Shown here piece by piece: positions 1 to 64,000 of a stretch of DNA of 64,000 nucleotides. Source of the DNA: a virus. The stretch lies in IMG/VR virus record IMGVR_UViG_3300036770_002165, positions 1 through 64,000 of that record. The stretch is one strand, 5' to 3'. Every line of letters starts with the position of its first letter. The first letter of the stretch is position 1. A program made the translations under genes and the position numbers. The notes under the pieces were generated by a model. It was not told the DNA's origin and searched no databases. It saw nothing but the letters and a program-made list of their open reading frames with translations.

Positions 1-7
1 ATGCCAT
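1..7 (-). CDS. Start of next head gene, probably major capsid protein (runs off the window)
   Basis: Minus strand reads GGAGGataacaccATGGCA; lies directly after the scaffold gene in portal-scaffold-capsid order. Confidence 0.5.
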
Positions 8-46
8 GGTGTTATCCTCCGATGGATAGGTTTATTGGTTGGGTTG

Positions 47-823
47 TTAGAACCGGCCTCGTTGAGTCCGGGAACTTAGTAGCCTGTCACGCATCTTTAC
101 GTATTGATCCATCGGCATATTGCGGATATCCTCCGCGGTCAACGTTTGGTATTCCTGTTGGTTTTCCAGTGGCCCAGTTGGGGGAGCCGTAATTGGAGCC
201 CCCTTAGGACGAGCTGGCTGGCTCGCCCTCTGGATTGATTCGATTATAGCATTACTACGCTCACGAAGTACAGAAATGCTATTTTCGATCTCATCCTCAG
301 TATTCCCAGTAATTAGATCACGAAGCTCAGGAATAATAGATTCCTGCTCATCGTGAAGCCGCCGCTGCCGGTAGCTCTCTAGCTGCTGCAAATACCGCTC
401 TTTTTCGAGGAGAGCGTCCTGGGCCTGGCGCTGCTGCTCAAGCTCCGAGAACTTACGTCCCCACTCCTCTTCGACCTGGTTAATACGCTGGTTGAACTCA
501 TCTTCCTTCTTAGTAAGAAGTTCCTTAGCGGAGAGCTCTTCCATCTCACGCTGGCGGAGAAGCTCTGCTTCCTTACGGGCGCGCTCCTCGGCTTCCTTGA
601 TGGCCTTCTCGCGCTCCTGGCTTAGGATGTTCAACTGCTCTTCCATGGCCTTGACTCGGCCATCTGCGTCCTCAAGACGCTTGTACATTTTATCCTTTTC
701 CTGCTGACGGATCTTGTGGACCTCGTCCTCTGAGAAAAGCTTGGTGTTCTCCTGCTTCACCTCGGCCTGGGGGGCCGGATCTACGGGAATCTGAATACCA
801 TCTTCGATGGTTTGCTTAGCCAT
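47..823 (-). CDS. Capsid scaffolding protein
   Basis: 258 aa, E/K/Q/R-rich coiled coil, follows portal, C-terminal tail LTAEDIRNMPMDQYVKMR typical of scaffolds. Confidence 0.7.
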   Translation of the reverse strand: MAKQTIEDGIQIPVDPAPQAEVKQENTKLFSEDEVHKIRQQEKDKMYKRLEDADGRVKAMEEQLNILSQEREKAIKEAEERARKEAELLRQREMEELSAKELLTKKEDEFNQRINQVEEEWGRKFSELEQQRQAQDALLEKERYLQQLESYRQRRLHDEQESIIPELRDLITGNTEDEIENSISVLRERSNAIIESIQRASQPARPKGAPITAPPTGPLENQQEYQTLTAEDIRNMPMDQYVKMRDRLLSSRTQRGRF

Positions 824-874
824 ATCTATACCTCTGTTGGTTGGGCTTATATTGTCTGGGTTAATGCGTCGGTT

Positions 875-2572
875 TTATTCTTCGTCAGGTACACGTCGCT
901 GGGCGAACCTAGCTCCGTAAGCCTTTGCAACAATATTGTTAATCATTCCCTCAGCTGGGGACCCAACTGCTTGGGTTCCAGGGAGCGGGCCGTTACCGGC
1001 CTGAGGACCTCCTGCATTTGTTACATTAGCACCTCCGGCGGGTACCACGCTGGAACCCCCGTCTGGTCCTGGTAACAAACCTGTAGCTAACATAACAGCT
1101 TGATTGATTTGGGCCCTAAGCATGTCCAAGGCACCCTGATCAATAGCGTCATCCCGTAGCTCTTCAAATATTTCACCAAGCTTCTCTCGCGGGAACTCTT
1201 CACCAAGAGCCCGTAGAGCGCCTTCCTTAGACTCAAGTCCGAGGGCCATCTTGGCCTGTACCTCATTAAGCTTGATGAGTACGTCGACTGGGAGCGGTTC
1301 TGGCCAGTGAACCTGAACCTTGTAAGTCAATGGGTCAGCCGGGTCTAGTTGCGGCAGCGCGTCCATCTCCGGTGGCTCACCCAGTGTTGGGTTATAGGTC
1401 AGCCACTCCGGCTCGAACACCGCAGCAGTACGAATGATCAGCTCGTTAACCCGCTCAAGGCCCTTGGTGAAATGGATCCGCTTCATATGGAAACGATTCA
1501 TCATTGGCTGATACTGGATTGCTAGGGCGACACCAGAGGTATTGGACACTGGCTGGAACTGGCCTAGAGCTGTTTCGGGAACTCCTGTGATCTCGTGCAT
1601 TGCGCGCTTTAGGAAACTGATGTACTCAAGTGCCCCGGCCATTTCACCACGTGATTCCAGGTTAAACACGCTGGCATCCTTAGGCAGGCCCGCCCACACC
1701 TTCTTGGGGCCACGCTCAAGCTGGCTAGCCTTAGCGCCGGTAATGATAGTTACCGGAGCAGCGTGGTAGTTGATGATGTCCGATACTTCGGTCATCTTCT
1801 CATTAAGTTCACGGTTCAGTGGGATGATGTCCCAGATATCTGACTGCCCCCATGGGGAGGAGGAAATCGTCATGTTAGGAATGTGAACTACCGGGATCGT
1901 CCCCACTGGGTTCGGGTACTGGTCGATGAGCTCATCGTTGATGTACTGCTCAATCAGGTCATCAGTGAGGATTTCAGTAAAGGTGTAGACCTGACGAGTT
2001 CCTTCAGGAGATGTACCCCAAAAGCGGTACTTCAACTTAAACCGCAGCAGCCGGTTGCGGTCGTGAGGGTGGTACTCAGGGAAACAGTGTGAAGGGTTAA
2101 GGGGGATCACTCGAATACGTCCAGCCTGTGGCACGCCGAGGGCGTCTACGTAGGGCTCTTCGTAAGCAACCTTTACGAAACAGTCTCCCGTTACGCTAGC
2201 AAGCTGCCCCATTTCCCACAGCACATAGTGCTTAGAGTTGTCCTGTTCCCATACCTTGTGTAGCAGATGCGGGATTACCGCTTGGTTCTGTGCAGGAACC
2301 TGCCACTGCACGCCCTTACCAAAGCAGAAGTTTGTGATGTAGTCCGACATTGTCCGGACGTAGTTCATCGTGATGTTCTGCTCACCCATTTCACGGCGGT
2401 AAGACCAGTGGTGTCCGAGGTACCACGCCCAGCAGGTGGAGTACCGGTTAAGGCGAGGGCCATGTACTTCAAACTCTTCGTCCGCAAGCTCTACTAGGCC
2501 CAACGGTGAAATAGCGACCGTTAGGTCGCTGGACGAGGCTCTATAGCTTGGTGACCAGAAATCAATCGGCAT
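875..2572 (-). CDS. Portal protein (SPP1 gp6-like)
   Basis: 565 aa; motifs TGDCFVKV, IPVVHIPN..WGQSDI, SNTSGVAL, VHWPEPLPVD; downstream of terminase. Confidence 0.85.
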   Translation of the reverse strand: MPIDFWSPSYRASSSDLTVAISPLGLVELADEEFEVHGPRLNRYSTCWAWYLGHHWSYRREMGEQNITMNYVRTMSDYITNFCFGKGVQWQVPAQNQAVIPHLLHKVWEQDNSKHYVLWEMGQLASVTGDCFVKVAYEEPYVDALGVPQAGRIRVIPLNPSHCFPEYHPHDRNRLLRFKLKYRFWGTSPEGTRQVYTFTEILTDDLIEQYINDELIDQYPNPVGTIPVVHIPNMTISSSPWGQSDIWDIIPLNRELNEKMTEVSDIINYHAAPVTIITGAKASQLERGPKKVWAGLPKDASVFNLESRGEMAGALEYISFLKRAMHEITGVPETALGQFQPVSNTSGVALAIQYQPMMNRFHMKRIHFTKGLERVNELIIRTAAVFEPEWLTYNPTLGEPPEMDALPQLDPADPLTYKVQVHWPEPLPVDVLIKLNEVQAKMALGLESKEGALRALGEEFPREKLGEIFEELRDDAIDQGALDMLRAQINQAVMLATGLLPGPDGGSSVVPAGGANVTNAGGPQAGNGPLPGTQAVGSPAEGMINNIVAKAYGARFAQRRVPDEE

Positions 2573-2578
2573 GAATGT

Positions 2579-2878
2579 TTACCTGCTTCGCCGTTTCTTC
2601 TTGTCAATAATAGCAGGATTATCGAGGTAGGTTATCTTTTTAACCATACCTGAGGGGATGTGAATCACGTTGCTATAGATGTTCGCCTTATCCCTAAACA
2701 CGCAGTACGTAGATGTGAGGGTTATGTAACCTTCAAACTCAGAGGGCCAAACCCAACCAATTGTCACTGGTATTGCGGGATCTGGTTTGTAATCGTCACC
2801 AAACACCCACGTGTCGTCGCCATCGAATGCGTCTACCCACTCGACTATTGCGGCTCGTGCTAGGGGCTCCTGGTGCAT
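2579..2878 (-). CDS. Hypothetical protein (IVEWVDA family), probably leaderless start at 2878
   Basis: ORF; TATCAT 6 nt upstream of ATG 2878; the longer track ORF overlaps the upstream gene. Confidence 0.6.
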   Translation of the reverse strand: MHQEPLARAAIVEWVDAFDGDDTWVFGDDYKPDPAIPVTIGWVWPSEFEGYITLTSTYCVFRDKANIYSNVIHIPSGMVKKITYLDNPAIIDKKKRRSR

Positions 2879-2903
2879 AGGAGAATGATACCCTGGATCT
2901 GAT

Positions 2904-4043
2904 TTACTTAGTACTGTATAGTTTCCCACGGAAGAAGGCCTCCCCCCCGTGGAACGGGACCTGCTCGTACCAGAACTGCCCATCGCCCTCCTCAAAGGTC
3001 ACAACGCCGAGGCCCTGCTGCCAGTCCTCTACTACGGTCATTGGGCGGCCATCCAAATCAAGTCCGCCTTTAGTACTGGGCACGGTGCCGTCGCAGCGAG
3101 CTAGCGTACCAGGGGATGCGGCCATGACAGTCTTGGGACCGTCCCAGTCCGAGCGTGACCGCTCAGCCCACTCGCGTCGGTGAATATGGCCGTATAGGAC
3201 GCTGGTTTTCTCTGTACTAAGGTACGCGTGCGCCGTGGATCCGTTACTCCGTACTTTTGTGCCGTGGATGACCCGGAGCCGCTGGTTGATCCAGAACTGG
3301 CCAGCCGGGTAGCCTGGTACAAACTCAATGCCAAACTCGTCAAAACGACAAAGGTAAGGAACGCTGAGTACGGGCCAGCTATCTGGCGTATTGCCCTTAC
3401 GGAGAGCAAACGCAGACTTCGCATTGTCGATAACATAGTTCACCAGCCTCTCTTCGTGGTTACCAGAGAGCCAGACGACCCTGGCATGTGGAGCAAGCGA
3501 CCGGATTTGAGCACACAGTGTTGTGGCGCGGTCAATGGACGCCTGGGTCGTCAGGGCATATGCACTGCTGAGTCGGTACTTACCAAACTCAGGTAGATCC
3601 AGATTGTCTCCGACCATTACAATCAGATCTGGCTTAACGTCCTTAATGATTGAGAAGGCGATATCAATCGCCCCCTCGTCATGGGTCGGCTCCAGCTGGC
3701 CTTCTTTGTTGCGGAAGTACCCGATCTGCATGTCTGGCAAAACAACGCAAGTGCGGTAGTCAGTGGGGGGCTTTGGCTTAGCCTTTACTGGTGGCAATTT
3801 AACGGCTGGTCCCTGCTGCACTACCGGCCACTGTGGACCTGCCTCAAATGCCGGGCTGAATTGGATACCGAGAAGATCGTGGATCTCGGCTTCTCCATCT
3901 TCGTTTTTAGTAAGTGACTGGTACAGCGATACACGCTTAACTGCGCCTATTTCATCCAGCTCGATATCGTTGCGCTTGAGAAGCTCAGCTATCTTGCCCA
4001 GTGCGTATTTAGAGTTTCCAAGATCCTTTGACAAGTCACTCAC
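2904..4043 (-). CDS. Calcineurin-like metallophosphoesterase
   Basis: Motifs PDMQ, GDNLD, GNHE, IHG, GHIH in canonical order. Confidence 0.85.
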   Translation of the reverse strand: MSDLSKDLGNSKYALGKIAELLKRNDIELDEIGAVKRVSLYQSLTKNEDGEAEIHDLLGIQFSPAFEAGPQWPVVQQGPAVKLPPVKAKPKPPTDYRTCVVLPDMQIGYFRNKEGQLEPTHDEGAIDIAFSIIKDVKPDLIVMVGDNLDLPEFGKYRLSSAYALTTQASIDRATTLCAQIRSLAPHARVVWLSGNHEERLVNYVIDNAKSAFALRKGNTPDSWPVLSVPYLCRFDEFGIEFVPGYPAGQFWINQRLRVIHGTKVRSNGSTAHAYLSTEKTSVLYGHIHRREWAERSRSDWDGPKTVMAASPGTLARCDGTVPSTKGGLDLDGRPMTVVEDWQQGLGVVTFEEGDGQFWYEQVPFHGGEAFFRGKLYSTK

Positions 4044-4311
4044 ACCGGCACCTCTTTGCTACGTGTCTTGCAACAGTACTTGAGCTGATGTCGTATCCAT
4101 GCTTACGGAGAACCCCCGTAAGCCACTGCGACGAATACACTTTTGACCTTCCCGAACCGGCGTCTTCACGAATCATGTCAACAGCACGGTCGAGAGCCTG
4201 AGCCTCATCAGTGTTCATCTGCTGGCGGATCTTCGTTAGCCCACAGTCTGTCTTTCCGTCTGCGGGTACCGGGGATGTCAGGTCATCAAAAAGTGATGAG
4301 TCCTGCTCCAT
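4036..4311 (-). CDS. Hypothetical protein
   Basis: 91 aa ORF with GGAG RBS, overlaps next gene. Confidence 0.6.
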   Translation of the reverse strand: MEQDSSLFDDLTSPVPADGKTDCGLTKIRQQMNTDEAQALDRAVDMIREDAGSGRSKVYSSQWLTGVLRKHGYDISSSTVARHVAKRCRCE

Positions 4312-4562
4312 ATTGTGCTCCTACGGTTAATCTGTTTAAGCAGCTTTGCCGCTTTTAGAAGTATAGCCGTTCTTGCTTTTGTTTGTGCGCATTATCTGCG
4401 CGTCGATCTTCTTTATAAGCCTGACCAGGGTTTCTTCGTCTTCAAATCCACGAACATGCACTCGTGATAGGTACTCGCGAATCAACTGAAGTTCTCCTGC
4501 AGTCATTGTTTCCTCCTTAAGGCCGGAAGAAAACTGTAGCAGAGGTTGTCAAGTATGAACAG

Positions 4563-4589
4563 CACAAAGGCCCCCCTTTCGGGGGGCCT
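4563..4589 (-). terminator. Intrinsic terminator
   Basis: Minus strand AGGCCCCCC-GAAA-GGGGGGCCT then TTGTG; a second GNRA hairpin GAAGGGGGGC-GTAA-GCCCCCCTTC at 4628-4651. Confidence 0.7.
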
Positions 4590-4673
4590 GAACCTACATG
4601 CCGAAGCAAATAGGGGAGTGGATGTGCGAAGGGGGGCTTACGCCCCCCTTCTAGTAGCGGTAGTTGGTGTTTG

Positions 4674-5075
4674 TCAGTCGGTAACTCGCGCGATATTCGG
4701 GCGGTTCATGTGCCCACCACTACCGTAGACATATTCAAACTGAGGCATTGCGTCGCCTGACATTGAGCCCTGAACGAAGTCTGAGAGCATGGCAGGAGCC
4801 TCGATCCAGGAGGCAGAACCAACGTGGGCGCGCTCGCGCATGGTCTCCTCTGGATACTTGTAGAACATCTCTGGGTTGTTGTGGTTCATGCGCATTGGTG
4901 ATGGGGCAGTATCGGCGTAAGCTCCACGACCGAAGTCCATGGGAACGTCGGTGTCACTCTCGATACCTTCCTGGAAGCGCTGTGGTCCCCGGTTGCCCGG
5001 GATGCTTGGAGCCATTGTCCGCTCAAAGACGGGCATTCCCTTCTCAGGGAACATTGGGTTTGGAGCTACTGTCAT
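4674..5075 (-). CDS. Hypothetical protein (possibly virion-associated)
   Basis: 133 aa ORF with AGGAGG RBS, followed by terminator hairpins. Confidence 0.6.
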   Translation of the reverse strand: MTVAPNPMFPEKGMPVFERTMAPSIPGNRGPQRFQEGIESDTDVPMDFGRGAYADTAPSPMRMNHNNPEMFYKYPEETMRERAHVGSASWIEAPAMLSDFVQGSMSGDAMPQFEYVYGSGGHMNRPNIARVTD

Positions 5076-5128
5076 GTACCCTCCTAAAGGAATACGTGTT
5101 TATATGTAAAGGATAGCATCTTTTTATG

Positions 5129-6694
5129 TCACCGTCCAAAGAATGGCGACTCGCTAACCGTTATAACTGGCATTGTATCAGCTACTGACAGTGAGCAGGC
5201 GATGGCCAGGGAGTCTGGGTAATCGTCGAAGGCCCCCTTCTCATCTGGGGCGGCAGCCAACAGATAAGGACCTCTGTACACTTTCTCGAGGTCGGACATC
5301 TGCTGGTTGAACTTTTTCCATACTTTGGTACGGCGCGCCTTTGAGTGGCCAGGAACTACGATCTGGTTTCTTTGGATCAGCTCGGTAAGATGCACCCAAC
5401 GTTCGTTCTGAGCTTTTGCGTCGGACGAAACCGCGGTGACTTCTATGTTAGGCATGAGGATCTGCAGGCGTTCCGCTACAGCTCCTCCAACACCTTGAGC
5501 GTCTACACCAATTCTGTACACATCGTAGTTACGTAGGAAATCAACAATTTCAAAGTACTGTTGCTCCCACTCGGTGTTGTTGATTTCTAACCAGTTAAGT
5601 ATGCGGTGCTCATAGAAACCAAACCCATCTGGATGATCCCAGTCCACCCATACCGCAGTAACTACGGTTGAGTCGTTGGTTCTAGCAACGTCGATTCCCG
5701 CCACAATCGGTGTTCTCCACCACTGCCGCACCAGGGGCATTGAGGGGTCGTACAGCTGCCCCAACTTCTCGTCGGTGACGAACATTCCCTTCTCCAGAAT
5801 CCACTTGTTGCAGTAGGACATTTGGAATTCATCAGAGTCTTCTCCTATGCGGACCTTCTCCTTGGCGATGAACTTCGCGTAGTTTGGGTTGTACTTGGAA
5901 GCCGTGCGCCAGTCATACTCAAAATGAGCTTGACGGTGGTTGCGCTTTGCGTTGATATCCCGCCGCTTGTTGTATTGGATCATCTTATAGAAATAAGACT
6001 TGTTACGGGTAGCTGTACCCGTGAGAGTTATCGAACCGTTATTGAACGCCAACATGGGCTTGATTGACTTAGTAATCATAAACTCATCGGCCTCCTGGGC
6101 CTCATCAATGAGCACAAAATGATACGTCTTAGATTCGATCTTGGCTTTTGGGTTACAGGTCTGCATACGGCACAGAGATCCTGAATGTTTAAGGCTGATG
6201 AGGCGACCCTTGCCACGTGACCCGCCAGCAGCGGGCTTGTCATCGATCTCTGGATCAAGAAGAAAGTCCATAGCATGATCGCTGGTGAGCTTGTTGACTA
6301 TACGGCTGAACACTGTGTCAGCCTGATCCTCAACGGGAGCAAACACCCCGCACCAGAATCCTTTTTCAAACTTACCCAGCCAGGTTGGGTAGACCTTGGC
6401 CAGCTTGGGCAGGATGACCATCATGGCTGCCATGACGTTGGAAAGTACCTCTGACTTTCCCGACTGACGCGTTGCCACCAGGGTCATTTCTTCACCATCG
6501 CCAAGAACTATAGATTCGATAATGCGGTAGGCAATGGGTATCTGATAGGGGAAGAGTTTTACATCACAAAACTCTTCAGTAAAAAGAATCAGTTTAAGTA
6601 CAAGGTGGTCTACGAACTCAGCGGATGTTTCGTCAAGCTCAGTTTCTGGATGCTCAGGCTCCAGCTGGTCCTCAAGAACTAGGTCGTCCATCAC
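5129..6694 (-). CDS. terL: Terminase large subunit
   Basis: Walker A TRQSGKS, Walker B VLIDEAQ, motif III TGT, nuclease acidic residues in AGIDVA, DSTV and FDDYPDS. Confidence 0.92.
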   Translation of the reverse strand: MMDDLVLEDQLEPEHPETELDETSAEFVDHLVLKLILFTEEFCDVKLFPYQIPIAYRIIESIVLGDGEEMTLVATRQSGKSEVLSNVMAAMMVILPKLAKVYPTWLGKFEKGFWCGVFAPVEDQADTVFSRIVNKLTSDHAMDFLLDPEIDDKPAAGGSRGKGRLISLKHSGSLCRMQTCNPKAKIESKTYHFVLIDEAQEADEFMITKSIKPMLAFNNGSITLTGTATRNKSYFYKMIQYNKRRDINAKRNHRQAHFEYDWRTASKYNPNYAKFIAKEKVRIGEDSDEFQMSYCNKWILEKGMFVTDEKLGQLYDPSMPLVRQWWRTPIVAGIDVARTNDSTVVTAVWVDWDHPDGFGFYEHRILNWLEINNTEWEQQYFEIVDFLRNYDVYRIGVDAQGVGGAVAERLQILMPNIEVTAVSSDAKAQNERWVHLTELIQRNQIVVPGHSKARRTKVWKKFNQQMSDLEKVYRGPYLLAAAPDEKGAFDDYPDSLAIACSLSVADTMPVITVSESPFFGR

Positions 6695-7778
6695 GTCGTA
6701 CCTTTAGTTCTGACCACACCTCATCAATGGCACCAAGACATTTATCCACCTCTTCTGGTAGTTCGTCGTGGTCTCGCCATACGTCGTAAGACGACCCAAG
6801 TTGCATGATTAGTGAGTCCATCCACATAATCAGGTCGTGTTCGGATAGCTTGGCCACCCGAGGAATGATTGACCCCTTGAGTTCCTTTGGCTTGTTTTTA
6901 AACAGTTTCATCGCCAGTCGCCTATCTCATCTGGGTCAGAGTCTAACAGTCGGCCCTGGATGGCGTAAAGAAGACCGTCTTGGTCGTTTAACTTTTGAGG
7001 TTTTCCGCATATGCCAACCTGGAATGAGTACTTACCAAAACGTACTTGGATACCGTTACCAGTCAGCCAGGGCGCGGATGTCTGACGCATAAACCCCCTT
7101 GCGATGAGTGGTTCCCCCTTTTTACCAGTATTTTTTGTTATCCAATACAACTTGTAAAATACGTATAAATTATTCATGTTAATCCTCTACTAATAGTTCT
7201 CCGGTAAAAGTGGGGTGTAGAGACCTATACACCGACTCATCTTTCGTACCACGAAAATAGTCCCCAGAAGCAGTAATCCCCGAAGCTCCTGATGGATGGC
7301 TCGGTCCTTGTCCGATAATCCTACCCAATGAAGTGCCTGTTTTTAGTCGATCAAAATCATCGCGTAAGCGTCTTTCATACGTGTAGTACACCGAAGGATT
7401 AGATTTACGACGTCTAAAAACCACTATCAAATCTCCTATTACTGCTTCACCGCGCTTACCAGTAGGTACCCATTGAAACAACTCAACTCTGGTTGAAAGA
7501 TCCGGGCCATACCCGTAGTTTGCCGGTTTTTTATCTGGCCGCGGGCCACCCCCTGATGGGTCAACAGCCACTACCTCGGTCGGTGGGGGAAGGGGTTCAG
7601 TAGCTGTCCCTTCTGTTGTTTCAAAGCTCTCTGTGCCCTCTTCAACTACGGGTTCTGGTTCTGGGCCGTATAGTGCCTCAGCGGCTGATGGGCGGTAGTA
7701 CGGTGTGTTTTCAATAATCTCGCCTAGGCGAGTACCTAGGCCCCTAACCCTTCGGGGAGGGATGTCTTCTACAGCCAT
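6672..7778 (-). CDS. Three hypothetical proteins (6672-6911, 6908-7177, 7179-7778)
   Basis: Tightly packed co-oriented ORFs upstream of terL. Confidence 0.55.
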
Positions 7779-7780
7779 AA

Positions 7781-8914
7781 TCAGGTCTTAATAATATAGT
7801 TGACCACCAACGAGGGCTGAACGTGGGGGATTGTAGAAGCTGCGGGTAGAGAGTTAGTGATATTAGCTTCGTGTGAGTGGCCACCAGAACTGGGGATACT
7901 TAGCGTGTGGGTATGCCCCTGACTTGCATTTCCAGAAGACCCACTGTGGCTGTGGTTGTCCAGGTCTTGGGTTTGGCCCGCTAAAGATCCGGTGCCATTT
8001 AAACCGATAGGCCCAGTACCAAATCCACTCCCCGTTCCACCGATGTCAAAGAAGTTTACGGTGTGTTTGTGCTTTCCTCCGGAAAGAGAAACGGAGTGAC
8101 TATGGGTTTGACTTTGGTCTCCAGTAGTCACCTGGTCATGGGGGTGGGCACCCTGTCCAGTAAAGGTTATGCTATGAGCGTGTCCTGGTAGCTGAACTTG
8201 GTTTGTGTTTGGTGCGGGTGCTCCCCCAATCAAGGAGGTATCAGCCCTACCAACTTTTCCTCCTAAAACACCAAAGTTAGCGTTACCGGATTCAAATCCC
8301 GCTGGAACACGACCACGAAGATCTGGAACGTTAAACTGCGCGGGGTTAGTAGTTGTAGTGTAAGAAGTTCCTATGGCTGTAAACAGCGCTGAGTATGTCG
8401 ATCTTGAAATTGCTTGTCCGTCACACAAAAAGAACCCGCCAGGAAGCTCTACGCCGCTAAGGGCGGTTCCGGCAAAAGGAAGAATTGTCCCAGTTGGAAC
8501 AACGGCACCGCTGCTTGAAGACGCCGCAGCCCAACGTACACCTACTGATTGAGTGGAGTCCGCAACAAGAACAGAACCGTTAGCTCCTACGGGAAGGCGT
8601 GCGTAGGTATCTGGGCCTGCGCCGACGATCAAGTCACCAGGTGCGTCAATGGAATCTGCGGTAACTACGAATGAAGTGTCGATACCAAGAGTTGCCTGTC
8701 CAGAGGTTGCGCCTCCGGTAAGACCGGTACCTGCGATAACAGCCGTTATATCACCAGCTGCCGCTACTGGGAGGCTGTCCCAGGCAGTAATGCCGTCACC
8801 AAACTTTATGACCTTTGTGTCGCTTTCAAACCCCAGTTCGCCCTCTGCGAGAACGGGGTTAGCTGAGGACCACTCCGTCGAGGTTCCTCGGCGGAATTGA
8901 ATTCTTACGGCCAT
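7781..8914 (-). CDS. Tail fibre with Mtd_N-like N-terminus, tail-collar domain and HxH needle
   Basis: IQFRRGT..EW...NPVLAEGELG, collar PTGTILPFAG..GFFLCDG..FNVPDLRGRV, seven HxH motifs, C-terminal VNYIIK. Confidence 0.85.
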   Translation of the reverse strand: MAVRIQFRRGTSTEWSSANPVLAEGELGFESDTKVIKFGDGITAWDSLPVAAAGDITAVIAGTGLTGGATSGQATLGIDTSFVVTADSIDAPGDLIVGAGPDTYARLPVGANGSVLVADSTQSVGVRWAAASSSSGAVVPTGTILPFAGTALSGVELPGGFFLCDGQAISRSTYSALFTAIGTSYTTTTNPAQFNVPDLRGRVPAGFESGNANFGVLGGKVGRADTSLIGGAPAPNTNQVQLPGHAHSITFTGQGAHPHDQVTTGDQSQTHSHSVSLSGGKHKHTVNFFDIGGTGSGFGTGPIGLNGTGSLAGQTQDLDNHSHSGSSGNASQGHTHTLSIPSSGGHSHEANITNSLPAASTIPHVQPSLVVNYIIKT

Positions 8915-8926
8915 TGATTACTCCAA

Positions 8927-9658
8927 TCAGCCAAACATCTTCTTCCAGGTAGCAGGTCCTACGATACCATCTGCCTTGAGGCCGTTCTTGGATTGCCAAG
9001 CTTTGACCGCCTTATCTGTGGCTGCGTCAAACTTGCCCGTCTCTGGGGCCTTGACGATGGCCTGAACGAGCTGTGTAGCAGGTCCCTCCGAGCCAAGCTT
9101 CTGGGGTGTACCGGGGTACTGGAACAGCGAAGTGGTGTTCGAGGCTGGGGCAGTCTTGTATGCAGCTGGCTGTACAGCAGCAGGCTTACCACCGGTGATC
9201 TTAGCGAAGGCGTCGATGTAGTACTGGGGGTTGTCAGCGTGATCTGGGGCGATTTCAACGTGCCACCAGTCGCCGCCAGGGGTGCCAATAGTGGGCTTGT
9301 CGTAGACCTTCCAAGCGGCCCGATCACAACGCCAACCACGACCATGTGGCTTTAGGAAGTAATCGTGGATCTCCTCAATGAGGAGTATCTCAGCATTGGC
9401 GATCCAAAAGTCAACCACGGCCAAGGCCTTGTTGTAATCTCCAAAGCCCTTACCATTAGCCGCACGCCATGATAGGTCGGCAGCGCGACCAGTACCGTGT
9501 ACCGATGGCTTGCCGTTACCTCGCGCTGGGCGGATATTCCAGGTGCCGTTATTCCACACTCCATTGTTGAAGTGCTGGCATGTGAGCTTTACAAACGTCT
9601 CGGTACCGGCGCGCTTACCTGGTGCGTTCTTATCCCAACCAGTGTATTTACGTCCCAT
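8927..9658 (-). CDS. Endolysin: M15-type Zn peptidase plus C-terminal peptidoglycan-binding domain
   Basis: SVHGTGRAAD and WWHVE (LAS-type HxxxxxxD...H), C-terminal AVKAWQSKNGLKADGIVGPATW. Confidence 0.85.
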   Translation of the reverse strand: MGRKYTGWDKNAPGKRAGTETFVKLTCQHFNNGVWNNGTWNIRPARGNGKPSVHGTGRAADLSWRAANGKGFGDYNKALAVVDFWIANAEILLIEEIHDYFLKPHGRGWRCDRAAWKVYDKPTIGTPGGDWWHVEIAPDHADNPQYYIDAFAKITGGKPAAVQPAAYKTAPASNTTSLFQYPGTPQKLGSEGPATQLVQAIVKAPETGKFDAATDKAVKAWQSKNGLKADGIVGPATWKKMFG

Positions 9659-9695
9659 AAATCCTCCTTAGGTTAATTCAATAGTACTACATGCT

Positions 9696-10097
9696 CTACG
9701 TAAGTAGTGACTTAATAGTTTCTACCCATTTTACAGTATCCTCATCCCACGAATAGACACCATCGTCGGTTGGGTACGGAAAAGGCGGGTCCCACAAACA
9801 AGTGTACTCATTTAACACCCACGATGGGTATGGCTTCGGTGGTATGAAGGCGTCCCTAATTTCATCGTAGGCGTAGCCAACCCCGGCGTAGTTCTTCCGT
9901 AGCGCCTTCGATTGATCCACTGACGGCTGACCGGTCGTTGAATCGTAATGTACCCCACCCCGGGTATTGTAGGAGGTCTGCACATAACGGTCGCCAGTAC
10001 GAGCACACAACTCGGCCTCTTTACCGTCATCTTCCTGACTACCGACCGTCACGAAAATAACGATGTTTTTTTCATCAAGTTTGGCAAAATGGCTCAC
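9696..10097 (-). CDS. Tail-associated hypothetical protein
   Basis: MSHFAKLDE..QTSYNT..RKNYAGVGY.YD..RDAFIPPKPYPSW family, next to a Gly-rich gene. Confidence 0.65.
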   Translation of the reverse strand: MSHFAKLDEKNIVIFVTVGSQEDDGKEAELCARTGDRYVQTSYNTRGGVHYDSTTGQPSVDQSKALRKNYAGVGYAYDEIRDAFIPPKPYPSWVLNEYTCLWDPPFPYPTDDGVYSWDEDTVKWVETIKSLLT

Positions 10098-11014
10098 GAG
10101 AAGGTCACCGTTTCACTTGTTGTTGAAGTTGCAGTAACAGTACTAATTTTAAACCCACCGCTAATTGCCGTAGATTGTGTTACGCCAGCGCTAAAGGTAG
10201 CTGTTCTAGTGGCGGGGTATTTGATGACCACAACGCCAGAACCACCATTACCACTTGTCCCGTCACCGGAGTCACTGAACCCACTTCCACCACCTCCTCC
10301 ACCCCTATTTGCCGCCCCATTACCTGCCGTCACAGACCCTTTGCTGCCATTACCCCCAACGCCACTTCCCCCTATACCAGCTACGCCGGTGGAGCCGGAA
10401 TAATTACCTCCCCCTCCCCCTCCAGCGTAAGGTAATGACGTTCCAGTTATGGAGTTAGACAGCCCAACACCGCCATTTCCACCAGAGGAGTTTGTACTAT
10501 TAACTGCATTACCACCTACACCACCCGCACCTCCACCGCCTCCCCCAGCGTATGTTGCCGGTCCCCCACTTCCGTTACCATTTCCTCCGGAGCTACCCTG
10601 CCCTGATGTTCCGCTGCCACCAGTTGACCCGGTATAAGCGCCCCCACCCCCGCTACCCCCCGAGGGGGCTGCTCCTGTTGGGTTAATGTTACTAGCACCA
10701 CCACCACCACCGGTAGATGTTATCGTGCTAAATGTAGAGTTAAGGCCATTAGTCCCAGAGAATGGGTAAGGACTTACTGACGAGGATATGCCTGCTCCTC
10801 CACCCCCTATAATCAATGGGTAAATTTCGTTTGTTTCTAGTTCTACCTGACCAGTGCGCATACCCCCGGCACCCCCACCACCTCCGTGACGCCTACCTCC
10901 ACCTCCCCCTCCGGCTACTACAAGGTATTCAACAATTAGGGTAAGTACCTCTGACGTGTCTCGATATACGCTTTGTGGTCCGTAATTCCCTCGTAAACTT
11001 CCCATCAAAGGCAT
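10094..11014 (-). CDS. Glycine-rich tail/adhesin protein
   Basis: EYLVVAGGGGGG...GGSGVVVIKY architecture. Confidence 0.7.
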   Translation of the reverse strand: MPLMGSLRGNYGPQSVYRDTSEVLTLIVEYLVVAGGGGGGRRHGGGGGAGGMRTGQVELETNEIYPLIIGGGGAGISSSVSPYPFSGTNGLNSTFSTITSTGGGGGASNINPTGAAPSGGSGGGGAYTGSTGGSGTSGQGSSGGNGNGSGGPATYAGGGGGGAGGVGGNAVNSTNSSGGNGGVGLSNSITGTSLPYAGGGGGGNYSGSTGVAGIGGSGVGGNGSKGSVTAGNGAANRGGGGGGSGFSDSGDGTSGNGGSGVVVIKYPATRTATFSAGVTQSTAISGGFKISTVTATSTTSETVTFS

Positions 11015-11060
11015 TTGTCTTAATCTCCCAGTATATTTTTAACTTTATTAAGTATAGTTC

Positions 11061-11444
11061 CTACTTAGTCACCATAGTTTTGGTATAAACCTCATCAACC
11101 CATAATAAATTATTTTGCAAAAAAATTCCCATGCTTTTGAGTAGTTTGTTAAGCTTAAGCTCTCCTTCTATTCCCCAAAACTCATGGGTTATTGACCAGC
11201 CATTCATCACAACGAAATAGTGCGCGTATGGGCACCACGCTGCGTAAACTCCGAGGGGACCTGAGGATTCGTATATTACCTCCCATATATCAACATCCTC
11301 AAATTTTATAGGCCTTTCTGACCCCCATACTGGATTAGGTGGCATATATTGATAAATTGAATTATAGTTCATCCAATTTTCATCAAATAGTTCCCCGTCA
11401 TGTATTTGTGAAAGGATATTATTAGTTGATTTCCAACGCGGCAT
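11061..11444 (-). CDS. Hypothetical protein (AT-rich)
   Basis: 127 aa ORF, visibly lower GC than neighbours. Confidence 0.55.
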   Translation of the reverse strand: MPRWKSTNNILSQIHDGELFDENWMNYNSIYQYMPPNPVWGSERPIKFEDVDIWEVIYESSGPLGVYAAWCPYAHYFVVMNGWSITHEFWGIEGELKLNKLLKSMGIFLQNNLLWVDEVYTKTMVTK

Positions 11445-11454
11445 AACATTATGC

Positions 11455-12441
11455 CTATGTCAAATACCTGATTATTACTATCCCTGAACCGCCATCTCCG
11501 CCTTTACCCGTAGCGTCACCATTAGATGAACCACCACCACCGCCACTACCAGTGTTAACAGTACCATTAGAGCCTTGAGTAGTCCCACCGTTGCCACCTA
11601 TACCAGATCCACCAGTACCATGATTTTTAACTGATGTACTAGTTGATTGCGAGTTACCATATGTAGAGCCTCCACCGCCAGCAGCATAAAATGTGGGTGA
11701 TCCAGAAATGCTCGACGATAGCCCGGCACCGCCATTACCACCACTAGGCTGCGCTCTAACATTACCGTTTTGACCTACTCCACCAGCACCGCCACCACCG
11801 CCAGCGCCAGCCCAAGCCCCAGACGTATGACCGTTTCCACCGGCGCTTCCTTGACCTGATGTTGCAGCTCCACCTGGATAGTTACCGCCAGCTGAGTTTT
11901 CTCCACCACCACCGCCAGAACCGCCAGAAGTACCACCACCAGCTGATACTGTTATTCCTTGAACGTTACTGGTAACACCAGGTGAACCACCACCACCACC
12001 ACCTATTGCTGTAAGTCCAAATGCTGAGCTTGATGACCCACGCTGTCCTAGGTAACCTGTTGAATTAGTAAAATTAAACTGTGTTTCCACAGCGCCAGTT
12101 CCAACGACTATTGTGTTGCTTTGGTTTGACGTGGATGTACTTCCTGTTAATAGACCACCACCGCCGCCACCACCTGCATGGCGTGAACCACCGCTTCCAC
12201 CGCCAGCAACTACCAAATATTCAATTGATAGAGAACTAAGAGACCCCAAAGTAAATGATGAAGATCCAGTGTTTGTAAAAGTGTGTATCCGGTAACCACC
12301 AGCAGTAGAGACGTCCCCCCCAGATGGAAGAATAAAACCAGGATTTTGACGTGAAGCTTCAGTCAGTTGACCACCATTGGAAACGCCTCTGTTTTCCGAC
12401 GTTGGGCCAAAAGTCCCCCGGACACTACTAATAAACGGCAT
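11455..12441 (-). CDS. Glycine-rich tail/adhesin protein, paralog of 10094-11014
   Basis: GYRIHTFT, EYLVVAGGG, GGSGIVIIRY. Confidence 0.7.
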   Translation of the reverse strand: MPFISSVRGTFGPTSENRGVSNGGQLTEASRQNPGFILPSGGDVSTAGGYRIHTFTNTGSSSFTLGSLSSLSIEYLVVAGGGSGGSRHAGGGGGGGLLTGSTSTSNQSNTIVVGTGAVETQFNFTNSTGYLGQRGSSSSAFGLTAIGGGGGGSPGVTSNVQGITVSAGGGTSGGSGGGGGENSAGGNYPGGAATSGQGSAGGNGHTSGAWAGAGGGGGAGGVGQNGNVRAQPSGGNGGAGLSSSISGSPTFYAAGGGGSTYGNSQSTSTSVKNHGTGGSGIGGNGGTTQGSNGTVNTGSGGGGGSSNGDATGKGGDGGSGIVIIRYLT

Positions 12442-12452
12442 GTTCAGCCTTT

Positions 12453-15400
12453 CTAGAAGTTCAAGTTTGCAGAACCAAGAACTATATAAGCGTCTGACCT
12501 TCGTAGTAGTGAAAATGTAAATATATCAATTTTACCAGCCGATGATGTTGGTGTTGGAATTACGTTTGCCGCCCACCTTAATGTTTGCGCAACGTTGTTT
12601 ATCCAAAGGCTTGTTGGTTTGTACCCTGTTGCGCCTTGTGTAACTATTAAGTTAATAGTTGTAATGCGACCATTATCAGTTGGAACGTCAGTAATACGGA
12701 ATGAAAAATCAGCAGCAGGTGTGTTAGTTACATATACAATGTTTCCGTTTGTGTATGAAACTGTTATTACGTTTGCTGAAATTGACGCATCAACAACATC
12801 TTCAATCATTTCCTGGACGCGAACACCGCCGCTAAACGACGGGGTGCCAGTAAACGATGGATTACCGCTGAATATGGGGGATCCGCTAAAGGTGGGATTT
12901 CCGGTGAAGGTACCGTTGCCCGAGAAAGTACCACTCATAACAGCGCTTGCGCTGAATGCTGGATTTCCGCTAAACGTTGGATTGCCAGTGAAATCAGGGT
13001 TACCAGTGATTTCTGGCGTTCCCGGCAGAACTAGCCCACCAACTTTTAGATTGGGGAATACCAAATCTCCGTCGGAAAGATTAACAGTATCAGTAGGTTT
13101 GCTATAATCGCTGCCCACAACCTTAGATGGGACGTTAGCTACCAGGTTCCACGTACCGTCTGAGTCATCGCGAATAAGTCCTGCGTACTTGGTGCGCGTG
13201 TTTACAGTTGCTGTACCACTAGTGTTAGTCGGTGCTACAGGTCCTGTGAAGTCAAAACTTACTGAGGCCCCGGAGGCTGAAGCGACGAAGTTCTTAGTAC
13301 CGTTTAGCCCTGACACACCGGAACCGGCTATTATTAGGCTATCACCGTTCACTATACCGGTGGGTACGTCTGGTTGAACAAATCCACCGGTGTCTGCTAC
13401 CTGGGTAATGTTGCCGCTAGTAACGGAGTAGGTGATAGTGTCAACTCCTACTGTTGCTACAGTAAATGTCCCGTCAAATGGAGCACCCAGTCCAGTGACT
13501 GTTACGGTTTCACCGGCTTGAATTGAGTGTGACTCAACAAACGTGATGGTAGCAATAGAGTTTTCTACGGCTTTAAATGCCGAAGCATAACCCTTACGAG
13601 TTACAACACCAACACTTGCGCTTGATGCGAATGTACCAATATCAAAAACAACCGACGCTGATCCAAGACTGGCCTTGTACTCTGCTAGAAATCCTCGATC
13701 GCTTGTGTTTTCTGTGGCTTCTTCACCAACTACAAATATTGGAGTAGTTGAAACCACTGTTTCAGCCTCGAACGCACCACCAAAAATTGTTAAAGAACCG
13801 TTGATCGTTACGTCTCCAAGGACGTTCATATTTCCTTGAGTACCAACACCGCCGACAACGGTTAGAGCTCCCGTTGATGGGCTGGTCGACTCTGTTGCAA
13901 TTTCAATATGTACATTTGTATCTGGGGTGATCGACATCTGCTCGTTATCGCTGAGCAGGCCACCCGCTGCAAAAACGATCTTGTTCTCTGAACCGTTTCC
14001 GCCGGTTGCAATGACCAGGTTGCCTTTACCGGAAGTACCCACTGGGGCTTCCATGAAGATGTACCCATCGTTGATGCCGGTGCTGCTGAACTCAGGATCC
14101 GAGAACGTGCTAGATGTAATACCCATGTCGATCCAGCCCGAAGCATCATCACCATTGTCGGCATACGCAATGAAGTCAGCTGAAGCATCAGAACCGCTGT
14201 TTACGTTGACAAATGAGATCTGGGCGTAATCGTTCTCGTCGACTGAGAATACGGCAACGGGGTTAGTGAGGGTTGCGGAAGCTTTGAATGTCTGAGCGTC
14301 ATCACCAACTGTGAGAATTCCTGTACCAGCAACGTTAAGCTCACCTTGAGAGTTAATGTCACCGATTACCTCAATGCCAGAAGGGGTCACCTTTAGCTGT
14401 TCTGTGCCGCTGGTTAGACCACCTGCTGCGATTACAACACTGTTTTCAACACCGTTTGTTCCAGTTGCAATAACCAAGTTACCGTCACCGGTAGTTCCGG
14501 ACGGGGCCTCCATGAAGATGTAGCCATCGTTTTCACCAGTAAGACTAAACGCCGGATCCGAGAACGAACTGGACGTAATGCCCATATCAATCCAGCCGGA
14601 GTCGTCATCGCCGTTATTTGCGTAGGCAATGAAGTCAGTAGACGCATCCGCACCACTGTTTAGGTTCACAAACGAGATCTGAGCGTAATTGTTAGCATCT
14701 GCCTGACCGACAATTACTGGGTTTGTAAGACCGGCGCTGGCGCTAAAACCTTCAGCTGAAGAACCCGCGTATAGGTAAATGTTTGCTGTTACTTCATCAG
14801 CAGCCAGCTCTGATGTCCATGCAGTGGTTGTACCGTTTGTAGTTAAATATTTGCCTGCGTTACCAGTTTGTACTGCGATTTCACCGCTAAGAGCCCCTTG
14901 AGCTAAAAGTGTCCAATCGGTATCGTTATCGAAACTAGTTGCGTCTGAGGTGAACGTGTCAGTTGCTAGGTAAGTGTTCCCTCCGTAAAATACGGCGTCG
15001 CCTTCCAGATACGAGGTGCTCAACGCATAAGTGCCACGCCAACGAATACCAGTTGTGAGTAGCTCCCACTTGCTGGCAGCTAGATCAGTGACGAATGTTC
15101 CTGATGTGTGTGCTTCTACACAGACGTACACGTAAGCGCCGTAAGTAACAACATCGTTGAGATCGTATGAGGTACTAGTTGCCCAAGCTGATTCCCAATC
15201 AAAACCCTTGGTTTGTAGCGACCACTTATTGTTACCCAAATCGGTCGAGAATGTTCCAGAGGTGTGGTTAACCTCTGCAACATACAAGTAGTTTCCAAAT
15301 GCAACTACATCACCTGAGAAATACCCAGTCGATGTTGCCCACGTACCTCTCCAGTTTGTTCCCTCAACAAGAAGCTCCCAGTATGAGGCCACCCGATCGG

Positions 15401-15701
15401 TGTCAAATAACCCAGAGGTATGAATTGTTGTACAAATATATACGCTATTACCGTATGTGACTATGTCGTTTAGGAAATAGTTAGTTGAGGTTGCCCACGC
15501 ACCCCTGACATCAAAACCCTCGGCCATTTTTGCCCAGTAAGTAGTGCTTGTAGGCGCGTTACCGGTTGTAACAGTGGGGTTTACATAAACGTAGGATGAT
15601 CCACCGTATGAAACTACGTCGTTAAGTTCATAGGAAGCAGAAGCACCATAGGTTCCACGGTGGTAAAACCGTAGACGGCCCAGATCAATGGATCGTGACA
15701 T
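12453..15701 (-). CDS. Large tail fibre/baseplate protein with internal repeats
   Basis: About five W..Y...D.V.YG..Y repeats, a duplicated ~140 aa unit, xGNPxF hexapeptide repeats. Confidence 0.75.
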   Translation of the reverse strand: MSRSIDLGRLRFYHRGTYGASASYELNDVVSYGGSSYVYVNPTVTTGNAPTSTTYWAKMAEGFDVRGAWATSTNYFLNDIVTYGNSVYICTTIHTSGLFDTDRVASYWELLVEGTNWRGTWATSTGYFSGDVVAFGNYLYVAEVNHTSGTFSTDLGNNKWSLQTKGFDWESAWATSTSYDLNDVVTYGAYVYVCVEAHTSGTFVTDLAASKWELLTTGIRWRGTYALSTSYLEGDAVFYGGNTYLATDTFTSDATSFDNDTDWTLLAQGALSGEIAVQTGNAGKYLTTNGTTTAWTSELAADEVTANIYLYAGSSAEGFSASAGLTNPVIVGQADANNYAQISFVNLNSGADASTDFIAYANNGDDDSGWIDMGITSSSFSDPAFSLTGENDGYIFMEAPSGTTGDGNLVIATGTNGVENSVVIAAGGLTSGTEQLKVTPSGIEVIGDINSQGELNVAGTGILTVGDDAQTFKASATLTNPVAVFSVDENDYAQISFVNVNSGSDASADFIAYADNGDDASGWIDMGITSSTFSDPEFSSTGINDGYIFMEAPVGTSGKGNLVIATGGNGSENKIVFAAGGLLSDNEQMSITPDTNVHIEIATESTSPSTGALTVVGGVGTQGNMNVLGDVTINGSLTIFGGAFEAETVVSTTPIFVVGEEATENTSDRGFLAEYKASLGSASVVFDIGTFASSASVGVVTRKGYASAFKAVENSIATITFVESHSIQAGETVTVTGLGAPFDGTFTVATVGVDTITYSVTSGNITQVADTGGFVQPDVPTGIVNGDSLIIAGSGVSGLNGTKNFVASASGASVSFDFTGPVAPTNTSGTATVNTRTKYAGLIRDDSDGTWNLVANVPSKVVGSDYSKPTDTVNLSDGDLVFPNLKVGGLVLPGTPEITGNPDFTGNPTFSGNPAFSASAVMSGTFSGNGTFTGNPTFSGSPIFSGNPSFTGTPSFSGGVRVQEMIEDVVDASISANVITVSYTNGNIVYVTNTPAADFSFRITDVPTDNGRITTINLIVTQGATGYKPTSLWINNVAQTLRWAANVIPTPTSSAGKIDIFTFSLLRRSDAYIVLGSANLNF

Positions 15702-16450
15702 TAAAAAACCTCCATAACGAAGTGGCCATTGTAGCTTCCGCCGCCACTAGTATACCAATAGAAATCTGCCTGGCTGTAAGTTATCATCCAGTTTTTGTAA
15801 ACAGTTGGACTTGCAGGATCAAGTATTTGCCACTTGTCGAGATTTGATTGCGCACTATCCAAAGTCTCTGACTGGTCGTAATAAGGATCCTCAGTTGTTA
15901 GGGTGGAGTCCCCAACCCTGTAGTCAGGAATTTGGATAACAGTTTCTTCGTCGTCTATTTCTTGTATGGTAAGCCTGCCCGTTAATGGGTTGTACTGGAT
16001 TCCGTAAAAGTAATTAAAGTCGTTAGAGAATAATTCATCTACGGATGGATCCCAAATCACTTCTTTTGTATTTATTGTATGTGATTTTTGTGTACCTGGA
16101 GTAGTTACGGCAAAACCTGGCATGTCATTCCAATCAAATTACTGTAGTTGGTCGATACCATTGAGTATAAATGAAACTTGACCAGTGGACGATCTAACGT
16201 ATATAAGATCATTTGGGTTTGCTGTAAACCTAAATGTTTCAAAGGTGTTGTTTTCTGATAGTGGCAAATCTTTGCAAAGATACCCAGCCTGCGAGGTTGC
16301 GGGATCTAGCACCCACACACTAATGGCTGCCGGGTAGGTTTCTTTGTTAGTAGCTATTACCGAAGCCAAAAGGTACGTATCAGAGTCGTAAATCATAGTA
16401 TCTGTGTTTGCTGCTGGATTTACCGTTATGATTCTCTGTATTTGTGACAT
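15701..16450 (-). CDS. Two small putative virion proteins (15701-16123, 16139-16450)
   Basis: Co-oriented ORFs within the tail operon. Confidence 0.55.
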
Positions 16451-16451
16451 A

Positions 16452-18119
16452 TTAATTTCCCATCCAATAAGTTAATGACAAGTCGCCTCCGCCTCCGCCA
16501 CCACCGGTAATTGTTGCCCAGGAGAAGTCGTAGTTAGCATTCGTTAGCTTGATTAGACTTTGCCCAGCATTACCGCCCGTAGGGATAATTGTTGTTGGTA
16601 TATATTTTGTACCATTGTACATTAGCACTTGATACTGAGTACTGCTAGTAGTGTCAAGCTCAATCCCATCAACAGTTAGCACTGATGTAGCAACCGTCCC
16701 GTTACTGGTAAGACCGTTAGAGAAGGTATGAACAGCCGTTACAGTCCTAGCTGTGCTGGTGTGCATGTACTGCAGGTGATCGTCGTCAGCAAGGCCAGCC
16801 TGCGAACCGTGATCAAGTACCGGTGTAGTGGGAACTCCCCCTCCAGCTGGAATTATGGTGCGCAAATCCCAAACTGCGGTAAAGGCAGACTTCACAGAGT
16901 TAGTAAAGTCTGTCTTAGTTCTATAGACAATTTTATACAGAGGTCTGAATTCAAATACAGGAAAATCTGTGAGGTCAAGTTGGTCGAATGTAACTGCGTC
17001 AGCCTCTCCCTGAGTACCGTATTCACCTTGACCTAGCAGGGCGAGTATTGGGCTATCGAGATTGTTAGTTGCAACAACCCATGAAATGCCGAATTTGTTG
17101 GAGCCAATATCTGGGGTCGACCACGTGCCAGCAGTGTTCAAGTTGTAGGTAGCAAGTGCCGTGCCGACCCGCAATGGGAACTGCGTGGCTGTAGCCTTTT
17201 TCCATACAGAACCTGACCGGTAGAAAACGGGTATCTGAGCTGGTCCGTTGAGGATTTGCTCCCAGGAATTTGCGGCGGGTGAGGAACTGTGGGTGACATC
17301 AACCTGTAGGTCTTCATCAAAGAACGTACCGTCAGCAATGGAGATCTGGGCGTGCGAATCAGCACTACCGTCTCCGACAACGGTGTAGCCAAGTGCCCCA
17401 AACCCGCTAGCAATTGCGGCACCACGTGTGCGGTGGAGGTATTCGTGTGTCTGCCAGTCAAGGACTACCCCATGACGCTCATCGGCAAAGAAATAGGCTG
17501 CGCCGTCAGTCGCGTTCCAATATACATAAGCAATGGGGGTATCAGAGTCCCACGTGAAGTAGCTCGTCTTGTAGCTTAAAACTCCAGTTGAACTAAAGTA
17601 TATGTAGTAAAGACCACTTGTATTGGGTATGTCAACTGTCTCTGTTGTTGACTTAACGTACCTAACGCCTTTACACCAGACATCATATGAAGTAGCCACT
17701 GGCGCAATTGAGAACCGCCGATTGCCTGCATCAAAAGAAATAGTGCTATCGGTGCGTGTTGGGAAGCCAATCGGCTCACCAGTGGCTTCATAGATCTCCT
17801 GGGCCTTCTGCTTTGTGGGTACAAACGCAGTACCGTTGTACACTAGTGCGTAGTTTGTGGAAGCGCCAACGGTCGTTATTTCAGTGTCGTATACGTACAG
17901 CCCTTGAGAATCAAGAACGTCGTCCGTAGTTAGTGTGTTTGCTGCCGACCTATATAGGTTTACATCACCAGATTCGGACCCACTTCCCCAGGTAAGTCGG
18001 CCTCCAGCGTCTACGGCAAGGCGCGCGTGCTGTTCTCCAGCAACGCCAACGTCAATAGCAGTGTCGGCAGCGGTGTTGAAGAACCGCGCTCTAATTGCTG
18101 ATAGAAATTTGCCTGCCAT
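16452..18119 (-). CDS. Minor tail protein
   Basis: 555 aa, beta-rich; DHGSQAGLADDDHLQY and PTGGNAGQSLIK motifs seen in tail fibres. Confidence 0.65.
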   Translation of the reverse strand: MAGKFLSAIRARFFNTAADTAIDVGVAGEQHARLAVDAGGRLTWGSGSESGDVNLYRSAANTLTTDDVLDSQGLYVYDTEITTVGASTNYALVYNGTAFVPTKQKAQEIYEATGEPIGFPTRTDSTISFDAGNRRFSIAPVATSYDVWCKGVRYVKSTTETVDIPNTSGLYYIYFSSTGVLSYKTSYFTWDSDTPIAYVYWNATDGAAYFFADERHGVVLDWQTHEYLHRTRGAAIASGFGALGYTVVGDGSADSHAQISIADGTFFDEDLQVDVTHSSSPAANSWEQILNGPAQIPVFYRSGSVWKKATATQFPLRVGTALATYNLNTAGTWSTPDIGSNKFGISWVVATNNLDSPILALLGQGEYGTQGEADAVTFDQLDLTDFPVFEFRPLYKIVYRTKTDFTNSVKSAFTAVWDLRTIIPAGGGVPTTPVLDHGSQAGLADDDHLQYMHTSTARTVTAVHTFSNGLTSNGTVATSVLTVDGIELDTTSSTQYQVLMYNGTKYIPTTIIPTGGNAGQSLIKLTNANYDFSWATITGGGGGGGDLSLTYWMGN

Positions 18120-18165
18120 AGAGCCTCAACTCTGTGGGTGTGTAGTGGCCCCGCAAGGCCTGTGA

Positions 18166-19485
18166 TTAACCGTTTATAACTACTCGATATGAGTTTAGTG
18201 CTGGTGCTGTGGAGAATGTGATGGTCACCGTGTCTGTGGTTGCGCGAACAACATCAGCAAACACCGTATCATTTGTTGAAATGTCGTAAACCTGAACAAC
18301 GACATCACGTGTGCCGTAATTATGGGTGATCGTATAGGTGGTGTTTACAGCGTCACCTATGGTTTTGGCCGAGACGCGCGACAGTACAGGTGTGCTTACG
18401 TTATACCCAGACGTTGTAAATCCTAGGTTTGTACGCGCATCAGCAGCGGTTGACGCGCCGGTACCACCGTGCAGTACGGCTACGTCTGTAGCTTCCCAGG
18501 TTCCTGTTGAGATAGTTCCCAGGGTGTTGATACTGGTTTGCCCAACATAAGTTGAGGCAATGTCGATTGAGTTGGGGTTGATCGTAATTCGATCGGTGGT
18601 TCCCACAACATCAATTGTGTTGCCAGTTTTCGTAAGACCGCCACCGGCGATGCTTTGTCCTGCTGCGGAGAACTGGACGAAGGTAAGACCAGTCGACCCT
18701 ACGTTGATTGGATTATTTGTTGTAAGTACCCACCCCGAATCAGACCAGCTGACGCCGTCTTCAACAAAGACGAACAGGCCTGCTGTAACTTCTGCGTTAG
18801 AGTCGGCATCGATTGAGCGGGTTAGGACGAAGGTTGATGACGCGCTGCCGGGATTCGTAACGTCGTATATTCCGTTAAACGGTGCGTTTGGCCCAGTCTC
18901 GTTTTTTACTAGAATTCTGTTGCCAGCAGCGGGTGTAATATCGTCTATTGATAAGGCACCAGACGAAACTGCCGTTAGCACTCCAGATGCGTGTGTGTAG
19001 GACGGCAACGCCTCATTAGTTGTTAGGCGAACGGATTGCTTTACGTCGAGGCCAGATCTAGCTGCATCTACGTAGTACTTGTTTGCAGCATCAAGATCGT
19101 TTTCTGGCGTAGTTACCTGGAGGCGTCCATTTACGTCGCGAAGTGCCAGCGTGGAGGCAGTATTTGATGATGTGGCGTTGTCTAGTTTGGTCTTGTCAGA
19201 CCCGGTCATTAGGCCGGACGCGCCGCCATTAACAACATCAGCGATGCTTAGGGTTACAGTACCATTAGCTTCTGTACTAACCAGAGCTGTAGTGGATGAC
19301 GAAACCTGCTTAAGTGTTTTGCGCCATACTGTTCCGTCGTACCACTTAAGCACCTTTTCGGTGCTGTTGTAGATAAGCCGACCTTCGAAGTTACCAGTAG
19401 TGGGGTCGCTTTCTACGACCTCAAACCGACCATTGATGATCTGGTTCTGGAGAAGTTCTAGGTTTGTAACGAACTTAGTTGCCAT
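18166..19485 (-). CDS. Tail fibre protein
   Basis: DAANKYYVD, GLDVKQSV, GNRILVKNE..NGIY, ITHNYGTRDVVVQVYD. Confidence 0.7.
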   Translation of the reverse strand: MATKFVTNLELLQNQIINGRFEVVESDPTTGNFEGRLIYNSTEKVLKWYDGTVWRKTLKQVSSSTTALVSTEANGTVTLSIADVVNGGASGLMTGSDKTKLDNATSSNTASTLALRDVNGRLQVTTPENDLDAANKYYVDAARSGLDVKQSVRLTTNEALPSYTHASGVLTAVSSGALSIDDITPAAGNRILVKNETGPNAPFNGIYDVTNPGSASSTFVLTRSIDADSNAEVTAGLFVFVEDGVSWSDSGWVLTTNNPINVGSTGLTFVQFSAAGQSIAGGGLTKTGNTIDVVGTTDRITINPNSIDIASTYVGQTSINTLGTISTGTWEATDVAVLHGGTGASTAADARTNLGFTTSGYNVSTPVLSRVSAKTIGDAVNTTYTITHNYGTRDVVVQVYDISTNDTVFADVVRATTDTVTITFSTAPALNSYRVVING

Positions 19486-19497
19486 CAGGCTACCTCA

Positions 19498-20579
19498 CTA
19501 TGAAAGATAAACTTTGCCGGTAAAGGGCGCTGTAAATCGGATGGTTACCTGTTGTTCTCCTGTGTACTGGACTTCTCCGTGTACGACCTCGCCTGAGTTG
19601 TTTAGAACCGTAACAGCCGGATTAAACCCAAGAGTATGATTTACAACCCACACATCGGATACGGATGATTGGGTATGCTCATAACTTTCTACTGCCCCAG
19701 ATGTTAGCGCTGTAATTCTATCATCAACAACAACTGTATTATTGATGGTTTTAGTAACCGTCACTGACCCTCGGGGGCGTCGAGACGTTACGTCTACTGA
19801 TGTGCCGGTCATGACGGCATCACCGAGATAGTTTCTTCAACGTTGACGGCTCCCTTAGCTAGTACTGACCAGTCTCCGCTGGAATCTTGTACGAATATAT
19901 CGTACCGATGGCTACCCGTTGGTACGGGGTTGAGGTTCGAGATATGTAGGGTGATCGAGCCGTCGTCGTTAAGGGTAAAGTACGCGCGCTTCTCGGGGTC
20001 CATTGCGGCAATGACTGACTCTGTTGGGGCTGGCTCGTACCAGCGAGCGTCCACAACCACAGTTCCGCTGGAGTCTTTTGCCTGCATATAGGCGTTCTGA
20101 ATCGCGATAATATTGCTATTCTCATCGCGCCAAGTGAAGGTACGGTAGAAGTCCTCATAACGATTGAACCGCAGTTCCATGTAATCGGCCTCCTCTAGCG
20201 GCGTAATATTATTAAGTCCTGTTACTTTTATAATACCTTTTGCAACAATACGGGTTACAGTATCTCCATATCCTTCATTGCTGTATGAAGCTGTAAGACT
20301 TCCGTATGTAAGCCTCTGATACTTATAGTGCTTGGCAACAACATCAAACTGAAGGTCTCCGGCAGGAAGATCGGCAGTGTCCTCTTCTGACAGGCGCAGA
20401 AGTATTCCGCCCTCGGAAGTAATAAAGCAGTCAATTTCTTTAATACTAATGTCACTCGTCTTGATGTTGGCCCAGGCATCGATGGGCTTGATAATGCGAC
20501 GAGTTGCTCGGTCTTTAACGACAACTAGACGTTCCCAATACTCACCTTGAGTGGCTCTGTATGTAAGCTGGTTAGTCAT
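19498..20579 (-). CDS. Two putative structural proteins (19498-19812; 19809-20579 with two BppU_N-like repeats)
   Basis: ORF track; the larger protein has two similar halves; likely start 20579 follows TAGAAT. Confidence 0.55.
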
Positions 20580-20654
20580 ATGCTCCATTCTACCGCAAAT
20601 AAAATATGGGTGGACCACCCGCAGGCAGTCCACCCATTAGAGCACTCAGGTTAA

Positions 20655-20909
20655 TTATACACTCTTTTTGGTACTGCGTGCCTTTGGGGCTGGCTTTTCA
20701 AGTTTGGTTACCCGACCATCGATACGGTCGACCTTTTCGTCAAGGCGATCAACCTTGCCGTCCATACGGTCAACTTTGCCCTCCATACGGTTCAGCACCT
20801 GCATGTTCTGCCCGTGCTGCTCGGTGTTCCGCTTATCGAAGCGGTGGAGAGCCCACATGAGGGGCCCTCCGATGAGGGCTACGACGACTGGTACCCAGAT
20901 GGCTTCCAT
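20655..20909 (-). CDS. Single-TM protein with heptad coiled coil (lysis-cassette associated)
   Basis: N-terminal TM then RMEGKVD/RMDGKVD/RLDEKVD/RIDGRVT repeats. Confidence 0.65.
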   Translation of the reverse strand: MEAIWVPVVVALIGGPLMWALHRFDKRNTEQHGQNMQVLNRMEGKVDRMDGKVDRLDEKVDRIDGRVTKLEKPAPKARSTKKSV

Positions 20910-21238
20910 TACTCGGCGTCCTCATACTGCTCGTCGTCCCGGCGGGAAGCAGCACTACCGACAGCACGGCCAGCGGCAAGACCCGTTAGGGCACCACCAA
21001 TCGAGAACATCAGTGGCTCAAGAATCTTGAGGAATGCCGCGTCGTTGGGGGACTGCTCTGCTGGCTGGTACACGAAGATTAGGCTGTACAACAAAGCCAG
21101 AACACTCACACCCAGGACACCAGCCAGTGTGAGGATAAGGAGAGCCCTTACGCGGGCCTCAATATCCTCTGAGCTGAGTCGCTTACGGCGTGGGGGTCGA
21201 ACAATCACAGCTCGGCGTGGGTTGGTTTCTTGGGTCAT
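20909..21238 (-). CDS. Two-TM membrane protein
   Basis: Two hydrophobic helices. Confidence 0.6.
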   Translation of the reverse strand: MTQETNPRRAVIVRPPRRKRLSSEDIEARVRALLILTLAGVLGVSVLALLYSLIFVYQPAEQSPNDAAFLKILEPLMFSIGGALTGLAAGRAVGSAASRRDDEQYEDAE

Positions 21239-21319
21239 CTTCAGGGTTCCTATATCTGTCGGAGCAAGATGCTAGTAGAACAGAGACTAATACAGATAGT
21301 ACCACTTTGGTACCGCGGG

Positions 21320-21553
21320 TCACTTATCACCCTTACCCAGCTTCAAAAGAGAAGCTGTGGCGTCACCGAGGGGGCCGCCAGCGGCAACGGCACCTTTGAG
21401 TACGGAAATACCAGCTGCAACAGCGGCAGCGGCAGCGGTCTTGGCCGACGACAGATCGGACACAACTACCAGGGCCAGGAAAGTCTGGACAGCGGTCATA
21501 ACCGCGCGCTCTGCAATGTCCTTGATCTGAGTGATGTCAAGTTTAAAGTTCAT
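21320..21553 (-). CDS. Holin (r1t-like)
   Basis: DIAERAVMTAVQTFLA...AAAAVAAGISVLKG pattern of r1t-family holins. Confidence 0.7.
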   Translation of the reverse strand: MNFKLDITQIKDIAERAVMTAVQTFLALVVVSDLSSAKTAAAAAVAAGISVLKGAVAAGGPLGDATASLLKLGKGDK

Positions 21554-21732
21554 GATTCCTCCTCAGGACCATCTTTACCCAGTACAACACCGGCCAAATG
21601 GGCCGCCAAAGATGCAATGGATATCCAAACACCAATTGTACGCGTTGTACCACTTAACGTTATTAACACCAGCGCTGTACCACCTAGGGTCCAGGCCAAG
21701 GCGGATGTTTCGCCTAGAAGTTTCTTGATCAT
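21550..21732 (-). CDS. Small two-TM membrane protein
   Basis: 60 aa hydrophobic ORF translationally coupled to neighbours. Confidence 0.55.
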   Translation of the reverse strand: MIKKLLGETSALAWTLGGTALVLITLSGTTRTIGVWISIASLAAHLAGVVLGKDGPEEES

Positions 21733-23111
21733 GGCTTACCTCTCCTCGAAGATCCTGCTGCGACTGGGGCGGGGGCGGCGATCATGGTTGCAGCAGATAC
21801 CGCGACCACCACTCGACGTTGCCCGACTGATACGACGGAGCCAGAGGGGACATAGTTGTCGAACTGGCCGCTATACACGTTTACTTCCTGCTCAAACGTC
21901 TGCTTTACCTCATCTGGGGCTTCGTTGAGCGCTTCAACAATTTGCGCGGTCTGCTCGTCAGTTAGTTCTTCAAAATCTATTGATTCAATAATAGCTTCTG
22001 CATCATCTATAGACATTTCTTCAAAAGAAGTATTAGCTACTACGGCTAGTAATGTCGATGTATCAGCAGTTTCAATATTTACAGTTTCAAGAGTCGGAAT
22101 TTCTGGTTCTGGCTCTTTTTCTACAGGTTCCTCAACTACTGGCTCCTCAGTCCCAACACTTGGCGCATCCGCAGTTGTTGCAGGAGCATCCCCAACCGTC
22201 GCAGTAACAGATGGGGTCACAGCAGGTTCCGTCGATGTCGGCTGAGTAGTCGGGGGCTGAGTCACCGGCGTCGTCGTCAGTGAGGGCGTCGAGGAGGGCG
22301 TCGATACTGTCGTAGACGGCGCTTCCGTCGTTGCAGGCACAGTCGTTGTTGGGGCAGTGGTAGTAGGCGTCGTCGTCGGGGGTGTGGATTCCGTGGTTGG
22401 CGGCCATGTGGGTTCCTCCTGTGCGGGTGGCTGTGGGGGCGGTGGCGGTGGTACGTAGATCGGGGCAGCTGTGGTGGTAGTGGTGCTGGTCGAAGTAGTA
22501 GTTGTTGGCTCTGGTTCTGTAGTTGTCGTTGTCTGTGGGGATTCAGTTGTTGTAGTTGGCGCTGGTTCCGTTGTAGTCGTAGTTGGTTCGGGCTCGGTAG
22601 TGGTCGTGGTGGGTTCCGGTTCGGTAGTTGTCGTCGTCGGCTCTGGTTCCGTGGTCGTGGTGGTCGGCTCTGGCTCTGTTGTGGTGGTAGTGGCTACTTC
22701 TGTGGTTGTGGTAGTTGGTTCCGGTTCCGTAATCAGTGAACCATTACCTTCTACAACATATGAATCTCCGTACCAACGATTGGGGTCACCACAGCAAACC
22801 CCAGTTCGCAACCTATATGTTACGCCTGGCTGAGCTTCATATTCTAAATAACTGTCTAAGCCGAACCAGTCGTCATTTGCAACTAGCAGGTTGTCTTGAT
22901 CATCGTAAAACCAGAGCATGGAGTCGATGCCGTACTCCTGCGCGTAGGTACGGAAAGTGATGAGCGTAGGCTCATCGAACGAGAAATAGAAGTCTTGGGG
23001 ACCGGTTACGGTCATTGTTTCCGCTGAAGCTCTCGAAACCGGCATGATCGCCAGGACAATGAGGCTTAGTTGAAGAACACGAGTTATCCTACCGAGTAGG
23101 TTTTTAATCAA
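21729..23111 (-). CDS. Exported Thr/Pro-rich protein with N-terminal PPC-like beta domain
   Basis: Likely TTG start 23111 after GGGAG; signal peptide ending ASA; DSMLWFYD..VANDDW..LDS; long TTTTTEPEP stalk. Confidence 0.65.
   Translation of the reverse strand: MIKNLLGRITRVLQLSLIVLAIMPVSRASAETMTVTGPQDFYFSFDEPTLITFRTYAQEYGIDSMLWFYDDQDNLLVANDDWFGLDSYLEYEAQPGVTYRLRTGVCCGDPNRWYGDSYVVEGNGSLITEPEPTTTTTEVATTTTTEPEPTTTTTEPEPTTTTTEPEPTTTTTEPEPTTTTTEPAPTTTTESPQTTTTTEPEPTTTTSTSTTTTTAAPIYVPPPPPPQPPAQEEPTWPPTTESTPPTTTPTTTAPTTTVPATTEAPSTTVSTPSSTPSLTTTPVTQPPTTQPTSTEPAVTPSVTATVGDAPATTADAPSVGTEEPVVEEPVEKEPEPEIPTLETVNIETADTSTLLAVVANTSFEEMSIDDAEAIIESIDFEELTDEQTAQIVEALNEAPDEVKQTFEQEVNVYSGQFDNYVPSGSVVSVGQRRVVVAVSAATMIAAPAPVAAGSSRRGKP
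22480..22730 (-). repeat. Coding tandem repeat, 27-nt unit (TTTTTEPEP)
   Basis: About 8-9 degenerate copies with synonymous variation. Confidence 0.85.
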
Positions 23112-23239
23112 TACACTCCCTCGCAGCAAGCGTCTCGACGACCACAAACGGTGCAACGGTAATGAGCGTGCTCCGGTTTCATCTCGCCGCCGCAGTAGAC
23201 GCACTGCGTGGAGGTATCACATTGGTTCTCTTTGCTCAT
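23108..23239 (-). CDS. Small Cys-rich protein (not in ORF track)
   Basis: MSKENQCDTSTQCVYCGGEMKPEHAHYRCTVCGRRDACCEGVY, two CxxC. Confidence 0.6.
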   Translation of the reverse strand: MSKENQCDTSTQCVYCGGEMKPEHAHYRCTVCGRRDACCEGVY

Positions 23240-23240
23240 A

Positions 23241-23399
23241 TTACTTAGATACAACTAGTGTAACTTCGTAATCCTGTAGGCCGACTTTCTTTACAGCGGT
23301 TACTGACGCACGACCCCAACCCTCAGCGTTAGCACGACGCAGCGCAATACTGCGCGCATCGTGCATCATTGGTGTATGGATGGTGTACGTGATGACCAC
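23241..23399 (-). CDS. Small hypothetical protein, leaderless
   Basis: TGGTATAAT then 6 nt then GTG; 52 aa ending YEVTLVVSK. Confidence 0.5.
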   Translation of the reverse strand: MVITYTIHTPMMHDARSIALRRANAEGWGRASVTAVKKVGLQDYEVTLVVSK

Positions 23400-23415
23400 G
23401 TAACGATTATACCAG

Positions 23416-23489
23416 TGCCGGGTACGGGAGTTGAACCCGTCTACGAGTGTTTATAAGACACCTTGCGTCAACCGGACGCATCACCCGGC
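23416..23489 (-). tRNA. tRNA-Ile, anticodon UAU
   Basis: Cloverleaf: acceptor GCCGGGT/ACCCGGC+A, D stem GCGTC/GACGC, anticodon arm GGTGT-CTTATAA-ACACT, T arm ACGGG-TTCAACT-CCCGT; CCA not encoded. Confidence 0.85.
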
Positions 23490-23494
23490 GTGCC

Positions 23495-24073
23495 TTACTT
23501 AGCTATAGAATGTATAGCGAACTGCCAGTGCCACTTAGCGACAACTGGCCAATTAATGTTAGTTGTTGGGTCAGTCCATGAAGTCATGCGTGTGTCATTA
23601 GGGATAGTGTCAAAGTAATCAACTAGCTTCTTGAAGCCTAGCGACTCCATCATTTCCCACACACGTTGGTGGTGACAATTCCAGTGATGGGTTGCCCCAT
23701 CCCAGAATTCGTCCTCACGATCAGGCTGGTAGTTGTGCTCTTGGTGTTCGATGGTAGACAGAACCATATGCCACGGCTCCTTGCCATCTTTCCACCGCTG
23801 GATCGTCTTTAGAACGTCTGGCCCTACTACCAGTATCGGCGCACCAGCCTTAGCAATGCGACGCATGTCCCGCATAAAACCAGGAACAGACCGCCAGTCA
23901 ATGTGTTCGATGACATGCCCGAGATAAATGGCGTCAAAATAATCGTCAGGAAAAGGATACGGTTGATCCGGGTTAACGACAACGTCGGGTTTTGTCGTCT
24001 CGCTTTGCCAAACATCGCAGTTCACCCATCCCTCAGCGTAATGGGTACCACACCCAGCATTCAGTAGTTTCAC
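23495..24073 (-). CDS. Class I SAM-dependent methyltransferase
   Basis: LNAGCG motif I, PFPDDYFDAIYLGHVIEH. Confidence 0.85.
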   Translation of the reverse strand: MKLLNAGCGTHYAEGWVNCDVWQSETTKPDVVVNPDQPYPFPDDYFDAIYLGHVIEHIDWRSVPGFMRDMRRIAKAGAPILVVGPDVLKTIQRWKDGKEPWHMVLSTIEHQEHNYQPDREDEFWDGATHHWNCHHQRVWEMMESLGFKKLVDYFDTIPNDTRMTSWTDPTTNINWPVVAKWHWQFAIHSIAK

Positions 24074-24849
24074 TTGTAGTAGAGCTCCAGATCAGTTTCT
24101 AGAGGAAAGTACCACCCACCGCCTGGACGGCGCAAGGCTTTTGGCATATCATTCCGGTGATGGATCCCCGAGTAGTGAGCGATGAGAGCCTTTCGCTGCA
24201 TCCCAGGTACATTTGGCCGCGACCCACGGTGCATCAACCGCCCGTGCCAGACGAGGAGATCTCCACGACTGGCAAGGTGCGATACAACGTTGTTACCGCG
24301 CTTAGCAATCTCTTCCTCAAAGAGAGGCGTCAAGATACGCTCTGAGTGCTTCGGCCATCGATGATCACGTTCGTGTGGCTCTAGAGCGGCCAAGATCTTC
24401 TTGTTCGATACCTGCGGCCACCTATGCGATCCTGGTACAAATTGGAATGGGCCAGAGTCAGGGTGGATGTCATCTAGGGCAATCCACACAGCGGCGTAGT
24501 AATCCCCAACATGGGCTGGGTTCAGGTACGAATCCTGGTGCCAATCACGTTCTGTACTGCGCCAGCCGGTCAGATTGAGGTGTAGACCCGCTGGTTCGGT
24601 GATCAGGCTCTCTAGAAGGTTGGCGAGTGGGTCCCAAGTCAGGATTTCGAGCAATTCTGGGTGACGGGTGTACGGAATTGGGTCTGGCCAGCCCATTGGG
24701 CGGTCAGAATTCTCTTTTTCCCAACACTTTTCGTACTCAACCATCAATTCTTCGGCAAAAAACGACTTATGAATGACAAAACCGTCCTCATTCCAGTCAA
24801 AAACCGAAAAATCAGGGGCTGGATCGGTCAAATCCTCAAAAGTGGGCAT
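24070..24849 (-). CDS. PhyH-family 2OG-Fe(II) dioxygenase
   Basis: WHQD, AVWIALDD...GPFQFVPGSH, GDLLVWHGRLMHRG..N...R. Confidence 0.9.
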   Translation of the reverse strand: MPTFEDLTDPAPDFSVFDWNEDGFVIHKSFFAEELMVEYEKCWEKENSDRPMGWPDPIPYTRHPELLEILTWDPLANLLESLITEPAGLHLNLTGWRSTERDWHQDSYLNPAHVGDYYAAVWIALDDIHPDSGPFQFVPGSHRWPQVSNKKILAALEPHERDHRWPKHSERILTPLFEEEIAKRGNNVVSHLASRGDLLVWHGRLMHRGSRPNVPGMQRKALIAHYSGIHHRNDMPKALRRPGGGWYFPLETDLELYYK

Positions 24850-24857
24850 GAAAATCC

Positions 24858-26501
24858 TCAGATTTTGCGAGATTCTGATGGTGAGTGGTGCGCCTCTACC
24901 TCTTCAGCGTGCTCAACGCTGTCATAAACACGCAAAATCCAGATGCAAGGATCGTTTTCCCAGAATTCGTCGTACTCTTTAGCCGACATTGGGACTCCAT
25001 CGTGGGTTTCACACACCATTGGGCCCACAAAACCGTTGTCAATCCCGTACTTTAACCACTCATTGAACTCCATTTTGAGTCCCCTCCTATTGTCCCGTGC
25101 AGCAACTCCCACTGCCGTGGATGAAACTACCCGATTTTGTGACCGTGTTGCAACCAGGTCCACAACCTTGGATGCTTGATTCGGGAATAGTAACGTCTCC
25201 CTCCTCATTCATCACGGTATATGGGTTGACCGCGCTCTGTGGCATATAGAAACCGGGCTGGGCCTTGGTCTTCTTTTGACGCTTTGCCAGCTTCTTACGG
25301 TACATCTGGGCTTCGTAATCCTCTTTAGAGGAGTACTCGCCGTCATCCTCTCCGTAGCCACGAACAAAGTAGGCCATGATCAGTAGTCGCCCATCCGCTT
25401 CCCAAGCTTTGAGACGCCGTAGCCAATGGCCGCACCGGCGATGGCCCCCTTGATGCCGCCGGGAACCTTGTCTGCGTCGGCCAAAACCCCAAAGCTGGGG
25501 TTGTCACCAGTACCTAAGCCAGTACCAAGGGCGTAACCGGCAGCTCCGGCGCTTAAGGCAAGCACGTTGCGGTCGAGAGTTTCCTTAACACCCTGACGGC
25601 TGATGATCGATGGCACTGTTGGCTTACGCGTTACAAGGTGCTGGACATACGGATCCATACTGCGCTTTCCAGCATGAACAGCTCGGCCTCGGTGATCTTG
25701 TGCCATATTTGCTCCTTCGACTCTTCTATTGTAGCCAAAACCGCGACCCCAAATTTTTCACGCCACCTAGAAATACCTAACTACCAGGTGATACATGTTA
25801 TTTATTGGGGTTTTCAAGGATTGTATCATTCATGATAGCAATCCATAGTTACGGTTAGTGAACTATAACGTCAGCTTACCTTTTCCTAGGTAACGGCTTA
25901 TCCAAATGACGGAATAAGTCGACCTTAGCAGGCATAAACCTGAACAAATGCAGTGTCAGATATACCCAGAATCCTAATACCGCCCAACGGCCTGTCTTAT
26001 GCCGTGACCCCCTGTGGAAAGTAGACGACAGTGTGGATAACCCTGTCGCCATGGCTAGGACATCATAAACCAACACATACAGGGCAATACCGCCCCACGC
26101 CATCGGCCCAGCCTTAGATCTAAGCGTCATGTGTCCTTAGAGGGTGTCCCTGAGGGAGCATCACGCGCTTCTTGCCAGCTTTGGTACCGGCTACGTGTTC
26201 GACAGCACCAGTCTGTGGATTAACACGGGTACGCCCACCGGCGCTACCGCTACCTTTACGCTTGCTCTTCCCCATGAGCCCCCCCCTAAATATCCCAACT
26301 ACCAGCGTCCATACGGGAACGCACCGCATCACGAATACCTTGTTTTTCAGTAATAAGCTTCTGCTTCTTGGCACGCCAGGTAGGTGGCGATTCAGAGTGG
26401 ATAACACCACCATAGCGCGACTCAAGGTTATTAATACGCTTATTAACAGACCCAAGGGCTTTATAGAGCTGTTGGTTGTTCAAAGCTTCGTATGCTGCCA
26501 T
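24858..26501 (-). CDS. Six small hypothetical genes (24858-25073, 25087-25377, 25380-25706, 25876-26130, 26120-26275, 26286-26501)
   Basis: Co-oriented small ORFs; 25876-26130 has two TM helices; 26501 start is leaderless (TGGTAATCT + 6 nt + ATG). Confidence 0.5.
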
Positions 26502-26514
26502 AACCCAAGATTAC

Positions 26515-26570
26515 CAGAATAGGGCTACTTACGGTAGCGCGCGTTTACTTCGTAGTTCAGAATAGGGCTA
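26515..26570. repeat. 13-bp direct repeat CAGAATAGGGCTA x2
   Basis: Copies at 26515-26527 and 26558-26570. Confidence 0.7.
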
Positions 26571-26859
26571 TTCAGCAGTTGAGCGTTCCTTGGGGCCCGG
26601 GTACAGCCCCCCCTTCGGGTGGGTGCGCCTCACCTAATGATAGGGGTACACACCGGTAGCCTAGCCGTGTGCGTGTGCCTATCCTAACATTAGTCCCTGT
26701 CCCTATGTGGGACTGTGGTGGTCGAGCGCCCATCGAATAGTAGTGGCCTTCGTCCTAACGGAGTTCTAAGAGGCGCGCCCCTAGGCAGGGCGTGTGACCT
26801 ACCCACCACAGGAGAGACACAGGACAGGGCGGGGTATCCCCACTTGGGAGTCCCCCAGG

Positions 26860-26954
26860 TTATCCACAGCCCTTGTGGAAGTTATCCACAGGCTACTCAT
26901 AGTTATCCACAGGCCTAGACCTGGGCCTATGAGTTATCCACAGGGTTATCCACA
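26860..26954 (+). promoter_or_regulatory. Cluster of five perfect co-oriented DnaA boxes (TTATCCACA)
   Basis: Starts at 26860, 26882, 26903, 26934, 26946 in the divergent intergenic region. Confidence 0.85.
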
Positions 26955-27037
26955 GGGCTGTGGCCAGGCCTAACATTAGGTAACGGTCATCGGGAGTTGC
27001 TATCGCCAACCCAACCCATGTTCTAAGGAGGAACATC

Positions 27038-27610
27038 ATGGCAACAGCAACACTCACCCCGAAGTACCAGCCGGTGCTCAACCTCGAAGCAAGCGAGGCG
27101 ATCAAGGTCGTCTTTGCCGCCGCTGACAAGGTCAAGGCACTCAAGGCCAGCCTGCGCGAGGGCATCACGGCGTACAACCAGACTCTGTCTGTGTTGGGTT
27201 CCGTGTATCTCGCATCGGATCTGGCCAAGGCAGACGGTATGTCGGCCAAGTCCATCGCCGCCCTTGCTGGGCGCGACGATGAGCAGCAGACACGTTACTA
27301 CCTGCGTAACGGCTGGATTCAGGCCCGTTTGGTCAACGATGGAAAGACCGCCCCGGCGGCTATCCAGACGCAGATCAACAAGGTTGCCCAGCAGGGCAAC
27401 GGTCTGACTCTCAGCCGTGTCGATGAGATCATCAAGGATCTGGTCGACAAGGGTGGTTCGTGGGCCGACTTCGTCTCTGCCGTCAAGGCTGAGACCGACA
27501 AGGTCAATGCCAAGGTCGAGCGCGCCCTCAATGCGCTCGAAGACGCCGACAGCCTGGACGCGGGCCAACTCGCCCGTCTCCAGTTGTTGGTCAGCAAGCA
27601 CACCAAGTAA
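27038..27610 (+). CDS. First early gene, helical Ala/Lys-rich hypothetical protein
   Basis: 190 aa, strong RBS TAAGGAGG, strongly C/G-ending codons. Confidence 0.8.
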   Translation: MATATLTPKYQPVLNLEASEAIKVVFAAADKVKALKASLREGITAYNQTLSVLGSVYLASDLAKADGMSAKSIAALAGRDDEQQTRYYLRNGWIQARLVNDGKTAPAAIQTQINKVAQQGNGLTLSRVDEIIKDLVDKGGSWADFVSAVKAETDKVNAKVERALNALEDADSLDAGQLARLQLLVSKHTK

Positions 27611-27778
27611 CTCTTGGTGACCGTACCTAATCGTTAGGCCACGACCTGGGGGGCTGCCTAGTGGGGATACCTCAACCGACCTAACCAACATGGTTGGGCC
27701 GGGCGTGTGTAGGCAGGGAGCCTGATTGTAAGGCGCTCTTACCTGACCGATAGCGCCCGGCCTAATCATTAGGGACAA

Positions 27779-27809
27779 GACGGGTGCGCGCCGCAACCGG
27801 GCGCCCGTC
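27779..27809 (+). ncRNA. CCGCAAY-loop hairpin, copy 1 (others 29866-29898, 33394-33426; degenerate near 37365-37396 and 44828-44850)
   Basis: 12-13 bp stems with compensatory changes and G.U pairs around a conserved 7-nt loop. Confidence 0.7.
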
Positions 27810-27862
27810 TAATCATTAGGTCGATGTGCTGTGTAGTGTCTCCGGCAGAAACGGAGTACACA

Positions 27863-28520
27863 ATGGACACAATCATCTTCACCGAAGAGGGGCGCGAGTG
27901 CCTGCGTAAGGCCCGTGCCCTTGTTACCGCAGCCGTGCGGGCGGAGAACACCTTCGCCAAGCGCATGACTGTCTTCTCCCTCTTCGCTATGTCGGAGGAG
28001 GAGTTCACGGCGAAAGAGACCGAGCGCGCCTCTGGCCTCGCCCTGTTCACGGGTGAGATCACCACGCTCATCGATGCCCTGACGGGCGATCACTGACCAA
28101 CACAACCCGTCGGAGGCACTCCACAGCACATCGGTCTAACATTAGGTCGTACACTGTCACGGTGGCATCGCCACTATCCTCTGAGGAGGAAGGAGAACCA
28201 CCATGAGCAAAGTGATTAGCGATGCCAAGCGGGCGCTCAACCGAGTGCTCGCTTACGAGCAGAACCAGCATCTCGTCCTGCGTGACGAGGTGGCCCGACA
28301 GATGGAGGCCGCCAACGAGATGGTGCGTCTGGGCAATGCCCTGACCGCCTACCGTGGGCGACTGTCCAAGAAGGCCGTGGTCACCGCTGGTTCCGATCTG
28401 GGATCGATCACCCTCAGCGTCGAGGGTGACGAGACTCTGCTCGAAGAAATCAAGAGGGCCAAGAACGCGGCCTTCCGTCTCGCCAACCGCTTCGCAGCCA
28501 ACGCTGCGGCCAACCTGTAA
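27863..28520 (+). CDS. Two hypothetical early proteins (27863-28096, 28203-28520)
   Basis: RBS GGAG/AAGGAG, biased codon usage. Confidence 0.7.
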
Positions 28521-28567
28521 CTAACCGACAGGCGGTGCCACCATGAGAGTGTACGGCCTAATCATTA

Positions 28568-28666
28568 GGCATTGACTGCCGACGTGGGCAGTCACCTTGG
28601 GCGGGTTACAACGATAGTTGTACTTGAGGGAAACCAGGGTGACTGTCCTCGTGGGCAATCGGTGCC
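28568..28666 (+). ncRNA. 33-bp RNA stem-loop
   Basis: 28568-28600 pairs with 28634-28666 with 3 mismatches and 4 G.U pairs. Confidence 0.7.
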
Positions 28667-28779
28667 CAGCCGCTACGGCGGATTAGTTGCTAGCCAGCGT
28701 GTGCTGACTGGTGAAAGGGTGAGGACAATGTGAGCGCAGCACGCTCAGTCCTGGGCATGACAATGAACATAACTGCCCG

Positions 28780-28854
28780 GCCCCCGTACTCAGATGGGAG
28801 TGACGTCTAATCATTAGACGTTTGTAGGTTCGAATCCTACCGAGGGTGCGACCA
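28780..28854 (+). ncRNA. tRNA-like element with aberrant anticodon arm
   Basis: Perfect T arm GTAGG-TTCGAAT-CCTAC, acceptor 6/7 paired, short D arm CTC/GAG, 9-bp arm GACGTCTAA-TCA-TTAGACGTT. Confidence 0.6.
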
Positions 28855-28974
28855 TCAAATGGTGCGAGGAGGGACAACAATCTCCCTTCGGTGTCAATGG
28901 GGCCTCACCAGCCGTGAATGGTTCGACCTGGGTATGTCGTAAAACTGCCCACCCTAATCATTAGTCACTAGGAG

Positions 28975-31204
28975 GTGACAGTAATGACACTGGAAGAGAT
29001 CAAAGAGTTCATCTCTCTTCTGGAGAGTGAGACTCCGACCGATCACTTCGGCTGGTTGCGTCTTCGAAAAGACGTCCTGACCTGCCGTGTGTGGTTGGAT
29101 CAGGTGCCACCGCCGACACCTGTGTGTTGGGCAGAGGTCGACCTCGAACGCATCCTCGCCAAGGCGAATGCGGCAATCACGGGGAAGGCAGCCTCTCGGT
29201 GGAGCGGGCTGTGCCTCGGCCACCACTAACCACTAGGGAGAAACCAAATGGGTGACAAACTCAGAGACGAAACGCTGGACGATGTGCCCTTGTGGCGCAT
29301 CCAGTGTGTCAAGGGCAAGGCTGGCGATGGTGGCGTCGTAGTGAACACGATCTACGCCACGAAGAAGTGGGAGCGTGTACAGCATGTACTGGACGATCAC
29401 TTCGACAACCCTGACCCACGGAAAGAGTCGTATTACCTTCGAGTCACACGACTCGTGGCGATCGACCAAGAAGAGTTCCCGCTGGGAACCTAATCATTAG
29501 GGAGGAAATCATGGCAGACAAGGTACTTGTCAGCACGACAGTGCTTCGCATGGTCGACAGTGCTCTGGCGAAGTACGAGAACCACTTCGCCAACTGTTTG
29601 GACACCATCTCAGAGGTGAAGTTCAAACTCCTGTCAGATCCGGGGGCAACCCTGGTGATGAAGGCAGCCAACATCAGAGAGGGCGACCTGATCCACGAAC
29701 GAGAGTCGGTCATGTCGGTCAGGGCGCTCGTTCAGGATGCGCTCAACCAAGAGGCTGAGTGGGAGCCGTACTACACACGGTGAGACTTTGGGAGTTGCCC
29801 GACCCCAGCGCAAGCGAAGGGCGCACTGCTCACCCCCAGCAGTAGCGACCATCGGGCAAGATCTGGGACGGCGGTGCGCCGCAACCGTGCCGCCGTCCAG
29901 ATGCGCCTAATACTAGGCGTACCCAACAAACAGAAAGGAGGCCACCGTGGCCTTTACTGTTCGAAAGCCCGTCAAGGGCTCGGGAAAGTACCCTGTGTGG
30001 GCTCAAGGTATCACGCAGGACATGGATCTCCTCCAGCGGGAGATCCTGTACACGCTCAAGTTGTTGGAGCGTGGGCGTAAGGCGGTGGTTCGCCAGTGAA
30101 CCGCCGCAGACAGAAGCGCCTAATCACTAGCCTGGCGCACCGGCTCCGTCGCCTGATGGAGCAAGAGGAAGCATACGGCGACGAACTCTCCGTCGTGGAG
30201 ATGTCGTCGTTCTACTCAACCATTCAGGCGGTGGCGTTTGCCATTGCCCGTGGTGACGAACGCAAGGCCGAGCAGTTCATCATGGCGGTCGAAATGGAGG
30301 CCCGAGTATGGGAATGATCGTCGGACTCATCGGGCTGCTGTTCTTCAGTTTCCTGCTCACCGGCCTAATCGTTAGGCTGCCCCAGATGTTCAGGGACTTC
30401 CAGGAAGTCCGTGACCGCTGGGACGATGACTCCTTCTGGGACGACGACTACCGCAAGGAGTTGTAATGCAGGAAGACTTCATCAAGACCTTCGGGCCTTG
30501 TGTTGTCATTCTCCATGGTCCGTCAATGGAAAAGCATTACGGGCCATTTGAGTCTGGCAAACAAGCGATCGAATGGATGAACCATCAAATCATCGTCGGT
30601 AATGTTCGCAACTTCTCTGTTGATCGGTTGCGTACACCGTACGTTGAGAGAGCCTACGATGACTGGTGGGCAGGCGACTGGCACCAGATCAACATCGTGG
30701 ATCAGGAGTACCCCAAGGACTCCTGGGTCAAGACCAAGCGCCGAGTCTGGCGACGCTGGCGGCGTCAGGCAGACAAGGTGTTGGAACAACTCGTCTAATC
30801 ATTAGACAGAAGGGAGCACCGTGAACATCAAGGTGTCACGCACAGGGCTAATCGACGCCCTCAAGAAGTCGATCAAGACTCGTGAGGCTGCTATTGCCGA
30901 ACAAGAGAAGGCTCACAAGGAGTTCGAGAAGGCTCAGAAGGAGTACGAGGATAAGGTCCTCGCTTACGTCACCTCTGGCAAGGCGACCAACCCCAAGTTG
31001 TTCGTCCGATACGACGGTGAAGCCACTGTGACTGTCGAACTTCCTGCGGCCCTCAAGAAGGGCCCCAAGCAGAAGGATGTGCGCAGGTACTACAGCGTCC
31101 ACGAGATCCAGGAGATCAAGTCGGCTATCGCCCTGCTCGAACTGTCCGATGAGGACACCATCTCTGCGTCTGCGTACAAGAACGTGGCGCAGTACCTCGC
31201 CTAA
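28975..31204 (+). CDS. Run of small early hypothetical genes (28975-29229, 29248-29493, 29511-29783, 29947-30099, 30096-30317, 30308-30466, 30466-30798, 30821-31204)
   Basis: RBS or translational coupling for each; 29947 and 30308 ORFs read manually, the latter has an N-terminal TM helix. Confidence 0.65.
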
Positions 31205-31271
31205 TCATTAGGCAACCACAGGGGGTGCGCATCTCACACGCACACAACAGCAACAAACGAAAGGGGTCTCA

Positions 31272-31982
31272 GTGACCATTACAGAAACTTTGCCGCAGTG
31301 CTGGCAAGACGTGGCAGACGCAGTGGCTGCTGGTATCAAGAACATCATCCTGTACGGGCCTCCTGGTACAGGCAAGACGTTCACCGGCATCCACTTCGAG
31401 ACCAACCAGCCAGCACAGCGTGTCGTCTGTAACGAGGACATGACTGCGGCTGACGTGACCGGGTGCTATTTCCCCGGCCCCGACAACCAGTTCGTCTGGA
31501 ACGACGGTGCCGTGCTCAAGGCATGGAAGACGGGTGCTCGTGTCGTGGCTGACGAGATCGACCGTGCGTCTGGTGACGTGCTGTCTCTCTTGCTTGCCAT
31601 GTTCGACTCGCCCGAGTCAGCATCGTGGACCCACCCGTCCACTGGTGAGATCTTCCGTCCGCACGCTGAGTTCAGCGTGTTCATGACCACCAACGTGGAG
31701 GACATGGACGAGTTGCCCACGGCACTCAAGGATCGCTTCCCTGTTGCGATCCGCATCAACCAGCCGCATCCGACTGCTCTGCTGTCGTTGTCGCCTGACC
31801 TCCGTCAGGCTGCCAGCCTCAGTGCTGACCGTCGTGGTGAGCAGCGCATCTCCATGCGTACCTGGAAGGCCTTCGACCAGATGCGCAAGTCCCTCGATGA
31901 CGAGCGTGCTGCCGCTCTCATCTTCCGTGACATGGCTGTCGACGTGCTCGACGCCATTCGCATCAACGCAGTCACCGCCTAA
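31272..31982 (+). CDS. MoxR/CbbQ-like AAA+ ATPase (pair 1)
   Basis: GPPGTGKT, VVADEIDRA, FMTTN, LPTALKDRF. Confidence 0.9.
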   Translation: MTITETLPQCWQDVADAVAAGIKNIILYGPPGTGKTFTGIHFETNQPAQRVVCNEDMTAADVTGCYFPGPDNQFVWNDGAVLKAWKTGARVVADEIDRASGDVLSLLLAMFDSPESASWTHPSTGEIFRPHAEFSVFMTTNVEDMDELPTALKDRFPVAIRINQPHPTALLSLSPDLRQAASLSADRRGEQRISMRTWKAFDQMRKSLDDERAAALIFRDMAVDVLDAIRINAVTA

Positions 31983-32010
31983 TCATTAGGCCAAACAGAA
32001 AGGGGTCATC

Positions 32011-33387
32011 ATGACCAACGGCTCGGCTTATCCCGAGTTCCAGGAGCGTGATGACGTAGAGGTCGGTACGTGGGATGTTCGCCCGTCGATCACCCCACGT
32101 ACCGACTTGGTTAACCGCATCATGGCAGTGCCTCTTGGTACTGACCCCAACTCACGTGCGATCCGTAACCGTGAGACGATGCGTGCCAAAGTAAGTCCTC
32201 AGGAACTTTACATTCCTATTGACTTGCCTCCGTCATTTCCTCTCATGGATGCTTGCGAGACTGTGCGTCTCAACGCACTGCTCAAGCACCAGGGCGTAAC
32301 ACACGATGCTGACAGCATCGACGCACGTGGTCTGTCTGCCATGGTCGATCGTGCCCTTGCTAGTCGTGACGTCAACACTCTTGTTGACCTAACGATTAGG
32401 CACTACGGCACCAAGGCTGGTAAGTCAGTGTCTCGTGCGATCAAGGATGCGTCTGACAAGCATGGGCTGCCCCAGGCCAACGAGTACTTCAAGGGTCTGC
32501 GTAGGGTTCTACGTGACAACTGTGGTAACTGGTCATACAGCTACTACCGGCGTTACTTGTCCGACAATGACCCGTCATCTTTGGCATCGCACGGGCACGA
32601 TGATGTGGTAACGATACCTCACGGTTATCGCTACACCACTGGGCTTGCTGCTGCTGTCAATCGTTTCCTCGAACGTGGTGCCGATCCGACTGCCGAGGTC
32701 AAGCCCAACGAGGTTCCTGGTGATCTCCCCGAGGCTGGTGACATGCCCACCGACTTCGCACCACTCAGGCTTCAGCATCTGCCCAAGCCTGAGCGTGTCG
32801 CTGGTCGTATGGGTCGCAAGCGTTCGGCTACCAACATCGGTGTCAATCCACGCCGTATCCACCGCTACCTGGTTGATCCTGAGAAGCGCATCTTCGACCG
32901 CCGCATCCGTGGCATTGGTGGTGTCGTTCTCATCGACCAGTCTGGCTCGATGCATCTCAGTACCGACGAGATCTGGGACATCATCAACGCCAGCCCTGGT
33001 GCCACCATCATCGGCTACAGCCACAGCGATGGTGCCCCGCACAACTGCTGGGTGCTTGCTGAGAACGGCAAGGTAGTCAGCGAGGTGCGTGACGGCAACG
33101 GTGGTAACGGTGTCGACGGCCCTGCCTTGCTGTACGCTCTCAGCAAGCGCAAGAAGGGTGACCCACTCGTCTGGGTGTGCGACGGCCACGTCACTGGTCG
33201 TTACGACCTACACACTCGTGAGTTGGCCAAGTGGTGTGCTCAGGTAGTCTCCAAGTACAACGTCCACATGTGTGAGGACGTGCCCGAGGCTGTCGAAGCA
33301 CTCAAGCAGGTGCGTGACGGGCGCAAGTTGCCTATGCGTATGGTCGGCGCAGTCAAGTCTGCTGGCCTCAGGCTCGCACACGCCTAA
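32011..33387 (+). CDS. vWA-domain partner of AAA+ (pair 1)
   Basis: MIDAS LIDQSGSM, GGNGVDGPAL, VWVCDG. Confidence 0.8.
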   Translation: MTNGSAYPEFQERDDVEVGTWDVRPSITPRTDLVNRIMAVPLGTDPNSRAIRNRETMRAKVSPQELYIPIDLPPSFPLMDACETVRLNALLKHQGVTHDADSIDARGLSAMVDRALASRDVNTLVDLTIRHYGTKAGKSVSRAIKDASDKHGLPQANEYFKGLRRVLRDNCGNWSYSYYRRYLSDNDPSSLASHGHDDVVTIPHGYRYTTGLAAAVNRFLERGADPTAEVKPNEVPGDLPEAGDMPTDFAPLRLQHLPKPERVAGRMGRKRSATNIGVNPRRIHRYLVDPEKRIFDRRIRGIGGVVLIDQSGSMHLSTDEIWDIINASPGATIIGYSHSDGAPHNCWVLAENGKVVSEVRDGNGGNGVDGPALLYALSKRKKGDPLVWVCDGHVTGRYDLHTRELAKWCAQVVSKYNVHMCEDVPEAVEALKQVRDGRKLPMRMVGAVKSAGLRLAHA

Positions 33388-33452
33388 TGGTTAGGACGGG
33401 CGTACGCCGCAATCGTGCGCCCGTCCAGCCCTAACAACCAAGGAGGGACAGT

Positions 33453-34676
33453 ATGTCCGTCACACAAGGTATGCCCAACGGCGTGCTCGTTTACCTGGAT
33501 AACGAAACAGGTAACTGGGTCATGTCGGTCAACAGATTCGTCAAGAAGAAGATTGACGCAGAGCAGCGTGCTGAACTCCTTCAGCAGGCTAAGGAGTTTC
33601 TCCGTGAAGCACAGAGCCAGGGTTTCCCAGTCGTTGATCCTGACGACGATGACGCAATCTCCGAGCGTATCCCGTCGATTGGCGAAGAAGTCGAAGGACT
33701 TGAGTCACTCAATCGGGTCCTCGAAGGTGGTCTTGAAGAGGCGGCGTCGATCCTCCCTAACCTCTGGGATTGGCTCGTCGGTATCACCGAAACGCCGTGG
33801 CAGCCCGACGAGGACTAATGATTAGGAGGGCTTAGATGCCTCTTAGCCCACAGTTCGCAGACCTTAACAAAGGTCTAGAACAAACACTCACCACACAAAT
33901 CAAAAACAGTGTGGACGAAATGTTGTCGATGACTGCTGGTCACCAGATAGTCTCGGCATCAGAAATGGCCGACAAGTTGCTTGACCTACGCATCCTTGTC
34001 AGCCAACTAGAACACCAAGGAGAACCACATGGTGACGATTGACGATGTGTGGAAGCACATCAGCAACAAGATTGCGAACAAGGTAAACGACCCGTTTGCT
34101 GAGTTGTTCGCAATGGTGATCCCCGTCGATACAGAGGGCAACTTCTGTAAGGAGATCAACTCGGACTGCGAGGAGTACGAGGGCGATAGTTACACGCTCC
34201 TTCGCAAGTTGAGTAAGACCACTGAACTCCTGCCCAGCGGGACGTTTGCGTATGCCTGCCCGGCTAAGATTAGGCAGGTTGATCTGGCTGGGCGAAACGC
34301 CGATGAGATCGACGCCGAGGAGTTGGAGGAGTTGCGAGCCAGCACGACTCCCACTCAGGTGCTGATGATCAACCTCGTCCATGCGGTCGAGGCTAAGGAC
34401 GACGGCCATCCTGGTGACATGGTCATCGAGAGCGGCGTCTACTACATCGATGAGAACCGTTTCGAGGCGTTGCCCACGCTGGTAAACGGTTCCGACGACC
34501 AGGGGCAGGACAGCAAGGGCCCGCTGACCATTGCTCTTGGTGCTCTCGCACTTGCGTGGGCACTCAGTAACGACAGGCTTGGTGACGTGGGTCGAATGCT
34601 CAAGGAGTCATTGGACCTGGCCAAGAAGTCGTTGGAACAGGCAGAAGCAGCTTTCAACAATCTGCCGAAGCCCTAA
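33453..34676 (+). CDS. Three hypothetical acidic proteins (33453-33818, 33836-34042, 34029-34676)
   Basis: ORFs with RBS. Confidence 0.65.
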
Positions 34677-34692
34677 TCATTAGGAGGCAACA

Positions 34693-35103
34693 TTGCATTC
34701 CAACATCTCGATGCTAGTTATATTCCCTAACGGCATCGTTGCAGTTCCTGAGGAGTACATGCCTGAGGACACACCCATGCACGAGGTCATCAACGCACAA
34801 GTCGGAGGCCACTTCGACTCTGTGCGTCCGATGCGTCGTGAACAGAAGTTCATTGGCTATGTCAATGACGAGGGATTGCTTATGGGTCTTGAGCCTAACG
34901 CTCTTGCCAGCGCAGTCTTCGGACGGTTCCTTGCGGGGCCGTGCGTCATCGTTGGTACAGCCAATGAGTTCGGGGAAGAGAACGGTGAGGATTACAACCT
35001 CATGGATAACGATCTCGACCTCATCATGCGCATGGCACAGCCACTTCTTATGTGGCGTGACAGCGTTGACCAGCAGAAACAAATTGAACAACTGAGAGGA
35101 TGA
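34693..35103 (+). CDS. DUF3846-like protein
   Basis: QVGGHFD..GYVNDEGLLMGLEPNALAS..LAGPCVIVG. Confidence 0.65.
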   Translation: MHSNISMLVIFPNGIVAVPEEYMPEDTPMHEVINAQVGGHFDSVRPMRREQKFIGYVNDEGLLMGLEPNALASAVFGRFLAGPCVIVGTANEFGEENGEDYNLMDNDLDLIMRMAQPLLMWRDSVDQQKQIEQLRG

Positions 35104-35104
35104 C

Positions 35105-35578
35105 ATGAACCTTTCCATGGAGATTGCCGAGTGGGTCAACAAAGACCTGCGTGAGTCAATCGACGAGACGCTGCGTTACCGAGCCACCCGCTTGTTCGCA
35201 GTTAACAAGACAGCCAACGGATACGAGCGTCGCCTCGTGGACTCCGACCCTGATCCGTACGATCTGATCAGGCGGCTGCCCAAGCCTGACAAGGTGGATG
35301 CCTACTGCCTCGTCATGACTGGGTGGATGACTCCCATCGCTGATGGTGACGACGACGAGCAGATCAACAGCCCGTACAACGACGAGCGTGTGCGTGTGCG
35401 TCTCTGCGCCGCTGTGTCCGACGCTGGTGTGTCGGTGCGTGTACAGCGTTGGGTCAACGGTTACCCGGAGGGTGACTCGTTCGAAGATGGGGGCGAGGGT
35501 TCTTTCCCCGATGCTCTCCGTCTGTGGTGGGACGCCACGCAAGGGCGTAACAACCTGTTCGAACTGATGGGTGACTGA
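35105..35578 (+). CDS. Hypothetical protein
   Basis: 157 aa ORF with RBS. Confidence 0.65.
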   Translation: MNLSMEIAEWVNKDLRESIDETLRYRATRLFAVNKTANGYERRLVDSDPDPYDLIRRLPKPDKVDAYCLVMTGWMTPIADGDDDEQINSPYNDERVRVRLCAAVSDAGVSVRVQRWVNGYPEGDSFEDGGEGSFPDALRLWWDATQGRNNLFELMGD

Positions 35579-36039
35579 TGTTCCGTAAGACCATTATCGC
35601 CCTCTCTGTTGCTGGTGGGCTAATGGTTAGTGCGTGTGGGGGTGAGACTGTGTACGTCACGGTCTCACCCTCCACTACGGAGCCAGCCTCAACTACAACG
35701 GTGCGTAAGACAACCACGACGTTGGCTACCACGCCACCGTTGGCCACCCGCCCACCATCAAACGTAAGCACGTATGACCCCGATGCTTACGACACTTTCC
35801 TTTGGTCAAGTGTTCGTGACTTCTGGTGGTTGTTCACTGAAGAACAGCTGCTCCAGATGGGCCTGCTTGTCTGCGAGGAGTTCGATCGTGGGTCAACTCT
35901 CGACCAGGTCACCATGGCTTTGGTGGAGGTTCTTAACGACAGCAATACGGCGTACCTAGCCGAGGGTATGGCTGCGGTTACCGCTGGCGCTCTGACCTAC
36001 TTGTGCCCCGAGCACAGTTGGTGGCTTAGCACCATCTAA
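35578..36039 (+). CDS. Lipoprotein, DUF732-like
   Basis: Lipobox VSAC, Thr/Pro linker, G..VC..FDRG and A.TYLCPEH. Confidence 0.7.
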   Translation: MFRKTIIALSVAGGLMVSACGGETVYVTVSPSTTEPASTTTVRKTTTTLATTPPLATRPPSNVSTYDPDAYDTFLWSSVRDFWWLFTEEQLLQMGLLVCEEFDRGSTLDQVTMALVEVLNDSNTAYLAEGMAAVTAGALTYLCPEHSWWLSTI

Positions 36040-36056
36040 TCACTAGGAAGGATCAC

Positions 36057-36830
36057 ATGATCATCCTGTACAACAAACACACTGGTGAGCACTTCAACGC
36101 TGACGACGTGGTGCTTATCAACACCAGAGACATGGACAGCCACGTGCTGTCCGAGTTAGAGGACGGCAACCACGACGTGCTCGCAGACTTCGCTGAGACT
36201 TCTGTGGCCACGCCGTTCTGGGAGGCGTTCGACCCTTTCGCTGAGCGTAAGGACAATCCCAACTATGGGTACGGCCCAACAATCCTGGTATAGGAGGAGA
36301 TAACCATGGGTATGGATGTGTATGGCAAGAAGCCGCGCACTGAGCCCGGCGGATACTTCCGCAACAATGTCTGGTGGTGGCGTCCGCTGTGGCAGTACTG
36401 CGTAGAGCAGCACCCCGACATCATTGACCCCAAGACTGCTGAGGCAGGCCACTTCAATAGCGGCGCTGGCCTCAACGCAGGTAAGTCCAGGGCCTTGGGT
36501 AAGGCGCTGTTGGAGGATATCTCCAATGGGGTCACCGACAAGTGGCGTGAGGAGTACTACGCAGCGATCGCCACGCTCCCGATGAGAGAGTGCACACTCT
36601 GTGGTACAACGGGTATCCGCACCGACGACGTAGGTAAGGATCACGGCATGGACACACGAGAGCTAGACCCTGAGACAGCGACCCTCTTGGGCCGCACACA
36701 TGGATGGTGTAATGGTTGCAATGGTGAAGGACACATGGAGCCATGGGAGGCCGGTTACCCATTCGAAGTAAGCAACGTCCGTGAGTTCGCAGAGTTCCTG
36801 TTGAACTGCGGAGGATTCGAGATTCACTGA
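36057..36830 (+). CDS. Two hypothetical proteins (36057-36293; 36306-36830 with a CxxCxxxG pair)
   Basis: YFRNNVWWWRPLW; CTLCGTTG and CNGCNGEG. Confidence 0.65.
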
Positions 36831-37123
36831 TGATCCCTGAGAACATTGAAGATCTGAGCGAGATCGAGTTGGCTGCTTTGTTGCGACCACTCAATCCGCA
36901 CCAGAAAGACATACTCAAGCGACGCCTCGGCCTAGCTGGGTATGAGAAACAAACCTTGCAAGAGGTTGCAGACAACATCGGCAAGGATGTAGATTACGTC
37001 CGCTTGATGGAAGTCAAGGCAATGGTTGACCTCGGTTGGGTCAACCTCGTCAAGAAAGTTGAGAACCACAATGAAGCCATACTTGAACACCCAAGTAACC
37101 GTTCAGTTCCAGCGACTGAGTGA
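36830..37123 (+). CDS. Stand-alone sigma-70 region 4 HTH protein
   Basis: LNPHQKDILKRRLGL....QTLQEVADNIG....YVRLMEVKAM matches sigma r4 consensus. Confidence 0.75.
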   Translation: MIPENIEDLSEIELAALLRPLNPHQKDILKRRLGLAGYEKQTLQEVADNIGKDVDYVRLMEVKAMVDLGWVNLVKKVENHNEAILEHPSNRSVPATE

Positions 37124-37423
37124 AACACCCATTACTCCTGAGTGTCGCACCATTAACGAAGGTGAGGACAACGAATTCCACATCTTCCAGTTTAATGTTG
37201 AAGAAACTCTTCCTCACAAGGTTCAGTTCTTCTTCAATACCACTCAGGAGTTCATCAACTTCCTCAACGATCTTCGCAGTACATGCGAGAACAAGATCTG
37301 GGATCTGACGGCAATGCCGAGCGAGTACGAGTACGACTACGCTCGTGAGCCGTTCTGACCCCCAGACAACCCGGCGTCGCAATCGTGCCGCCGTCCAATC
37401 CACACACAAGTAGGAGAACCCCT

Positions 37424-38221
37424 ATGCGTACCTCTGTTCAGAGGGTTACGCCAGACATGGCACGGACCATGCTGGCAACAAACACCAAGAACCGCAAGCT
37501 GCGGCGTGCGCGTATCAACCAGTACGCCGAGCAGATGAAGCGTGGCCAGTGGCAGGCTACCGGGGAGGCGATCAAGTTCGCCAAGGACGGTACTCTGCTC
37601 GATGGTCAGCACCGTCTCCATGCGGTTATCGAAGCCAACGTTGAACTCGACATGCTCGTGGTGCAGGACCTCGACTTGTCGACGTTCAAGGTCATCGACT
37701 CGGGCCTTACCCGCACTCCGGGTGATGCCCTCCAGTTGATGGGGATCAGCAACAGCAACCATAAGGCTGCTGCTATCCGCATGTACATCGCTGCTGATGC
37801 TCAGATTCCGATTGACAAGAGCACTGCACTGACCAACCTCATCACCCGCACCGATATCACCAATTTCGTTGCTGTTAACGATGATCTGGTCAACGATGCT
37901 GTTAACGCAGCCCGTACCGTGTACAACAACTGTCGGGGTAACCGCCCCGCTTGGGCTGCTCTGTACATGATGATCACCAAGAAGTACGGACAGGCTGAGG
38001 CCGAGATGTTCTTCCAGTCAGTTGCGGAGGGTACGAATATGTCCCCTGGTGACCCGCGTCTTGCCCTGCGCAACTGGGCGGTTCGCAACACCAGCAACCC
38101 GTACCGTGGCGAGCATCTGTATGCGTACTGCCGTGCCTACAACGCTCACCGAGCGGGTGACAACATGCACTTGCTGCGTCTTCCTATCCCGGCGCATCGC
38201 AAGCCTCCCGTCGTCGACTGA
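37424..38221 (+). CDS. ParB-like N-terminal (DGQHR) domain protein
   Basis: VTPDMARTML..N..NR, MKRGQW..TGEAI, LLDGQHRLHAVI; start 37424 after AGGAG. Confidence 0.7.
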   Translation: MRTSVQRVTPDMARTMLATNTKNRKLRRARINQYAEQMKRGQWQATGEAIKFAKDGTLLDGQHRLHAVIEANVELDMLVVQDLDLSTFKVIDSGLTRTPGDALQLMGISNSNHKAAAIRMYIAADAQIPIDKSTALTNLITRTDITNFVAVNDDLVNDAVNAARTVYNNCRGNRPAWAALYMMITKKYGQAEAEMFFQSVAEGTNMSPGDPRLALRNWAVRNTSNPYRGEHLYAYCRAYNAHRAGDNMHLLRLPIPAHRKPPVVD

Positions 38222-39033
38222 TGGACGGGTTCCGTATCACCGAGTCGACAGCTGACTTCTACTGGCAGATCATCCATGATCATCCGGAGGAGTTCAAACT
38301 GGGGCTCGTTGAATCACAGTTGTCGACCGGGGTCACCTACAATGGTGACCCCGAGTCGGCACAATCAATCGCATATGACTTTGGCCGTACTTTCGGTGAA
38401 GCGATGCACGCCCTGTGGGAGAACCTAGATATGGATCACCCACTGTGGAACGACGACGCTTACTGCGATCATGGCCCGAGTGTCTACGAGAGCTATTGCC
38501 CCAAATGCACAGGACAAGAGGATGCCTGAATTTCACGTTTCATCTAAGCGAATTGTCTACACAAAATTCGCTGCACTAGCACTGACAATCTTGCTCGCCG
38601 GGCGTATCATGCTCAGCGACCCCAACGTGGTGTACCGGTACATCGGTACTCTTGCGTTCATCGGATTCAACATCCGAGCCATGATGTTGGCCGTGTACAT
38701 CCAGTACCGTGGTAAGCACGGTTGGGGTAGTACGGTTGATATCCCAGATAATCATTAGGAGAACCACCAATGAGAGCTAACCCGTACGTACTTACCTTTG
38801 ACGACGGTGCAGACGGTGGCCCAGAGCATTTGTTGTGGGTACTCACCGGTTTCTACTGCAAGTTCATGAAGCAAGGCGAGTTGGTATTCGAAGGGGTTAT
38901 CAAGGAGGTGGAGAGCTCCTTGGGGGAGGTACTAGTAGAGATACCCATTGACGAGAGGCCTGACCTAAGCGGCCCAGATCGTCGCCGCCTACTTGACATC
39001 TACGAAGACTTTGACGAAGTGATCTACCAATGA
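38221..39033 (+). CDS. Three small hypothetical proteins (38221-38529, 38522-38758 membrane, 38770-39033)
   Basis: Coupled ORFs. Confidence 0.55.
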
Positions 39034-39042
39034 GGACCACAA

Positions 39043-40482
39043 ATGCTTACGTTGCCAACTCTGGCTGTACCACTTCTAGCGCACCAGCAGGAGGCGGTGC
39101 AGTTCGTACTTGACCATCAGCAGGCTTACCTAGCATTAGATATGGGGTTAGGTAAGACAGCCTGTGCCATAGGAGTTGTGGAGTCTGCTCGTGTTATCGG
39201 GCAGACTCCTGCTCTTCTGGTAGTGCCCCCGTCGTTGCGTACGACGTGGATCAAGGAGTTGCAGAAGTTCGCTCCGCATCTCAAAGTGTTTGTAATCAAG
39301 GGTATGGAGACATACCCATTACCACCTGCTGATGTGTACATCATCGGTGACTCCGTGATCCGTAGTTGGGTAGACAAGGACGACCCCCACTCGCTACGGC
39401 ACCAGATCAAAGTGCTAGTCGTTGACGAGGCCCACCGTGTTAAGAACATGGGCTCTAGTCGTACTCGTGCTGTCATCGAGCTAGCCAAGACGATCCCTGG
39501 TTTCAAGATCCTCATGTCCGGTACCCCTACTCCTAACGGTAGGAACATGGAGATGGGTTCGCAGATCGAGATCCTCGGGGCGTCTGCCTGGGCCGCTGTC
39601 GGTGGTAAGGGTAAGTTCTGGAACTACTACTGCCCCGTGGAGCGTGACGACAAGGGTCGCCTTAACCGTTACGGTAAGCGTGCCAACATCGATTCACTTG
39701 GTCTGCACGAGGCAATGACAGGCTCGTTTATGATGCGCCGACGACGTGAGGAAGTGCTAAACCTGCCACACAAGGGTAGATCAGCAATTCATATCGAAGG
39801 ACGTGGTAAGGCTGTAAGTGATTACATCCTTGCCGAAGAAGATCTTGTTGCGTATCTAGCTGGCGAGGGGTTGCCATTCCGTGCCGCTATGCGCAACGAG
39901 GCACTCGTCAAGCTAACCACCATGCGGCGGTTGGCTGGCGAGTGCAAAGTTCGTGGTGTTATCGACCACGTGAAAGAGCTGCTCGTTGAGACGGCGCACG
40001 ACGATGTACCCATGGGTATCTTTATCGTTGCTGAGCACCACTCGGTGATGAGCCCCATCGCTGAGGGCCTTGACAAGTACGGCGTGGTCATGTACAACGG
40101 AACAATGGGGGATAAGGAGAAAGCATCAGCCGTGGAGGACTTCACGTCTGGTGCCGCTCGGGTCATGGTTGGCCAGATCAAGTCGGCGGGTGTCGGCCTG
40201 ACACTCCATGGTGATGGTCGTAACCACCGTGTCATTATCGCCCAACTACCTTGGTCACCTGCAGATATCCAGCAGGCCGAGGACAGGCTGCATCGCATCG
40301 GGCAAACATCCGATGTTGAAGTAGAGATCTGCCTTTCCAGCATCGACAACTCATGGACAGTAGATGAACGTCTGTGGGGATTGCTAGAGGGCAAAGCATT
40401 CTCAGCTAGTGAACTCATCGATGGTAAGGGTGAGTTCTTACTAGAGGAGATACAAGACAGCATCATTGATTCTTACAGATAA
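39043..40482 (+). CDS. SNF2-family (SMARCAL1/HARP-like) helicase/ATPase
   Basis: DMGLGKT, VVDEAH, MSGTP, AGVGLTL, QAEDRLHRIGQ. Confidence 0.9.
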   Translation: MLTLPTLAVPLLAHQQEAVQFVLDHQQAYLALDMGLGKTACAIGVVESARVIGQTPALLVVPPSLRTTWIKELQKFAPHLKVFVIKGMETYPLPPADVYIIGDSVIRSWVDKDDPHSLRHQIKVLVVDEAHRVKNMGSSRTRAVIELAKTIPGFKILMSGTPTPNGRNMEMGSQIEILGASAWAAVGGKGKFWNYYCPVERDDKGRLNRYGKRANIDSLGLHEAMTGSFMMRRRREEVLNLPHKGRSAIHIEGRGKAVSDYILAEEDLVAYLAGEGLPFRAAMRNEALVKLTTMRRLAGECKVRGVIDHVKELLVETAHDDVPMGIFIVAEHHSVMSPIAEGLDKYGVVMYNGTMGDKEKASAVEDFTSGAARVMVGQIKSAGVGLTLHGDGRNHRVIIAQLPWSPADIQQAEDRLHRIGQTSDVEVEICLSSIDNSWTVDERLWGLLEGKAFSASELIDGKGEFLLEEIQDSIIDSYR

Positions 40483-40760
40483 GGAGAGATATGCCCATTA
40501 TCAAATCATCAACAAACGGAGATGACATTACAGTTGTTGTCTTCTCCAAGGAGGAGGCCGAAGCCTTCGTAAACATGATGTGGAATGCATCTTTCAAGAA
40601 GAGCAAGGATGTTAAGGAATCTATCGAAAAGCTAGAAGAAATGTTCTATGCATTCGGTATTCCTTACCCTCCTGAGTGACGAAGGTCACAAAAATAATCC
40701 CACAACTTTCCTGTCTTATGGATAGGATGAACCTCAACCACCAACTGAAAGGAACCACCA

Positions 40761-41966
40761 ATGGTTGCAGCCAAAGCCCTCCGTGAGGGCATGGAAGTAG
40801 TCATCAACTCCGGGCCCTACACCGGACTGATAGCACGGGTCATCGATCCCACCGTCTTCCCCGACGGGCACCCCGACCAGCGCAAGATCCGTGTTGATAT
40901 CGCTGGTGTCGGTGAGACGCTGATCATTCCCAAGCAGCTCAGCATCACCGGCATGGCCCCCGTGGTGCACAGCGCACCAACTGTGGTTGCCAGTACTGCA
41001 CCAGTGCACGTGCCAACCGTGGCCGTGTCCAAAACGCCTATCACATCTCTTGACGATCCTGCCCTTGACCGTTGGCGTCCACAGCGTGCCAGCGTTGTCA
41101 AGGAGTACGTATCTCGAGAGTTGCCTGGCGGTATCAAAGATGTCGATGCGCTAGTCAAGTACTGGCGTGACGACCGCATCGATGGGTACGCCCCTAACAT
41201 CGGCCTGGTTGGTGACACCCAGTCCGGTAAAACAATGCTGGTTGAGGTTCTCGCCCACCTTGTGGCCAAGGAGATGGGGTTGTCTAAGCCCTTGCCGATC
41301 TTCTTGCTCGCCGGTAACAGCGCCATTACCGACCACGATATGTTCGGCCAATACCGTCCTGACGACACGGGTCAACTCGTGTGGATGGAGGGTGTGGTTG
41401 CCCTAGCCGCACGCATCGGCGGAATCCTGTATCTCGACGAGGTCAACGCAATGCCTGGTGCAGTCACCGCGGCTTTGCACCCGTTAGCTGACGATAGACA
41501 CCAGTTCGTTAACATCCGTAAGCCTGTCGATGACGGGCACGGTGGCATGATGCCTGATGTTGTCAAGGCATCTACTGACCTGTGGATCATGTCGACGTAC
41601 AACCCTGGCTATGCCGGTATGAGCAAGGCTAACGAAGCATTCCTCGCACGGTTCCGCTGGTTGCAGTGGAACTACGACGAGGAAGTTGAGAAGAAGTTGA
41701 TCAAGTCGCCTGGTGTCAGGTTGCTTGGCCAGTCTCTCCGCAACGCCCGTGAGGGTCGTGCTATCTCAACACCGGTGGGCACATCCGCACTGCAGCGTCT
41801 TGAGCGTGACATCGCCATGTTCGGCGTTGAGTACGCACTCTGGTCGTTCTGCGGGCAGTTCACCAGTAAGGCCGAGCGCACTGTTGTCGAAACCCTAATC
41901 GAAGACCGAAGCATCCGGCTCATGATTACCACAGAAGTCGAGGGGACAGTTAAGGAGCAAGCATGA
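40761..41966 (+). CDS. MoxR/CobS-like AAA+ ATPase (pair 2) with N-terminal KOW/SH3-like extension
   Basis: GDTQSGKT, LYLDEVN, STYNPGYAG, NEAFLARF. Confidence 0.9.
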   Translation: MVAAKALREGMEVVINSGPYTGLIARVIDPTVFPDGHPDQRKIRVDIAGVGETLIIPKQLSITGMAPVVHSAPTVVASTAPVHVPTVAVSKTPITSLDDPALDRWRPQRASVVKEYVSRELPGGIKDVDALVKYWRDDRIDGYAPNIGLVGDTQSGKTMLVEVLAHLVAKEMGLSKPLPIFLLAGNSAITDHDMFGQYRPDDTGQLVWMEGVVALAARIGGILYLDEVNAMPGAVTAALHPLADDRHQFVNIRKPVDDGHGGMMPDVVKASTDLWIMSTYNPGYAGMSKANEAFLARFRWLQWNYDEEVEKKLIKSPGVRLLGQSLRNAREGRAISTPVGTSALQRLERDIAMFGVEYALWSFCGQFTSKAERTVVETLIEDRSIRLMITTEVEGTVKEQA

Positions 41967-43894
41967 CAGACATTGATGAGCCCCAGGAAGTAGTGCCCGG
42001 AGTAATGACCCGCAAGGAGTTACAGAACTCACGATCTAGGCTACGTAACTGGATCACACGAGATGCTGCTAACTCTGAGAAGCGTGCTCGTAACCTCGCG
42101 GCACAGCTGCTAGCAACTGCGGATAACAACTACCTTCACCGCTCCCGTAACGAGAGGATGAAGTCAGACGCGCTAATCAATAGCGTTAGCAATCTGGCTA
42201 GCCGAGTGCTAGTGAGTATGAACGTTACAGCACGGGTTAAAGTGTCCCACGGGTCGGCTAAGTACTCCGGTAGGGCTGTTCAAGCTTACACGGACTTTGA
42301 CACGATTAACATTCAGGTTGATCCATCGTCGTTTAACACCAGCAGCATTGAGAGCGTGTCTGAGCTAATCCACGTAATCAAAGGCCTTGTGTACCACGAG
42401 GGTGGGCATATCGCATGGACTACGCCGATGTCATCGTTGTGTGACAGGATTGGGTGCAGCCGTAACCACGATATCGATGGTAAGCAGTACCCGTTGGTGT
42501 ATATGCAGCAGTCGTGGAACGTTCTTGAAGATCAGCGTATGGAACGCGCCATGGTTGTTACCTCTCCGATCATGGCTAAGTACTTCACGAGTATCGTTGC
42601 GAAGTATGCCATTGACCCGCAGCTTCCTGGCCTAGCTTGGCCGTGGCTTGTTGGCCGTACGTATTTGCCAAAGGAATTGCGGCGTGCTGTACGAGCCGAG
42701 GCTGAGCGCATGGAGGCTGCCCACCTTATACCGAGGATGGAGTCCGCTATCTTGGCTTACTGCAATGCCAGCGATGCCAGGACAATGCACGATGCTGTTA
42801 TCGAGATGCACATCTGTCTTATGGAATGGCTTTCTTCCAACAACGGCAAGATCAGCGAGGTTGACCGTCACTCTGGCCTTTTCAAAGATGACAAGCGCAG
42901 TTCACAGGAAATGCCAGTTCCCCCAACGCCAATGGAACCAGACGACAACGGTGATTCAAGCGAGGGGGGCAGCCCGTCTGACGACGCTGGTGAGGACACG
43001 CAGGAGAAAGACGAGAACGACGGTGACTCAGATAGTGATAAGGATTCCACCGACAAGTCGGCGGGTGATGGTGTTAGTGATAAATCGATCAAGGAACAGC
43101 TTGAGCAGATCGTAAACCAGAACATCAGTTCAACCAACATTAACGAGGTTAATGAAGTTATGGCTGATATCAACACCAGCCAGGGAATGATGGCTATTCG
43201 TGACGACACAATCAAGCAGATGAATAACACTGAGGTAACACTGAGCACCGAAGTCCGTAACCGTATGCTTGATGTGCTTGACCGCTTGGTTGTTCAAGTA
43301 GATCCGTCTTGGATGTTCTATCGGGAGAACGGTGTGCTAGACCCCACCGCCTACACGACACGTGAGCCTGGTGACATGAACTTCTGGTCAGGCATGGATG
43401 GGGATAAGGGCAACGGCCATGATCTCGCTGTGTCTCTGCTTATCGACTCATCAGGGTCGATGGGCAATGAGATCGAGAACGTCAGCATCATGGCTATGGG
43501 TATCCGTAAGGCGTGCGAGCATTACGATATCCCCTGCACTATCACCACGTTCTCTGAGGACGTACGCTTAGTTGCTGCCGGTGACGAAGAATGCGGGTTT
43601 GTCAAGGTAGAAGCTGGCGGTGGTACGCAAGTGTTCGATGCCATGACCATCCTTGATGACCAGCGTTACGGTAAGCATAACCACCTCGTAGTCATCCTTA
43701 CGGATGGTGAATGGAGCGACCTAAAGGACGTGCGTATCTGGGGTAAACCAACGCGCCACATCATGATCGTCGGGTACAACGTAGATCATTCAATCATTGC
43801 TGATAAGGGCGCTAATAGCGCCATTACCATTAGCAATATCAACGAGCTAGCGCCGCTAGTCACAAACTCCCTGGCTGGGTATTTCGGTAGCTAG
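41963..43894 (+). CDS. CobT-like HExxH metallopeptidase-acidic linker-vWA protein (pair 2)
   Basis: YHEGGH, WNVLEDQRME, D/E/S-rich linker, LIDSSGSM, GGT, ILTDG. Confidence 0.85.
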   Translation: MTDIDEPQEVVPGVMTRKELQNSRSRLRNWITRDAANSEKRARNLAAQLLATADNNYLHRSRNERMKSDALINSVSNLASRVLVSMNVTARVKVSHGSAKYSGRAVQAYTDFDTINIQVDPSSFNTSSIESVSELIHVIKGLVYHEGGHIAWTTPMSSLCDRIGCSRNHDIDGKQYPLVYMQQSWNVLEDQRMERAMVVTSPIMAKYFTSIVAKYAIDPQLPGLAWPWLVGRTYLPKELRRAVRAEAERMEAAHLIPRMESAILAYCNASDARTMHDAVIEMHICLMEWLSSNNGKISEVDRHSGLFKDDKRSSQEMPVPPTPMEPDDNGDSSEGGSPSDDAGEDTQEKDENDGDSDSDKDSTDKSAGDGVSDKSIKEQLEQIVNQNISSTNINEVNEVMADINTSQGMMAIRDDTIKQMNNTEVTLSTEVRNRMLDVLDRLVVQVDPSWMFYRENGVLDPTAYTTREPGDMNFWSGMDGDKGNGHDLAVSLLIDSSGSMGNEIENVSIMAMGIRKACEHYDIPCTITTFSEDVRLVAAGDEECGFVKVEAGGGTQVFDAMTILDDQRYGKHNHLVVILTDGEWSDLKDVRIWGKPTRHIMIVGYNVDHSIIADKGANSAITISNINELAPLVTNSLAGYFGS

Positions 43895-43922
43895 GTTGTA
43901 GCAACAATAAACACAAGGTAGG

Positions 43923-44291
43923 GTGAACCACATGGACCACAACATTGAGAACCAAATCAGAGAGTTTCTGCAGATCAGAGACGCAATCAAGACATTTGAG
44001 CCCAAGCTCAAAGACCTTGAAAACCAACTGAAGCAGTACATGACAGACAACGAGATCAAGAAGATCACCGTCGATGGACGGACCATCACCTTGGTTTCGT
44101 CGCCTGGTGTACGTAACTTCAATGCCGAAGAACTGCAGAAGCTCATCTCCGCAGCAGTGTTCAAGCAAGTCACAGAACCTAAGGTCAAGACAGAACTTCT
44201 TGATGCTGCTGTAAGTCTCGGCAAGATCCCCCAGGATGTTGTCGATCAAGTAACAACAAAAACCCCCTACAACCAGTTGCGAGTCAACTAG
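43923..44291 (+). CDS. Coiled-coil hypothetical protein
   Basis: 122 aa ORF; weak resemblance to Gam-like phage proteins, unverified. Confidence 0.55.
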   Translation: MNHMDHNIENQIREFLQIRDAIKTFEPKLKDLENQLKQYMTDNEIKKITVDGRTITLVSSPGVRNFNAEELQKLISAAVFKQVTEPKVKTELLDAAVSLGKIPQDVVDQVTTKTPYNQLRVN

Positions 44292-44300
44292 GAGATAACA

Positions 44301-44675
44301 ATGAAAACCATCAAGAGTAGTACGTACAACCTCAACCCCCGCGATCTTGACCTCAAGACTCTGGTTACCCTGGTTGCTGAGGGTTACGTCGAGAGTGACA
44401 TCGCAATCGTCCTCATGGCACGAGCCTCAAACGTAGACGAGGGTGCCCTCGCCAACGCTCTCCGCAAGGTCCCCAAGGCTGTCCGTAAGGCCACCAAGTG
44501 GACCGTCGAAGAGGAGCAGATCATCATCAAGATGTGGAACGAGGGTAAGACCGCTCGTCAGATCGGGGAGATCATGGGCCGCACCGCTGGTTCCGTTGGT
44601 CTCCGTATCAACCACTTGCGTAGCGCAGGCCACGAGCTCGTCTCGCACGAGGCTGGCCGCCGCAAGCAGGCGTAA
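44301..44675 (+). CDS. GcrA/Myb-like HTH protein
   Basis: WTVEEEQIIIKMWNEGKTARQIGEIMGRTAGSV. Confidence 0.7.
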   Translation: MKTIKSSTYNLNPRDLDLKTLVTLVAEGYVESDIAIVLMARASNVDEGALANALRKVPKAVRKATKWTVEEEQIIIKMWNEGKTARQIGEIMGRTAGSVGLRINHLRSAGHELVSHEAGRRKQA

Positions 44676-44683
44676 GGAGAGTA

Positions 44684-44817
44684 AGCCGGAGCCTTCAGGA
44701 ACCTTAGTAGGGGTAAGCGTGGTCATTCGCTCCCCTGTCTCCTTTCACCTGAAGGAACTCTCCTCCCTCCCATCCCTATTTCGTTGCTGTTGCGGGGATG
44801 GGAGGGTGAGTCCGGTT
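44684..44817 (+). ncRNA. Multi-helix structured RNA candidate
   Basis: AGCCGGA/TCCGGTT closing stem, CCTTCAGG/CCTGAAGG, AGGGG..AGCG/CGCTCCCCT, CCCTCCCATCCC/GGGATGGGAGGG. Confidence 0.6.
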
Positions 44818-44862
44818 AGACTCCACACCAGCGCAATCGTGGCGCTGTCCAAGGAGGTCTAT

Positions 44863-45333
44863 ATGAGTCTGTGCCGTGGCCCGCTATGTAGCGAGAAAGT
44901 CGTGGCTAAGGGTTTGTGCGCTGCGCATTATAAGCAGATGCAGCGTGATGGTGTCTTACACGTCATTGAGAAATCCAAACTCCCAGAAGATAAGTTCTGG
45001 AAAAATATCAACCGCACTGACGATGGCTGTTGGTTGTGGACCGGCCCGGTTGACAAGGGTTATGGGCGTATGTACGTGGGTAACAAAGCGTTTCAGGCGC
45101 ACCGATGGTCATACGAGCAACACAAGCACATAAGTCTTACCAAGGCTGAGACGCTGGACCACCTATGCCGAAACACGCTGTGCTGTAATCCCGATCACCT
45201 TGAAAAGGTTTCTCTTATCGAGAATATCGAGCGGCAGCACCTATACCACGCGCTTAACGCCGAGATAAAGCGCCTGCGAGAGTTCTTGATTGATATCGGG
45301 TACAACCCCGACACGCTACAAAAGGAGATGTAA
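44863..45333 (+). CDS. HNH endonuclease
   Basis: CWLWTG..GYG..AHRWSYE..LDHLCRNTLCCNPDHL; start 44863 after AAGGAGG. Confidence 0.9.
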   Translation: MSLCRGPLCSEKVVAKGLCAAHYKQMQRDGVLHVIEKSKLPEDKFWKNINRTDDGCWLWTGPVDKGYGRMYVGNKAFQAHRWSYEQHKHISLTKAETLDHLCRNTLCCNPDHLEKVSLIENIERQHLYHALNAEIKRLREFLIDIGYNPDTLQKEM

Positions 45334-46109
45334 TGGAAGAGGAAATCCCTAACGAGGTACAACTTAGGTACATCAAACACCCGTACTTCTGCCCTTACTG
45401 CGAGAGTGAGAGCATAGGACTGGTTAACCACCCCGAACCATCAGAAGCAGACTTCGTGACTCAGACCGTCGGCTGTGCTGACTGCGACAACGTGTGGTTA
45501 GAGGTGTACCAACTAAGCGGTATCGAGCCGTACCCCAGCCTGCCATGACCGGGAAAGCATTTCATAACCCTTCCGATAACGGAATAGATATGAAATCTGA
45601 CGACATCGTGACCCGACTATGGCAGTACACGCCAGAAGCGCCAAATATCCCAATGGAGACACGGTTGCTTCTGAATGATGCCGCCAATGAAATTTTACGA
45701 CTTCGGGCTGAAGTCGCCCGTCTAGGCACATTCCTGCATCCAGTTGGAATGGTCATAAACACCTATGGGACAAGCCTGACAAAGAGAGCATGCAATGAAA
45801 CCTGACGACATCGTGACCCGACTACGGGAATCGCTAGAAATGATTCACCCCGACCCCCAGGATGTGCGCGACGCCATCAACGAGATTGAACGGCTACGTG
45901 GATACCAGGCAGGATATGCCGGTTTAGTCGAGGATAACTCGACCTATGAAGATGAGGTAGAGCGTCTCAAAGGGTTGTTAGACCCCATCATCAAGGCATT
46001 CACGGTTCAGGGACCCGTTCCTGCGTACCATGAACACATCAAGCGCGGTTTGAAGAAAGAATGGCCTGTTCTGTACCGAGCGCTAGAACAGGCTAGTAAA
46101 CAGTACTAG
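45333..46109 (+). CDS. Zn-ribbon protein (45333-45548) and two DDIVTRL paralogs (45590-45805, 45795-46109)
   Basis: CPYC..CADC; shared N-termini MK.DDIVTRL and A.NEI.RLR. Confidence 0.65.
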
Positions 46110-46119
46110 GAGAACCACC

Positions 46120-46569
46120 ATGCAGACATTCGTACCATACGGTAAACACTTCGTTGGTAATGCCGCTGTTCTTGACCGACAGCGATTAGGTAAGCAACGA
46201 GTCGAAGGATTACAAATCCTCAGAACACTTAAGGGCATCAACTACGGATGGGCCAACCACCCAGCTGTCAAGATGTGGGATGGCTACGAGGACGCCCTGG
46301 GGTATTACACCCTAACCATATGTAACCGTTGGACTTCTTATGGTTACAAAGACACCTGCGCTTACAAGGTGCGCCAAATCCTCCCGCATCTTACTGACGC
46401 AGTTATTAACCGTGAGCAGATCAGGGAAACGATTGAAATGCCGCCGTGGTTAGACGACCTAGACTTAATGATGTCTCATAGGTCAAACCTGATCCGTAAG
46501 AAGCCTGACTACTATGGACCGATATGGCCAGAGACTCCTAGCTACCTGCCTTACAAGTGGCCCCGCTAA
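46120..46569 (+). CDS. Pyrimidine-dimer DNA glycosylase (DenV/MSMEG_6728-like)
   Basis: MQTFVPY..LDRQRLGKQRVE..QIL, HPAVKMW.GYE.AL, SHRSNLIRK, YKWP. Confidence 0.8.
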   Translation: MQTFVPYGKHFVGNAAVLDRQRLGKQRVEGLQILRTLKGINYGWANHPAVKMWDGYEDALGYYTLTICNRWTSYGYKDTCAYKVRQILPHLTDAVINREQIRETIEMPPWLDDLDLMMSHRSNLIRKKPDYYGPIWPETPSYLPYKWPR

Positions 46570-46964
46570 GCGGCGGCGACCATCTCCCTTACCCGCATCT
46601 TTCCCCATCCGGTAGGGGTGGTCCAGACGGCGGTGTGAATACCGTAATCGTTTAGCATCTCTTGGCAACGCTCACAAGGCATAGCCATACCTACATAACC
46701 GCTTCTGGTTACCCGCGCGACGTAGATCTTCGAGCCAGCTACGTCTCCAGCGCGTCGGATCGCCACCTCTTCTGCGTGGTAAGAGACCCCATCAAGAGAC
46801 ATTACCTTTGAGGGGTGGTTACGGTAACGATTAACACCAGTGCTTAGGACACTCCCACCACGGACGATCACCGCCCCCACTCTCCATTGAGAGTGAGGTG
46901 CGGTAACCGCCTGATCCATAGCGTAGTTAAGCCACCTAAAGTCAGATGAACTCAGGGAGGGCAT
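46566..46964 (-). CDS. Cytidine/dCMP deaminase-like Zn enzyme
   Basis: VGAVIV, HAE, PCERC. Confidence 0.85.
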   Translation of the reverse strand: MPSLSSSDFRWLNYAMDQAVTAPHSQWRVGAVIVRGGSVLSTGVNRYRNHPSKVMSLDGVSYHAEEVAIRRAGDVAGSKIYVARVTRSGYVGMAMPCERCQEMLNDYGIHTAVWTTPTGWGKMRVREMVAAA

Positions 46965-47472
46965 TGTTTTTGATCATTCTTTCTACTGCTGACGTGGTGG
47001 TGTCCAGGTAGGGGGCCAAATCCGCAGCGAGAGATACGGGTTTAGGCTTACCCTCCATTCGGCGCATCCTTTGGATGTCTGTAATCAAATACCTAACTGG
47101 TATACGTGAATCTTGCTCTAGATTGTCAAGCGACATCTTGCGCCTATCGCGCGAAGTCTGCCCGCCGTACATCCCATAGGTAAGCCCGTTATCCAGGGCA
47201 AACGCTAGGCACTCTTTCCTAACTGAACACTTAGCGCACAGCAACCGAGCGCGGCTAAGCATGTTGCCCTGAAGGTTGGGGTTTGTTGAGTCCTTAGTTC
47301 TTTCTCTGGCCTTCTTCTGGGCCACTGTCATCCCGCTTAGATCTTCTTTTTCGGGAAAGAACACTCTGGTGTCTTTACCCTTGCAGGCTGCCTTGGAGCG
47401 CCATGCGTCATCCCCCCAGTTATTTAGTGATGGTAGTTGTACTTGTCTTTGTAGGTCTAGTTCTAGTTCCAT
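46942..47472 (-). CDS. whiB: WhiB-family transcription factor 1
   Basis: W...AAC...FFP, CAKCSVRKEC, GMYGG. Confidence 0.9.
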   Translation of the reverse strand: MELELDLQRQVQLPSLNNWGDDAWRSKAACKGKDTRVFFPEKEDLSGMTVAQKKARERTKDSTNPNLQGNMLSRARLLCAKCSVRKECLAFALDNGLTYGMYGGQTSRDRRKMSLDNLEQDSRIPVRYLITDIQRMRRMEGKPKPVSLAADLAPYLDTTTSAVERMIKNNALPEFI

Positions 47473-47478
47473 AGTCTT

Positions 47479-48546
47479 TCAGATGTTAGAGATGATGTCT
47501 GTTAGTAGCTTTGTACCAATTGAAATGTCTCGTTTAATCCGTACCACCTCCCTGTTCATGTCCGCCTCCTCTTGTCGTACTCGGTAATCCGACAGCCTCT
47601 TAATGTGCTTACCCCAATCAAGAGGTTTTTTGGCGATCAACCCAACGCCGAGGTCGTGCTGCAGCTCAATGTAGGCGTCGAGGTTGCTGGCGATGAATGG
47701 CACGCCCGCTGCGGCATACTCAAGGCCCTTGATGTCTGATTTACAACGATTAAAGGGCATGTTGGTCAGCGGTACTATGCCGATATCCATGACCATCAGC
47801 TTTGGGTACTGATCGTGGGGGACTAAGGGCATCGTAGACACTGCTTCTTCAGGTACCCCAACACGGGAAGCAAAAGAGGGGGCCTTATCAGTTACCCCTC
47901 CGTGAAACAAGCGGATGCTCTCGTTGCGGACTAGCGGGGCAAGCACACCTTTGAGGGTTTCAAGGTCCCCTGAGCGATGCTTGGTACTACCTACCCACCC
48001 AACTGTAGGCACTGGCGTGTCGAAGTGCTCACGTGGGGTGAACCGTCTGGCGTCTACGGTGTTCTTGGAGATCACGATCGGCGCACGACAAAAATCCTTG
48101 ACACGACTAGCTAGGTAAGGTGTGCTGGCTATGACAAGATCAGATCGTGAGATGATCGACCGATAGTGATTGAAGTTCTCTTTGGGGTTGCGCTTAGGGT
48201 GGTTGTGGTTGAACGCATCGTTAGCTGTTGAAAGGCCCCAATACCAGTCATCAATGTCATTAATGATCTTGATGCCCTGCTTCTGGGAGGCCACAATATG
48301 GTCTGCGATACCAGCGTGCATAAGGCGCTGCATGAGGATCACGTCGACATCGTGCAACCCACCCGCTTGATCCATGATCCCCAGGTGGTCGTTAATCCAG
48401 GTAAGCGTCCCCGTAACGATAGAAAACGGAAGATGTTCGATGTACTGGCCAACACGGGCCCAACCAGAGCCACCCCACCGTTCTTTTTTATCAGCTGTCT
48501 TCTGCGGACTTGCCCAGTCCCCTGACGCTATTCCTAGTCTTAACAC
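47479..48546 (-). CDS. GT-B (GT4-like) glycosyltransferase
   Basis: DIDDWYW, VGWVGS..H, DIGIVPL..FNRCKSDIKGLEYAAAGVPFIAS. Confidence 0.85.
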   Translation of the reverse strand: MLRLGIASGDWASPQKTADKKERWGGSGWARVGQYIEHLPFSIVTGTLTWINDHLGIMDQAGGLHDVDVILMQRLMHAGIADHIVASQKQGIKIINDIDDWYWGLSTANDAFNHNHPKRNPKENFNHYRSIISRSDLVIASTPYLASRVKDFCRAPIVISKNTVDARRFTPREHFDTPVPTVGWVGSTKHRSGDLETLKGVLAPLVRNESIRLFHGGVTDKAPSFASRVGVPEEAVSTMPLVPHDQYPKLMVMDIGIVPLTNMPFNRCKSDIKGLEYAAAGVPFIASNLDAYIELQHDLGVGLIAKKPLDWGKHIKRLSDYRVRQEEADMNREVVRIKRDISIGTKLLTDIISNI

Positions 48547-48693
48547 CCTTTTCCCCTTTGTACACCATTAGATGAACTTTCTTCCCTACCCCGCAACAGT
48601 GGGTTGGAGCCTCGGTAAGAGGGACAAATACTTCCAACCCACTGTTGCACTTAGGGCACTCGTAGTACCCTGCGGGCAGTAGGGGTTTTTCCA

Positions 48694-48891
48694 TCAGGCC
48701 GACTTTGGCTTGCGACGGTTCCAAGTGGTTGCAAAGGTGCGGATGTCATCCAGGTTCCACAGCGGGGTGGCTGCGAGAGTACGGATGGGCTTAGGGAAAT
48801 CGGCGCGCTTACGCAACGCATGGATCTGCTGCTTGGGGCAGCTAAGAAGCTCTGCGACTTCCGCGGTTCCACCGATGTTATTGATGTCCAT
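48694..48891 (-). CDS. AlpA/excisionase-like HTH protein
   Basis: GTAEVAELL..KQQIH.LRKR.DFPKPI..L..TPLW; start 48891 after AAGGAG. Confidence 0.7.
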   Translation of the reverse strand: MDINNIGGTAEVAELLSCPKQQIHALRKRADFPKPIRTLAATPLWNLDDIRTFATTWNRRKPKSA

Positions 48892-48961
48892 ACTTGCTCC
48901 TTGTTTTGTACACCGTGGTGGTGTGGGATACATGATACACGTGTTGTGATCAACGTGCAAC

Positions 48962-49573
48962 TTACGGGTGGCGTTGAATTGTGGTGTACTTGTTACATGG
49001 GGTAGCCCATGGCCCACGCCAGCCACAGCCGTGCTTTTCTTCGCCGTACAACCAGATGGCTAGGCCAGCCCGGAGGTTGATCTCTGGATTGTAAAGGTCA
49101 TCACAGGTGGTAAGGATGCCACGGTCCTGCAACCAACCAGCCTTTGACCATTGTGAGGGCCTGCACCAGTAGCCGTTGATCTGCATCAGGCCGCGAGAGC
49201 CGGACATAGGGTCGGTCTTGTTGTGGCTACCGATGTTGCACCGACTCTCTCGGTACAAAACGTATGAAAGAGTCGGCCACTCCTCTGCTGGCCACCCAAC
49301 TAGAAGGGCCAACTCGCGCCACTCGCCACACTTACCGTAGGTATCCCTGGCGATTTGCTTGAAGTCAACCCCGGACAGATCGGGGAATGTGGTTGTGGTT
49401 GTAGGTGCTGGGGTTGCTGGTGGTTGTGTTGTAGGTGCCGCCGTGGTGGTAACCACAGTAGTCGTTGTCGACTCGGGGGCCGCTGCTGGTGTTCCTACTT
49501 GCCCTGCGCAGAAGGTGATCACGAGACTTGCGATTGCTACACCTACTGCTCTGGGGATGGTGAGGATACTCAA
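48962..49573 (-). CDS. Exported SLT-type lytic transglycosylase
   Basis: N-terminal TM/signal, Thr/Pro linker, RESRC, GLMQIN, LYNPEINL. Confidence 0.8.
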   Translation of the reverse strand: MSILTIPRAVGVAIASLVITFCAGQVGTPAAAPESTTTTVVTTTAAPTTQPPATPAPTTTTTFPDLSGVDFKQIARDTYGKCGEWRELALLVGWPAEEWPTLSYVLYRESRCNIGSHNKTDPMSGSRGLMQINGYWCRPSQWSKAGWLQDRGILTTCDDLYNPEINLRAGLAIWLYGEEKHGCGWRGPWATPCNKYTTIQRHP

Positions 49574-49668
49574 TAGTCTGCTCCTTGATAGGCGGATAAA
49601 GCAAACGCCCTACTTTGGACGTAGGGCGTTGACTCAATGTTACCATCTGGTTACGAAAAGTTCCTACA

Positions 49669-50043
49669 TCATCCACCAATTAGGGTAAAGAGCAGGGCTT
49701 TTACGTCGAACTCGACGCCTTGAGCCGGGAGTAGAGACAGGTCCGCGCGATTCGGGATGCGTACGTTGGCCTCTCGGCACGGGGCACACCGGCAACCTTT
49801 TCGGTATGCCTCAACAGTACCGCACTGAAGCTTTACTGTTCCGCGACGTTCTTGCGGGGTCAACCCACCCCACATACCCCAGGTTTCCGACTTACCTGCC
49901 TCAAGACATTGCGCCCATACCGGACAGCGGTGGCACGCCAGCTTGGCAATGGTGTAGTACTCGTTGGGTGAGGACGACTCAAGGGGGGGATACCACAGGT
50001 CGGCGTTCTTGTGCCGACAGAGCGCGTCCCGCATCCACTCCAT
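49669..50043 (-). CDS. whiB: WhiB-family transcription factor 2 with C-terminal GCRCxxC motif
   Basis: WMRDALC, CHRCPVWAQC, GMWGGLTPQER. Confidence 0.9.
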   Translation of the reverse strand: MEWMRDALCRHKNADLWYPPLESSSPNEYYTIAKLACHRCPVWAQCLEAGKSETWGMWGGLTPQERRGTVKLQCGTVEAYRKGCRCAPCREANVRIPNRADLSLLPAQGVEFDVKALLFTLIGG

Positions 50044-50465
50044 TACGAGTTGAGTGGACGTTCCTCTAGTATTACTTCATCAAACAGGCGCTCGTTTGAG
50101 AGTAGGTGCCGTGGGTGTGGTGAGGCGCTGCGACGAAACAGGCACACTGCGATAATCGCATACGTGGCGATGTCAAGGAGGCTGTCCTCGATCCCCTCGT
50201 TCTTGAGGGTAGATCCCTTAGCAGCCGATTGTAATCTGGCCACCTTGTCGCTTACCCGCATCATTGCCCCAACCCATGGCTCGATACCCCAATTAGCGGA
50301 TGCGCTTACGTTTGCAAAGAAGTCCTCGTCGGTGCCGTAGTCCGCACCCTTGCGGCGGTGCATCTCAAGAACCTCTTCAACGACTGTTTCAAACTCTGGG
50401 CTACCGTTGGTGATCGCTGGTTCTAGGGCCCGAATCATGGCTTGCCTCATTTCTTGAAAGTCCAT
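50043..50465 (-). CDS. DUF1599/nucleotide-modification-associated domain protein
   Basis: RKGADYG, RVSDKVARL, EDSLLDIATYAII. Confidence 0.65.
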   Translation of the reverse strand: MDFQEMRQAMIRALEPAITNGSPEFETVVEEVLEMHRRKGADYGTDEDFFANVSASANWGIEPWVGAMMRVSDKVARLQSAAKGSTLKNEGIEDSLLDIATYAIIAVCLFRRSASPHPRHLLSNERLFDEVILEERPLNS

Positions 50466-50782
50466 CAGTGTGTGTGGGCGTGTGTCGGGCCGTTATGGAG
50501 ATAGGCGTGTACAGCGTTACGTACCCATTCCTGAAGGAACGAGGAGTTGATCATCGGTAGGATCTCGTGTGTTAGATCTACAACTTCATTGCCGACAGTG
50601 AGTGTAACTTGTGTTAGTTCTCTGTACCGACGAAACTCAGCTGCCTGAGCAGCGATGAACTCTGAGGCATCACGGAGGATGTCCGCGATGTCCTGTACGG
50701 TGTAACTCGTCATATCCGAGATCAGGTCATCAGCCGTCTCGGCAAGAGACTTAGCGTATTGGTATGCGTCAATGGGTTCCAT
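50465..50782 (-). CDS. Hypothetical protein
   Basis: ORF with AAGGAG RBS. Confidence 0.55.
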   Translation of the reverse strand: MEPIDAYQYAKSLAETADDLISDMTSYTVQDIADILRDASEFIAAQAAEFRRYRELTQVTLTVGNEVVDLTHEILPMINSSFLQEWVRNAVHAYLHNGPTHAHTH

Positions 50783-50817
50783 GTATGCTCCTTGTTAGGC
50801 CCGTGATACTACAGGTT

Positions 50818-52266
50818 CTACTGCTGCTCGTCAATGTTTATTACGTTGGCTATGAAGTTATCTGTACGAGAGGCATCTAACCCGCCTCCCGGTAACTGCC
50901 TGGATATCTCCCCGGCCTTTTGGCCAAAGAGCCTAGAAAGTACACCGGCACTACCGCGGGCCTCGACCTCAATACGCATCATGTCGCGGGTGTCAGAGAT
51001 ATTCTTAAACTTGTCAACCAAGGCAAAGAGGCGATCCATCTCTGATGAAAGGGCTGGGTCAAGACCTTGTCCCTCAAGTTCCTCAGCAAACCGAGCAAAC
51101 AAAACTCGGCTTGCCTGCATCTCAATTAACGCCTGCAGCATGGCGGTCAGCTGGTCCTTGGTGCGTATCTCCACAGGCAACTTGTAACCACAATCAGAAT
51201 GTTCGCGGAATGCAGGACAACGAGATGCTAGATAGCAACTATCACACTGGCGTAGAGGACCCGATTGATACCTGATTACGGGGGTCTCTTGGGGGTCCAC
51301 TTCAATGTATTCACCCTGGTCATAGTCGGTTTGAGTACCAACCGAGACTATGTTCTCTATACCGATTACCGGTAGTAATACGCGTTCCCCCTCGTGCCGC
51401 CTTTCTAGGGGCGCGGTAGTAATAGGTGATGCTTTGGGAACCAGTTTAGGTGGGGTATGGGTTTCAGGGGTCATAGTAACTATTTCCCCTGTTTCGTTGT
51501 TTACGAACTCTTCTTCGTCGTCATCAACCTGGGGGTCATAGGCCCTAATTGTGGACTCTTCCCACGCCAACCACGAGCGGATGGCAAGTGTACCCATTGC
51601 ACTAACATCGTCTTCCATAACAGCGTCGTAGTCGACTCCGAGACGGATGATGTCTGGGCGGTGCTTCTTGCGAGACGACTCTTTCTGCTGGGCCGGGTAC
51701 CGCCGTAGCCCGTGCCCATCCCATACCTGGGTTTCCCCGTAGCGAATAACGGAAGTCCAGGAGCCGACGACTACCGCTGACCAAGGTAGGGATTCGATAA
51801 CGTCTGGCTTACTTGTTAAACCAATTAAGGAGGCTCCCCACCGCTGCGAGAGGGAGCGGATGCGCGGGGCGGTCTTAGCGTTGATTGCTTTGTCGGATAT
51901 GGCGGCTCGCCCGTATCGTTGGCATAACCACGCTAGACGCTCTAGGTCGTCCCCGTCAGACCACAGGGGTATGTATTTATCGCCCATCCAGTCACCGTCA
52001 TAGCCAGGACGACCTATGACGAAAGAGAGATCATCGATGTGTTCCCGAACGAAGTCCGTATACCGGTTCTCATCCTCATCACCTTCTGAGGTGTACAACA
52101 GAACCTCAGCACCATTGAACACGGTAGGGACGTGGAACTCCTTCACCTTGGGGATAGGCAAGTGGGTAAGGTTGACCGCCATGCTTTGTACGCCGTTAGC
52201 GATAAGCATGTTTCTGTGGGCACCCTTTTCAGCTCCGCCCAGGAATACCTTCATACATCCCTCCAC
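50818..52266 (-). CDS. Conserved hypothetical protein; possible degenerate TGT/DpdA-like barrel plus Cys4 domain
   Basis: GSWTSVIRYG resembles the DSxSW...RYG motif; CDSC.....C........C. Confidence 0.45.
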   Translation of the reverse strand: MEGCMKVFLGGAEKGAHRNMLIANGVQSMAVNLTHLPIPKVKEFHVPTVFNGAEVLLYTSEGDEDENRYTDFVREHIDDLSFVIGRPGYDGDWMGDKYIPLWSDGDDLERLAWLCQRYGRAAISDKAINAKTAPRIRSLSQRWGASLIGLTSKPDVIESLPWSAVVVGSWTSVIRYGETQVWDGHGLRRYPAQQKESSRKKHRPDIIRLGVDYDAVMEDDVSAMGTLAIRSWLAWEESTIRAYDPQVDDDEEEFVNNETGEIVTMTPETHTPPKLVPKASPITTAPLERRHEGERVLLPVIGIENIVSVGTQTDYDQGEYIEVDPQETPVIRYQSGPLRQCDSCYLASRCPAFREHSDCGYKLPVEIRTKDQLTAMLQALIEMQASRVLFARFAEELEGQGLDPALSSEMDRLFALVDKFKNISDTRDMMRIEVEARGSAGVLSRLFGQKAGEISRQLPGGGLDASRTDNFIANVINIDEQQ

Positions 52267-52724
52267 GAGCGCTCAGCAGCCTTCAGGGCCTGTGTGTCAA
52301 TTTCATCTACAAGTGAGCCCCACTCCCTGATCTTCCTACCCGTATCCCATTCGGGGCGAACGATATATGGTACGGCTGCTACCAATGTGGGGATGCCCAG
52401 CTTGATGGTCTCGGCGCATGTCCTGGCGTCGTTGTCTATGTACCAGTTAATCTTGCCCGCGGCTGACCCAATGCGGTGTACTTTTTCCGCTTTGAGAACT
52501 GGGTCTTCCTCGTCTAAAAAGTCAAGCATTGATGCCTTGAACTGTTCCCGTTTAAGCCAGTCCATAAATTGCGAGCGGTCATATACCTCGTCGCATACAA
52601 CAATTATACGGCCCATGTACTTATCAAACATGGCACCCCACAGGGCTCTGCCGTCTGAGTCGGGTTGCCGTAGCGACAGGTTCTCAGCTGGCCTTGCCAG
52701 GACAGCAAAGTTAAAGACGATCAC
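52251..52724 (-). CDS. HAD-fold-like protein lacking the motif-I Asp
   Basis: MIVFNF, WYIDND, LGIPTL. Confidence 0.45.
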   Translation of the reverse strand: MIVFNFAVLARPAENLSLRQPDSDGRALWGAMFDKYMGRIIVVCDEVYDRSQFMDWLKREQFKASMLDFLDEEDPVLKAEKVHRIGSAAGKINWYIDNDARTCAETIKLGIPTLVAAVPYIVRPEWDTGRKIREWGSLVDEIDTQALKAAERSWRDV

Positions 52725-53428
52725 CCGTCGTACATCCCCTTAGCCTTACGTACCTTATGAATAACGTAAGCGGATGCTGGGCAGTAATGGCATAGGTATT
52801 GGAGGTTCTCCTTAGGCACACCGATAGTGCGGCCAATCACCTTAGACCCATCCTCATAATCTGGACACATTCCAGATGGCCGGTTATGCTTGTTGAAGCA
52901 CTTAAGGGCTTCAACCTTGAGGTCATCGCGTACTTCTCGTACTTCCCACTCGTTCTTGAGGAGCTCTTTTTGGATCTGAGTTTCATTGCCCAGCTTTTCC
53001 CAGGTCTTCTCGTCTACCCGGAAGATAAGGGATAGGTGGGAGTCAGGGTTCTGATCCGATGCCTGGCCGAGGTGGCGTTTGATTAGTTCCTGGAGCTCCA
53101 TGTCGTAGTCAGGAGGGCCGTCATAGTCGTGCATCTTATACATGGTGCCGCAAGAACGGCAGGCCAGAAGCCTGGGCATATTGTGCTCCTAATTAGCGAT
53201 TAATCAGTCTTCAGCGTAGCCTGATTCGTACTCGTGGTCAAGTACCTTAGGTGTAACACCCTTCATCATATCAGTTACGTTGTATTGTGCCTGTAGTAAT
53301 CCGGACCGCACGTTGGCGTGTGACTCGTCGACTTCACCACCGCGGTCTGGAGTGAGGTTCTTCAGACGCCCATCATTTGTGCCGAGGTGGAGGTCGTTGT
53401 TCATCGAGCGGGAGTCGTTGATAGCCAT
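52721..53428 (-). CDS. Two hypothetical proteins (52721-53179 Cys-rich, 53204-53428)
   Basis: ORF track, RBS. Confidence 0.55.
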
Positions 53429-53444
53429 AGCGGGTCCTTATCTG

Positions 53445-56400
53445 TCAGAGCTTCTTGCCGAAACCGCGGTTACCTTTACCGCGGCCACGGTTGCGTGGTT
53501 GGTTGGGGCGCTGTGAAGCGCCTGCTGCTCCGGTTCGTCGCTGTGTGGTGGTCTGCTGTCCTGCTGCCATGTTTGATGCTCCCTGTTGGTGTTGTGAGAA
53601 GGTTGGGGAATCCCAAATGTCACCGGAACCCCAAATGTCATCAGATCCTACACTATAGGTGGACGCGCCGCTAGTGGATTGCGTTACTGGTGTTCCCCAA
53701 ATGTCATCCGTGGGACCACCAGTTGTAGCGCTCTGTGTCATCGGGAATGACCCGAGAAGGTTAACTTCTCTATTGGCCGTGGGCCTACGCAGTGGCGATT
53801 TAGCCCCTGGTTGCATAGGGCCTTGCTGCATACCTGTCTGCAGGGATTCTGCAGTTCCCATAGTGCGCCCAGCAAACTCCCCCAGACGAGCAGACTTTGC
53901 AGCTGCGGCTTGCTTGTCTGCACGTGCCTGCTGACGAGAACGGATGTTCTGTATACGCTCTGCTCGCTGTTGCTTTCCACGGTAATTTTGGTAAATGGGT
54001 GTGCCACCAAAACGAAAGTCAAGATCTGGGTCAGCCCCAGGCATACGGTCCATGGCAAAGTTGGCCGCTGTCTTGCCCAACTGTGCAGTCATACCGGCGG
54101 TGTTGGCGAGTGTTCGGTAATTGTACCCACCTGGGTTAGATGGGGTTCCACCACCACCGGGGCCGCTGATTGATACTGATCCTGAGCCAGTGTTATACCC
54201 CCAGTTACCTCCTGGCGCGGAGGAGGGGCTACCGAGTGTCGTGCGGTATCCGGGCTGATCAAGGTAGCTCCAGATGTCGTCCTCACGGCCACCGTAACGC
54301 ATGGCCATAATACGGGAGAAAGTATCGACGTTGCTGGCGTTACCCGCCATCGGGGTAGACGACCATCCTGGATTTTGTGCCTGCATTACCATCATGAACT
54401 CCAGAGACTGCTCATTGAATACCGACCAGAACCGGAGAACGAACCGTCCTCAAATGAAGTACGCATTACTGGCATACCGGATACCCAGGACCTATATGAG
54501 GGAGCGCCGTAGCGGCTGGTGTTGAGCACACTAATGATGGTGTGCTCTTGGCGAGCAAAACCAAGACGATCTGGGAAAAGAACCTGGGGTACGACAGGGC
54601 GTGTTTGCCTAATGGTCTCTGGATCGCTGATCGCGGATTCCAGGGCCAGGTCAGTAAGCATCTCCTGCCGTGTAGTCCAAGGCTTAGGCACTATTAGTAC
54701 CCTTGTGAGTTAGCGTTGTCCCCACGACCAGCGCCCATGCCACCACGAATAGTCCCCTTGATCTTTCGCGGCTTAGGTGCAGGTGCAGTAGTTGAATCAA
54801 ACCGCTCGGTTTGATCTCCTTCTGGCATTCCCTGTGGATTATAAGATCCTGATCCCATCACTTACCTCGCTTTTTAATAGCAGCGTTGGCTGCCCTAATT
54901 GCTTTAGCATCGTCTCCTGTAGATTTTAGCACCTTATTTGCTACAGCAGACCACTGCTTCTTCTCAGCATTGGTGTTTACTTTTTTATTCTTTTTAGGTG
55001 CGTCAGATGGTTTCCAGGGCATGTCATCTCCACGGTGGTGCTAGGCGCTTTAGCTTGCTGCGGCGCTCCATGTTGACGACTTCCTGCTGGGGCCGAGACA
55101 ACCCACGTGGAATACCGCGGGGGCCGGTCTTACCGTCGTTGGTAAGACGCACAGGCTCCGCCCCAGGTGGGGCGAACTTCTTGCCCTGAGCCTGCAACTG
55201 CAGGCCGGTCAGGGGATTGAACTCCTGTGGCCAGATGTAATCACCCTGGTTGATGCGCTCACCTTTGTGCACGCCACGTGAATACGGTCTGGTGTTGGAA
55301 CGCATTACCGCATTTGTCAACTTATCTTGACGGCGATTAGAGGACATTGTCCCCAAATACCCGTCTGGGTACTGCACATCAGGAGATGCGCCCCAAGCGG
55401 CAAGCTGCTGGTCCTTACCGTTACGGAATACTGGGGCGGGTCCAAGCAGGGGCTGGCTGGTATTGGCATATGGGTCGTAACCCCCACCCCAATCAGTAAA
55501 AGTCTGTTGGTTAGCCACGGCTATTCGCACCACCCATGCTGTTCAAGATGGAAGCCTGCCCACCTCCTGTGGGGGGAACTGGGCGCGGCTTCTTCTTGAT
55601 CTTGCGCTTCTTAGAATCAGTAGTCTTCTTTGACGCCAAATCGACCATGCTCCTTGCGTCGTTGTTTGCTTTGATGGACTACTTCTTCTTCGTATAACTC
55701 ATCAAACTGATCTTCATAGTCTGGTGAGTTAGCTAGTTTGTACCAGTCTTTTTGTGAATGTTTTGTCATATAGATAATAAATATTTAGGGCTGCTGGCGG
55801 CGCTTCTTCTCTTCTGCCTTTTGCAAGTTGTAATTATAATTAGACAAGCCTCGTTGGTATGCCCCAACCATACCCCCGCGTGACTCAAACGGTGCTACGT
55901 GTAACGCCCTGTTGCGCATTTCAAAATCAGTAGGCTGATCCTTGGGAGCCTTAAACTCCTCCATTGCACCGGTCTCTTCGCTGTACTGTAGTGGCGGCAT
56001 AGGTCCGGTTCCGGGAACTACTGGGTACGCCTTCTTGGGCGGTTGGCTTAGCGCTGCAACAGCTTGCTGGTATGTTGCAACGAACTGCTGGCCTCGCATT
56101 GCCTGACGGGCGGCAATACCCTCTGGTGACTTGTAGAGAGCGGCCTGAGCGTTGCGGGCAACATCCTGGGCTACACGCTGGTCACCACCTGCTGGTGCGG
56201 GCCCTTGCTCTGGTGCAGGAGGGGCTGCTGGGGCTGGGCGTGTGCGTGGCGTTACGCCAGGCGAAACCTCAGTACCACGACGCCACATTGGCACTTCGCC
56301 ACGCTCCCATTTAATAGTGTCGCTGGGGCCGACTGTGCCGGTGTACATACCAGCCTCTAGGGCGGCTCCGGCACGCGGGCTGCGCTGTTTCAGTTCTGCA

Positions 56401-57989
56401 ATACCACGGAGTGATGGGGTTGGCATTGACCGGCCTGGGTCGCTGCGCCGCCCCAAATTACTGCGTCGGTAATCGAAGGGGACGGGAAGTCCCTTGCCAT
56501 CCTGTCCCTGCAGCTCAATATCATATGGCTGTTCGCCGCCAATACGAGGACCACCTTCGGCAAGGGGGCGCAGTTCAGAGTAGGTCTTTAGACCAAGGGG
56601 TTGCTCTGCGACTTCGATCTCACCAATAGCAGATGTAATTTCATCAATACCCATGGTGTTGATCATTTGCTTTGTGGTCCCCCGAAAGCCAGCCTTCTGG
56701 TATTCACGAAGATTTGATTGCAATAGGTCTGTACGCATTGGCGTGCCAGTGGGGTTAGCAGGGTCAACATCAGCACTTACTGGGTTTACCAGGCGGGCGG
56801 CCTGCCCTGAGCTAGTGCGTGAGGTTTTTGCTTTCGGGATATACGTAACCCCAACTTTTCCGCTGCGCCTTTCGCGACGGCGACCAACTACCTCGCGTAG
56901 CGCCCCTTCGTCAGTCAGGGGGTCCATGATGTATGGTTCATCGGGGTCGTCTGGATTGGGTGTAATCCGAAATCCTTCACGAGTTTTCAATGGGACATTA
57001 CGTTGAACATCTCGAACCACTGATCCAACTGCAGATCGCGTTGTTTCTGGGCTGACAGGTGCTTGCCCGAACATAGCTCCGAGGCCACTTACAACCTGAG
57101 ATGCCTCCGAGGCTTCCTCCTGTGTTGGGAACGTTATACGTTGTCCAGTGAGATCTCTACCAACCTTGGGGTCCCATGCTTTTATAGCAGCAGCATCAGC
57201 GGCACTCGGGGATGGGCCTGGACGACCGCCTCCGAGGATCATCGGACTGCGGCGTTGTGTCTTTTCAAAATACTCTGGCTGTTTAACTTCCTTAACAAGA
57301 CGTGTCCTCTGAGCGCCTTCGGTGATGCCGATTGACTTCTCAAGTGATCCGATTGAGTATGGCTTTGGCTTATCAAATCCCGCAGGACGGTCGGCGCTTC
57401 CAACAACTACGTCTGCCTCTGGTGTGGTATCGCTAGCGGCGCGCTTGATCTGTGTGCGTCGAGCCGTTTTTGGATCCGGGCTCATAATACGTGGTGTCTC
57501 GGCAGCACGGCCAATCGACTCCTGCTTAAGAATGTCTCCTACTGGAGTGCCCGCTCGCCGCGAAGGCATATTACGCCCCAAAACGCGAGATGAAACATTT
57601 GCTCCTGGTAGGAACCCCTGAAGGGAAGTGTCCCGAGCAGTAGCGTAATCAGCTAGTACACGCGCTGGGTCATCACTGAACTGGGTTGATAGATAGTCAG
57701 GATCAGAAATATCGATGTCCTGCCCTACATCAAGAGCCGATCGCAGGCCAGTGCTGATATCAGGGGTTTCATCTTCTTCGAGCCCGACGCTGACCATCCC
57801 GCCTTCGGTGGGATCGTAGTCTTCGACTGATCCTCCTGATAGGGCAATGTCTGATTCAGCACGCTGTTTCCGCAGGCGACGAGCTTCATCAACGCGCGCC
57901 TCAGCCTGGAGTCGCTGCTTTGTCTTTTGGCCTGTTAGCTTAGCGCGACGATTTGCAGGAGCGCTTACTCGCTTTTTCTTTGAAGCCAT
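53445..57989 (-). CDS. Cluster of low-complexity proteins (53445-54395, 54392-54691, 54694-54858, 54858-55022 ChaB-like, 55024-55533, 55785-57989)
   Basis: G/P/Q/R-rich; 54858-55022 reads MPWKPSDAP..KKQWSAVANKVLKSTGDDAKAIRAANA. Confidence 0.55.
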
Positions 57990-58047
57990 TAATGTAACCT
58001 CACCGACTAAATGGGATATGAATAGATATTACCACTTTGTGGAGGTG

Positions 58048-58332
58048 TTAACGGATTACAGGCTTAAAGGTTATGGCAGAGATAACCTCACCATTCTCGC
58101 CCTTTATGTCATCAAATCCGATAACAAACGAGAGGTCAATCCCTCGCGGTGCGGCAAACCCGCGAGCAATAGCGCAGGCTTTGGCGGCCTGGTTAACTGC
58201 GCTGGCACCGATGGCCCGCATCTTGGGGGCCTGCCCTGCTACAACCGCTCGGGCTACGATCGAGCCCACACTCTGGGGGTTGCTCGTACCGGAAACCTTT
58301 ATTACGTCATCTACCGATAGCTCTTGAGACAT
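58048..58332 (-). CDS. spoVS: SpoVS-family (Alba-fold) nucleic-acid-binding protein
   Basis: IKVSGTSNPQSV, RAIGASAVNQAAKACAIARGF.AP.GIDL, SAITF. Confidence 0.9.
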   Translation of the reverse strand: MSQELSVDDVIKVSGTSNPQSVGSIVARAVVAGQAPKMRAIGASAVNQAAKACAIARGFAAPRGIDLSFVIGFDDIKGENGEVISAITFKPVIR

Positions 58333-58374
58333 TGTGTACTCCGTTATACTCTTATGGACCTACGTCCATAAATA

Positions 58375-58734
58375 CTAGGAGTAACCGGCCTCTTTTAACA
58401 GTTCAACCAAGTCACTAAGGCGCATAACAACGTATGAATCACCCAACGCTTTTTCCCCTTTACCAGGGCGTTTAACAACCAGGGCAGGGGCGGCATTACC
58501 CAGGTTAGCTGCCTGCTCTACCGTGGCATCTAACCACGCACTCAACGAGAACGCCTTCTGGTTCTTGCACTGTACGGCTACCTGTCGATTGGGGCCCTTG
58601 ATCCCATTGATATCCCCCGTATCGCCGCCGCCCTTTAGTACGGTCCGCTGTGCCTCGGGGAAACCGTTGTCGTTTAGGTACTGACGTACAAGGGTTTCAA
58701 ACGCTGTGCCCTTTTGCTTAGCTCGGTTGCCCAT
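58375..58734 (-). CDS. Holliday junction resolvase (PD-(D/E)XK)
   Basis: KQKGTAFE, DTGDI, VQCKN, LVVKR. Confidence 0.8.
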   Translation of the reverse strand: MGNRAKQKGTAFETLVRQYLNDNGFPEAQRTVLKGGGDTGDINGIKGPNRQVAVQCKNQKAFSLSAWLDATVEQAANLGNAAPALVVKRPGKGEKALGDSYVVMRLSDLVELLKEAGYS

Positions 58735-58883
58735 CGGCTGCTGTCCTACGGCGTTTATATGCTTCGTTAATTATTTCTGGCTGGCGTCCGCATAGTCCAC
58801 ACACGCCCATACGCAGATAGGGTATGTGGGGCCAGTCCCTGCAACATCTTGCTGTTTTGAGATCTTCGTATACTATGTAGTCG

Positions 58884-59864
58884 TTATCCACCGTTGTTCG
58901 TTTCCTGCATGTACATACGGATGCGCTCGCGCAAATTAAAGACCTCATTACGTAGATGTAGAATCTCTTCTTCTCGATCATTAACGGTGTTCATTAGCTG
59001 TCGAGCAATATCCGCGTTATGGGCTGCCTGCTCGCGGTACCTAAGGGTGTCCTCTTGCTGTGCGTCTAGCATGGCCTTCAGTATGTCTCGGATTTCTCCG
59101 AGAGTGTCGTTAGATCGCATCTGCTGGCCCAGTTCGTTACTGCGACGTAGCTGCTCGTTTGCTTCCTTGGCTGCTGCACGGCCAAGCTCATCCCATGTTG
59201 GGCTAAACGTCATGATTGACCCTTTTTCTTTTCAAGCTTCTTTAAAGTCTTCATAGCCTTTTTATACTCTTTTTTGTAGATGTAAGAGTAGTTAGCTGAT
59301 CTTTTTAGGCGGCCAAAGATGTTGTAGGCCTTAAATGGTTTGGGCGTCTTTTCTTGTTCCAATTTATGCTCCAAATCTACTTGTACGTTGTTCTTTACCA
59401 TGAAGCCCAATACGACGGCTTAGTTCCCTAGATAGAAGTTGCGCACCGCGCTCGCAGCCCTCAAACAGAGCTTCCACAAGTTTCCGATAAGCCCGAGCAT
59501 TCTGGTACTTCTCCTGCTGAAGAACTACCCGCTCGTCTACATCACGGCGGGCCTTGGCAATAGTAACACGGTCACCCTTGGCGTCCGATCCCCACTGCTC
59601 GATAAGGACCCGGGCCTCCAGGATGCGGGCCAGGTTGGATTCCTTGTCCTCATCGATCTCAGACTTTACCAGCTCAGCCTTGGCGTAAGACACCCAGGCC
59701 ATGAACTGGGAATAGAGTTCCATGAGATCTCTGTCGTCCATGTCGTCAAGGTCGAACGGGATGGTTGGAGGGTTATCACCGGGGCGGTTGGGCAGTTCAA
59801 ACTTACTATTGAACTTTGTAACAGCAGGGTGTTCGGCTTGATCTCTACTGATGATCCGTGTCAT
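58884..59864 (-). CDS. Helical hypothetical proteins (58884-59213, 59364-59864)
   Basis: Coiled-coil ORFs in the recombination operon. Confidence 0.55.
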
Positions 59865-60733
59865 TGCCAGCAGACTTTCTGGTAGGGGCAGTACTTGCAT
59901 CCTGTGCAGTCTTTTGACTCTGCCCAGTCGGGTCGTTCGGGAGCAACATTCTCAGATAGGCATTCAATAACCAGTTTGCATTTGTCAAGAATTGGTTTAA
60001 CAATCTCTTCGTTGTACCTGACCACAAACTCTTTGACTTCTTGTGTTGGCTTCCATTCATAGATGAACACAATCTCTTCGATGCCAGTGCAGTAGAGGTA
60101 CAGATTACCCTGCCGGACATGAGAAGCAAACGGCTGTTTGATGTTTTGCCATAGGCCATCGATGTTCATGGCTCCGCTTGAGTAGTCCGCAAACAATTTG
60201 GGCTTCTCAAAGCGGACAGTGCCAACGCCTACGCTCTTGACTTCGACAAGGGCTGTACCTTGTTTATCAACCACTTTTCCATCCGCGTGCCCGAGTATCC
60301 GGTGTTCAGCGTTATGCACAGGAACCTCGCGGTACCTAATACGAACACCACCGCAGCTAGGGCAGGTATCAGGAGCAGTTGCAGTCCAGGTATGATCACA
60401 CGTCTCACAGTCCCAGTCACCTGACAGCACCCCGGCTTTCCATAGTAGGGTTTGCCATTTGTGGTGAATGGCGTGACCCTCTTCGAATACGTTTAGTCGG
60501 CTGAACGTCAGCCGCTCCTCTTTCTTAACCTCACCGGTAATGGTGTAGTACGACGACCGGGGGCACCAGTGCTTCTTGGAAAGCTCGCTGGGGTGCAGAT
60601 GGTCGGTATCTCGAAAGGTGTTGCGCATCTGCTGAGACTTGATCAACTGCATTTCTGCCAGCGGAACAAGGCGGCCACGGGACTTCAATGATTTCTGGTA
60701 CTCCTTCAAGTACCACGGTGTCTCGTCAGCCAC
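59861..60733 (-). CDS. Cas4-like PD-(D/E)XK exonuclease
   Basis: WCPR, GHAIH, GHADG, VEVKS, QGNLY, CTGCKYCPY..VC. Confidence 0.85.
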   Translation of the reverse strand: MADETPWYLKEYQKSLKSRGRLVPLAEMQLIKSQQMRNTFRDTDHLHPSELSKKHWCPRSSYYTITGEVKKEERLTFSRLNVFEEGHAIHHKWQTLLWKAGVLSGDWDCETCDHTWTATAPDTCPSCGGVRIRYREVPVHNAEHRILGHADGKVVDKQGTALVEVKSVGVGTVRFEKPKLFADYSSGAMNIDGLWQNIKQPFASHVRQGNLYLYCTGIEEIVFIYEWKPTQEVKEFVVRYNEEIVKPILDKCKLVIECLSENVAPERPDWAESKDCTGCKYCPYQKVCWQ

Positions 60734-60961
60734 TATTCAGATGCTCCTGGGTTATGCCATGCGGTGTGTAGATCTGTGTGGGGTTCAAGTACTGCTGAGT
60801 GGCACAGTTCGCAAATAAAAATATTAACCTTATTTGAATGCTCTATAACATTGTGGTATTCGACACCATCTTCAACACCAAATATGGGTTCTGACTTATA
60901 AGTAATCTGCACTATTCCTGGTGTTGAATACCCTGGGATTGAATTAGTATGAATAGTCTCT

Positions 60962-61318
60962 TCAGTCATCGAGTCCACCCAGGTCTTCGGCCATGGCAAT
61001 AAAATCGTCTTCATTGAGTACGACGAAGTGCTTGCCACCAATATCGAACTGCAGAACGGGTGTTCTGTCGTCCAGGATCGCGCGCTGTGTTAGCTCGTTC
61101 ATCTCCTGAAGCTTAACGCTGTAGCTCTTAACGTTATTGGTCAACTTGTTCTCAATAAGGAACTTGTGGCTACGGACATCGTTCTTGCGAAGCCACCCTG
61201 AGCCTGACCCGGCGTTGCGGCTACCGCGGTAGATTTTTGCTGACCGATCTTCCTGCTTGCGTGAAGCTTTCATAATGCTGCGTCGTGCAGCTTTGGCGTC
61301 GTCCTTACCAAAAATCAC
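60962..61318 (-). CDS. Second small PD-(D/E)XK nuclease/resolvase-like protein
   Basis: QE, GSGSGW.RKNDV, LIENK; GTG start coupled to recA stop. Confidence 0.6.
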   Translation of the reverse strand: MIFGKDDAKAARRSIMKASRKQEDRSAKIYRGSRNAGSGSGWLRKNDVRSHKFLIENKLTNNVKSYSVKLQEMNELTQRAILDDRTPVLQFDIGGKHFVVLNEDDFIAMAEDLGGLDD

Positions 61319-62331
61319 AGGAAGTACTCCTTTGCTTTCTGCTTTAGCTCTTCTTGCATTGTTAGGTCCCCGCGAACATGGGTTACTAGAGCGTCTTTGC
61401 CCTGCCACTTCTGATCGCCGTAGTTGTAGTAGGCACCCGCCCGCGTGATTACCTCAATAGCAATACAAATGTTAACGATGTCTTTTACTGTGTCGAACTC
61501 CCCAAGATGGAAAGTGTCGTGGTCAGCAAAGTAAAAGTCAACCTGAGCAACCTGTTGCGGTCGATAGGTCTTGTTCTTCATAGTACGGGCACGGATCGTC
61601 TGGCCGATGGGCTCGTCTTTATGCTTGATCCACTCATCACGCTTGACTTCCACGCGAGTGAAGTAATGGAAGTTCTTGGCCTTGCCACCGGGTGTAGTGC
61701 GCGGATCGCCGTACAAGACTCCGATCTTCTCGCGCCACTGGTTGATAATCAACCCAGTACAGCCACGGTCTTCCCGAATGAGGGAGCGCTTCTGTGCCTT
61801 TGACGACTTGCGGAAAAACTTACCTGTAAGGCGAGCGCCAAGGCCGACGGAAAACTCTTCCATCATCTTCTCTGCTTCATCACCAGGCACCAAAGCTGGT
61901 AGGGAGTCGAGGATAATGCAGTCAACAGCACGGTTTTCCATGGCACGGAGAATCAGATCGTAGGCGTGCTCCATGACGTTGGTCTCTACCACCCATAGGC
62001 GCTCAAGATCTACGCCAATCGCAGCAGCATACTCTGGTACAAATTCCTCGGCAGCAACCCACATTGCAATCCAGTCCGGATCAGCTGCCTGGTTGGCGGC
62101 GATGGTCTTGAACGCAAGAGCTGTTTTGCCTGATGACTCGTCCCCGATTATCTCTGACCACTGATTTACAGGCCAGCCACCACCAAGCATGAGGTCAAAT
62201 GCTAGGACCCCAGTTGTAATGCGAGGAAGCTCTTCTTTGACCTGGCTACCTTGGACGATGATGTCTTCGCCGTACTTTTTGTTGACGGAAGCGACGATCG
62301 ACTGGATCGTCTCCCACTGCTCAGATTTCAA
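61315..62331 (-). CDS. recA: RecA recombinase
   Basis: GDESSGKT, ILDSLPAL, INQWREKIGV.YGDP.TTPGG.A, KNKT. Confidence 0.95.
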   Translation of the reverse strand: MKSEQWETIQSIVASVNKKYGEDIIVQGSQVKEELPRITTGVLAFDLMLGGGWPVNQWSEIIGDESSGKTALAFKTIAANQAADPDWIAMWVAAEEFVPEYAAAIGVDLERLWVVETNVMEHAYDLILRAMENRAVDCIILDSLPALVPGDEAEKMMEEFSVGLGARLTGKFFRKSSKAQKRSLIREDRGCTGLIINQWREKIGVLYGDPRTTPGGKAKNFHYFTRVEVKRDEWIKHKDEPIGQTIRARTMKNKTYRPQQVAQVDFYFADHDTFHLGEFDTVKDIVNICIAIEVITRAGAYYNYGDQKWQGKDALVTHVRGDLTMQEELKQKAKEYFL

Positions 62332-62344
62332 GTTGTTCTCCTAG

Positions 62345-63188
62345 TTATACAACCCAGCTGGATTGTTCGCCTTGTTCGTAGATTCCGTTCCAGCCGCACT
62401 CAAAGCAACGTGGGGCTGGGGTGGCACCATTCACCATAGTGCCTTTGGCCCGAGAAAACACGTTACGACTACCGCAGGATGGGCAAGTTGCACCACCCTC
62501 ACGACGGGCCGCTTCGCCGCCCTTCCATAGACGGATAGCTTCACCCATCGAAACGTTATCTGTGGGGGCACGGTTCTCGTCTAGAACCCGCTGATTACCT
62601 GGTTGGGCCTGTTGCGCGGGGGCTTGAACAGGAACATGCACCCCAAACCTCGTTGGGGGTGTTACCGGGGGTGCGGTTTCCTGGCGCTGGGTTGGTCGCG
62701 GTGAGGTATCTGCCAACCGGCGTGACCACCAATCACTCATCGTCCTCTTCCTCGTCTTCTAGATCGTACAGCTCGTCGTCTTCATCGGTGATGATAAACG
62801 TGAGGAGGTTAAATATAGCGGAACCTTTGCTGCTGTCAATCTCCCTTGGTGCAACTTCTGGCAGTAACAACATGTCGTTATCTACCAGGTGCGAAACAAG
62901 AGCCATACCGAATGACATGATTACATTCTTAGTGTTCTCAAGATCGTCCTCGTCTAGATCGTTATGTATCTTGACAACTTCCATCATCCATTCCGAGCAT
63001 TCCTGGATTGTCTGGAAGATACCGAGGTTAGTCAGGATTAGCCAGCGGCTAATAGTGTCCATTATTTCGCTCTCCTGTACCTCTTGAGAGGGTACGGAGA
63101 AACCAGCAGACGAAGCAATCTTTTGCCCTTCTAGGATAGATAGGGCCAGATAGAAATTTCGTTTGTCTACTGGGGATGTGCTCATCAT
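62345..63188 (-). CDS. Two hypothetical proteins (62345-62740 Zn ribbon, 62733-63188 acidic tail)
   Basis: CPSCG..CFECG; D/E-rich C-terminus. Confidence 0.6.
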
Positions 63189-64000
63189 TTACCTTTAGCC
63201 TCCGCCCAGCTAGCTGCTGAGTGACAGGACACCTTAAGTGGGATGCCCTCATATGTTACTCCATCACCCATAGCCGTAACCAGCAGGTTCATCAAGTCGT
63301 CTGCCTGGCCCTGCTCTACAAGGACGACGAGTTCGTCGTGTACCTGTACCAGCAGCTTTGCCCCGTGAGGTGATAGTGCGTCGTAAACATCGATCATTGC
63401 TTTCTTGCAAATGTCAGCAGCAGACCCCTGGACTACGGCGTTTACGGCTTGCCTTTCCGCGCGCGCTCGAAGCTGCTGATCAGTAGATACAAGATCGTTG
63501 AGGTGGCGACGACGGCCAGAGAGGGTACTAACATAGCCCTTAGACTTTCCATAGGATATAACCTCTTGCTTCCATTTAGTTATTCCAGAAAACTGTCTAT
63601 AGTACTGGTCAATAACAAACTTAGCATGCTCTTCGTCAATGCCCGTTGTTCGGGCAAGCTTCTGAGCCCCACCACCGTAGGCGGTTAGGAAGTTAACGCC
63701 TTTGCCTAGCTGCCGCTCTTCTGGGGTGATCTGCTCTACTGGCTTATTGAGGCACAGCGCAGCAGCGCCGGAGTGGATGTCCGCCCCCGTTAGGAAGAAC
63801 TCGCTCATCTTTACGTCGTGGGAGAACATGCACATGACCCTAAGTTCGATCTGGTCGTAGTCGGCAACGAGCAGTTCGTAACCTTCCGGGGCCACGAACA
63901 GGCCTCGTACGTGGCTGTCGCGAGGGATATTCTGCAAGTTCGGGTTGCTTGATGAAAGACGCCCGGTGGCCGTACGGTGCAGGTGGAACGATGGGTGCAG
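63185..64000 (-). CDS. polA: Family A DNA polymerase, C-terminal part (extends past window)
   Basis: TGRLSSSNPNLQNIP, ADYDQIELR, R..GK.VNF...YG, VQGSAAD, QVHDELV. Confidence 0.95.
   Translation of the reverse strand: MHPSFHLHRTATGRLSSSNPNLQNIPRDSHVRGLFVAPEGYELLVADYDQIELRVMCMFSHDVKMSEFFLTGADIHSGAAALCLNKPVEQITPEERQLGKGVNFLTAYGGGAQKLARTTGIDEEHAKFVIDQYYRQFSGITKWKQEVISYGKSKGYVSTLSGRRRHLNDLVSTDQQLRARAERQAVNAVVQGSAADICKKAMIDVYDALSPHGAKLLVQVHDELVVLVEQGQADDLMNLLVTAMGDGVTYEGIPLKVSCHSAASWAEAKGK

Follow-up and report, generated by a model that had tools for sequence, protein, structure and literature searches.

A palindromic repeat array in the early arm of an uncultured myovirus keeps its positions in relatives that switch the palindrome

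What reads a short palindrome repeated at almost all gene junctions in the first ~10 kb of a phage's early arm? The array lies in an uncultured phage from IMG/VR, and the window, the whole stretch of 64,000 nucleotides that was analysed, is part of its complete 95,597-bp (95.6-kb) myovirus genome. A search for tyrosine or serine integrases gave no match in this genome, with positive controls that worked, and two WhiB genes are present; the host is therefore probably actinobacterial. The repeats occupy the rightward early arm and its divergent control region (26.6–42.2 kb of 95.6 kb), becoming sparser beyond the dense part, out to 15 kb.

The 11-mer CTAATCATTAG occurs in 11 exact copies, the number given by an earlier, sequence-only reading of this DNA. 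All lie at 27.7–34.7 kb and none elsewhere in the whole genome, against zero expected from shuffles. The centre on the + strand is C in ten of these copies and G in one. CTAA-N3-TTAG was found 16 times (0.57 expected) and CTAA-N2-TTAG four times (0.70 expected), and a scan of the full 95,597-bp genome confined such strict copies to 26.6–35.6 kb. One-mismatch matches were likewise found only in the early arm and none outside it, in agreement with the earlier remark that none was seen in the late or replication blocks. Including near-copies, we count about 25 sites, the entire set in the rightward early arm and control region. The roughly 27 starts listed previously are all real positions, each placed one base early: 20 are strict, four carry one mismatch (30120, 36036, 38748 and 42173) and three are marginal (26634, 29226 and 29907), about two to three two-mismatch matches being expected by chance in a stretch of such length. 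All sites are perfect palindromes of 11–15 bp or nearly so, with sequence information limited to the palindrome ±2 nt and flanks that are not conserved. Of the 27 copies, about 21 fall between genes or across a stop codon and six within genes; the control region holds three, and copies are found 9–60 nt upstream of start codons. These counts confirm the repeat array as a real, strongly selected feature.

The array opens in the divergent control region with a degenerate, two-mismatch copy (26634–26644; palindromic copies are given without strand), one of the marginal members, whose position is shared with sites in two relatives, G003 and L109. At the head of the array stand five perfect DnaA boxes (26860–26954, + strand), with an N2-spacer copy to their left, still in the control region (26684–26693), and another just to their right, 58 nt 5′ of the first early gene (26970–26979). 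A copy with the centre TCG (27627–27637) follows 16 nt past the stop of gene 27038–27610. Exact copies are intergenic at 27762–27772 and 28558–28568, as is an N2-spacer copy at 28136–28145. Directly 3′ of a hairpin with a CCGCAAC loop lies the exact copy at 27809–27819, and a marginal N2-type copy (29907–29916) is also found 3′ of a CCGCAAC-loop hairpin. Two further exact copies form the anticodon arm of a tRNA-like gene, 28780–28849 (28807–28817), and lie 19 nt 5′ of the start of gene 28984–29229 (28954–28964).

Fusion of the repeat to stop codons, proposed for ten genes, was borne out in every case, the stop being the TAA inside C-TAA in nine and TAG in one. A two-mismatch copy provides the TAA of 28984–29229 (29226–29236), and an exact copy supplies a TAA together with part of the next RBS (29490–29500). 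Exact copies also form the TAA stops of 30466–30798 (30795–30805) and 30821–31204 (31201–31211) and the stop of a MoxR-like gene (31979–31989). Gene 32011–33387 ends in a copy at 33384–33394, gene 33453–33818 in the exact copy with the G centre (33815–33825), and gene 34029–34676 in an exact copy that also provides the next RBS (34673–34683). One-mismatch copies supply the stop of 35578–36039 (36036–36046) and the TAG stop of 38471–38758 (38748–38758). The suggested fusions with the following RBS hold as well, some copies overlapping GGAGG. Same-position sites exist in both G016 and G003 for the copies at 31201, 31979, 33384 and 34673.

Inside genes we find a one-mismatch copy in 30096–30317 (30120–30130), copies in 30308–30466 (30365–30375), 32011–33387 (32389–32399) and 35578–36039 (35620–35630), an N2-spacer copy in 34029–34676 (34264–34273) and, as the outermost and weakest member, a one-mismatch copy in 41963–43894 (42173–42183). 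It is true that five intragenic N3 copies use the only stop-free frame, but this is not evidence of selection, because that frame is a logical necessity for an N3 copy inside a gene. A codon-level null does give a clear excess: synonymous resampling predicts 0.11 strict intragenic copies where the genome has four, a number that 0/2000 resamplings reached. Conservation was found at one intragenic copy (32389). Within this 458-aa gene (32011–33387), our phage and G016 both use CTA-A..-.TT-AG. codons, and G003, which carries another word, has L-I-V-R at the corresponding place, spelled with different codons.

The main new result comes from the relatives, which keep the positions of the array but switch the palindrome in each lineage. 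Their arrays occupy the same arm and gene junctions with different palindromes, comprising four other words and two close variants of this one. G003 uses GCTAG-N3-CTAGC (27 copies), G004 uses TGTCTCA-N3-TGAGACA (16 copies within the arm or close to it, and a further match at 33.2 kb that lacks the flanks and resembles a chance hit), G018 and G019 use TGTAAC-N-GTTACA, and L109 uses CCTAAC-S-GTTAGG; G015, G016 and G017 have the core of this phage between T..A flanks, and G016 has 21 such copies. Three control-region sites and the site upstream of the MoxR-like gene are matched in position, each with its own phage's word, as are the stops of the MoxR-like gene, the 458-aa gene and a 215-aa gene. 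Hairpins adjoining the position-matched junction sites are unchanged in sequence between relatives, and the DnaA boxes are identical across the compared phages although the array word changes. Even close relatives, with portal and terminase about 90% identical, carry a different word, and the core word is common to phages of 46% and 52% GC. Almost no genes of the first ~4 kb of the arm are shared among this phage (G000), G003, G004 and G016; the flanking modules are conserved.

Position, conservation, word switching and codon evidence uphold the earlier proposal that the site acts at the DNA level, is symmetric and strongly selected, and broadly resembles a stoperator; the binders named for it found no support. 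Several features bear on whether the site acts as duplex DNA or as RNA. The half-sites are invariant and the central 1–3 nt variable. The palindrome extends past the core no more than chance predicts, without a covarying stem extension. The ratio of C to G at the centre is 10:1 here but 7:9 in G016 and 3:4 in L109. Close relatives can differ in the orientation of the centre at one and the same site. Hairpins predicted in RNA for three of the words have energies of −0.1 to −1.7 kcal/mol. Given fixed half-sites, a variable centre, no extension, an unbiased strand in relatives and weak hairpins, we therefore read the repeats as double-stranded-DNA sites for a symmetric protein.

Our preferred explanation, to which we give about an even chance, is that the repeat is an operator for a symmetric, phage-encoded protein controlling the early arm. 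The operator would be the 13–15-bp palindrome (G)CCTAAT-C-ATTAGG(C), and its reader a symmetric, most likely homodimeric, sequence-specific protein on double-stranded DNA. Since the sites persist in related phages under a changed word, this protein is most likely encoded in the phage's own fast-evolving early module and would co-evolve with its sites. The most likely effect would be to regulate the arm as a unit: the protein would occupy the control region and block or silence at each junction, and so switch early transcription off or pace it. The sequences show the sites, their restriction to the arm, the selection on them, their kept positions and the change of word; that a protein binds them, its phage origin and its action are inferred. 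The 2-nt spacer of four copies, poorly compatible with a rigid dimer, counts against an operator.

Pfam or PHROG scans covering about 45 proteins of this genome found no regulator, and hence no candidate binder, common to the array-bearing relatives, another observation against the operator reading; within the arm the same scans found no HTH repressor. The three open reading frames put forward as binders are not supported. The supposedly ParB-like 37385–38221 has no Pfam family, has an unknown family as its only PHROG match and is missing from relatives with arrays. The frame suggested to be an HTH protein, 44301–44675, is missing from the array-bearing G003 and G016. The frame 27038–27610 has no recognisable fold and no detectable homologue in four array-bearing relatives. 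A ParB/KorB-type system with parS or OB sites is likewise not supported: a search for ParB_N (PF02195) came back empty for this genome, whereas its positive control matched in 11/14 genomes.

Could the palindrome instead work as a hairpin? As RNA, it would be a 5-bp stem with a 3-nt loop in polycistronic early mRNA, bound by a sequence-specific RNA-binding protein or endoribonuclease, so that early messages are processed, stabilised or translationally repressed, with the tRNA-like gene as a stable competitor. Copies that follow a stop codon and precede the next RBS, some overlapping GGAGG, suit this role, and another hairpin, clearly structured and with a CCGCAAY loop, often lies directly beside a copy. 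Two observations favour RNA and at the same time speak against an operator: the central C on the sense strand in 10/11 exact copies here hints at strand asymmetry, and the copy in the anticodon arm of the tRNA-like gene displays the word on a stable, tRNA-derived RNA. We nevertheless consider an RNA element rather unlikely. Stems conserved in sequence with variable loops are the reverse of most RNA-hairpin recognition; the hairpins are marginal in three lineages, their stem lacks a covarying extension and orientation is unbiased in relatives; and three control-region sites interleave with DnaA boxes at conserved positions. Hairpins could also be extruded from DNA as promoters for a non-host RNA polymerase, carried in or made early, giving each small gene its own transcription start. 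Coliphage N4 has three such hairpin early promoters, of fixed orientation and with specific loop bases, and a 3,500-aa virion polymerase (PMC4496689). The geometry is the same here, a short inverted repeat (5–7-bp stem) with a 3-nt centre on first-expressed DNA (PMC4496689). No sigma70-like promoter was found in 26.3–36.5 kb against 3.8 expected, copies lie 5′ of start codons at the spacing given above, and the template strand would have a central G in 10/11 exact copies. Unlike in N4, however, copies in G016 and L109 point both ways, those in G003 and G004 differ in their loops, some copies are inside genes and there are about 25 in all rather than three. The largest open reading frame, tail-fibre-like, is only 1082 aa, with no giant frame present; a search for T7-like RNA polymerase (PF00940) gave no match in the genome, though its control was silent too. 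We regard promoters of this type as highly improbable.

Two further readings take the sites as DNA and make a phage regulator secondary or unnecessary. If a host protein, whether Fur-family, another global regulator or a nucleoid protein, bound on DNA entry, the sites could recruit or titrate it, or its binding could shield the first DNA to enter; the arm must work before any phage protein exists, and the Pfam/PHROG scans found no phage binder. The Fur box is a 19-bp consensus of 7-1-7 inverted repeats. In favour of a host protein, the inner 9 bp of the site match what we take to be the core of that consensus. Only these 9 bp agree with it, the flanks being C/G and thus unlike a Fur box, and relatives use unrelated words. 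A conserved host binder is disfavoured because the word changes, even between phages with portal and terminase about 90% identical, while the DnaA boxes stay the same; the sharing of the core word by phages of 46% and 52% GC also counts against it. A host protein therefore seems doubtful, and a Fur-family one unlikely. Alternatively, identical short words at boundaries may let co-infecting relatives swap small early cassettes, protein binding being secondary. The sites do fall at the boundaries of small genes clustered in one block, the gene content of the first ~4 kb differs among G000, G003, G004 and G016 between conserved flanks, and Cluster O phages show deletions and insertions between repeats (PMC4351075). 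In T4-type phages, PeSL (promoter-early stem-loop) cassettes, each with a strong sigma70 promoter and a stable terminator hairpin, mediate shuffling (PMC2839356). Like our repeats, they occupy the gap from a stop codon to the following Shine–Dalgarno sequence in blocks of small, variable early genes and are linked to modular shuffling (PMC2839356). Unlike PeSLs, the element here has no sigma70-type promoter consensus or conserved flanks, and its hairpin is weak (−1.7 to −5.1 kcal/mol). Recombination joints would also leave unexplained the dyad symmetry, the conserved intragenic site, the control-region sites and the switching of words at junctions between conserved genes, and 11–13 bp is very short for homologous exchange; we see only a slim chance for them.

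A more speculative form of the DNA reading, which we consider improbable, is that the array and DnaA-box cluster are a new kind of phage genome-organising domain. The hyper-variable first gene (27038–27610) would be its specificity factor, coating or looping the first ~10 kb at roughly 420-bp steps, and factor and sites would switch together between lineages. Such a factor would time or shield early expression and the start of replication. In the relatives the same place is taken by genes similar in length, among which homology is not demonstrable.

Known systems place the operator reading in context. KorB OB sites occupy promoter-proximal, distal and intragenic positions. On the IncP plasmid RK2, OB operators serve long-range silencing of many operons and are 13-bp palindromes with a central C/G (PMC11790492); the palindrome here falls within 13–16 bp. 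KorB is a ParB-family, CTP-dependent clamp (PMC11790492), unlike anything matched by ParB_N in this genome. How a single protein can act at many sites and stop both initiation and elongation has been studied best for the operators and stoperators of Cluster A mycobacteriophages (L5 gp71, TipsytheTRex repressor; PMC9283540, PMC6550527). They too are numerous (a 13-bp site) in short intergenic spaces and the early promoter or control region (PMC9283540, PMC6550527). Stoperators are, however, asymmetric, monomer-bound, transcription-oriented and genome-wide, and their phages are temperate and encode an immunity repressor. The present sites are palindromic, in one arm and not consistently oriented, no integrase was found in the genome and no HTH repressor in the Pfam/PHROG scans of the arm. 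The array thus resembles stoperators in its many intergenic copies and its control-region sites, and differs from them in symmetry, orientation, spread and signs of a temperate lifestyle.

By analogy, the array is of a kind already known in other phages, with Cluster O mycobacteriophages (Corndog) as the published analogue. Their 17-bp dyad repeat, TGTTCGG-N3-CCGAACA, occurs in about 30 copies per genome, its binder and function unknown (PMC4351075). In both arrays the inverted half-sites are invariant and only the 3 bp between them vary, and there are tens of copies, mostly in short intergenic gaps and about a third or fewer intragenic (6/27 here); orientation has no clear link to transcription, and the phages are not obviously temperate (PMC4351075). 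The word differs, and the half-sites here are shorter (5–6 bp). Cluster O repeats are spread genome-wide and the five genomes share one word, whereas the array here lies in one early arm starting at a DnaA-box cluster and the relatives have switched words (PMC4351075). Many copies here, unlike those of Cluster O, are fused to stop codons.

The window covers bases 1–64000 of a 95,597-bp IMG/VR virus record that is rated complete and has a terminal overlap of 67 bp. Tail sheath, portal and large terminase are encoded, which makes the phage a myovirus. Judged by terminase, its nearest cultured relative is Streptomyces phage BRock, at 46% identity. Two WhiB genes (the second at 49669–50043) and a DUF732 domain point to a probable actinobacterial host. 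No tyrosine or serine integrase was found in the genome, with search controls positive. Genes run only rightward at ~26.6–46.5 kb, the early arm, and leftward elsewhere. A megablast search of this arm against cultured phages gave no match. A small rightward gene block lies within the leftward arm (L009:9461–10384, genome 73461–74384, + strand), and two of its products are 92–98% identical among the relatives' genomes G003, G004 and G005, much more than is usual across the genome. The same three genomes keep the tRNA-Ile(TAT) found at 23415–23489 (− strand), which is absent from Rfam matches at gathering thresholds; at these thresholds Rfam gave no match in the window.

A palindromic word of the CTAA-N3-TTAG type is repeated along the early arm. 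Its exact 11-mer, CTAATCATTAG, occurs 11 times, all inside 27,762–34,683, with 0 expected from shuffles. There are 16 copies of CTAA-N3-TTAG and four of CTAA-N2-TTAG (expected 0.6–0.7), with no strict copy elsewhere in the 95.6-kb genome; allowing one mismatch adds four in the arm and none outside it. The 27 sites listed in the sequence-only reading thus comprise 20 strict and four one-mismatch copies, the remaining three being only marginal. Conservation is confined to the 11-mer and one or two bases on each side, (G)CCTAAT-C-ATTAGG(C), and was not detected near the sites beyond this stretch. Ten copies supply a gene's stop codon, nine of them via the TAA in C-TAA, and several enter the next ribosome-binding site. 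Six copies lie inside genes; when the arm's genes are resampled synonymously, 0.11 intragenic copies are expected against the four strict ones seen. That intragenic copies use the only stop-free frame, as had been pointed out earlier, is true and carries no weight as evidence, because they must use that frame. The array is real and strongly selected. Between 28136 and 36046, 9 of 24 gaps between successive sites measure 406–449 bp (P = 0.0014 versus random placement), and some intragenic copies seem to break long genes into steps of this size; G003 does not show this spacing.

A sheath-protein search collected many uncultured relatives; the 458-aa protein of the arm gave no match when used as the query. 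The window's word is absent from all three complete relative genomes checked. In each of them the equivalent arm bears a palindrome particular to that genome, beginning at the genome's own DnaA-box cluster. G003 has 27 copies of GCTAG-N3-CTAGC, 26 of them inside a 15.6-kb arc, and G004 has TGTCTCA-N3-TGAGACA in 15 copies at 77.7–89.5 kb plus one at 96.0 kb. The word is TGTAAC-N-GTTACA in G018 and G019, and CCTAAC-S-GTTAGG in L109, a further relative (44% GC). G016, G017 and G015 (46% GC) use the window's core word with T..A flanks, in 21 copies in G016. A 23-bp palindrome in G005 was set apart from the array words as a structural hairpin with covarying 7–8-bp extensions. An IMG/VR scan for the G004 word returned chiefly single chance matches and one neighbouring DUF6011 protein. 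Three copies of another palindrome, GTGACA-N2/3-TGTCAC, which differs from the array word of G004, lie in that genome's control region (77028–77370, stretch L086). BRock has no palindrome array, though an early arm on the + strand is present at its left end; that arm has a repeated word containing TTGACA.

The words change while the positions stay. The control regions of the window's genome (G000), G003 and L109 are collinear, and around the DnaA boxes three sites correspond in position. At four junctions G000, G016 and G003 all have a site, written in the word of the phage concerned. One junction lies upstream of the MoxR-like gene, and the others are the stops of the MoxR-like, 458-aa and 215-aa genes. 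Two of these sites are followed by a hairpin whose sequence G000 and G003 have in common, next to a palindrome that has been replaced. The sequence-only reading had looked to synonymous-site conservation at intragenic copies, and the copy in the 458-aa gene bears it out: the same four codons spell a site in G000 and G016, in proteins just 44% identical, whereas G003 encodes the same L-I-V-R at this place as TTG ATC GTG CGC, without a site.

Several features speak for a putative symmetric protein that recognises the sites as duplex DNA. The half-sites are constant within a genome, with variation in the one to three bases at the centre. The palindromes extend past the core no more often than chance predicts, indicating no structure under selection. 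The central base shows no strand preference (7:9 in G016, 3:4 in L109) and flips at one site between close relatives. Moreover, RNA folding of the 13-mers yields just −0.1 to −1.7 kcal/mol in three lineages, and sites in the control region are interleaved with DnaA boxes. Pointing the other way are a 10:1 bias for central C among the exact copies of G000, the 2-nt spacer of its four N2 copies, several copies lying directly against a structured hairpin whose loop is CCGCAAY, and a copy built into an anticodon arm. The last lies in a tRNA-like gene at 28780–28849, called tRNA-SeC(tca) by ARAGORN and not recognised by Rfam. It is a homologue of a canonical tRNA-Arg(CCT) of G003 (L082:11883–11956): the T arm and the greater part of the acceptor stem agree between the two, and the anticodon arm is replaced by a 9-bp stem made from the palindrome.

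The DnaA box is identical in all these phages while the array word differs, and G003, with portal and terminase about 90% identical to those of G000, yet has another word. This argues for a putative fast-evolving, phage-encoded binder and against Fur, which had been suggested from the sequence, or any other conserved host regulator. The ParB-like binder proposed at the same time finds no counterpart, as the genome lacks a ParB_N domain; the ORF at 37385–38221 matches an unknown PHROG only, is absent from G004 and G016, and was rejected. A helix-turn-helix ORF (44301–44675), likewise put forward, is absent from G003 and G016. The first early gene (27038–27610), also nominated then, is at present a weak candidate. 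It is one of a small family, conserved most strongly in a segment that resembles a helix-turn-helix, and L109, whose word is near-identical to that of G000, has a homologue at 35%. Against it, no homologue was found in G003, G004, G005, G016 or G018, profile search included; Pfam and PHROG gave no family and PDB no sequence match. Its AF2 model is all-helical (pLDDT 84), and structure comparison gave nothing significant (best Foldseek E 0.45, VIA Z 5.7). Genes of similar length occupy its position in G016, G003 and G004; profile–profile comparison of three first-gene families was collinear and non-significant (probability 1–7%), and a second AF2 model among the first genes was of low confidence. 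A WhiB domain with a helix-turn-helix-like C-terminal tail is encoded at 46942–47472 (− strand) and in all relatives, at only 32–37% identity. It was set aside as binder, its putative recognition helix differing between G000 and G016 despite their common core word.

PeSL cassettes resemble the sites in position and N4 hairpin promoters in geometry, but the defining features of neither were found in G000. KorB OB sites are scattered in position. The 13-bp OB palindrome can give long-range silencing (PMC11790492); the protein there is of the ParB family, which G000 lacks. The stoperators of Cluster A, which also act at numerous intergenic positions, differ in being asymmetric, oriented and monomer-bound, and are those of temperate phages (PMC9283540). 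Among published cases the nearest is the 17-bp dyad repeat of Cluster O mycobacteriophages, a 7-N3-7 element in >30 copies, some intragenic, without orientation (PMC4351075). The palindromic array as such is of a kind already known. Our best reading, to which we give an even chance, is an operator array for a putative symmetric DNA-binding protein controlling the early arm; more specifically, we infer that the sites would shut off transcription. In effect, nature has run a clean experiment in this group: no fewer than five words occupy the same junctions of related genomes, beside unchanging elements, with codon-level evidence of selection. Co-variation or a simple pull-down should therefore be able to reveal the binder. 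Should the whole early arm prove to be switched off through these sites, they would be a general way for virulent actinophages to time gene expression, and would also supply operator–regulator pairs that work independently of one another.

Shuffles predict 3.8 sigma70-type promoter-like sites in 26300–36500, where none was found, and a search of the genome for a T7-like RNA polymerase gave no match, its control being silent as well. The N2 variants were dropped as −10 promoter elements, as G003 carries full N3 sites at those positions. GC-rich hairpins with the conserved CCGCAAY loop directly adjoin palindrome copies at 27779–27809, 29866–29898 and 33395–33425; the one after the 458-aa gene keeps its sequence in G003. 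Hairpins of another type, GGGGTGCG...CGCACA (about 31221–31248), are kept in G000, G016 and G003. Five perfect DnaA boxes lie at 26860–26954, within the divergent gap at 26.5–27.0 kb. Every relative likewise has perfect boxes at the head of its early arm (seven in G003, two each in G016 and L109), G004 having six in the opposite orientation. A 12-bp near-palindrome, AATAGGGCTATT, occurs at 26519–26530 and 26562–26573. G000, G003, G004, G016 and L109 all conserve it in their control regions, irrespective of the array word, and it may serve the whole group as a promoter or operator.

Follow-up and report, generated by a model that had tools for sequence, protein, structure and literature searches.

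Background

Almost all bacteria rely on DnaA as master initiator and as a global regulator, and DnaA boxes lying away from the replication origin have been known in phage T5 since 1987. T5-like phages have about eight of them in the non-coding part of the first-step-transfer DNA, arranged in pairs with a 3-bp gap (bioRxiv 10.1101/866236), and a paper on BF23 states that experimental studies of the role of the boxes are lacking (PMC10644984); the other literature on phage DnaA boxes consists of Ori-Finder predictions only. The T5 record has two perfect boxes in the annotated divergent pre-early promoter gap (6013-6410) and two pairs in the injection stop signal, and three perfect boxes plus variants are found in inverted-repeat modules (IRC/IRD) inside the terminal repeat that enters first. 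A second precedent is lambda, which has an O-type initiator with iterons inside the O gene and uses the host DnaA as a transcription factor, not as an initiator. The action of DnaA on lambda pR and the transcriptional activation of ori-lambda are cited in PMC8477408 (ref. 49 there). HTVC010P-type pelagiphages encode a DnaA domain IV protein, unlike the phage described here. Iteron replicons (P1 oriR, F, pSC101 and RK2) hold DnaA boxes, iterons and an AT-rich region within ~250 bp beside the rep gene. On bacterial chromosomes, box clusters outside the origin are represented by datA of E. coli and the DnaA-box clusters (DBCs) of B. subtilis (PMC3245932, PMC4585315).

Here we describe an array of five DnaA boxes in an uncultured virus of ~96 kb. 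The window, that is the whole stretch of DNA that was analysed, comprises positions 1-64,000 of the 95,597-bp IMG/VR virus record IMGVR_UViG_3300036770_002165. The array is a further case of the known but unexplained phage DnaA-box type for which T5 is the precedent. As in T5 and BF23, a lytic phage that brings its own replication machinery and has its origin at another place carries boxes in non-coding control DNA that are kept across relatives, and as in T5, there are box pairs with a 3-bp gap (12 nt start to start). Unlike T5, this phage has five perfect co-oriented boxes and a probable actinobacterial host, and no inverted repeats comparable to those of T5 were found around the array. With lambda it shares an O-type initiator with iterons in its gene, the use of DnaA being predicted here; the lambda sites, however, are few, weak and just downstream of pR near the origin, whereas the five sites here are consensus boxes at a distance of 46 kb from the origin. 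Like datA and the DBCs, the array has about five high-affinity boxes outside an origin and no unwinding element, but those clusters are chromosomal and act on the initiation timing of their own cell, and datA depends on an IHF site and a set arrangement of its boxes; here, a conserved palindromic motif lies between boxes 3 and 4. The iteron replicons resemble it in placing host DnaA boxes beside repeated sites for another candidate DNA-binding factor, although in this phage 46 kb separate the array from the iterons and the initiator gene, and the motif next to the boxes shows no covariation with the initiator. We consider this a cleaner case than T5: the sites are five and all consensus, the lambda-type origin is separate, the relatives offer 2 to 11 sites for comparison and the host is probably a freshwater actinobacterium, so that gene control, decoy and second origin become directly testable alternatives in this phage.

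A phased array of five perfect boxes

The exact 9-mer TTATCCACA occurs five times on the + strand within 95 bp, with start-to-start offsets of 22, 21, 31 and 12. The boxes, their setting and the only other exact copy in the genome are:

26502..27037, no strand: gene-free divergent control gap of 536 bp, the largest non-coding stretch of the genome (ORF lists and gap inventory)
26286..26501, - strand: first leftward gene, 71 aa, no family match, TAATCT 6 nt before the ATG
26860..26868, + strand: DnaA box 1 (GGTTATCCACAGC), exact match, no counterpart in the relative L154
26882..26890, + strand: DnaA box 2 (AGTTATCCACAGG), exact match, no counterpart in L154
26903..26911, + strand: DnaA box 3, exact match, orthologous to the L154 box at 718
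26934..26942, + strand: DnaA box 4, first of a tandem pair with a 3-bp gap, exact match, orthologous to the L154 box at 748
26946..26954, + strand: DnaA box 5, second of the tandem pair, exact match, orthologous to the L154 box at 760
27038..27610, + strand: first rightward gene, 190 aa, all-helical, RBS AAGGAGG, 84 nt after box 5
26032..26040, - strand: sixth perfect box, inverted, exact match, within the leftward gene 25876-26130

Each of the five can be read as an 11-mer unit, GTTATCCACAG, with a G before and a G after the box, and a twelfth G is present in 4/5 copies. Against ~0.7 exact boxes expected by chance in the whole 95,597-bp genome there are 6, and the single copy outside the array is 830 bp away. 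That copy belongs to a - strand series inside the leftward genes with a spacing of exactly 182 nt (26032, perfect; 26214 and 26396, one mismatch each), which faces the + strand array. Taking 10.5 bp per turn, the array is helically phased with a circular resultant of 0.92, which 0.19% of random spacings reach (P ~0.002), and all five boxes fall on one helix face within 0.2 turn. No weak sites (<=2 mismatches) are interleaved among the five boxes, and the only such site in the gap, GTATCCCCA at 26834, is out of phase. Since 50-nt windows have 48-64% G+C, there is no AT-rich unwinding element beside the array, and a reading of the sequence after box 5 gave no run of >=3 DnaA-trio motifs. A sequence-only reading made earlier had reported five perfect co-oriented boxes with these offsets, a G on both sides of each, a rough helical phasing and the lack of an AT-rich element; all the positions were exact and on the + strand, the flanking Gs were present in 5/5 boxes, and the values for phasing and composition given above bear out the other two points.

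Identity of the boxes and the probable host

The unit GTTATCCACAG(G) is the same as in R1 (GTTATCCACAGGG) and R4 (AGTTATCCACAG), the two strongest boxes of E. coli oriC, and the tandem pair made of boxes 4 and 5, TTATCCACAGGGTTATCCACA, is identical to a pair in the genome (MAG) of a freshwater Aquiluna, where it sits in the dnaA-dnaN gap beside more boxes and an AT-rich stretch, i.e. in oriC. This tandem pair is present in >120 bacterial species from many phyla. The likeness of the array to a bacterial oriC is in these identical flanked boxes and, for Aquiluna, in the identical tandem pair; an oriC, however, contains weak sites among the strong ones and, beside dnaA/dnaN, an AT-rich DUE, none of which the array has. 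Two WhiB-family genes are found on the - strand (47134-47403 and 49843-50037), and as such genes are to our knowledge confined to actinobacteria and their phages, the host is probably an actinobacterium. A search of host genomes with the WhiB protein as query gave no match, and no DnaA DNA-binding domain (domain IV) encoded by the phage was found. Because the flanked unit is that of oriC boxes and the WhiB genes indicate an actinobacterial host, the host DnaA very probably reads the GTTATCCACAG boxes, and we have high confidence that the five would serve as DnaA docking sites. The exact 9-mers, with flanks as in E. coli R1/R4 and the Aquiluna oriC, agree with the earlier description of consensus high-affinity boxes, in the sense of predicted binding.

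A lambda-type origin 46 kb from the array

With terminase, portal, capsid, sheath and baseplate genes, the phage is a myovirus. Neither an integrase nor a ParB was found in it, which makes a P1-type plasmid-prophage origin unlikely, and the phage collection gave no match in megablast and blastn searches. The minus strand at 63-73 kb encodes a family-A polymerase, confirming the earlier claim that the phage has a polymerase of its own, as well as an SNF2 helicase, a DnaG-like primase, a DnaB-like helicase, a DnaC/IstB-like loader and a 419-aa initiator:

Genome 72037-73296 (L125:8037-9296), - strand, outside the window: O-like initiator gene, 419 aa, matched by four PHROG initiator families

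The similarity to these four O-like families is weak (E 5e-6 to 6e-5). Three palindromic iterons of the TTGAATAGGTCACCGGTGACCTATTG type, 22-26 nt long, lie inside the initiator gene (genome 72882-72975) and are followed by an AT-rich patch, and the order of genes from the initiator is the DnaC-like loader, a 146-aa protein of no assigned function, DnaB and primase. In G001, a related genome (93 kb, 99% complete), the initiator is 44% identical and its gene contains four palindromic iterons in the corresponding position (L153:2321-2421), and the layout of initiator, loader, DnaB and primase is kept. Judged from these features, and with the weak PHROG similarity of the initiator in mind, the phage has a complete, conserved lambda-type origin module at ~72.9 kb, with the array 46 kb from it. 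The sequence-only reading had offered a host-DnaA-dependent phage origin as one role for the array. That claim is weakened, at least for the main origin, by the phage's own O-like initiator with its iterons and its loader, helicase and primase, together with the lack of an unwinding element, of trios and of weak sites at the array and a box layout that is not conserved. GC skew, which the same reading had proposed as a check, follows gene orientation only and is uninformative on where replication starts.

The divergent gap and its repeated motif

The gap had earlier been described as a divergent late/early gap. It is divergent, but its leftward arm opens with small genes of no recognised family, and recognisable late genes are not among them; the first of them is probably leaderless, judging by the TAATCT close to its start. 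The rightward block is 19 kb long and holds AAA_5 ATPases and an SNF2 helicase. Its first product, the 190-aa protein, has 11 homologues, all unnamed, and an AF2 model with a pLDDT of 85.5, for which there were no significant fold matches (best Z 5.4 or less, meaningless for a helical bundle). A search of viral contigs with this protein alone gave no relative, and the alignment of its homologues, used as query, found one viral locus and two metagenome loci. The gap also contains a repeated motif and a palindrome:

26517..26530, + strand: motif copy 1 (GAATAGGGCTACTT), beside the start of the leftward gene, its 43-nt spacing to copy 2 kept in L147 and L154
26560..26573, + strand: motif copy 2 (palindrome GAATAGGGCTATTC), kept in L147, L154, L155 and L112
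26914..26933, + strand: degenerate third AATAGG(G/T)CTAT copy between boxes 3 and 4, aligning with CTAGTAATAGGTCTATGAG of L154 and with the motif in L147 and L155
26969..26981, no strand: palindrome CCTAACATTAGG between the array and the RBS, with a second copy at 26683-26693

Copies 1 and 2 of the motif (26517 and 26560) are 43 nt apart, and the unit of box, motif and box spans 30-31 nt in the window, L154 and L147. The heptamer GAATAGG occurs six times in the genome, five of these being the two gap motifs and the three iterons of the origin. At the place of CCTAACATTAGG, L154 and L155 have other palindromes, CTAGTACTAG and CCTAACGGTTAGG respectively; these short palindromes look like phage-specific operators. 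A sigma-70 promoter scan of the gap found none, actinobacterial promoters being hard to call, and a candidate rightward promoter, TTGCTA-N17-GTTCTA, was rejected as its spacing is not kept in L154. A structured RNA at 26560-26860 is not supported, since the RNA folds of either strand were not significant (z -1.2 and -1.0) and Rfam gave no match across the whole genome.

The motif occurs elsewhere too. In box-bearing viral contigs, AATAGG(G/T)CTAT gave 11 matches in ~1 Mb vs ~4 expected, and it is found, often extended as a palindrome, in L024, L059, L072, L116, L120 and L121. An AATAGG-type motif follows an extended -10 (TGCTATAAT) in L059, L072 and L121 and forms a 13-nt tandem array in L024.

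Conservation of the array in relatives

Four relatives, L112, L147, L154 and L155, each from a different metagenome, have a recognisable homologous gap with the same motif, and boxes are present in that gap in 4/4, with 2 to 11 each. This answers in the affirmative the question, raised by the sequence-only reading, of whether the cluster is at the same position in related phages. In L154, four + strand boxes (spacings 12, 30, 12) lie ~85 nt before the same RBS and are accompanied by one inverted box; L147 and L155 have two boxes each, between motif copies 1 and 2; and L112/G001 has a 1.3-kb divergent gap in which 660 bp hold 11/12 perfect boxes. When the window is aligned to L154, three boxes and the intervening motif are kept letter for letter and the rest of the gap has diverged, and one L154 box has only a decayed counterpart in the window. 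Among the relatives, the boxes vary in how many there are, where they lie and which way they point, and they occur on either side of the gap. The retention of three boxes and the motif in a gap that has otherwise diverged argues that the boxes are under selection and that their number and place turn over, so that, as far as these alignments go, boxes would be gained and lost over time. L154 and L155 share the 190-aa protein together with the array, and L147 and L112 have boxes without a homologue of it. Among 25 phages that share the AAA_5 ATPase, most have no boxes within 10 kb, but this set is not a fair conservation test, because its members, except L147, are distant mosaics without a homologous gap.

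DnaA-box arrays in other viral contigs

We searched viral contigs for three co-oriented perfect boxes, a pattern for which essentially no chance match is expected, and at least 120 contigs matched (IMG/VR loci L005-L124). Among the matches listed, same-strand spacings peak at 11-12, 21-22, 33 and 44-45 nt, i.e. with a periodicity of ~11 nt, in 102/120 clusters the boxes all point the same way, and of the 78 loci flanked by genes on either side, 34 are divergent gaps. The commonest neighbours among those matches are large-terminase families and the actinophage family GP88 (PF17338), and in many of the small phages listed the cluster lies between the large terminase gene and the GP88-family gene. 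A Pfam scan of 150 flanking ORFs of the matches listed gave no DnaA or DnaN, and replication genes of any kind were almost absent; with no DnaA/DnaN nearby, the clusters are features of the phages and not oriC contamination. The survey thus suggests that DnaA-box arrays are common in uncultured phages and enriched at divergent gaps and beside terminase genes. A further box-rich phage is G003 (the 129-kb contig of L065), with 31 perfect boxes in at least five clusters, one of them with 18, and some of its box pairs come directly after a repeated promoter-like motif (GTGTAACAATTACAAC).

Possible roles of the array

The reading that best fits the placement of the array is absent from the sequence-only reading, and we put it forward tentatively as the leading candidate: the array may be the seat of a cis-acting complex of host DnaA on the early control hub, and not the main replication origin of the phage, with both the occupancy by DnaA and the effect on transcription being inferred. 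Once the phage DNA has entered, all five consensus sites would be filled by host DnaA, whether in its ATP or its ADP form; since the sites are co-oriented and on one helix face, the bound proteins would form a short phased array. This array would flank the AATAGGnCTAT palindrome, ~90-180 bp upstream of the first rightward early gene, and the nucleoprotein complex could then act in cis on the divergent early hub, gating or tuning early transcription and thereby tying the start of infection to the DnaA status of the host. The parallels would be the action of DnaA on lambda pR and, in T5, the boxes located between the divergent pre-early promoters. In favor of DnaA acting on the hub are the position of the array in the master divergent gap in 4/4 relatives with a recognisable gap, the phage's own lambda-type origin elsewhere, an array that is devoid of an AT-rich element, trios and weak sites, the three boxes and the motif kept in L154, and the divergent gaps that make up 34 of the 78 gene-flanked loci among the survey matches listed. 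Against it, the sigma-70 scan found no promoter in the gap, known DnaA-regulated promoters usually need fewer than five consensus sites, the variable number, position and orientation of the boxes (2 to 11) fits a dosage role better than a fixed promoter geometry, and the placement in the largest non-coding stretch could reflect available space alone.

It can also be hypothesized, though we find it doubtful, that the gap is a second or early origin dependent on DnaA, where the host protein would open DNA at or close to the gap and load a helicase, either ahead of the O-type origin or alongside it. Initiation is the canonical job of DnaA, the co-oriented and phased boxes are like one half of an oriC, and the inverted boxes (26032, 26214 and 26396) point towards the array in the way that R1 and R4 of E. 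coli oriC point towards each other, the setting being a divergent transcription hub; moreover, the ~11-nt box periodicity among the survey matches listed is typical of DnaA oligomers. The AATAGG-type motifs may then be bound by the initiator, much as Rep sites accompany DnaA boxes in iteron plasmids, and the AATAGG core is indeed common to the gap motif and the iterons of the origin (GAATAGG, 5/6 genome copies). However, the gap motif is invariant across phages with differing iterons, so it does not covary with the initiator, and the positions and orientations of the boxes differ among the relatives. A complete conserved lambda-type origin 46 kb away, and the lack of an AT-rich DUE, a DnaA-trio array and low-affinity sites here, also stand against such an origin.

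Two further readings seem unlikely, each to a similar degree. The first, likewise offered by the sequence-only reading as a datA-like sink, is that the array, multiplying with the phage genomes, is a sink that titrates host DnaA and halts new initiation on the host chromosome, which would be the action of E. coli datA or the B. subtilis DnaA-box clusters exerted in trans from a phage. In E. coli, B. subtilis and Streptomyces, initiation is delayed or blocked when DnaA boxes are present in extra copies, and five perfect consensus sites without the weak sites specific to ATP-DnaA are what plain occupancy predicts. The freedom with which box number varies among the relatives (2-11, and up to 31 in G003), the missing unwinding element and an O-type origin that does not itself need DnaA are also as a sink would have it. 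Two boxes, as in L147 and L155, would nevertheless make a weak sink, and any of the ~20 other intergenic gaps of the genome (gap inventory) would serve, yet in the relatives the boxes are always at the control hub beside the same motif; the benefit to a lytic phage is only presumed. The second is that the gap is a two-factor docking site, on which DnaA and a reader of AATAGG(G/T)CTAT co-assemble at the unit of box, motif and box, and that the arrays in at least 120 viral contigs represent a general way to read or disarm the host initiator. The reader could be the O-like initiator, whose iterons share the AATAGG half-site, or a host protein, and the unit would be either a second origin or a switch, of the handcuffing or licensing type, by which the O-type origin is tied to the DnaA status of the host.

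Much less probable is an entry or tether signal as proposed for T5, in which membrane-associated DnaA catches the array during or after injection and pauses entry or anchors the genome. The T5 iss region does have DnaA-box pairs with the same 3-bp gap, and the clusters among the survey matches listed often adjoin the large terminase gene, near likely genome ends. In this phage, by contrast, the terminase gene (5129-6694) is 20 kb from the array, and the 67-bp end repeat ('DTR') of the record looks like the overlap of a circular assembly and probably does not mark the physical ends; the T5 model is also itself hypothetical. We regard it as highly improbable that the boxes are operators for a phage-encoded protein and mere look-alikes of DnaA boxes. 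The repeat unit of 11-12 nt, which is longer than the 9-mer, and the helical 190-aa protein encoded directly downstream, which co-occurs with the array in L154 and L155, would suit an operator, but the extra flanks are the same as those of chromosomal oriC boxes, L147 and L112 have boxes without a homologue of that protein, the phage is without a DnaA domain IV, and the same 9-mer recurs as arrays in at least 120 unrelated viral contigs. Finally, the chimeric host oriC fragment named by the sequence-only reading, whether an assembly artefact or a fresh capture, was ruled out and has practically no probability left: the 23-nt AGTTATCCACAGGGTTATCCACA is identical to the Aquiluna oriC, but the match is limited to those 23 nt, phage genes are on both flanks, homologous box-bearing gaps are found in four independent metagenome assemblies, and the 150 flanking ORFs of the survey matches listed include no DnaA or DnaN.

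Other features of the genome

A Dps-like gene and three genes for small basic proteins make up a short + strand island (genome 73461-74632; L125:9461-10632). Its 96-aa protein is 52-85% identical to the products of genes in eight box-bearing freshwater viral contigs (L013, L030, L031, L035, L075, L085, L089 and L097). ARAGORN predicted a tRNA-Ile (TAT) at 23415-23489 and an odd tRNA-SeC-like gene (anticodon TCA) at 28780-28849, the latter in the early region. Lastly, the stretch 10001-12000 has a strong negative GC skew (-0.28) and many short tandem repeats of the CCA/ACC type, which suggests a collagen-like or repeat-rich structural gene.

Follow-up and report, generated by a model that had tools for sequence, protein, structure and literature searches.

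This work reports a repeated stem-loop in the early gene block of an uncultured 95.6-kb myophage; the element is real, and compensatory changes in sister phages have kept it. In all likelihood it belongs to a familiar class of RNA punctuation signals, and it marks recombination joints as well. More specifically, though still tentatively, we propose that the sense-strand RNA stem-loop may serve as an 'I-shaped' (U-tract-less) terminator or attenuator, or as a 3′-end protector, and that together with a junction palindrome it may form a recombination cassette.

The hairpin family and its genomic setting

The window, that is, the whole 64,000-nt stretch of DNA analysed, comes from a genome whose largest ORF (1082 aa) encodes a tail fibre; a 734-aa ORF at 55785-57989 was assigned no identity. 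Because two WhiB genes are encoded, and with DUF732 as a further indication, an actinobacterium is supported as the host. For the ParB-like and helicase proteins, all relatives are remote (<35% identity) and come chiefly from actinophages, and when the early block was compared with 50,697 phage records by megablast, no match resulted.

Five copies of the element, three intact and two reduced to the 3′ half, lie on the + strand in gaps of the sole rightward (early) gene block, each 12-53 nt upstream of a start codon (Table 1); the first-pass annotation had placed all five sequences correctly and had rightly called them intergenic and 5′ of genes. A promoter/terminator scan of this block found no canonical terminators and few sigma-70-like promoters, and nothing at any of the copies. 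The intact copies, 33 nt each and 81-84% alike in a repeat search, are one family, each member folding into a stem of 12-13 bp capped by the 7-nt loop CCGCAAY (−23.9, −29.1, and −30.8 kcal/mol), and a covariance model run over the whole 95.6-kb genome found exactly these three, all on the + strand. Their G.U pairs (T7.G27 in copy 1, T10.G24 and G11.T23 in copy 2, and T10.G24 in copy 3) would be A.C mismatches on the opposite strand, in agreement with the earlier remark that they work on the sense strand only. A canonical (L-shaped) intrinsic terminator was rejected, as the hairpin is present but the T run is absent after every copy. The first reading was right about the missing U tract, but its step from there to 'not ordinary terminators' does not hold, since U-tract-less hairpins within 50 bp of stop codons have been described as the main intrinsic terminator form in actinobacteria (PMC12288462).

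Table 1. Stem-loop copies and neighbouring palindromes, with positions in the window
Feature	Position	Strand	Covariance score (bits)	Remarks
Hairpin copy 1	27778-27810	+	49.1	12 pairs, one G-G mismatch, one G.U; loop CCGCAAC; in the 252-nt gap from gene 27038-27610 to gene 27863-28096
Hairpin copy 2	29866-29898	+	52.2	13 pairs, two G.U among them; loop CCGCAAC; stem extendable to 29861-29903
Hairpin copy 3 (site D)	33394-33426	+	51.4	13 pairs, one G.U among them; loop CCGCAAT; begins 6 nt past the vWA-like gene (32011-33387; stop codon included), with 26 nt between its end and the ATG at 33453
Copy 4, 3′ half alone	37378-37396	+		28 nt 5′ of the ParB-like gene (37424-38221)
Copy 5, 3′ half alone	44832-44850	+		immediately next to the ribosome-binding site for the HNH endonuclease (gene 44863-45333)
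13-bp palindrome, CTAA-N3-TTAG core	27761-27773			immediately 5′ of copy 1
Palindrome	27808-27820			shares three bases (27808-27810) with the 3′ end of copy 1
Imperfect 12-nt palindrome	29906-29917			7 nt past copy 2
Palindrome	33383-33395			TAA is the stop of the vWA-like gene; last two G open copy 3
Palindrome array	27626-35631			16 CTAA-N3-TTAG, mostly at gene junctions

Covariation and distribution

In the alignment of copies, 96.6% of cells are paired and five of the 13 pairs are altered on both sides; none of 500 shuffles reached the covariation score, and slid controls were paired at 34-58%. As far as the aligned copies go, this shows base pairing, and compensatory changes in the 5′ arm show that it is under selection; that the stems differ by compensatory changes had been noticed at first reading. 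At site D, which is positionally conserved, the stem survives in three lineages although one pair has been exchanged on both sides in a compensatory way and several others have changed by way of G.U, and at one site shared by the relatives G001 and G002 the inner stem is wholly replaced with its complementarity retained.

The suggested covariance-model and Rfam checks, when run, returned covariation and a hairpin confined to three related uncultured phage lineages, with none in 185,579 prokaryote genomes, and an empty Rfam result (0 matches at the gathering score over the whole window, and 0 at E<=1 over 26400-45000). An exact-pattern scan of metagenomes gave 43 loci, seven of them true hairpins with complementary inner arms, and all seven belong to relatives of this phage. 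The 22 loci that the same scan gave in prokaryote genomes were all chance matches within genes, leaving neither a host copy nor a clue to the host.

The vWA-like gene follows an ATPase gene, and relatives were reached through an alignment of two ATPase sequences, after the vWA-like protein alone (tblastn and pattern scan) had found none. In 20 of 20 related loci, a hairpin of 12-20 bp starts 2-16 nt past the vWA-like stop. These hairpins have lineage-specific sequences and no U-tract, their tails holding on average 1.3 T in 8 nt and, over 15 nt, 35% C and 18% T; they contain 34 G.U pairs in total, and the sense strand is the more stable one in 17 of the 20. Because the site D relatives carry unrelated hairpin sequences, structure outweighs the CCGCAAY loop, and the conserved loop noticed at first reading is not required there.

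These comparisons bear on a rather unlikely alternative, wherein a protein reads the RNA sequence-specifically, recognising its conserved stem base together with the GCAA-type loop and the 3′ flank, either as a nut/boxB-like antitermination loading site or as a processing site for RNase III, or for RNase E plus a hairpin. The GACGG/CCGTC base is invariant in nine distinct copies from three lineages, with A18, A19, G22, and G24 also conserved, the loops carry GCAA or GTAA and are thus GNRA-type, and an A followed by a C/A-rich single-stranded stretch stands 3′ of most copies. Copy 2 is identical in 33 of 33 nt to a copy in G001, between genomes only ~70% alike in coding DNA and with unrelated flanks. 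Such a reader is possible, since the stem base and the 3′ half outlast the conservation of the flanking DNA by far; the co-occurrence with a clade-specific palindrome hints at clade-specific trans factors, and the repeated intercistronic hairpins at the early RNase III sites of T7 offer a precedent. However, distant relatives use unrelated hairpins and loops at the orthologous site, the loop varies within the clade (7, 4, 5, and 9 nt), the stem has 13 bp versus 5 bp in boxB, no Rfam family fits even at E<=1, and the scan of early proteins recognised none as N-like, Q-like, or an RNase. The proposal of a protein-recognised RNA made at first reading therefore keeps its sense-strand pairing and its link to the palindrome, but loses the loop, which is dispensable at site D. 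Its nut/put likeness yielded nothing specific, and a nut-like antiterminator is conjectural.

Copies of the 3′ half

Both degenerate copies reported earlier retain the 19-nt 3′ half. Copy 4 folds in another register (5+3 pairs, −14.4 kcal/mol), and copy 5 forms a small 5-6 bp hairpin, also shifted in register. A degenerate 19-nt consensus, derived from the window copies at 29880, 33408, 37378, and 44832 and hence circular for those four, matched at <=1 mismatch there only, all on the + strand; the − strand gave 0 matches, as did 30 random genomes drawn from a first-order Markov model; beyond these four places, this shows no further copies.

Retention of the 3′ half could also be read at the DNA level: loop and 3′ arm might be a phage-specific promoter or activator site for the downstream gene, served by a phage factor, for example the Sigma70_r4-only small protein encoded at 36830-37123, with the 5′ arm merely adding an upstream terminator as in PeSL (promoter-early stem-loop) cassettes. 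The orthologous position of the half copies before the ParB-like and HNH genes is consistent with this, since the half motif is kept before the ParB-like gene in G001 and G002, where the ParB-like proteins are merely 39% identical; the HNH arrangement also recurs in G001, with HNH proteins 91% identical. The copies are, moreover, all co-oriented with transcription at short distances from start codons, recognisable sigma-70-type promoters are absent from the early block, and the PeSL stem-loop overlaps its promoter (PMC2839356). We nevertheless consider a promoter improbable, as no −10-like TANNNT lies in or after the motif in the gaps of copies 2-4, the only TANNNT in the gap of copy 5 (44817) is upstream of the motif, the HNH copy ends right at the ribosome-binding site and leaves no room for a downstream start site, and compensatory 5′-arm changes point to selection on pairing. 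No phage RNA polymerase was found either, the T7-like search giving no match, though its control was silent too; a T7-like promoter was set aside with that result, and an ECF-type −35/−10 reading of the 3′ half was rejected on its spacing, which by eye is ~8 nt between AAC and CGTC versus 16-17 nt separating −35 from −10 in promoters of ECF-type alternative sigma factors.

Junction palindrome and mosaic joints

The CTAA-N3-TTAG core occurs 16 times in the window versus 0.57 expected, always inside an array (27627-35630) that does not reach beyond the initial ~8 kb of the early block, a part where many genes have no known relatives; the early genes at 27038-31204 have none in G001 or L074. The palindrome's TAA is the upstream gene's stop codon at 29491, 31202, 31980, 33385, 33816, and 34674. 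Its adjacency to the intact hairpins, already noticed at first, takes a different form at each: on both sides of copy 1, overlapping copy 3, and imperfect near copy 2. Palindrome and hairpin family are found together in one set of three lineages, whereas all 11 of the more distant relatives that were checked lack them, and in L049 and L074 the hairpin is likewise flanked by palindromes as copy 1 is. One CTAA-N3-TTAG stem-loop is the anticodon arm of a tRNA-like gene at 28780-28849. The 'tRNA-SeC' called by ARAGORN had no Rfam match.

Where related phages differ by an insertion, deletion or replacement, the hairpin sits at the joint. Downstream of it G001 and G002 are identical, but upstream they are unrelated, and L093, compared with G001, is without a small-ORF cassette that hairpin and palindrome bound. 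Such breakpoints might also be expected of a DNA-level or selfish element without a role in expression, whether a replication or recombination hairpin, a cruciform, or a palindrome-targeting mobile unit, and the two palindromes around copy 1, repeated in L049 and L074, resemble a target duplication, while identical copies occur in diverged genomes and a half copy is carried by an HNH homing endonuclease. We regard this as very unlikely, because G.U pairs and strand asymmetry suit RNA but not duplex DNA, every copy is oriented with transcription, a genome holds only three intact copies, no transposase or RAYT-like (REP-associated tyrosine transposase) gene was seen among the proteins scanned, and site D evolves vertically with compensatory changes. 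A further, likewise very unlikely reading would make palindrome and hairpin a clade-specific intergenic RNA code with phage-encoded reader(s), a novel type of post-transcriptional timing or counter-defence circuit and not a terminator, in which one trans-acting protein or nuclease would bind the same stem-loop in a decoy tRNA and at every early junction, and the adjacent GACGG hairpin would load or block that factor.

Discussion

Based on these findings, we propose that the three intact copies are paralogous stem-loops formed in the + strand RNA of the early rightward operon, standing between cistrons and, at one site, just past the stop of the ATPase/vWA gene pair. First, the likeliest role of the hairpin on the early transcript is that of an 'I-shaped' terminator or attenuator, and/or of a shield for the upstream message, whose 3′ end it would protect once the C-rich leader beyond has been cleaved; by either route, it would determine how much of the upstream cistrons is made relative to the downstream ones. 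Second, what counts would be the structure, the shared sequence comprising the GACGG/CCGTC base, the GCAA-type loop, and the 3′ half, and the sharing among copies may reflect paralogy and repeated exchange. Third, we infer that hairpin and CTAA-N3-TTAG could together make up short cassettes, conserved between genes, that serve related phages as places of recombination.

With respect to the I-shaped criterion (<=~50 nt past the stop), copy 3 and all 20 site D hairpins lie within the limit. Against a terminator or protector, copies 1 and 2 are far from the preceding stop codon (167 and 82 nt), stem base, loop, and 3′ half show much more conservation than a generic terminator would call for, and the half copies have no long stem, so that a purely structural role leaves their retention unexplained.

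Early gene regulation in actinobacteriophages is poorly understood, and the SAS/ESAS, Cluster O, and Cluster EG motifs have been without an assigned function for more than a decade. The present element offers a clean case, with sense-strand pairing, a structural slot held across about 20 lineages, and joints exactly at the element. If it terminates or stabilises transcripts, the copies would be compact natural pieces on which to test whether hairpins without a U-tract terminate in Actinobacteria, a matter of dispute, and the PeSL idea of regulatory cassettes that drive gene shuffling would extend beyond T4-like phages; if a phage factor reads the conserved base and 3′ half, the two would be a new regulatory pair.

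Comparison with known systems

N4-type hairpin promoters have a 5-7 bp stem and a 3-nt loop and serve a giant virion RNA polymerase; an N4-like promoter was rejected here, as no giant polymerase is present and a 13-bp stem with a 7-nt loop is the wrong geometry. The T7 RNase III sites are stacked helices of ~20 bp with an internal loop, and the cleaved hairpin stabilises the upstream message. Similar hairpins are repeated between early cistrons in both cases, but the present stem has 13 (up to 19) continuous pairs and no internal loop, and cleavage here is hypothetical. In lambda nut, which lies downstream of early promoters, boxB is a 5-bp stem with a GNRA-like pentaloop beside boxA and is bound by an N-type protein, and HK022 put consists of two stem-loops of ~70 nt in total. 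Like them, the present element is a hairpin of the sense-strand early transcript, has something GNRA-like in its loop, and occurs more than once in a genome; unlike them, it is a single 12-13 bp stem with a 7-nt loop, without an Rfam match or a recognised N-like gene.

Mycobacteriophages of Cluster K have extended start-associated sequences (ESAS), imperfect 17-bp inverted repeats, and intergenic inverted repeats of 17-18 bp occur in Cluster O mycobacteriophages and in Cluster EG Microbacterium phages (PMC3203893, PMC4351075, PMC7302621). All are, as here, cluster-specific repeated inverted repeats in short gaps 5′ of start codons in actinobacteriophages, and with arms of 7 bp and a spacer of 3 bp the Cluster O repeat is built like the CTAA-N3-TTAG palindrome. 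However, the sequences are unrelated, and departures in the ESAS arms do not support RNA pairing according to their authors, whereas the compensatory and G.U changes found here do. Unlike the Cluster K start-associated sequence (SAS), no 13-bp motif is shared at the ribosome-binding site, and the distance to the start varies. With the 'I-shaped' terminators of mycobacteria and other Actinobacteria, the hairpin shares its GC-richness, the lack of a U-tract, and, at site D, the nearness to the stop (PMC12288462). U-tract-less termination by actinobacterial RNA polymerase is disputed (Czyz et al. 2014, as cited in PMC12288462). The present copies differ in that they form a family of repeats in which stem base, loop, and 3′ half are all conserved, and in that two of the three lie at 82 and 167 nt from the stop.

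The PeSL cassettes of T4-type phages are proven terminators and recombination sites (PMC2839356, PMC4122927). They have a consensus sigma-70 promoter and their phages infect Gram-negative hosts, whereas the present element has no sigma-70-type promoter, belongs to a phage of an actinobacterium, is accompanied by a separate 13-bp palindrome at most junctions, and has terminator or promoter activity that is only putative. In both, nevertheless, short conserved repeats stand between early genes without known relatives in a myovirus, a stable stem-loop is followed by the ribosome-binding site of the next gene, and the element lies at the insertion/deletion and replacement joints of related phages.

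A covarying stem-loop in the early gene block

All five sequences reported by the first-pass annotation were found where it had placed them, and a repeat search joined the three intact copies into a single family. With 12-13 bp stems and a 7-nt CCGCAAY loop, the intact copies rank with the stablest local folds in the early block, and each holds one or two G.U pairs that become A.C on the opposite strand, in agreement with the earlier claim that these pairs work only on the sense strand. Copies 4 and 5 retain the loop and the 3′ arm only (19 nt) and fold as short hairpins in a shifted register. A consensus from the window's own copies gave four matches on the plus strand, none on the minus strand and none in random genomes.

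Coordinates of the features in the window
Feature	Position	Strand
Glycine-rich and Gly/Thr-type repeats	10265-12224, 22285-22731	-
27-nt period repeat	22494-22731
CTAA-CA-TTAG palindromes	26685, 26971, 28137
TTATCCACA array	26860-26954
12-nt palindrome form	26969-26980
Rightward block	27038-46569
Palindromes CTAA-N3-TTAG	27627-35630
Hairpin copies 1, 2, 3 (intact)	27778-27810, 29866-29898, 33394-33426	+
tRNA-like gene	28780-28849	+
Palindrome copy in its anticodon arm	28806-28818
Pre-ATPase hairpin	31213-31271
vWA-like gene	32011-33387
Half copies 4, 5	37378-37396, 44832-44850	+
ParB-like gene	37424-38221
Poly-C/poly-G-like hairpin	44763-44806
HNH gene	44863-45333
734-aa ORF	55785-57989	-

The covarying stem proposed earlier is borne out by nine distinct copies, in which 96.6% of cells are paired, 5 of 13 pairs are changed on both sides and the covariation score was reached by no shuffle, these values coming from a small set of sequences that includes paralogues, and from a structure derived from the same sequences tested. 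As a control, sliding the partner by 1-3 columns lowered pairing to 34-58%. Independent support for the structure is provided by the copy at site D, the slot just after the stop codon of the vWA-like gene, which is orthologous in three lineages and differs among them by one full compensatory change, G.U-mediated steps and a 7-nt loop that becomes a GTAAA loop of 5 nt; by a hairpin of the related genome G002 at the position of the first copy of G001, in which the inner seven pairs are all different and still complementary; and by the distant lineages L052 and L057, which carry repeated hairpins of their own, likewise with compensatory differences. The element is real, belongs to the RNA level and is restricted to one clade, and it is likely to be a functional sense-strand RNA stem-loop.

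Other hairpins were observed in the same block. One, very stable (-27.4 kcal/mol), with poly-C/poly-G-like arms and no U-tract, stands between the gene at 44301-44675 and the HNH cassette, immediately ahead of half copy 5. A second conserved small hairpin, whose 5-6 bp stem is preceded by a G-rich lead and followed by a C/A-rich tail, lies immediately 5′ of the ATPase gene and has counterparts in G001 (L039, about 715-770) and L093, between which a compensatory change turns T-A into C-G.

Genome, host and relatives

The virus record comprises 95,597 bp, the window being its first 64 kb, and its ends overlap, so that the genome is complete and circularly permuted or terminally repeated. It carries a myovirus gene set (tail sheath, baseplate, portal, terminase and major head protein), together with a family-A DNA polymerase, a DnaB-like helicase, a RecA/UvsX-like protein and a DpdA-like transglycosylase. 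Two WhiB genes and one DUF732 protein are also present, and Corynebacterium was the sole control genome giving a WhiB signal. Because WhiB proteins are, to our knowledge, restricted to Actinobacteria and their phages, the host is an actinobacterium. Gene direction is leftward except for one rightward block, the early block, which begins with many small genes without known relatives, continues with an AAA_5 (MoxR-like) ATPase and its 458-aa vWA-like partner, and later includes a Sigma70_r4-only protein, a ParB-like protein, an SNF2 helicase, a second AAA_5 ATPase and an HNH endonuclease; all hairpin copies are confined to its gaps. Elsewhere, the 734-aa ORF of the replication block matched nothing in Pfam, PHROGs or PDB sequences, and the ESM Atlas gave no usable hit for it (pLDDT of its Atlas model, 0.37); the long tandem repeats in structural genes look like those of collagen-like tail fibre or decoration proteins.

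No close isolated phage was found. A DNA pattern scan of IMG/VR and then an ATPase-based scan yielded 32 related loci, among them G001, a complete 92.8-kb genome whose genes stand in the same order as here and whose shared genes are about 70% identical in nucleotide sequence. A covariance model was made from eight copies and applied to 660 kb, comprising this genome and its relatives; it found the hairpin in three lineages only, namely this genome with fragments L087 and L113, G001/G002 with L093 and L100, and L049/L074. New true copies were returned only from relatives of this phage by an exact-pattern scan of metagenomes and 185,579 prokaryote genomes, the remaining matches lying inside genes with non-complementary inner arms, and an Rfam search, as suggested earlier, gave no match.

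A U-tract-less hairpin after the vWA-like gene

The vWA-like gene was located in every relative and the sequence 3′ of its stop codon was folded. A GC-rich hairpin of 12-20 bp starts 2-16 nt past the stop codon in 20 of 20 distinct loci, with lineage-specific sequence and variable loops, often A-rich tetraloops, so the conserved CCGCAAY loop stressed by the first-pass annotation is not needed at this site. These hairpins contain 34 G.U pairs in total, and the sense strand is more stable in 17 of the 20. A common hairpin of lineage-specific sequence, combined with this strand bias, indicates that the slot is structural and probably acts in sense-strand RNA.

Almost no T follows the stem (35% C and 18% T in the next 15 nt). 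The missing U tract had been taken to argue against an ordinary terminator, an argument that fails in an actinobacterial setting, since the literature describes U-tract-less hairpins near stop codons as the main form of intrinsic terminator in mycobacteria, although their activity is contested (PMC12288462 and work cited there). We propose, tentatively, that the hairpin could well serve as a U-tract-less terminator or attenuator, or as a 3′-end protector, within recombining intergenic cassettes.

About 60-110 nt past the vWA stop codon, a second non-coding element, absent from this genome, is conserved in the distant relatives L052, L053, L056, L067 and L071; it consists of a short hairpin, then a run rich in T and C and a conserved purine-rich segment, and may be a structured leader or small RNA.

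Alternative readings of the conserved 3′ half

A plain terminator leaves unexplained the GACGG/CCGTC stem base, invariant within the three-lineage clade, one 33-nt copy identical between two genomes whose flanks there are unrelated, and the persistence of half copies. This genome, G001 and G002 all keep the 3′ half, without the long 5′ arm, ahead of their ParB-like genes, whose proteins are only 39% identical, and it is also kept before the HNH gene. This half could be a signal in its own right, a promoter or an RNA binding site serving the gene downstream, or the repeats may have been homogenised by frequent exchange, and both fit the sequences. As explanations of the element, RNA read by a protein is unlikely, a promoter in the 3′ half somewhat less likely still, and a DNA-level or selfish element improbable. 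The HNH endonuclease is 91% identical to its G001 counterpart (14899-15366), against 39-70% for other early proteins common to both genomes, which points to a recent horizontal spread of this cassette along with its upstream half motif.

The junction palindrome and candidate promoters

The palindrome noted earlier beside the intact hairpins is indeed there, but its extent is far greater than had been seen, with 16 occurrences of CTAA-N3-TTAG against 0.57 expected. At six junctions the upstream gene ends on the TAA inside the palindrome. Palindrome and hairpin family occur together, L074 having 21 copies of the palindrome and G001 15 of the symmetric variant CTAG-N3-CTAG, and no enriched palindrome was found in eleven more distant relatives; since this co-occurrence is confined to one clade, it counts as a single evolutionary event. 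The variants differ by a concerted A>G / T>C change that keeps the symmetry, which is compatible either with binding of the DNA by a dimeric protein or with a small stem in RNA.

The 2-nt-spacer form, CTAA-CA-TTAG, contains TAACAT, an actinobacterial -10 pattern (TANNNT), and two copies, at 26971 and 28137, lie 55-65 nt ahead of rightward genes one and three; such copies may be the actual promoters of the early genes. No hexamer of this kind occurs in the more common form with a 3-nt spacer. The DnaA-box consensus TTATCCACA occurs five times, always in one orientation, in the gap between the leftward and rightward blocks, and these copies adjoin, on the upstream side, the 12-nt palindrome form with its -10-like TAACAT; the array may be an origin, or an early promoter under DnaA control. 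ARAGORN called a 'tRNA-SeC (tca)' in which a palindrome copy with extra flanking pairs makes up the anticodon arm. Rfam tRNA models gave no match to it even at E<=1. Either this is a decoy or mimic resembling a tRNA, or the palindrome seeded a false call.

Exchange at the hairpins and comparison with known systems

G001 and G002 are identical 3′ of the hairpin and unrelated 5′ of it, the break falling within the hairpin; a cassette of small ORFs that in G001 has the hairpin at one end and a palindrome at the other is missing from L093; and the relatives have no counterparts of the genes at 27038-31204. These observations are direct evidence of exchange.

Similar inverted repeats of unknown function, likewise repeated and intergenic, are described in Cluster O mycobacteriophages and Cluster EG Microbacterium phages (PMC4351075, PMC7302621). 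For the hairpin, the comparison is with the promoter-early stem-loops (PeSLs) of T4-type phages, composite stem-loop/promoter cassettes between early genes, for which termination, promoter activity and use as crossover points have all been shown, the crossovers having been mapped to the loop (PMC2839356, PMC4122927). The exchange pattern of the hairpins reported here matches that of the PeSLs, but the defining sigma-70 promoter is absent, and for that reason we do not file the element as a PeSL; by analogy, it would work like a PeSL while standing outside that family.

Follow-up and report, generated by a model that had tools for sequence, protein, structure and literature searches.

The tRNA-like element at 28780-28848 of the phage DNA is, on the evidence of its sequence, a remodelled, non-decoding descendant of a tRNA-Arg(UCU) gene that has become fused with a palindrome of the phage's early region. 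Indeed, the element descends from a tRNA-Arg gene of the phage family, lies in the early intergenic location where related phages carry tRNA-Arg genes and has lost its anticodon loop, and UGA is not recoded in this phage. It is non-decoding because a copy of the palindrome has replaced the anticodon loop. The element belongs to a known class, that of tRNA relics and tRNA-like elements, and its origin is an instructive one.

The cloverleaf element and its early-region setting

The source record is a viral genome of 95,597 bp with direct terminal repeats, rated complete, and the window, i.e. the whole stretch of DNA analysed here, corresponds to its first 64 kb. By its sequence, the phage has a distant relative in Streptomyces phage BRock, the large terminases of BRock and its kin sharing 46-47% identity with that of the present phage. 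This BRock-like terminase, together with an actinobacterial DUF732 domain in one early protein and a sigma-70 region-4 domain in another, makes an actinobacterial host likely. Genes are directed leftward until ~27.8 kb and then rightward to ~46 kb. The tRNA-like element sits on the sense strand, inside a 463-nt gap separating two small rightward ORFs (Table 1), and the stretch 28521-28984 (464 nt) folds unusually strongly (z = -5.5). No promoter was found by a sigma-70 promoter scan of positions 26400-30000 of the window. The same intergenic region also contains a large imperfect inverted repeat (28568-28666; 33-nt arms, 79% complementary), which holds a 21-nt sub-repeat present twice.

Table 1. 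Positions in the window of the cloverleaf element, its parts and the neighbouring features
Feature	Position	Strand	Description and basis
tRNA-derived non-decoding cloverleaf	28780..28848	+	69 nt with discriminator G; ARAGORN, Rfam, minimum free energy (MFE) fold, alignments with Arg(TCT) genes
Acceptor stem, 5' strand	28780..28786	+	Pairs with 28841-28847; pair probabilities 0.87-0.94
U8 and A9	28787-28788	+	Sequence
Shortened D arm, CTC / AGATGG / GAG	28789..28800	+	3 bp, or 4 with A9-U22; 6-nt loop retaining GG
Long arm replacing the anticodon arm	28802..28822	+	9-bp stem, 3-nt TCA loop, basal pair G.U
Palindrome CTAATCATTAG, exact 11-mer within the long arm	28807-28817	+	Sequence
Canonical T arm, GTAGG-TTCGAAT-CCTAC	28824..28840	+	Sequence, Rfam tRNA model
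Acceptor stem, 3' strand	28841..28847	+	MFE fold
Discriminator G	28848	+	Sequence
Trailer CGA-CCA	28849..28854	+	CCA 3 nt out of register with the discriminator
Upstream early ORF	28203..28520	+	105 aa, without family assignment
Downstream early ORF	28984..29229	+	81 aa, without family; three homologues known
Palindrome copy	28558..28568	+	Start of the 463-nt intergenic region
Palindrome copy	28954..28964	+	Directly before the next gene's Shine-Dalgarno sequence
Hairpin element, copy 1	28750..28778	+	Stem GGGCA/TGCCC; ends 1 nt 5' of the cloverleaf
Hairpin element, copy 2	28927..28950	+	Ends 3 nt before the next palindrome copy
tRNA-Ile(UAU)	23415-23489	-	40.5 bits; the only canonical tRNA of this phage

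Scoring with ARAGORN, as suggested by a first reading made from the sequence alone (hereafter the sequence-only reading), returned a call of a 70-nt "tRNA-SeC (tca)" at 28780-28849; a sensitive Rfam scan gave a score of 28.7 bits with the tRNA model RF00005, slightly below the 29-bit gathering score, with E = 2.7e-5 across the 95.6-kb genome. At -23.9 kcal/mol, the MFE fold of the 69 nt is the cloverleaf itself; its acceptor, D and T stems and the hairpin core all have pair probabilities of 0.87-1.0. All the parts described in the sequence-only reading, namely the T arm, an acceptor stem with one mismatch, T8-A9, a minimal D arm, a 9-bp stem with apical TCA, a near-absent variable loop and a G-CGA-CCA 3' end, are present at the positions listed in Table 1. 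In the acceptor stem, six of the seven positions are paired, with a C.A mismatch at position 5/68 and a G.U pair at position 1/72, and comparison with the tRNA-Arg of the related genome G003 traces both weakened pairs to bases of the 3' strand. The variable region of the cloverleaf is reduced to one base.

Compared with the canonical tRNA of RF00005, the element thus has the acceptor stem as well as a T stem of 5 bp whose loop follows the T-loop consensus, and narrowly misses the score of at least 29 bits; it has neither an anticodon arm of the standard form (5-bp stem, 7-nt loop, U33, purine at position 37) nor a 4-bp D stem, a standard D loop and a variable region of 4-5 nt. The tRNA likeness of the element is beyond chance. 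No tmRNA or Y-RNA-like Rfam model matched within 28600-29000 at E values up to 10. The CCA of the trailer is probably coincidental as judged from sequence, because among the Arg tRNAs of relatives that were examined a discriminator-adjacent CCA occurs in G005 only. The tRNA-Ile(UAU) gene of this phage is kept in many relatives, with scores of 36-40 bits; a whole-window Rfam scan at gathering thresholds gave zero reports, missing even this gene with its 40.5 bits.

The cloverleaf is bracketed by two copies of a hairpin element. Indeed, the pattern of a 5-bp stem with an 11-16-nt loop occurs exactly twice in the window, versus 0 expected, once on either side of the cloverleaf. Copy 2 is kept in the related contig L135 at 8461-8492 (87.5% identity), and its stem has undergone a compensatory change between the window and L135, from GGGTA/TGCCC to GAGTA/TGCTC. 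That a covarying hairpin stands on both sides of the element hints that the RNA of this locus is organised.

Over 28300-29289, zero differences separate the contigs of three DNA runs belonging to one study, a result that is uninformative on selection or expression. Contigs from two other runs of that study are identical upstream and differ at 13 sites from 29290 on (29290-29469), and a boundary of strain-level recombination or variation lies just 3' of the element locus.

Ancestry among the tRNA-Arg genes of related phages

Relatives were found via the terminase, which yielded hundreds of viral contigs, and tRNAs were searched in 47 of the longer ones. The standard tRNAs of these relatives score 64-76 bits, and three tRNAs with a long variable arm (Leu, Ser) score 51-56 bits. 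Four relatives (G003, G004, G005 and G010) encode in their early region a tRNA-Arg(UCU) of 71-75 bits, on the same strand as the element; in G004 and G005, a tRNA-Met is also encoded ~1.1 kb upstream of the tRNA-Arg(UCU).

Several comparisons point to tRNA-Arg(UCU) as the ancestor: (i) in global alignments of the element with 34 unique tRNAs of the family, the top six are all Arg(UCU) (60-71, versus 59 for the best other isotype), (ii) by distance over the acceptor stem and T arm, the three nearest tRNAs, and four of the five nearest, are Arg(UCU), and (iii) the U34-C40 heptamer of the Arg(UCU) tRNAs is retained, the old anticodon UCU now forming part of the paired 5' side of the long stem. 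The T stem is identical to the T stems of the tRNA-Arg genes of G004, G005, L116 and L135, and the acceptor stem resembles those of the Arg(UCU) genes, that of G003 being the closest. In alignment with the family Arg tRNAs, the element is without G10, three bases of the D loop and positions 25-28. It shares with the Arg(UCU) and Arg(CCU) genes of relatives their early location and strand, and differs from them by having no 7-nt anticodon loop, a shortened D arm, a variable region of 1 nt and a score of 28.7 instead of 71-75 bits.

The genomic position is informative as well. The closest relatives in the early region are L116 and L135, which share 64% identity in the MoxR-like ATPase (31272-31982), contain 16 exact palindrome copies each, and are unique among the relatives in having the palindrome as well as sequence that spans the element region; in G001, the closest palindrome-bearing relative, the sequence breaks ~200 nt into the early region. 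In the corresponding gap between genes, both L116 and L135 encode a normal tRNA-Arg(CCU) of 71.5 bits; it lies ~1.8 kb 5' of the MoxR-like gene, and a palindrome copy ends 4 nt before the 5' end of this tRNA. Furthermore, L135 has a 32-nt block in common with the window just downstream of the element. The position of the Arg(CCU) genes and this block indicate that the element occupies an early intergenic region in which a working Arg tRNA persists in relatives. Two features expected of a relic were therefore found, namely specific homology to a functional tRNA at a comparable place in relatives and the loss of a feature essential to function, the anticodon loop.

Other unusual tRNA-like elements were encountered in relatives and in metagenomes. 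An element of ~120 nt with a perfect acceptor stem and T arm, and ~80 nt between them, is located at 1498-1620 of L113 (minus strand), equivalent to G003:79083-79202; it scores 24.1 bits with the tRNA model and 28.8 bits on the tmRNA-model ends, and it sits at the place of the tRNA-Met of G004 and G005. No homologue of this element was found among 36 other related records, and the idea of a conserved class of remodelled tRNAs in the phage family was dropped, the G003 element being a singleton too. An odd 77-nt tRNA of 32.7 bits, not called by ARAGORN, is located at 1180-1256 of L107 (minus strand), equivalent to G012:57690-57766; its UAU anticodon-like hairpin almost abuts the acceptor strand, and a D-arm-like sequence comes after it. 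An unrelated tRNA-like element of 26.4 bits, at 254-324 (minus strand) of L142 (metagenome contig Ga0124853_1504732), has the same CTC/AGATGG/GAG D arm, a CCA directly after the discriminator and an anticodon arm that folds either with a loop of 8 nt or with a 7-bp stem closing a loop of 4 nt. Finally, a second, more decayed tRNA relic is possibly present at 8498-8579 of L135, downstream of the conserved hairpin element and before the palindrome copy that follows it. The complementary sequences GGGAGG and CCTCCC flank a T-arm-like hairpin there, which has a stem of 7 bp and the loop TTCGTTT; the sole model match, with tRNA-Sec, is weak at 15 bits (E = 3.8), and the z-score of the fold is 0.4.

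The early-region palindrome and the remodelling of the anticodon arm

The palindrome CTAATCATTAG has 11 exact copies in the window, including one with G at its centre, and 31 matches with at most one mismatch on both strands together, versus 0.78 expected. Exact copies of its 9-nt core TAAT(C/G)ATTA are confined to 27.7-38.8 kb of the genome. Two copies (27762-27772 and 27809-27819), 47 bp apart, flank a GC-rich inverted repeat at the junction of the leftward and rightward genes, and this region (27762-27819) is, from its sequence, likely to be an early control region. The palindrome is restricted to a sub-lineage comprising this phage, G001 (copies at 186-196 of L098 and also at 962 and 57598), L116 and L135; zero exact copies are present in G002, G003, G006 and G007, which are complete or near-complete genomes with 84-87% terminase identity.

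When 57 copies from this phage, L116 and L135 were compared, the 11-nt core proved to be conserved as sequence, its centre base being C or G on the sense strand. Pairing of the flanks barely exceeds that of shuffled partners (26 vs 19.5 at the first position and 20 vs 17.1 at the second), and the hypothesis that the palindromes form a family of covarying RNA hairpins was rejected. The bare 4-bp, A/U-rich core would indeed not be stable as an RNA hairpin. The copy in the cloverleaf has five paired flank positions, which is the joint-longest extension of the 57 and the longest by Watson-Crick pairs, and it alone is held in a stable 9-bp stem. Hairpin promoters of the N4 type were also rejected, because a Shine-Dalgarno sequence lies directly 3' of each palindrome copy and a start ~11 nt past the loop would remove it. 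Most simply, the palindrome would be a sequence-specific 11-bp site on double-stranded DNA for an early, possibly dimeric, regulator, in the manner of an operator or stoperator; no palindrome-binding protein was identified. The stoperators of Cluster A mycobacteriophages are asymmetric 13-mers that are bound by a monomeric immunity repressor and occur genome-wide (PMC9283540). On this preferred reading, the palindrome is likewise a short, conserved sequence repeated at gene junctions of an actinophage, but it is symmetric, 11 bp long and limited to ~11 kb of the early region.

In nine of the ten unique Arg(UCU) genes of the family, the stretch from C35 to position 45 already agrees with the palindrome at 8-10 of its 11 bases, in the same register. 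Since the ancestral anticodon arm matched the motif to this extent, the motif was apparently completed in place and not imported. The proposal of the sequence-only reading that a decayed tRNA had been captured by the motif thus comes near to these findings, the decayed tRNA being a descendant of the family tRNA-Arg(UCU), and needs refinement as to the capture. The full 9-11-mer (the 11-mer in Arg(UCU)) occurs once in functional Arg(UCU), Asn and Met tRNAs of unrelated phages, which shows that a working anticodon arm can accommodate the motif. In alignment with the Arg genes of G004 and G005, two substitutions complete the motif, U33 is changed to G, and the variable region has gained 3 nt that pair with the changed 5' side, with the same losses at positions 25-28, at G10 and in the D loop as given above. 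The 3' side of the long arm is the reverse complement of its 5' side except for the terminal G.U pair, as would result from quasipalindrome replication errors templated by a hairpin (PMC8794818, PMC7202029).

From these differences we infer an order and a mechanism of the mutations. In this lineage, the palindrome match would have been completed within the ancestral Arg(UCU) anticodon arm, and later changes (U33 to G, the 3-nt gain and the losses of positions 25-28, G10 and D-loop bases) would have lengthened it to a perfect 9-bp inverted repeat. The conversion of the arm to the palindrome was probably due to hairpin-templated mutation, and one or a few hairpin-templated (quasipalindrome) replication events are a plausible route; a single template switch would explain the change of U33 to G and the 3-nt gain together. 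Template switching makes or perfects hairpins, several linked changes arising at one stroke and removing the imperfections of an inverted repeat (PMC8794818, PMC7202029). The element would display this same imperfect-to-perfect pattern, as deduced from its present sequence. The destruction of the 7-nt anticodon loop left the RNA unable to decode, and the identity elements for ArgRS were probably lost likewise. The feature that is maintained would most likely be the palindrome itself, the remaining cloverleaf being a young relic within the early transcript, whose intact acceptor and T-arm half may still undergo incidental cleavage by RNase P and 3'-end nucleases.

Relic, reuse and decoding, and comparison with known systems

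The element is probably, though by no means surely, a neutral relic of a family tRNA-Arg(UCU) whose anticodon arm has turned into the early-region palindrome. Its 28.7 bits against 64-76 for the standard tRNAs of the family, the two weakened acceptor pairs and three separate indels, and the presence of one-off remodelled tRNAs in G003 and G012 as well, all count in favour of a relic. On the other side are the untouched T arm and the retained GG of the D loop, the ancestral G10-C25 pair, which lost both its partners together, and a clean cloverleaf as the MFE structure, which is more order than random decay predicts, although being picked up by a tRNA finder itself selects for such order. Phage genomes seldom keep dead DNA, which also counts against a relic, as do the strong folding of 28521-28984 and the covarying hairpins on either side.

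The searches for homologues of the remodelled form bear on the same question. In brief, neither blastn with 28300-29300, run against deposited phages, nor tblastn with the 458-aa early protein yielded a match; a pattern scan of IMG/VR for the palindrome plus a T loop found only ordinary Asn, Met, Arg and Cys tRNAs of unrelated phages, plus one match not called by ARAGORN; and of two metagenome scans for the remodelled form, one gave zero matches and the other two unrelated ones. Related loci were sought with the 458-aa protein and with the 81-aa protein family, and none were found, while a scan for the conserved downstream block returned L135's own contig and one chance match only. No RNA runs holding the element sequence were listed, a result without bearing on the choice between relic and reuse. 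The sequence-only reading had inferred either a tRNA mimic or a decayed tRNA: the comparisons agree best with a decayed tRNA-Arg, whereas nothing speaks positively for a selected mimic, whose form is conserved by no homologue detected.

A tentative alternative, with appreciably less in its favour, is that the element has been reused for processing or stability, in which case RNase P and a 3' nuclease would cut the early polycistronic RNA and part the upstream from the downstream messages, the long hairpin merely stabilising the excised RNA. The intact T arm, the D-loop GG, the cloverleaf MFE structure and acceptor pair probabilities of ~0.9 are in line with such a role, as are the location on the sense strand of a highly structured 463-nt intergenic region, the covarying hairpin that ends 1 nt 5' of the predicted RNase P site, the genuine tRNA at a like position in L116 and L135, and the precedent of the plant mitochondrial t-elements (PMC1920247). 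However, the architecture is kept by no homologue in the collections searched, the acceptor stem is weakened by its C.A mismatch and by the G.U pair at 1-72, and the other remodelled tRNAs of the family are likewise one-offs; moreover, a genuine tRNA would do the same job and decode in addition, which leaves the loss of the anticodon loop unexplained. That a small RNA is cut from the early transcript and displays the palindrome as a tRNA-shaped sponge or timer, or acts as a cutting signal, is rather unlikely.

Still less probable is a decoy or sponge, i.e. a tRNA-shaped RNA that would titrate a factor recognising the palindrome, or distract a nuclease of tRNA-Arg or a tRNA-sensing defence. The cloverleaf copy is the sole palindrome copy held in a stable 9-bp stem, and the motif corresponds to positions 35-45 of the type of tRNA-Arg(UCU) found in other phages. 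However, the palindrome family is conserved in sequence and not in structure, its bare core would be unstable as RNA, and in L116 and L135 either C or G can stand at its centre on the sense strand; nor was any defence or nuclease context found nearby. The decoy for anticodon nucleases that the sequence-only reading had entertained is disfavoured, because the element has no mimic of an anticodon loop: the loop has 3 nt, and a fold with a 7-nt loop would be ~10 kcal/mol costlier.

A working decoder, whether a UGA suppressor, a tRNA-Sec or a tRNA-Arg(UCU) acting through an alternative 5-bp stem and 7-nt loop, is highly improbable. The ARAGORN label and the UCA at the apex would speak for the first two. 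However, TGA is the commonest stop, terminating 54 of the 115 genes called crudely, and the standard code (code 11) gives a coding density of 90%, so that a UGA-suppressor or selenocysteine role is untenable; a recoded phage with a suppressor tRNA would have TGA codons in frame within its genes and avoid TGA as a stop, which does not agree with these figures. Whereas the tRNA-Sec model RF01852 is defined by an 8/5 or 9/4 acceptor/T geometry, a 6-bp D stem, a long variable arm and UCA in a 7-nt loop, the element has a 7/5 geometry, a 3-bp D stem, a 1-nt variable region and a 3-nt loop, and it also lacks U33 and a purine at position 37. Decoding of UGA or selenocysteine by the element is thus excluded, the SeC label of ARAGORN reflects the apical UCA only, and the sequence-only reading was right to doubt UGA decoding without U33. 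As for arginine, an alternative register does place UCU within a loop of 7 nt, and changes on both strands relative to the G004 tRNA allow its stem to pair, but this fold reaches only -13.8 vs -23.9 kcal/mol, i.e. ~10 kcal/mol weaker, has G33 and clashes with the D stem, which it overlaps.

A chance likeness, in which the palindrome would stand beside a fortuitous T-arm-like hairpin, agrees with the score below the Rfam gathering threshold, but has practically no probability in view of E = 2.7e-5 per genome, the specific Arg(TCT) resemblance and the matching early intergenic location, and is refuted by the homology to the Arg(TCT) genes of the family. The possibility of an attP or integration relic was dropped, both tRNA halves being present.

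Among known systems, the tRNA pseudogenes and gene fragments of prokaryotes are reported by gene finders while missing functional features (PMC9897764). The element is likewise detected and yet defective, but it is full length and still a cloverleaf, disabled by the remodelling of one arm and not by truncation. Its acceptor and T-arm half is like those of several other non-decoding RNAs. The mascRNA of MALAT1 and the tRNA-like parts of the gammaherpesvirus 68 TMERs are non-decoding, tRNA-shaped cutting signals whose cleavage has been demonstrated. The t-elements of plant mitochondria are non-decoding tRNA-shaped signals for cutting by RNase P and RNase Z in longer transcripts, and their cleavage has been shown experimentally (PMC1920247). 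Compared with the t-elements, mascRNA and the TMERs, the present element is described at the level of its sequence, and its architecture is conserved by no homologue in the collections searched.

For annotation, the ARAGORN "tRNA-SeC(tca)" in this phage should not be recorded as a selenocysteine or suppressor tRNA. The element is a clear case of the loss of a phage tRNA gene without deletion, one arm having become the repeated palindrome that it already nearly matched. The early-region tRNAs of this phage group turn over fast, with Arg-UCU, Arg-CCU, Met or none being present, plus one-off remodelled forms. Should excision and function of the RNA be shown, a bacterial virus would provide a rare example of a processing or decoy RNA that is tRNA-shaped but does not decode. 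If the reuse reading is true, the element would be a bacterial-virus counterpart of the t-elements and mascRNA, derived from a tRNA-Arg arm that resembled a regulator site by chance.
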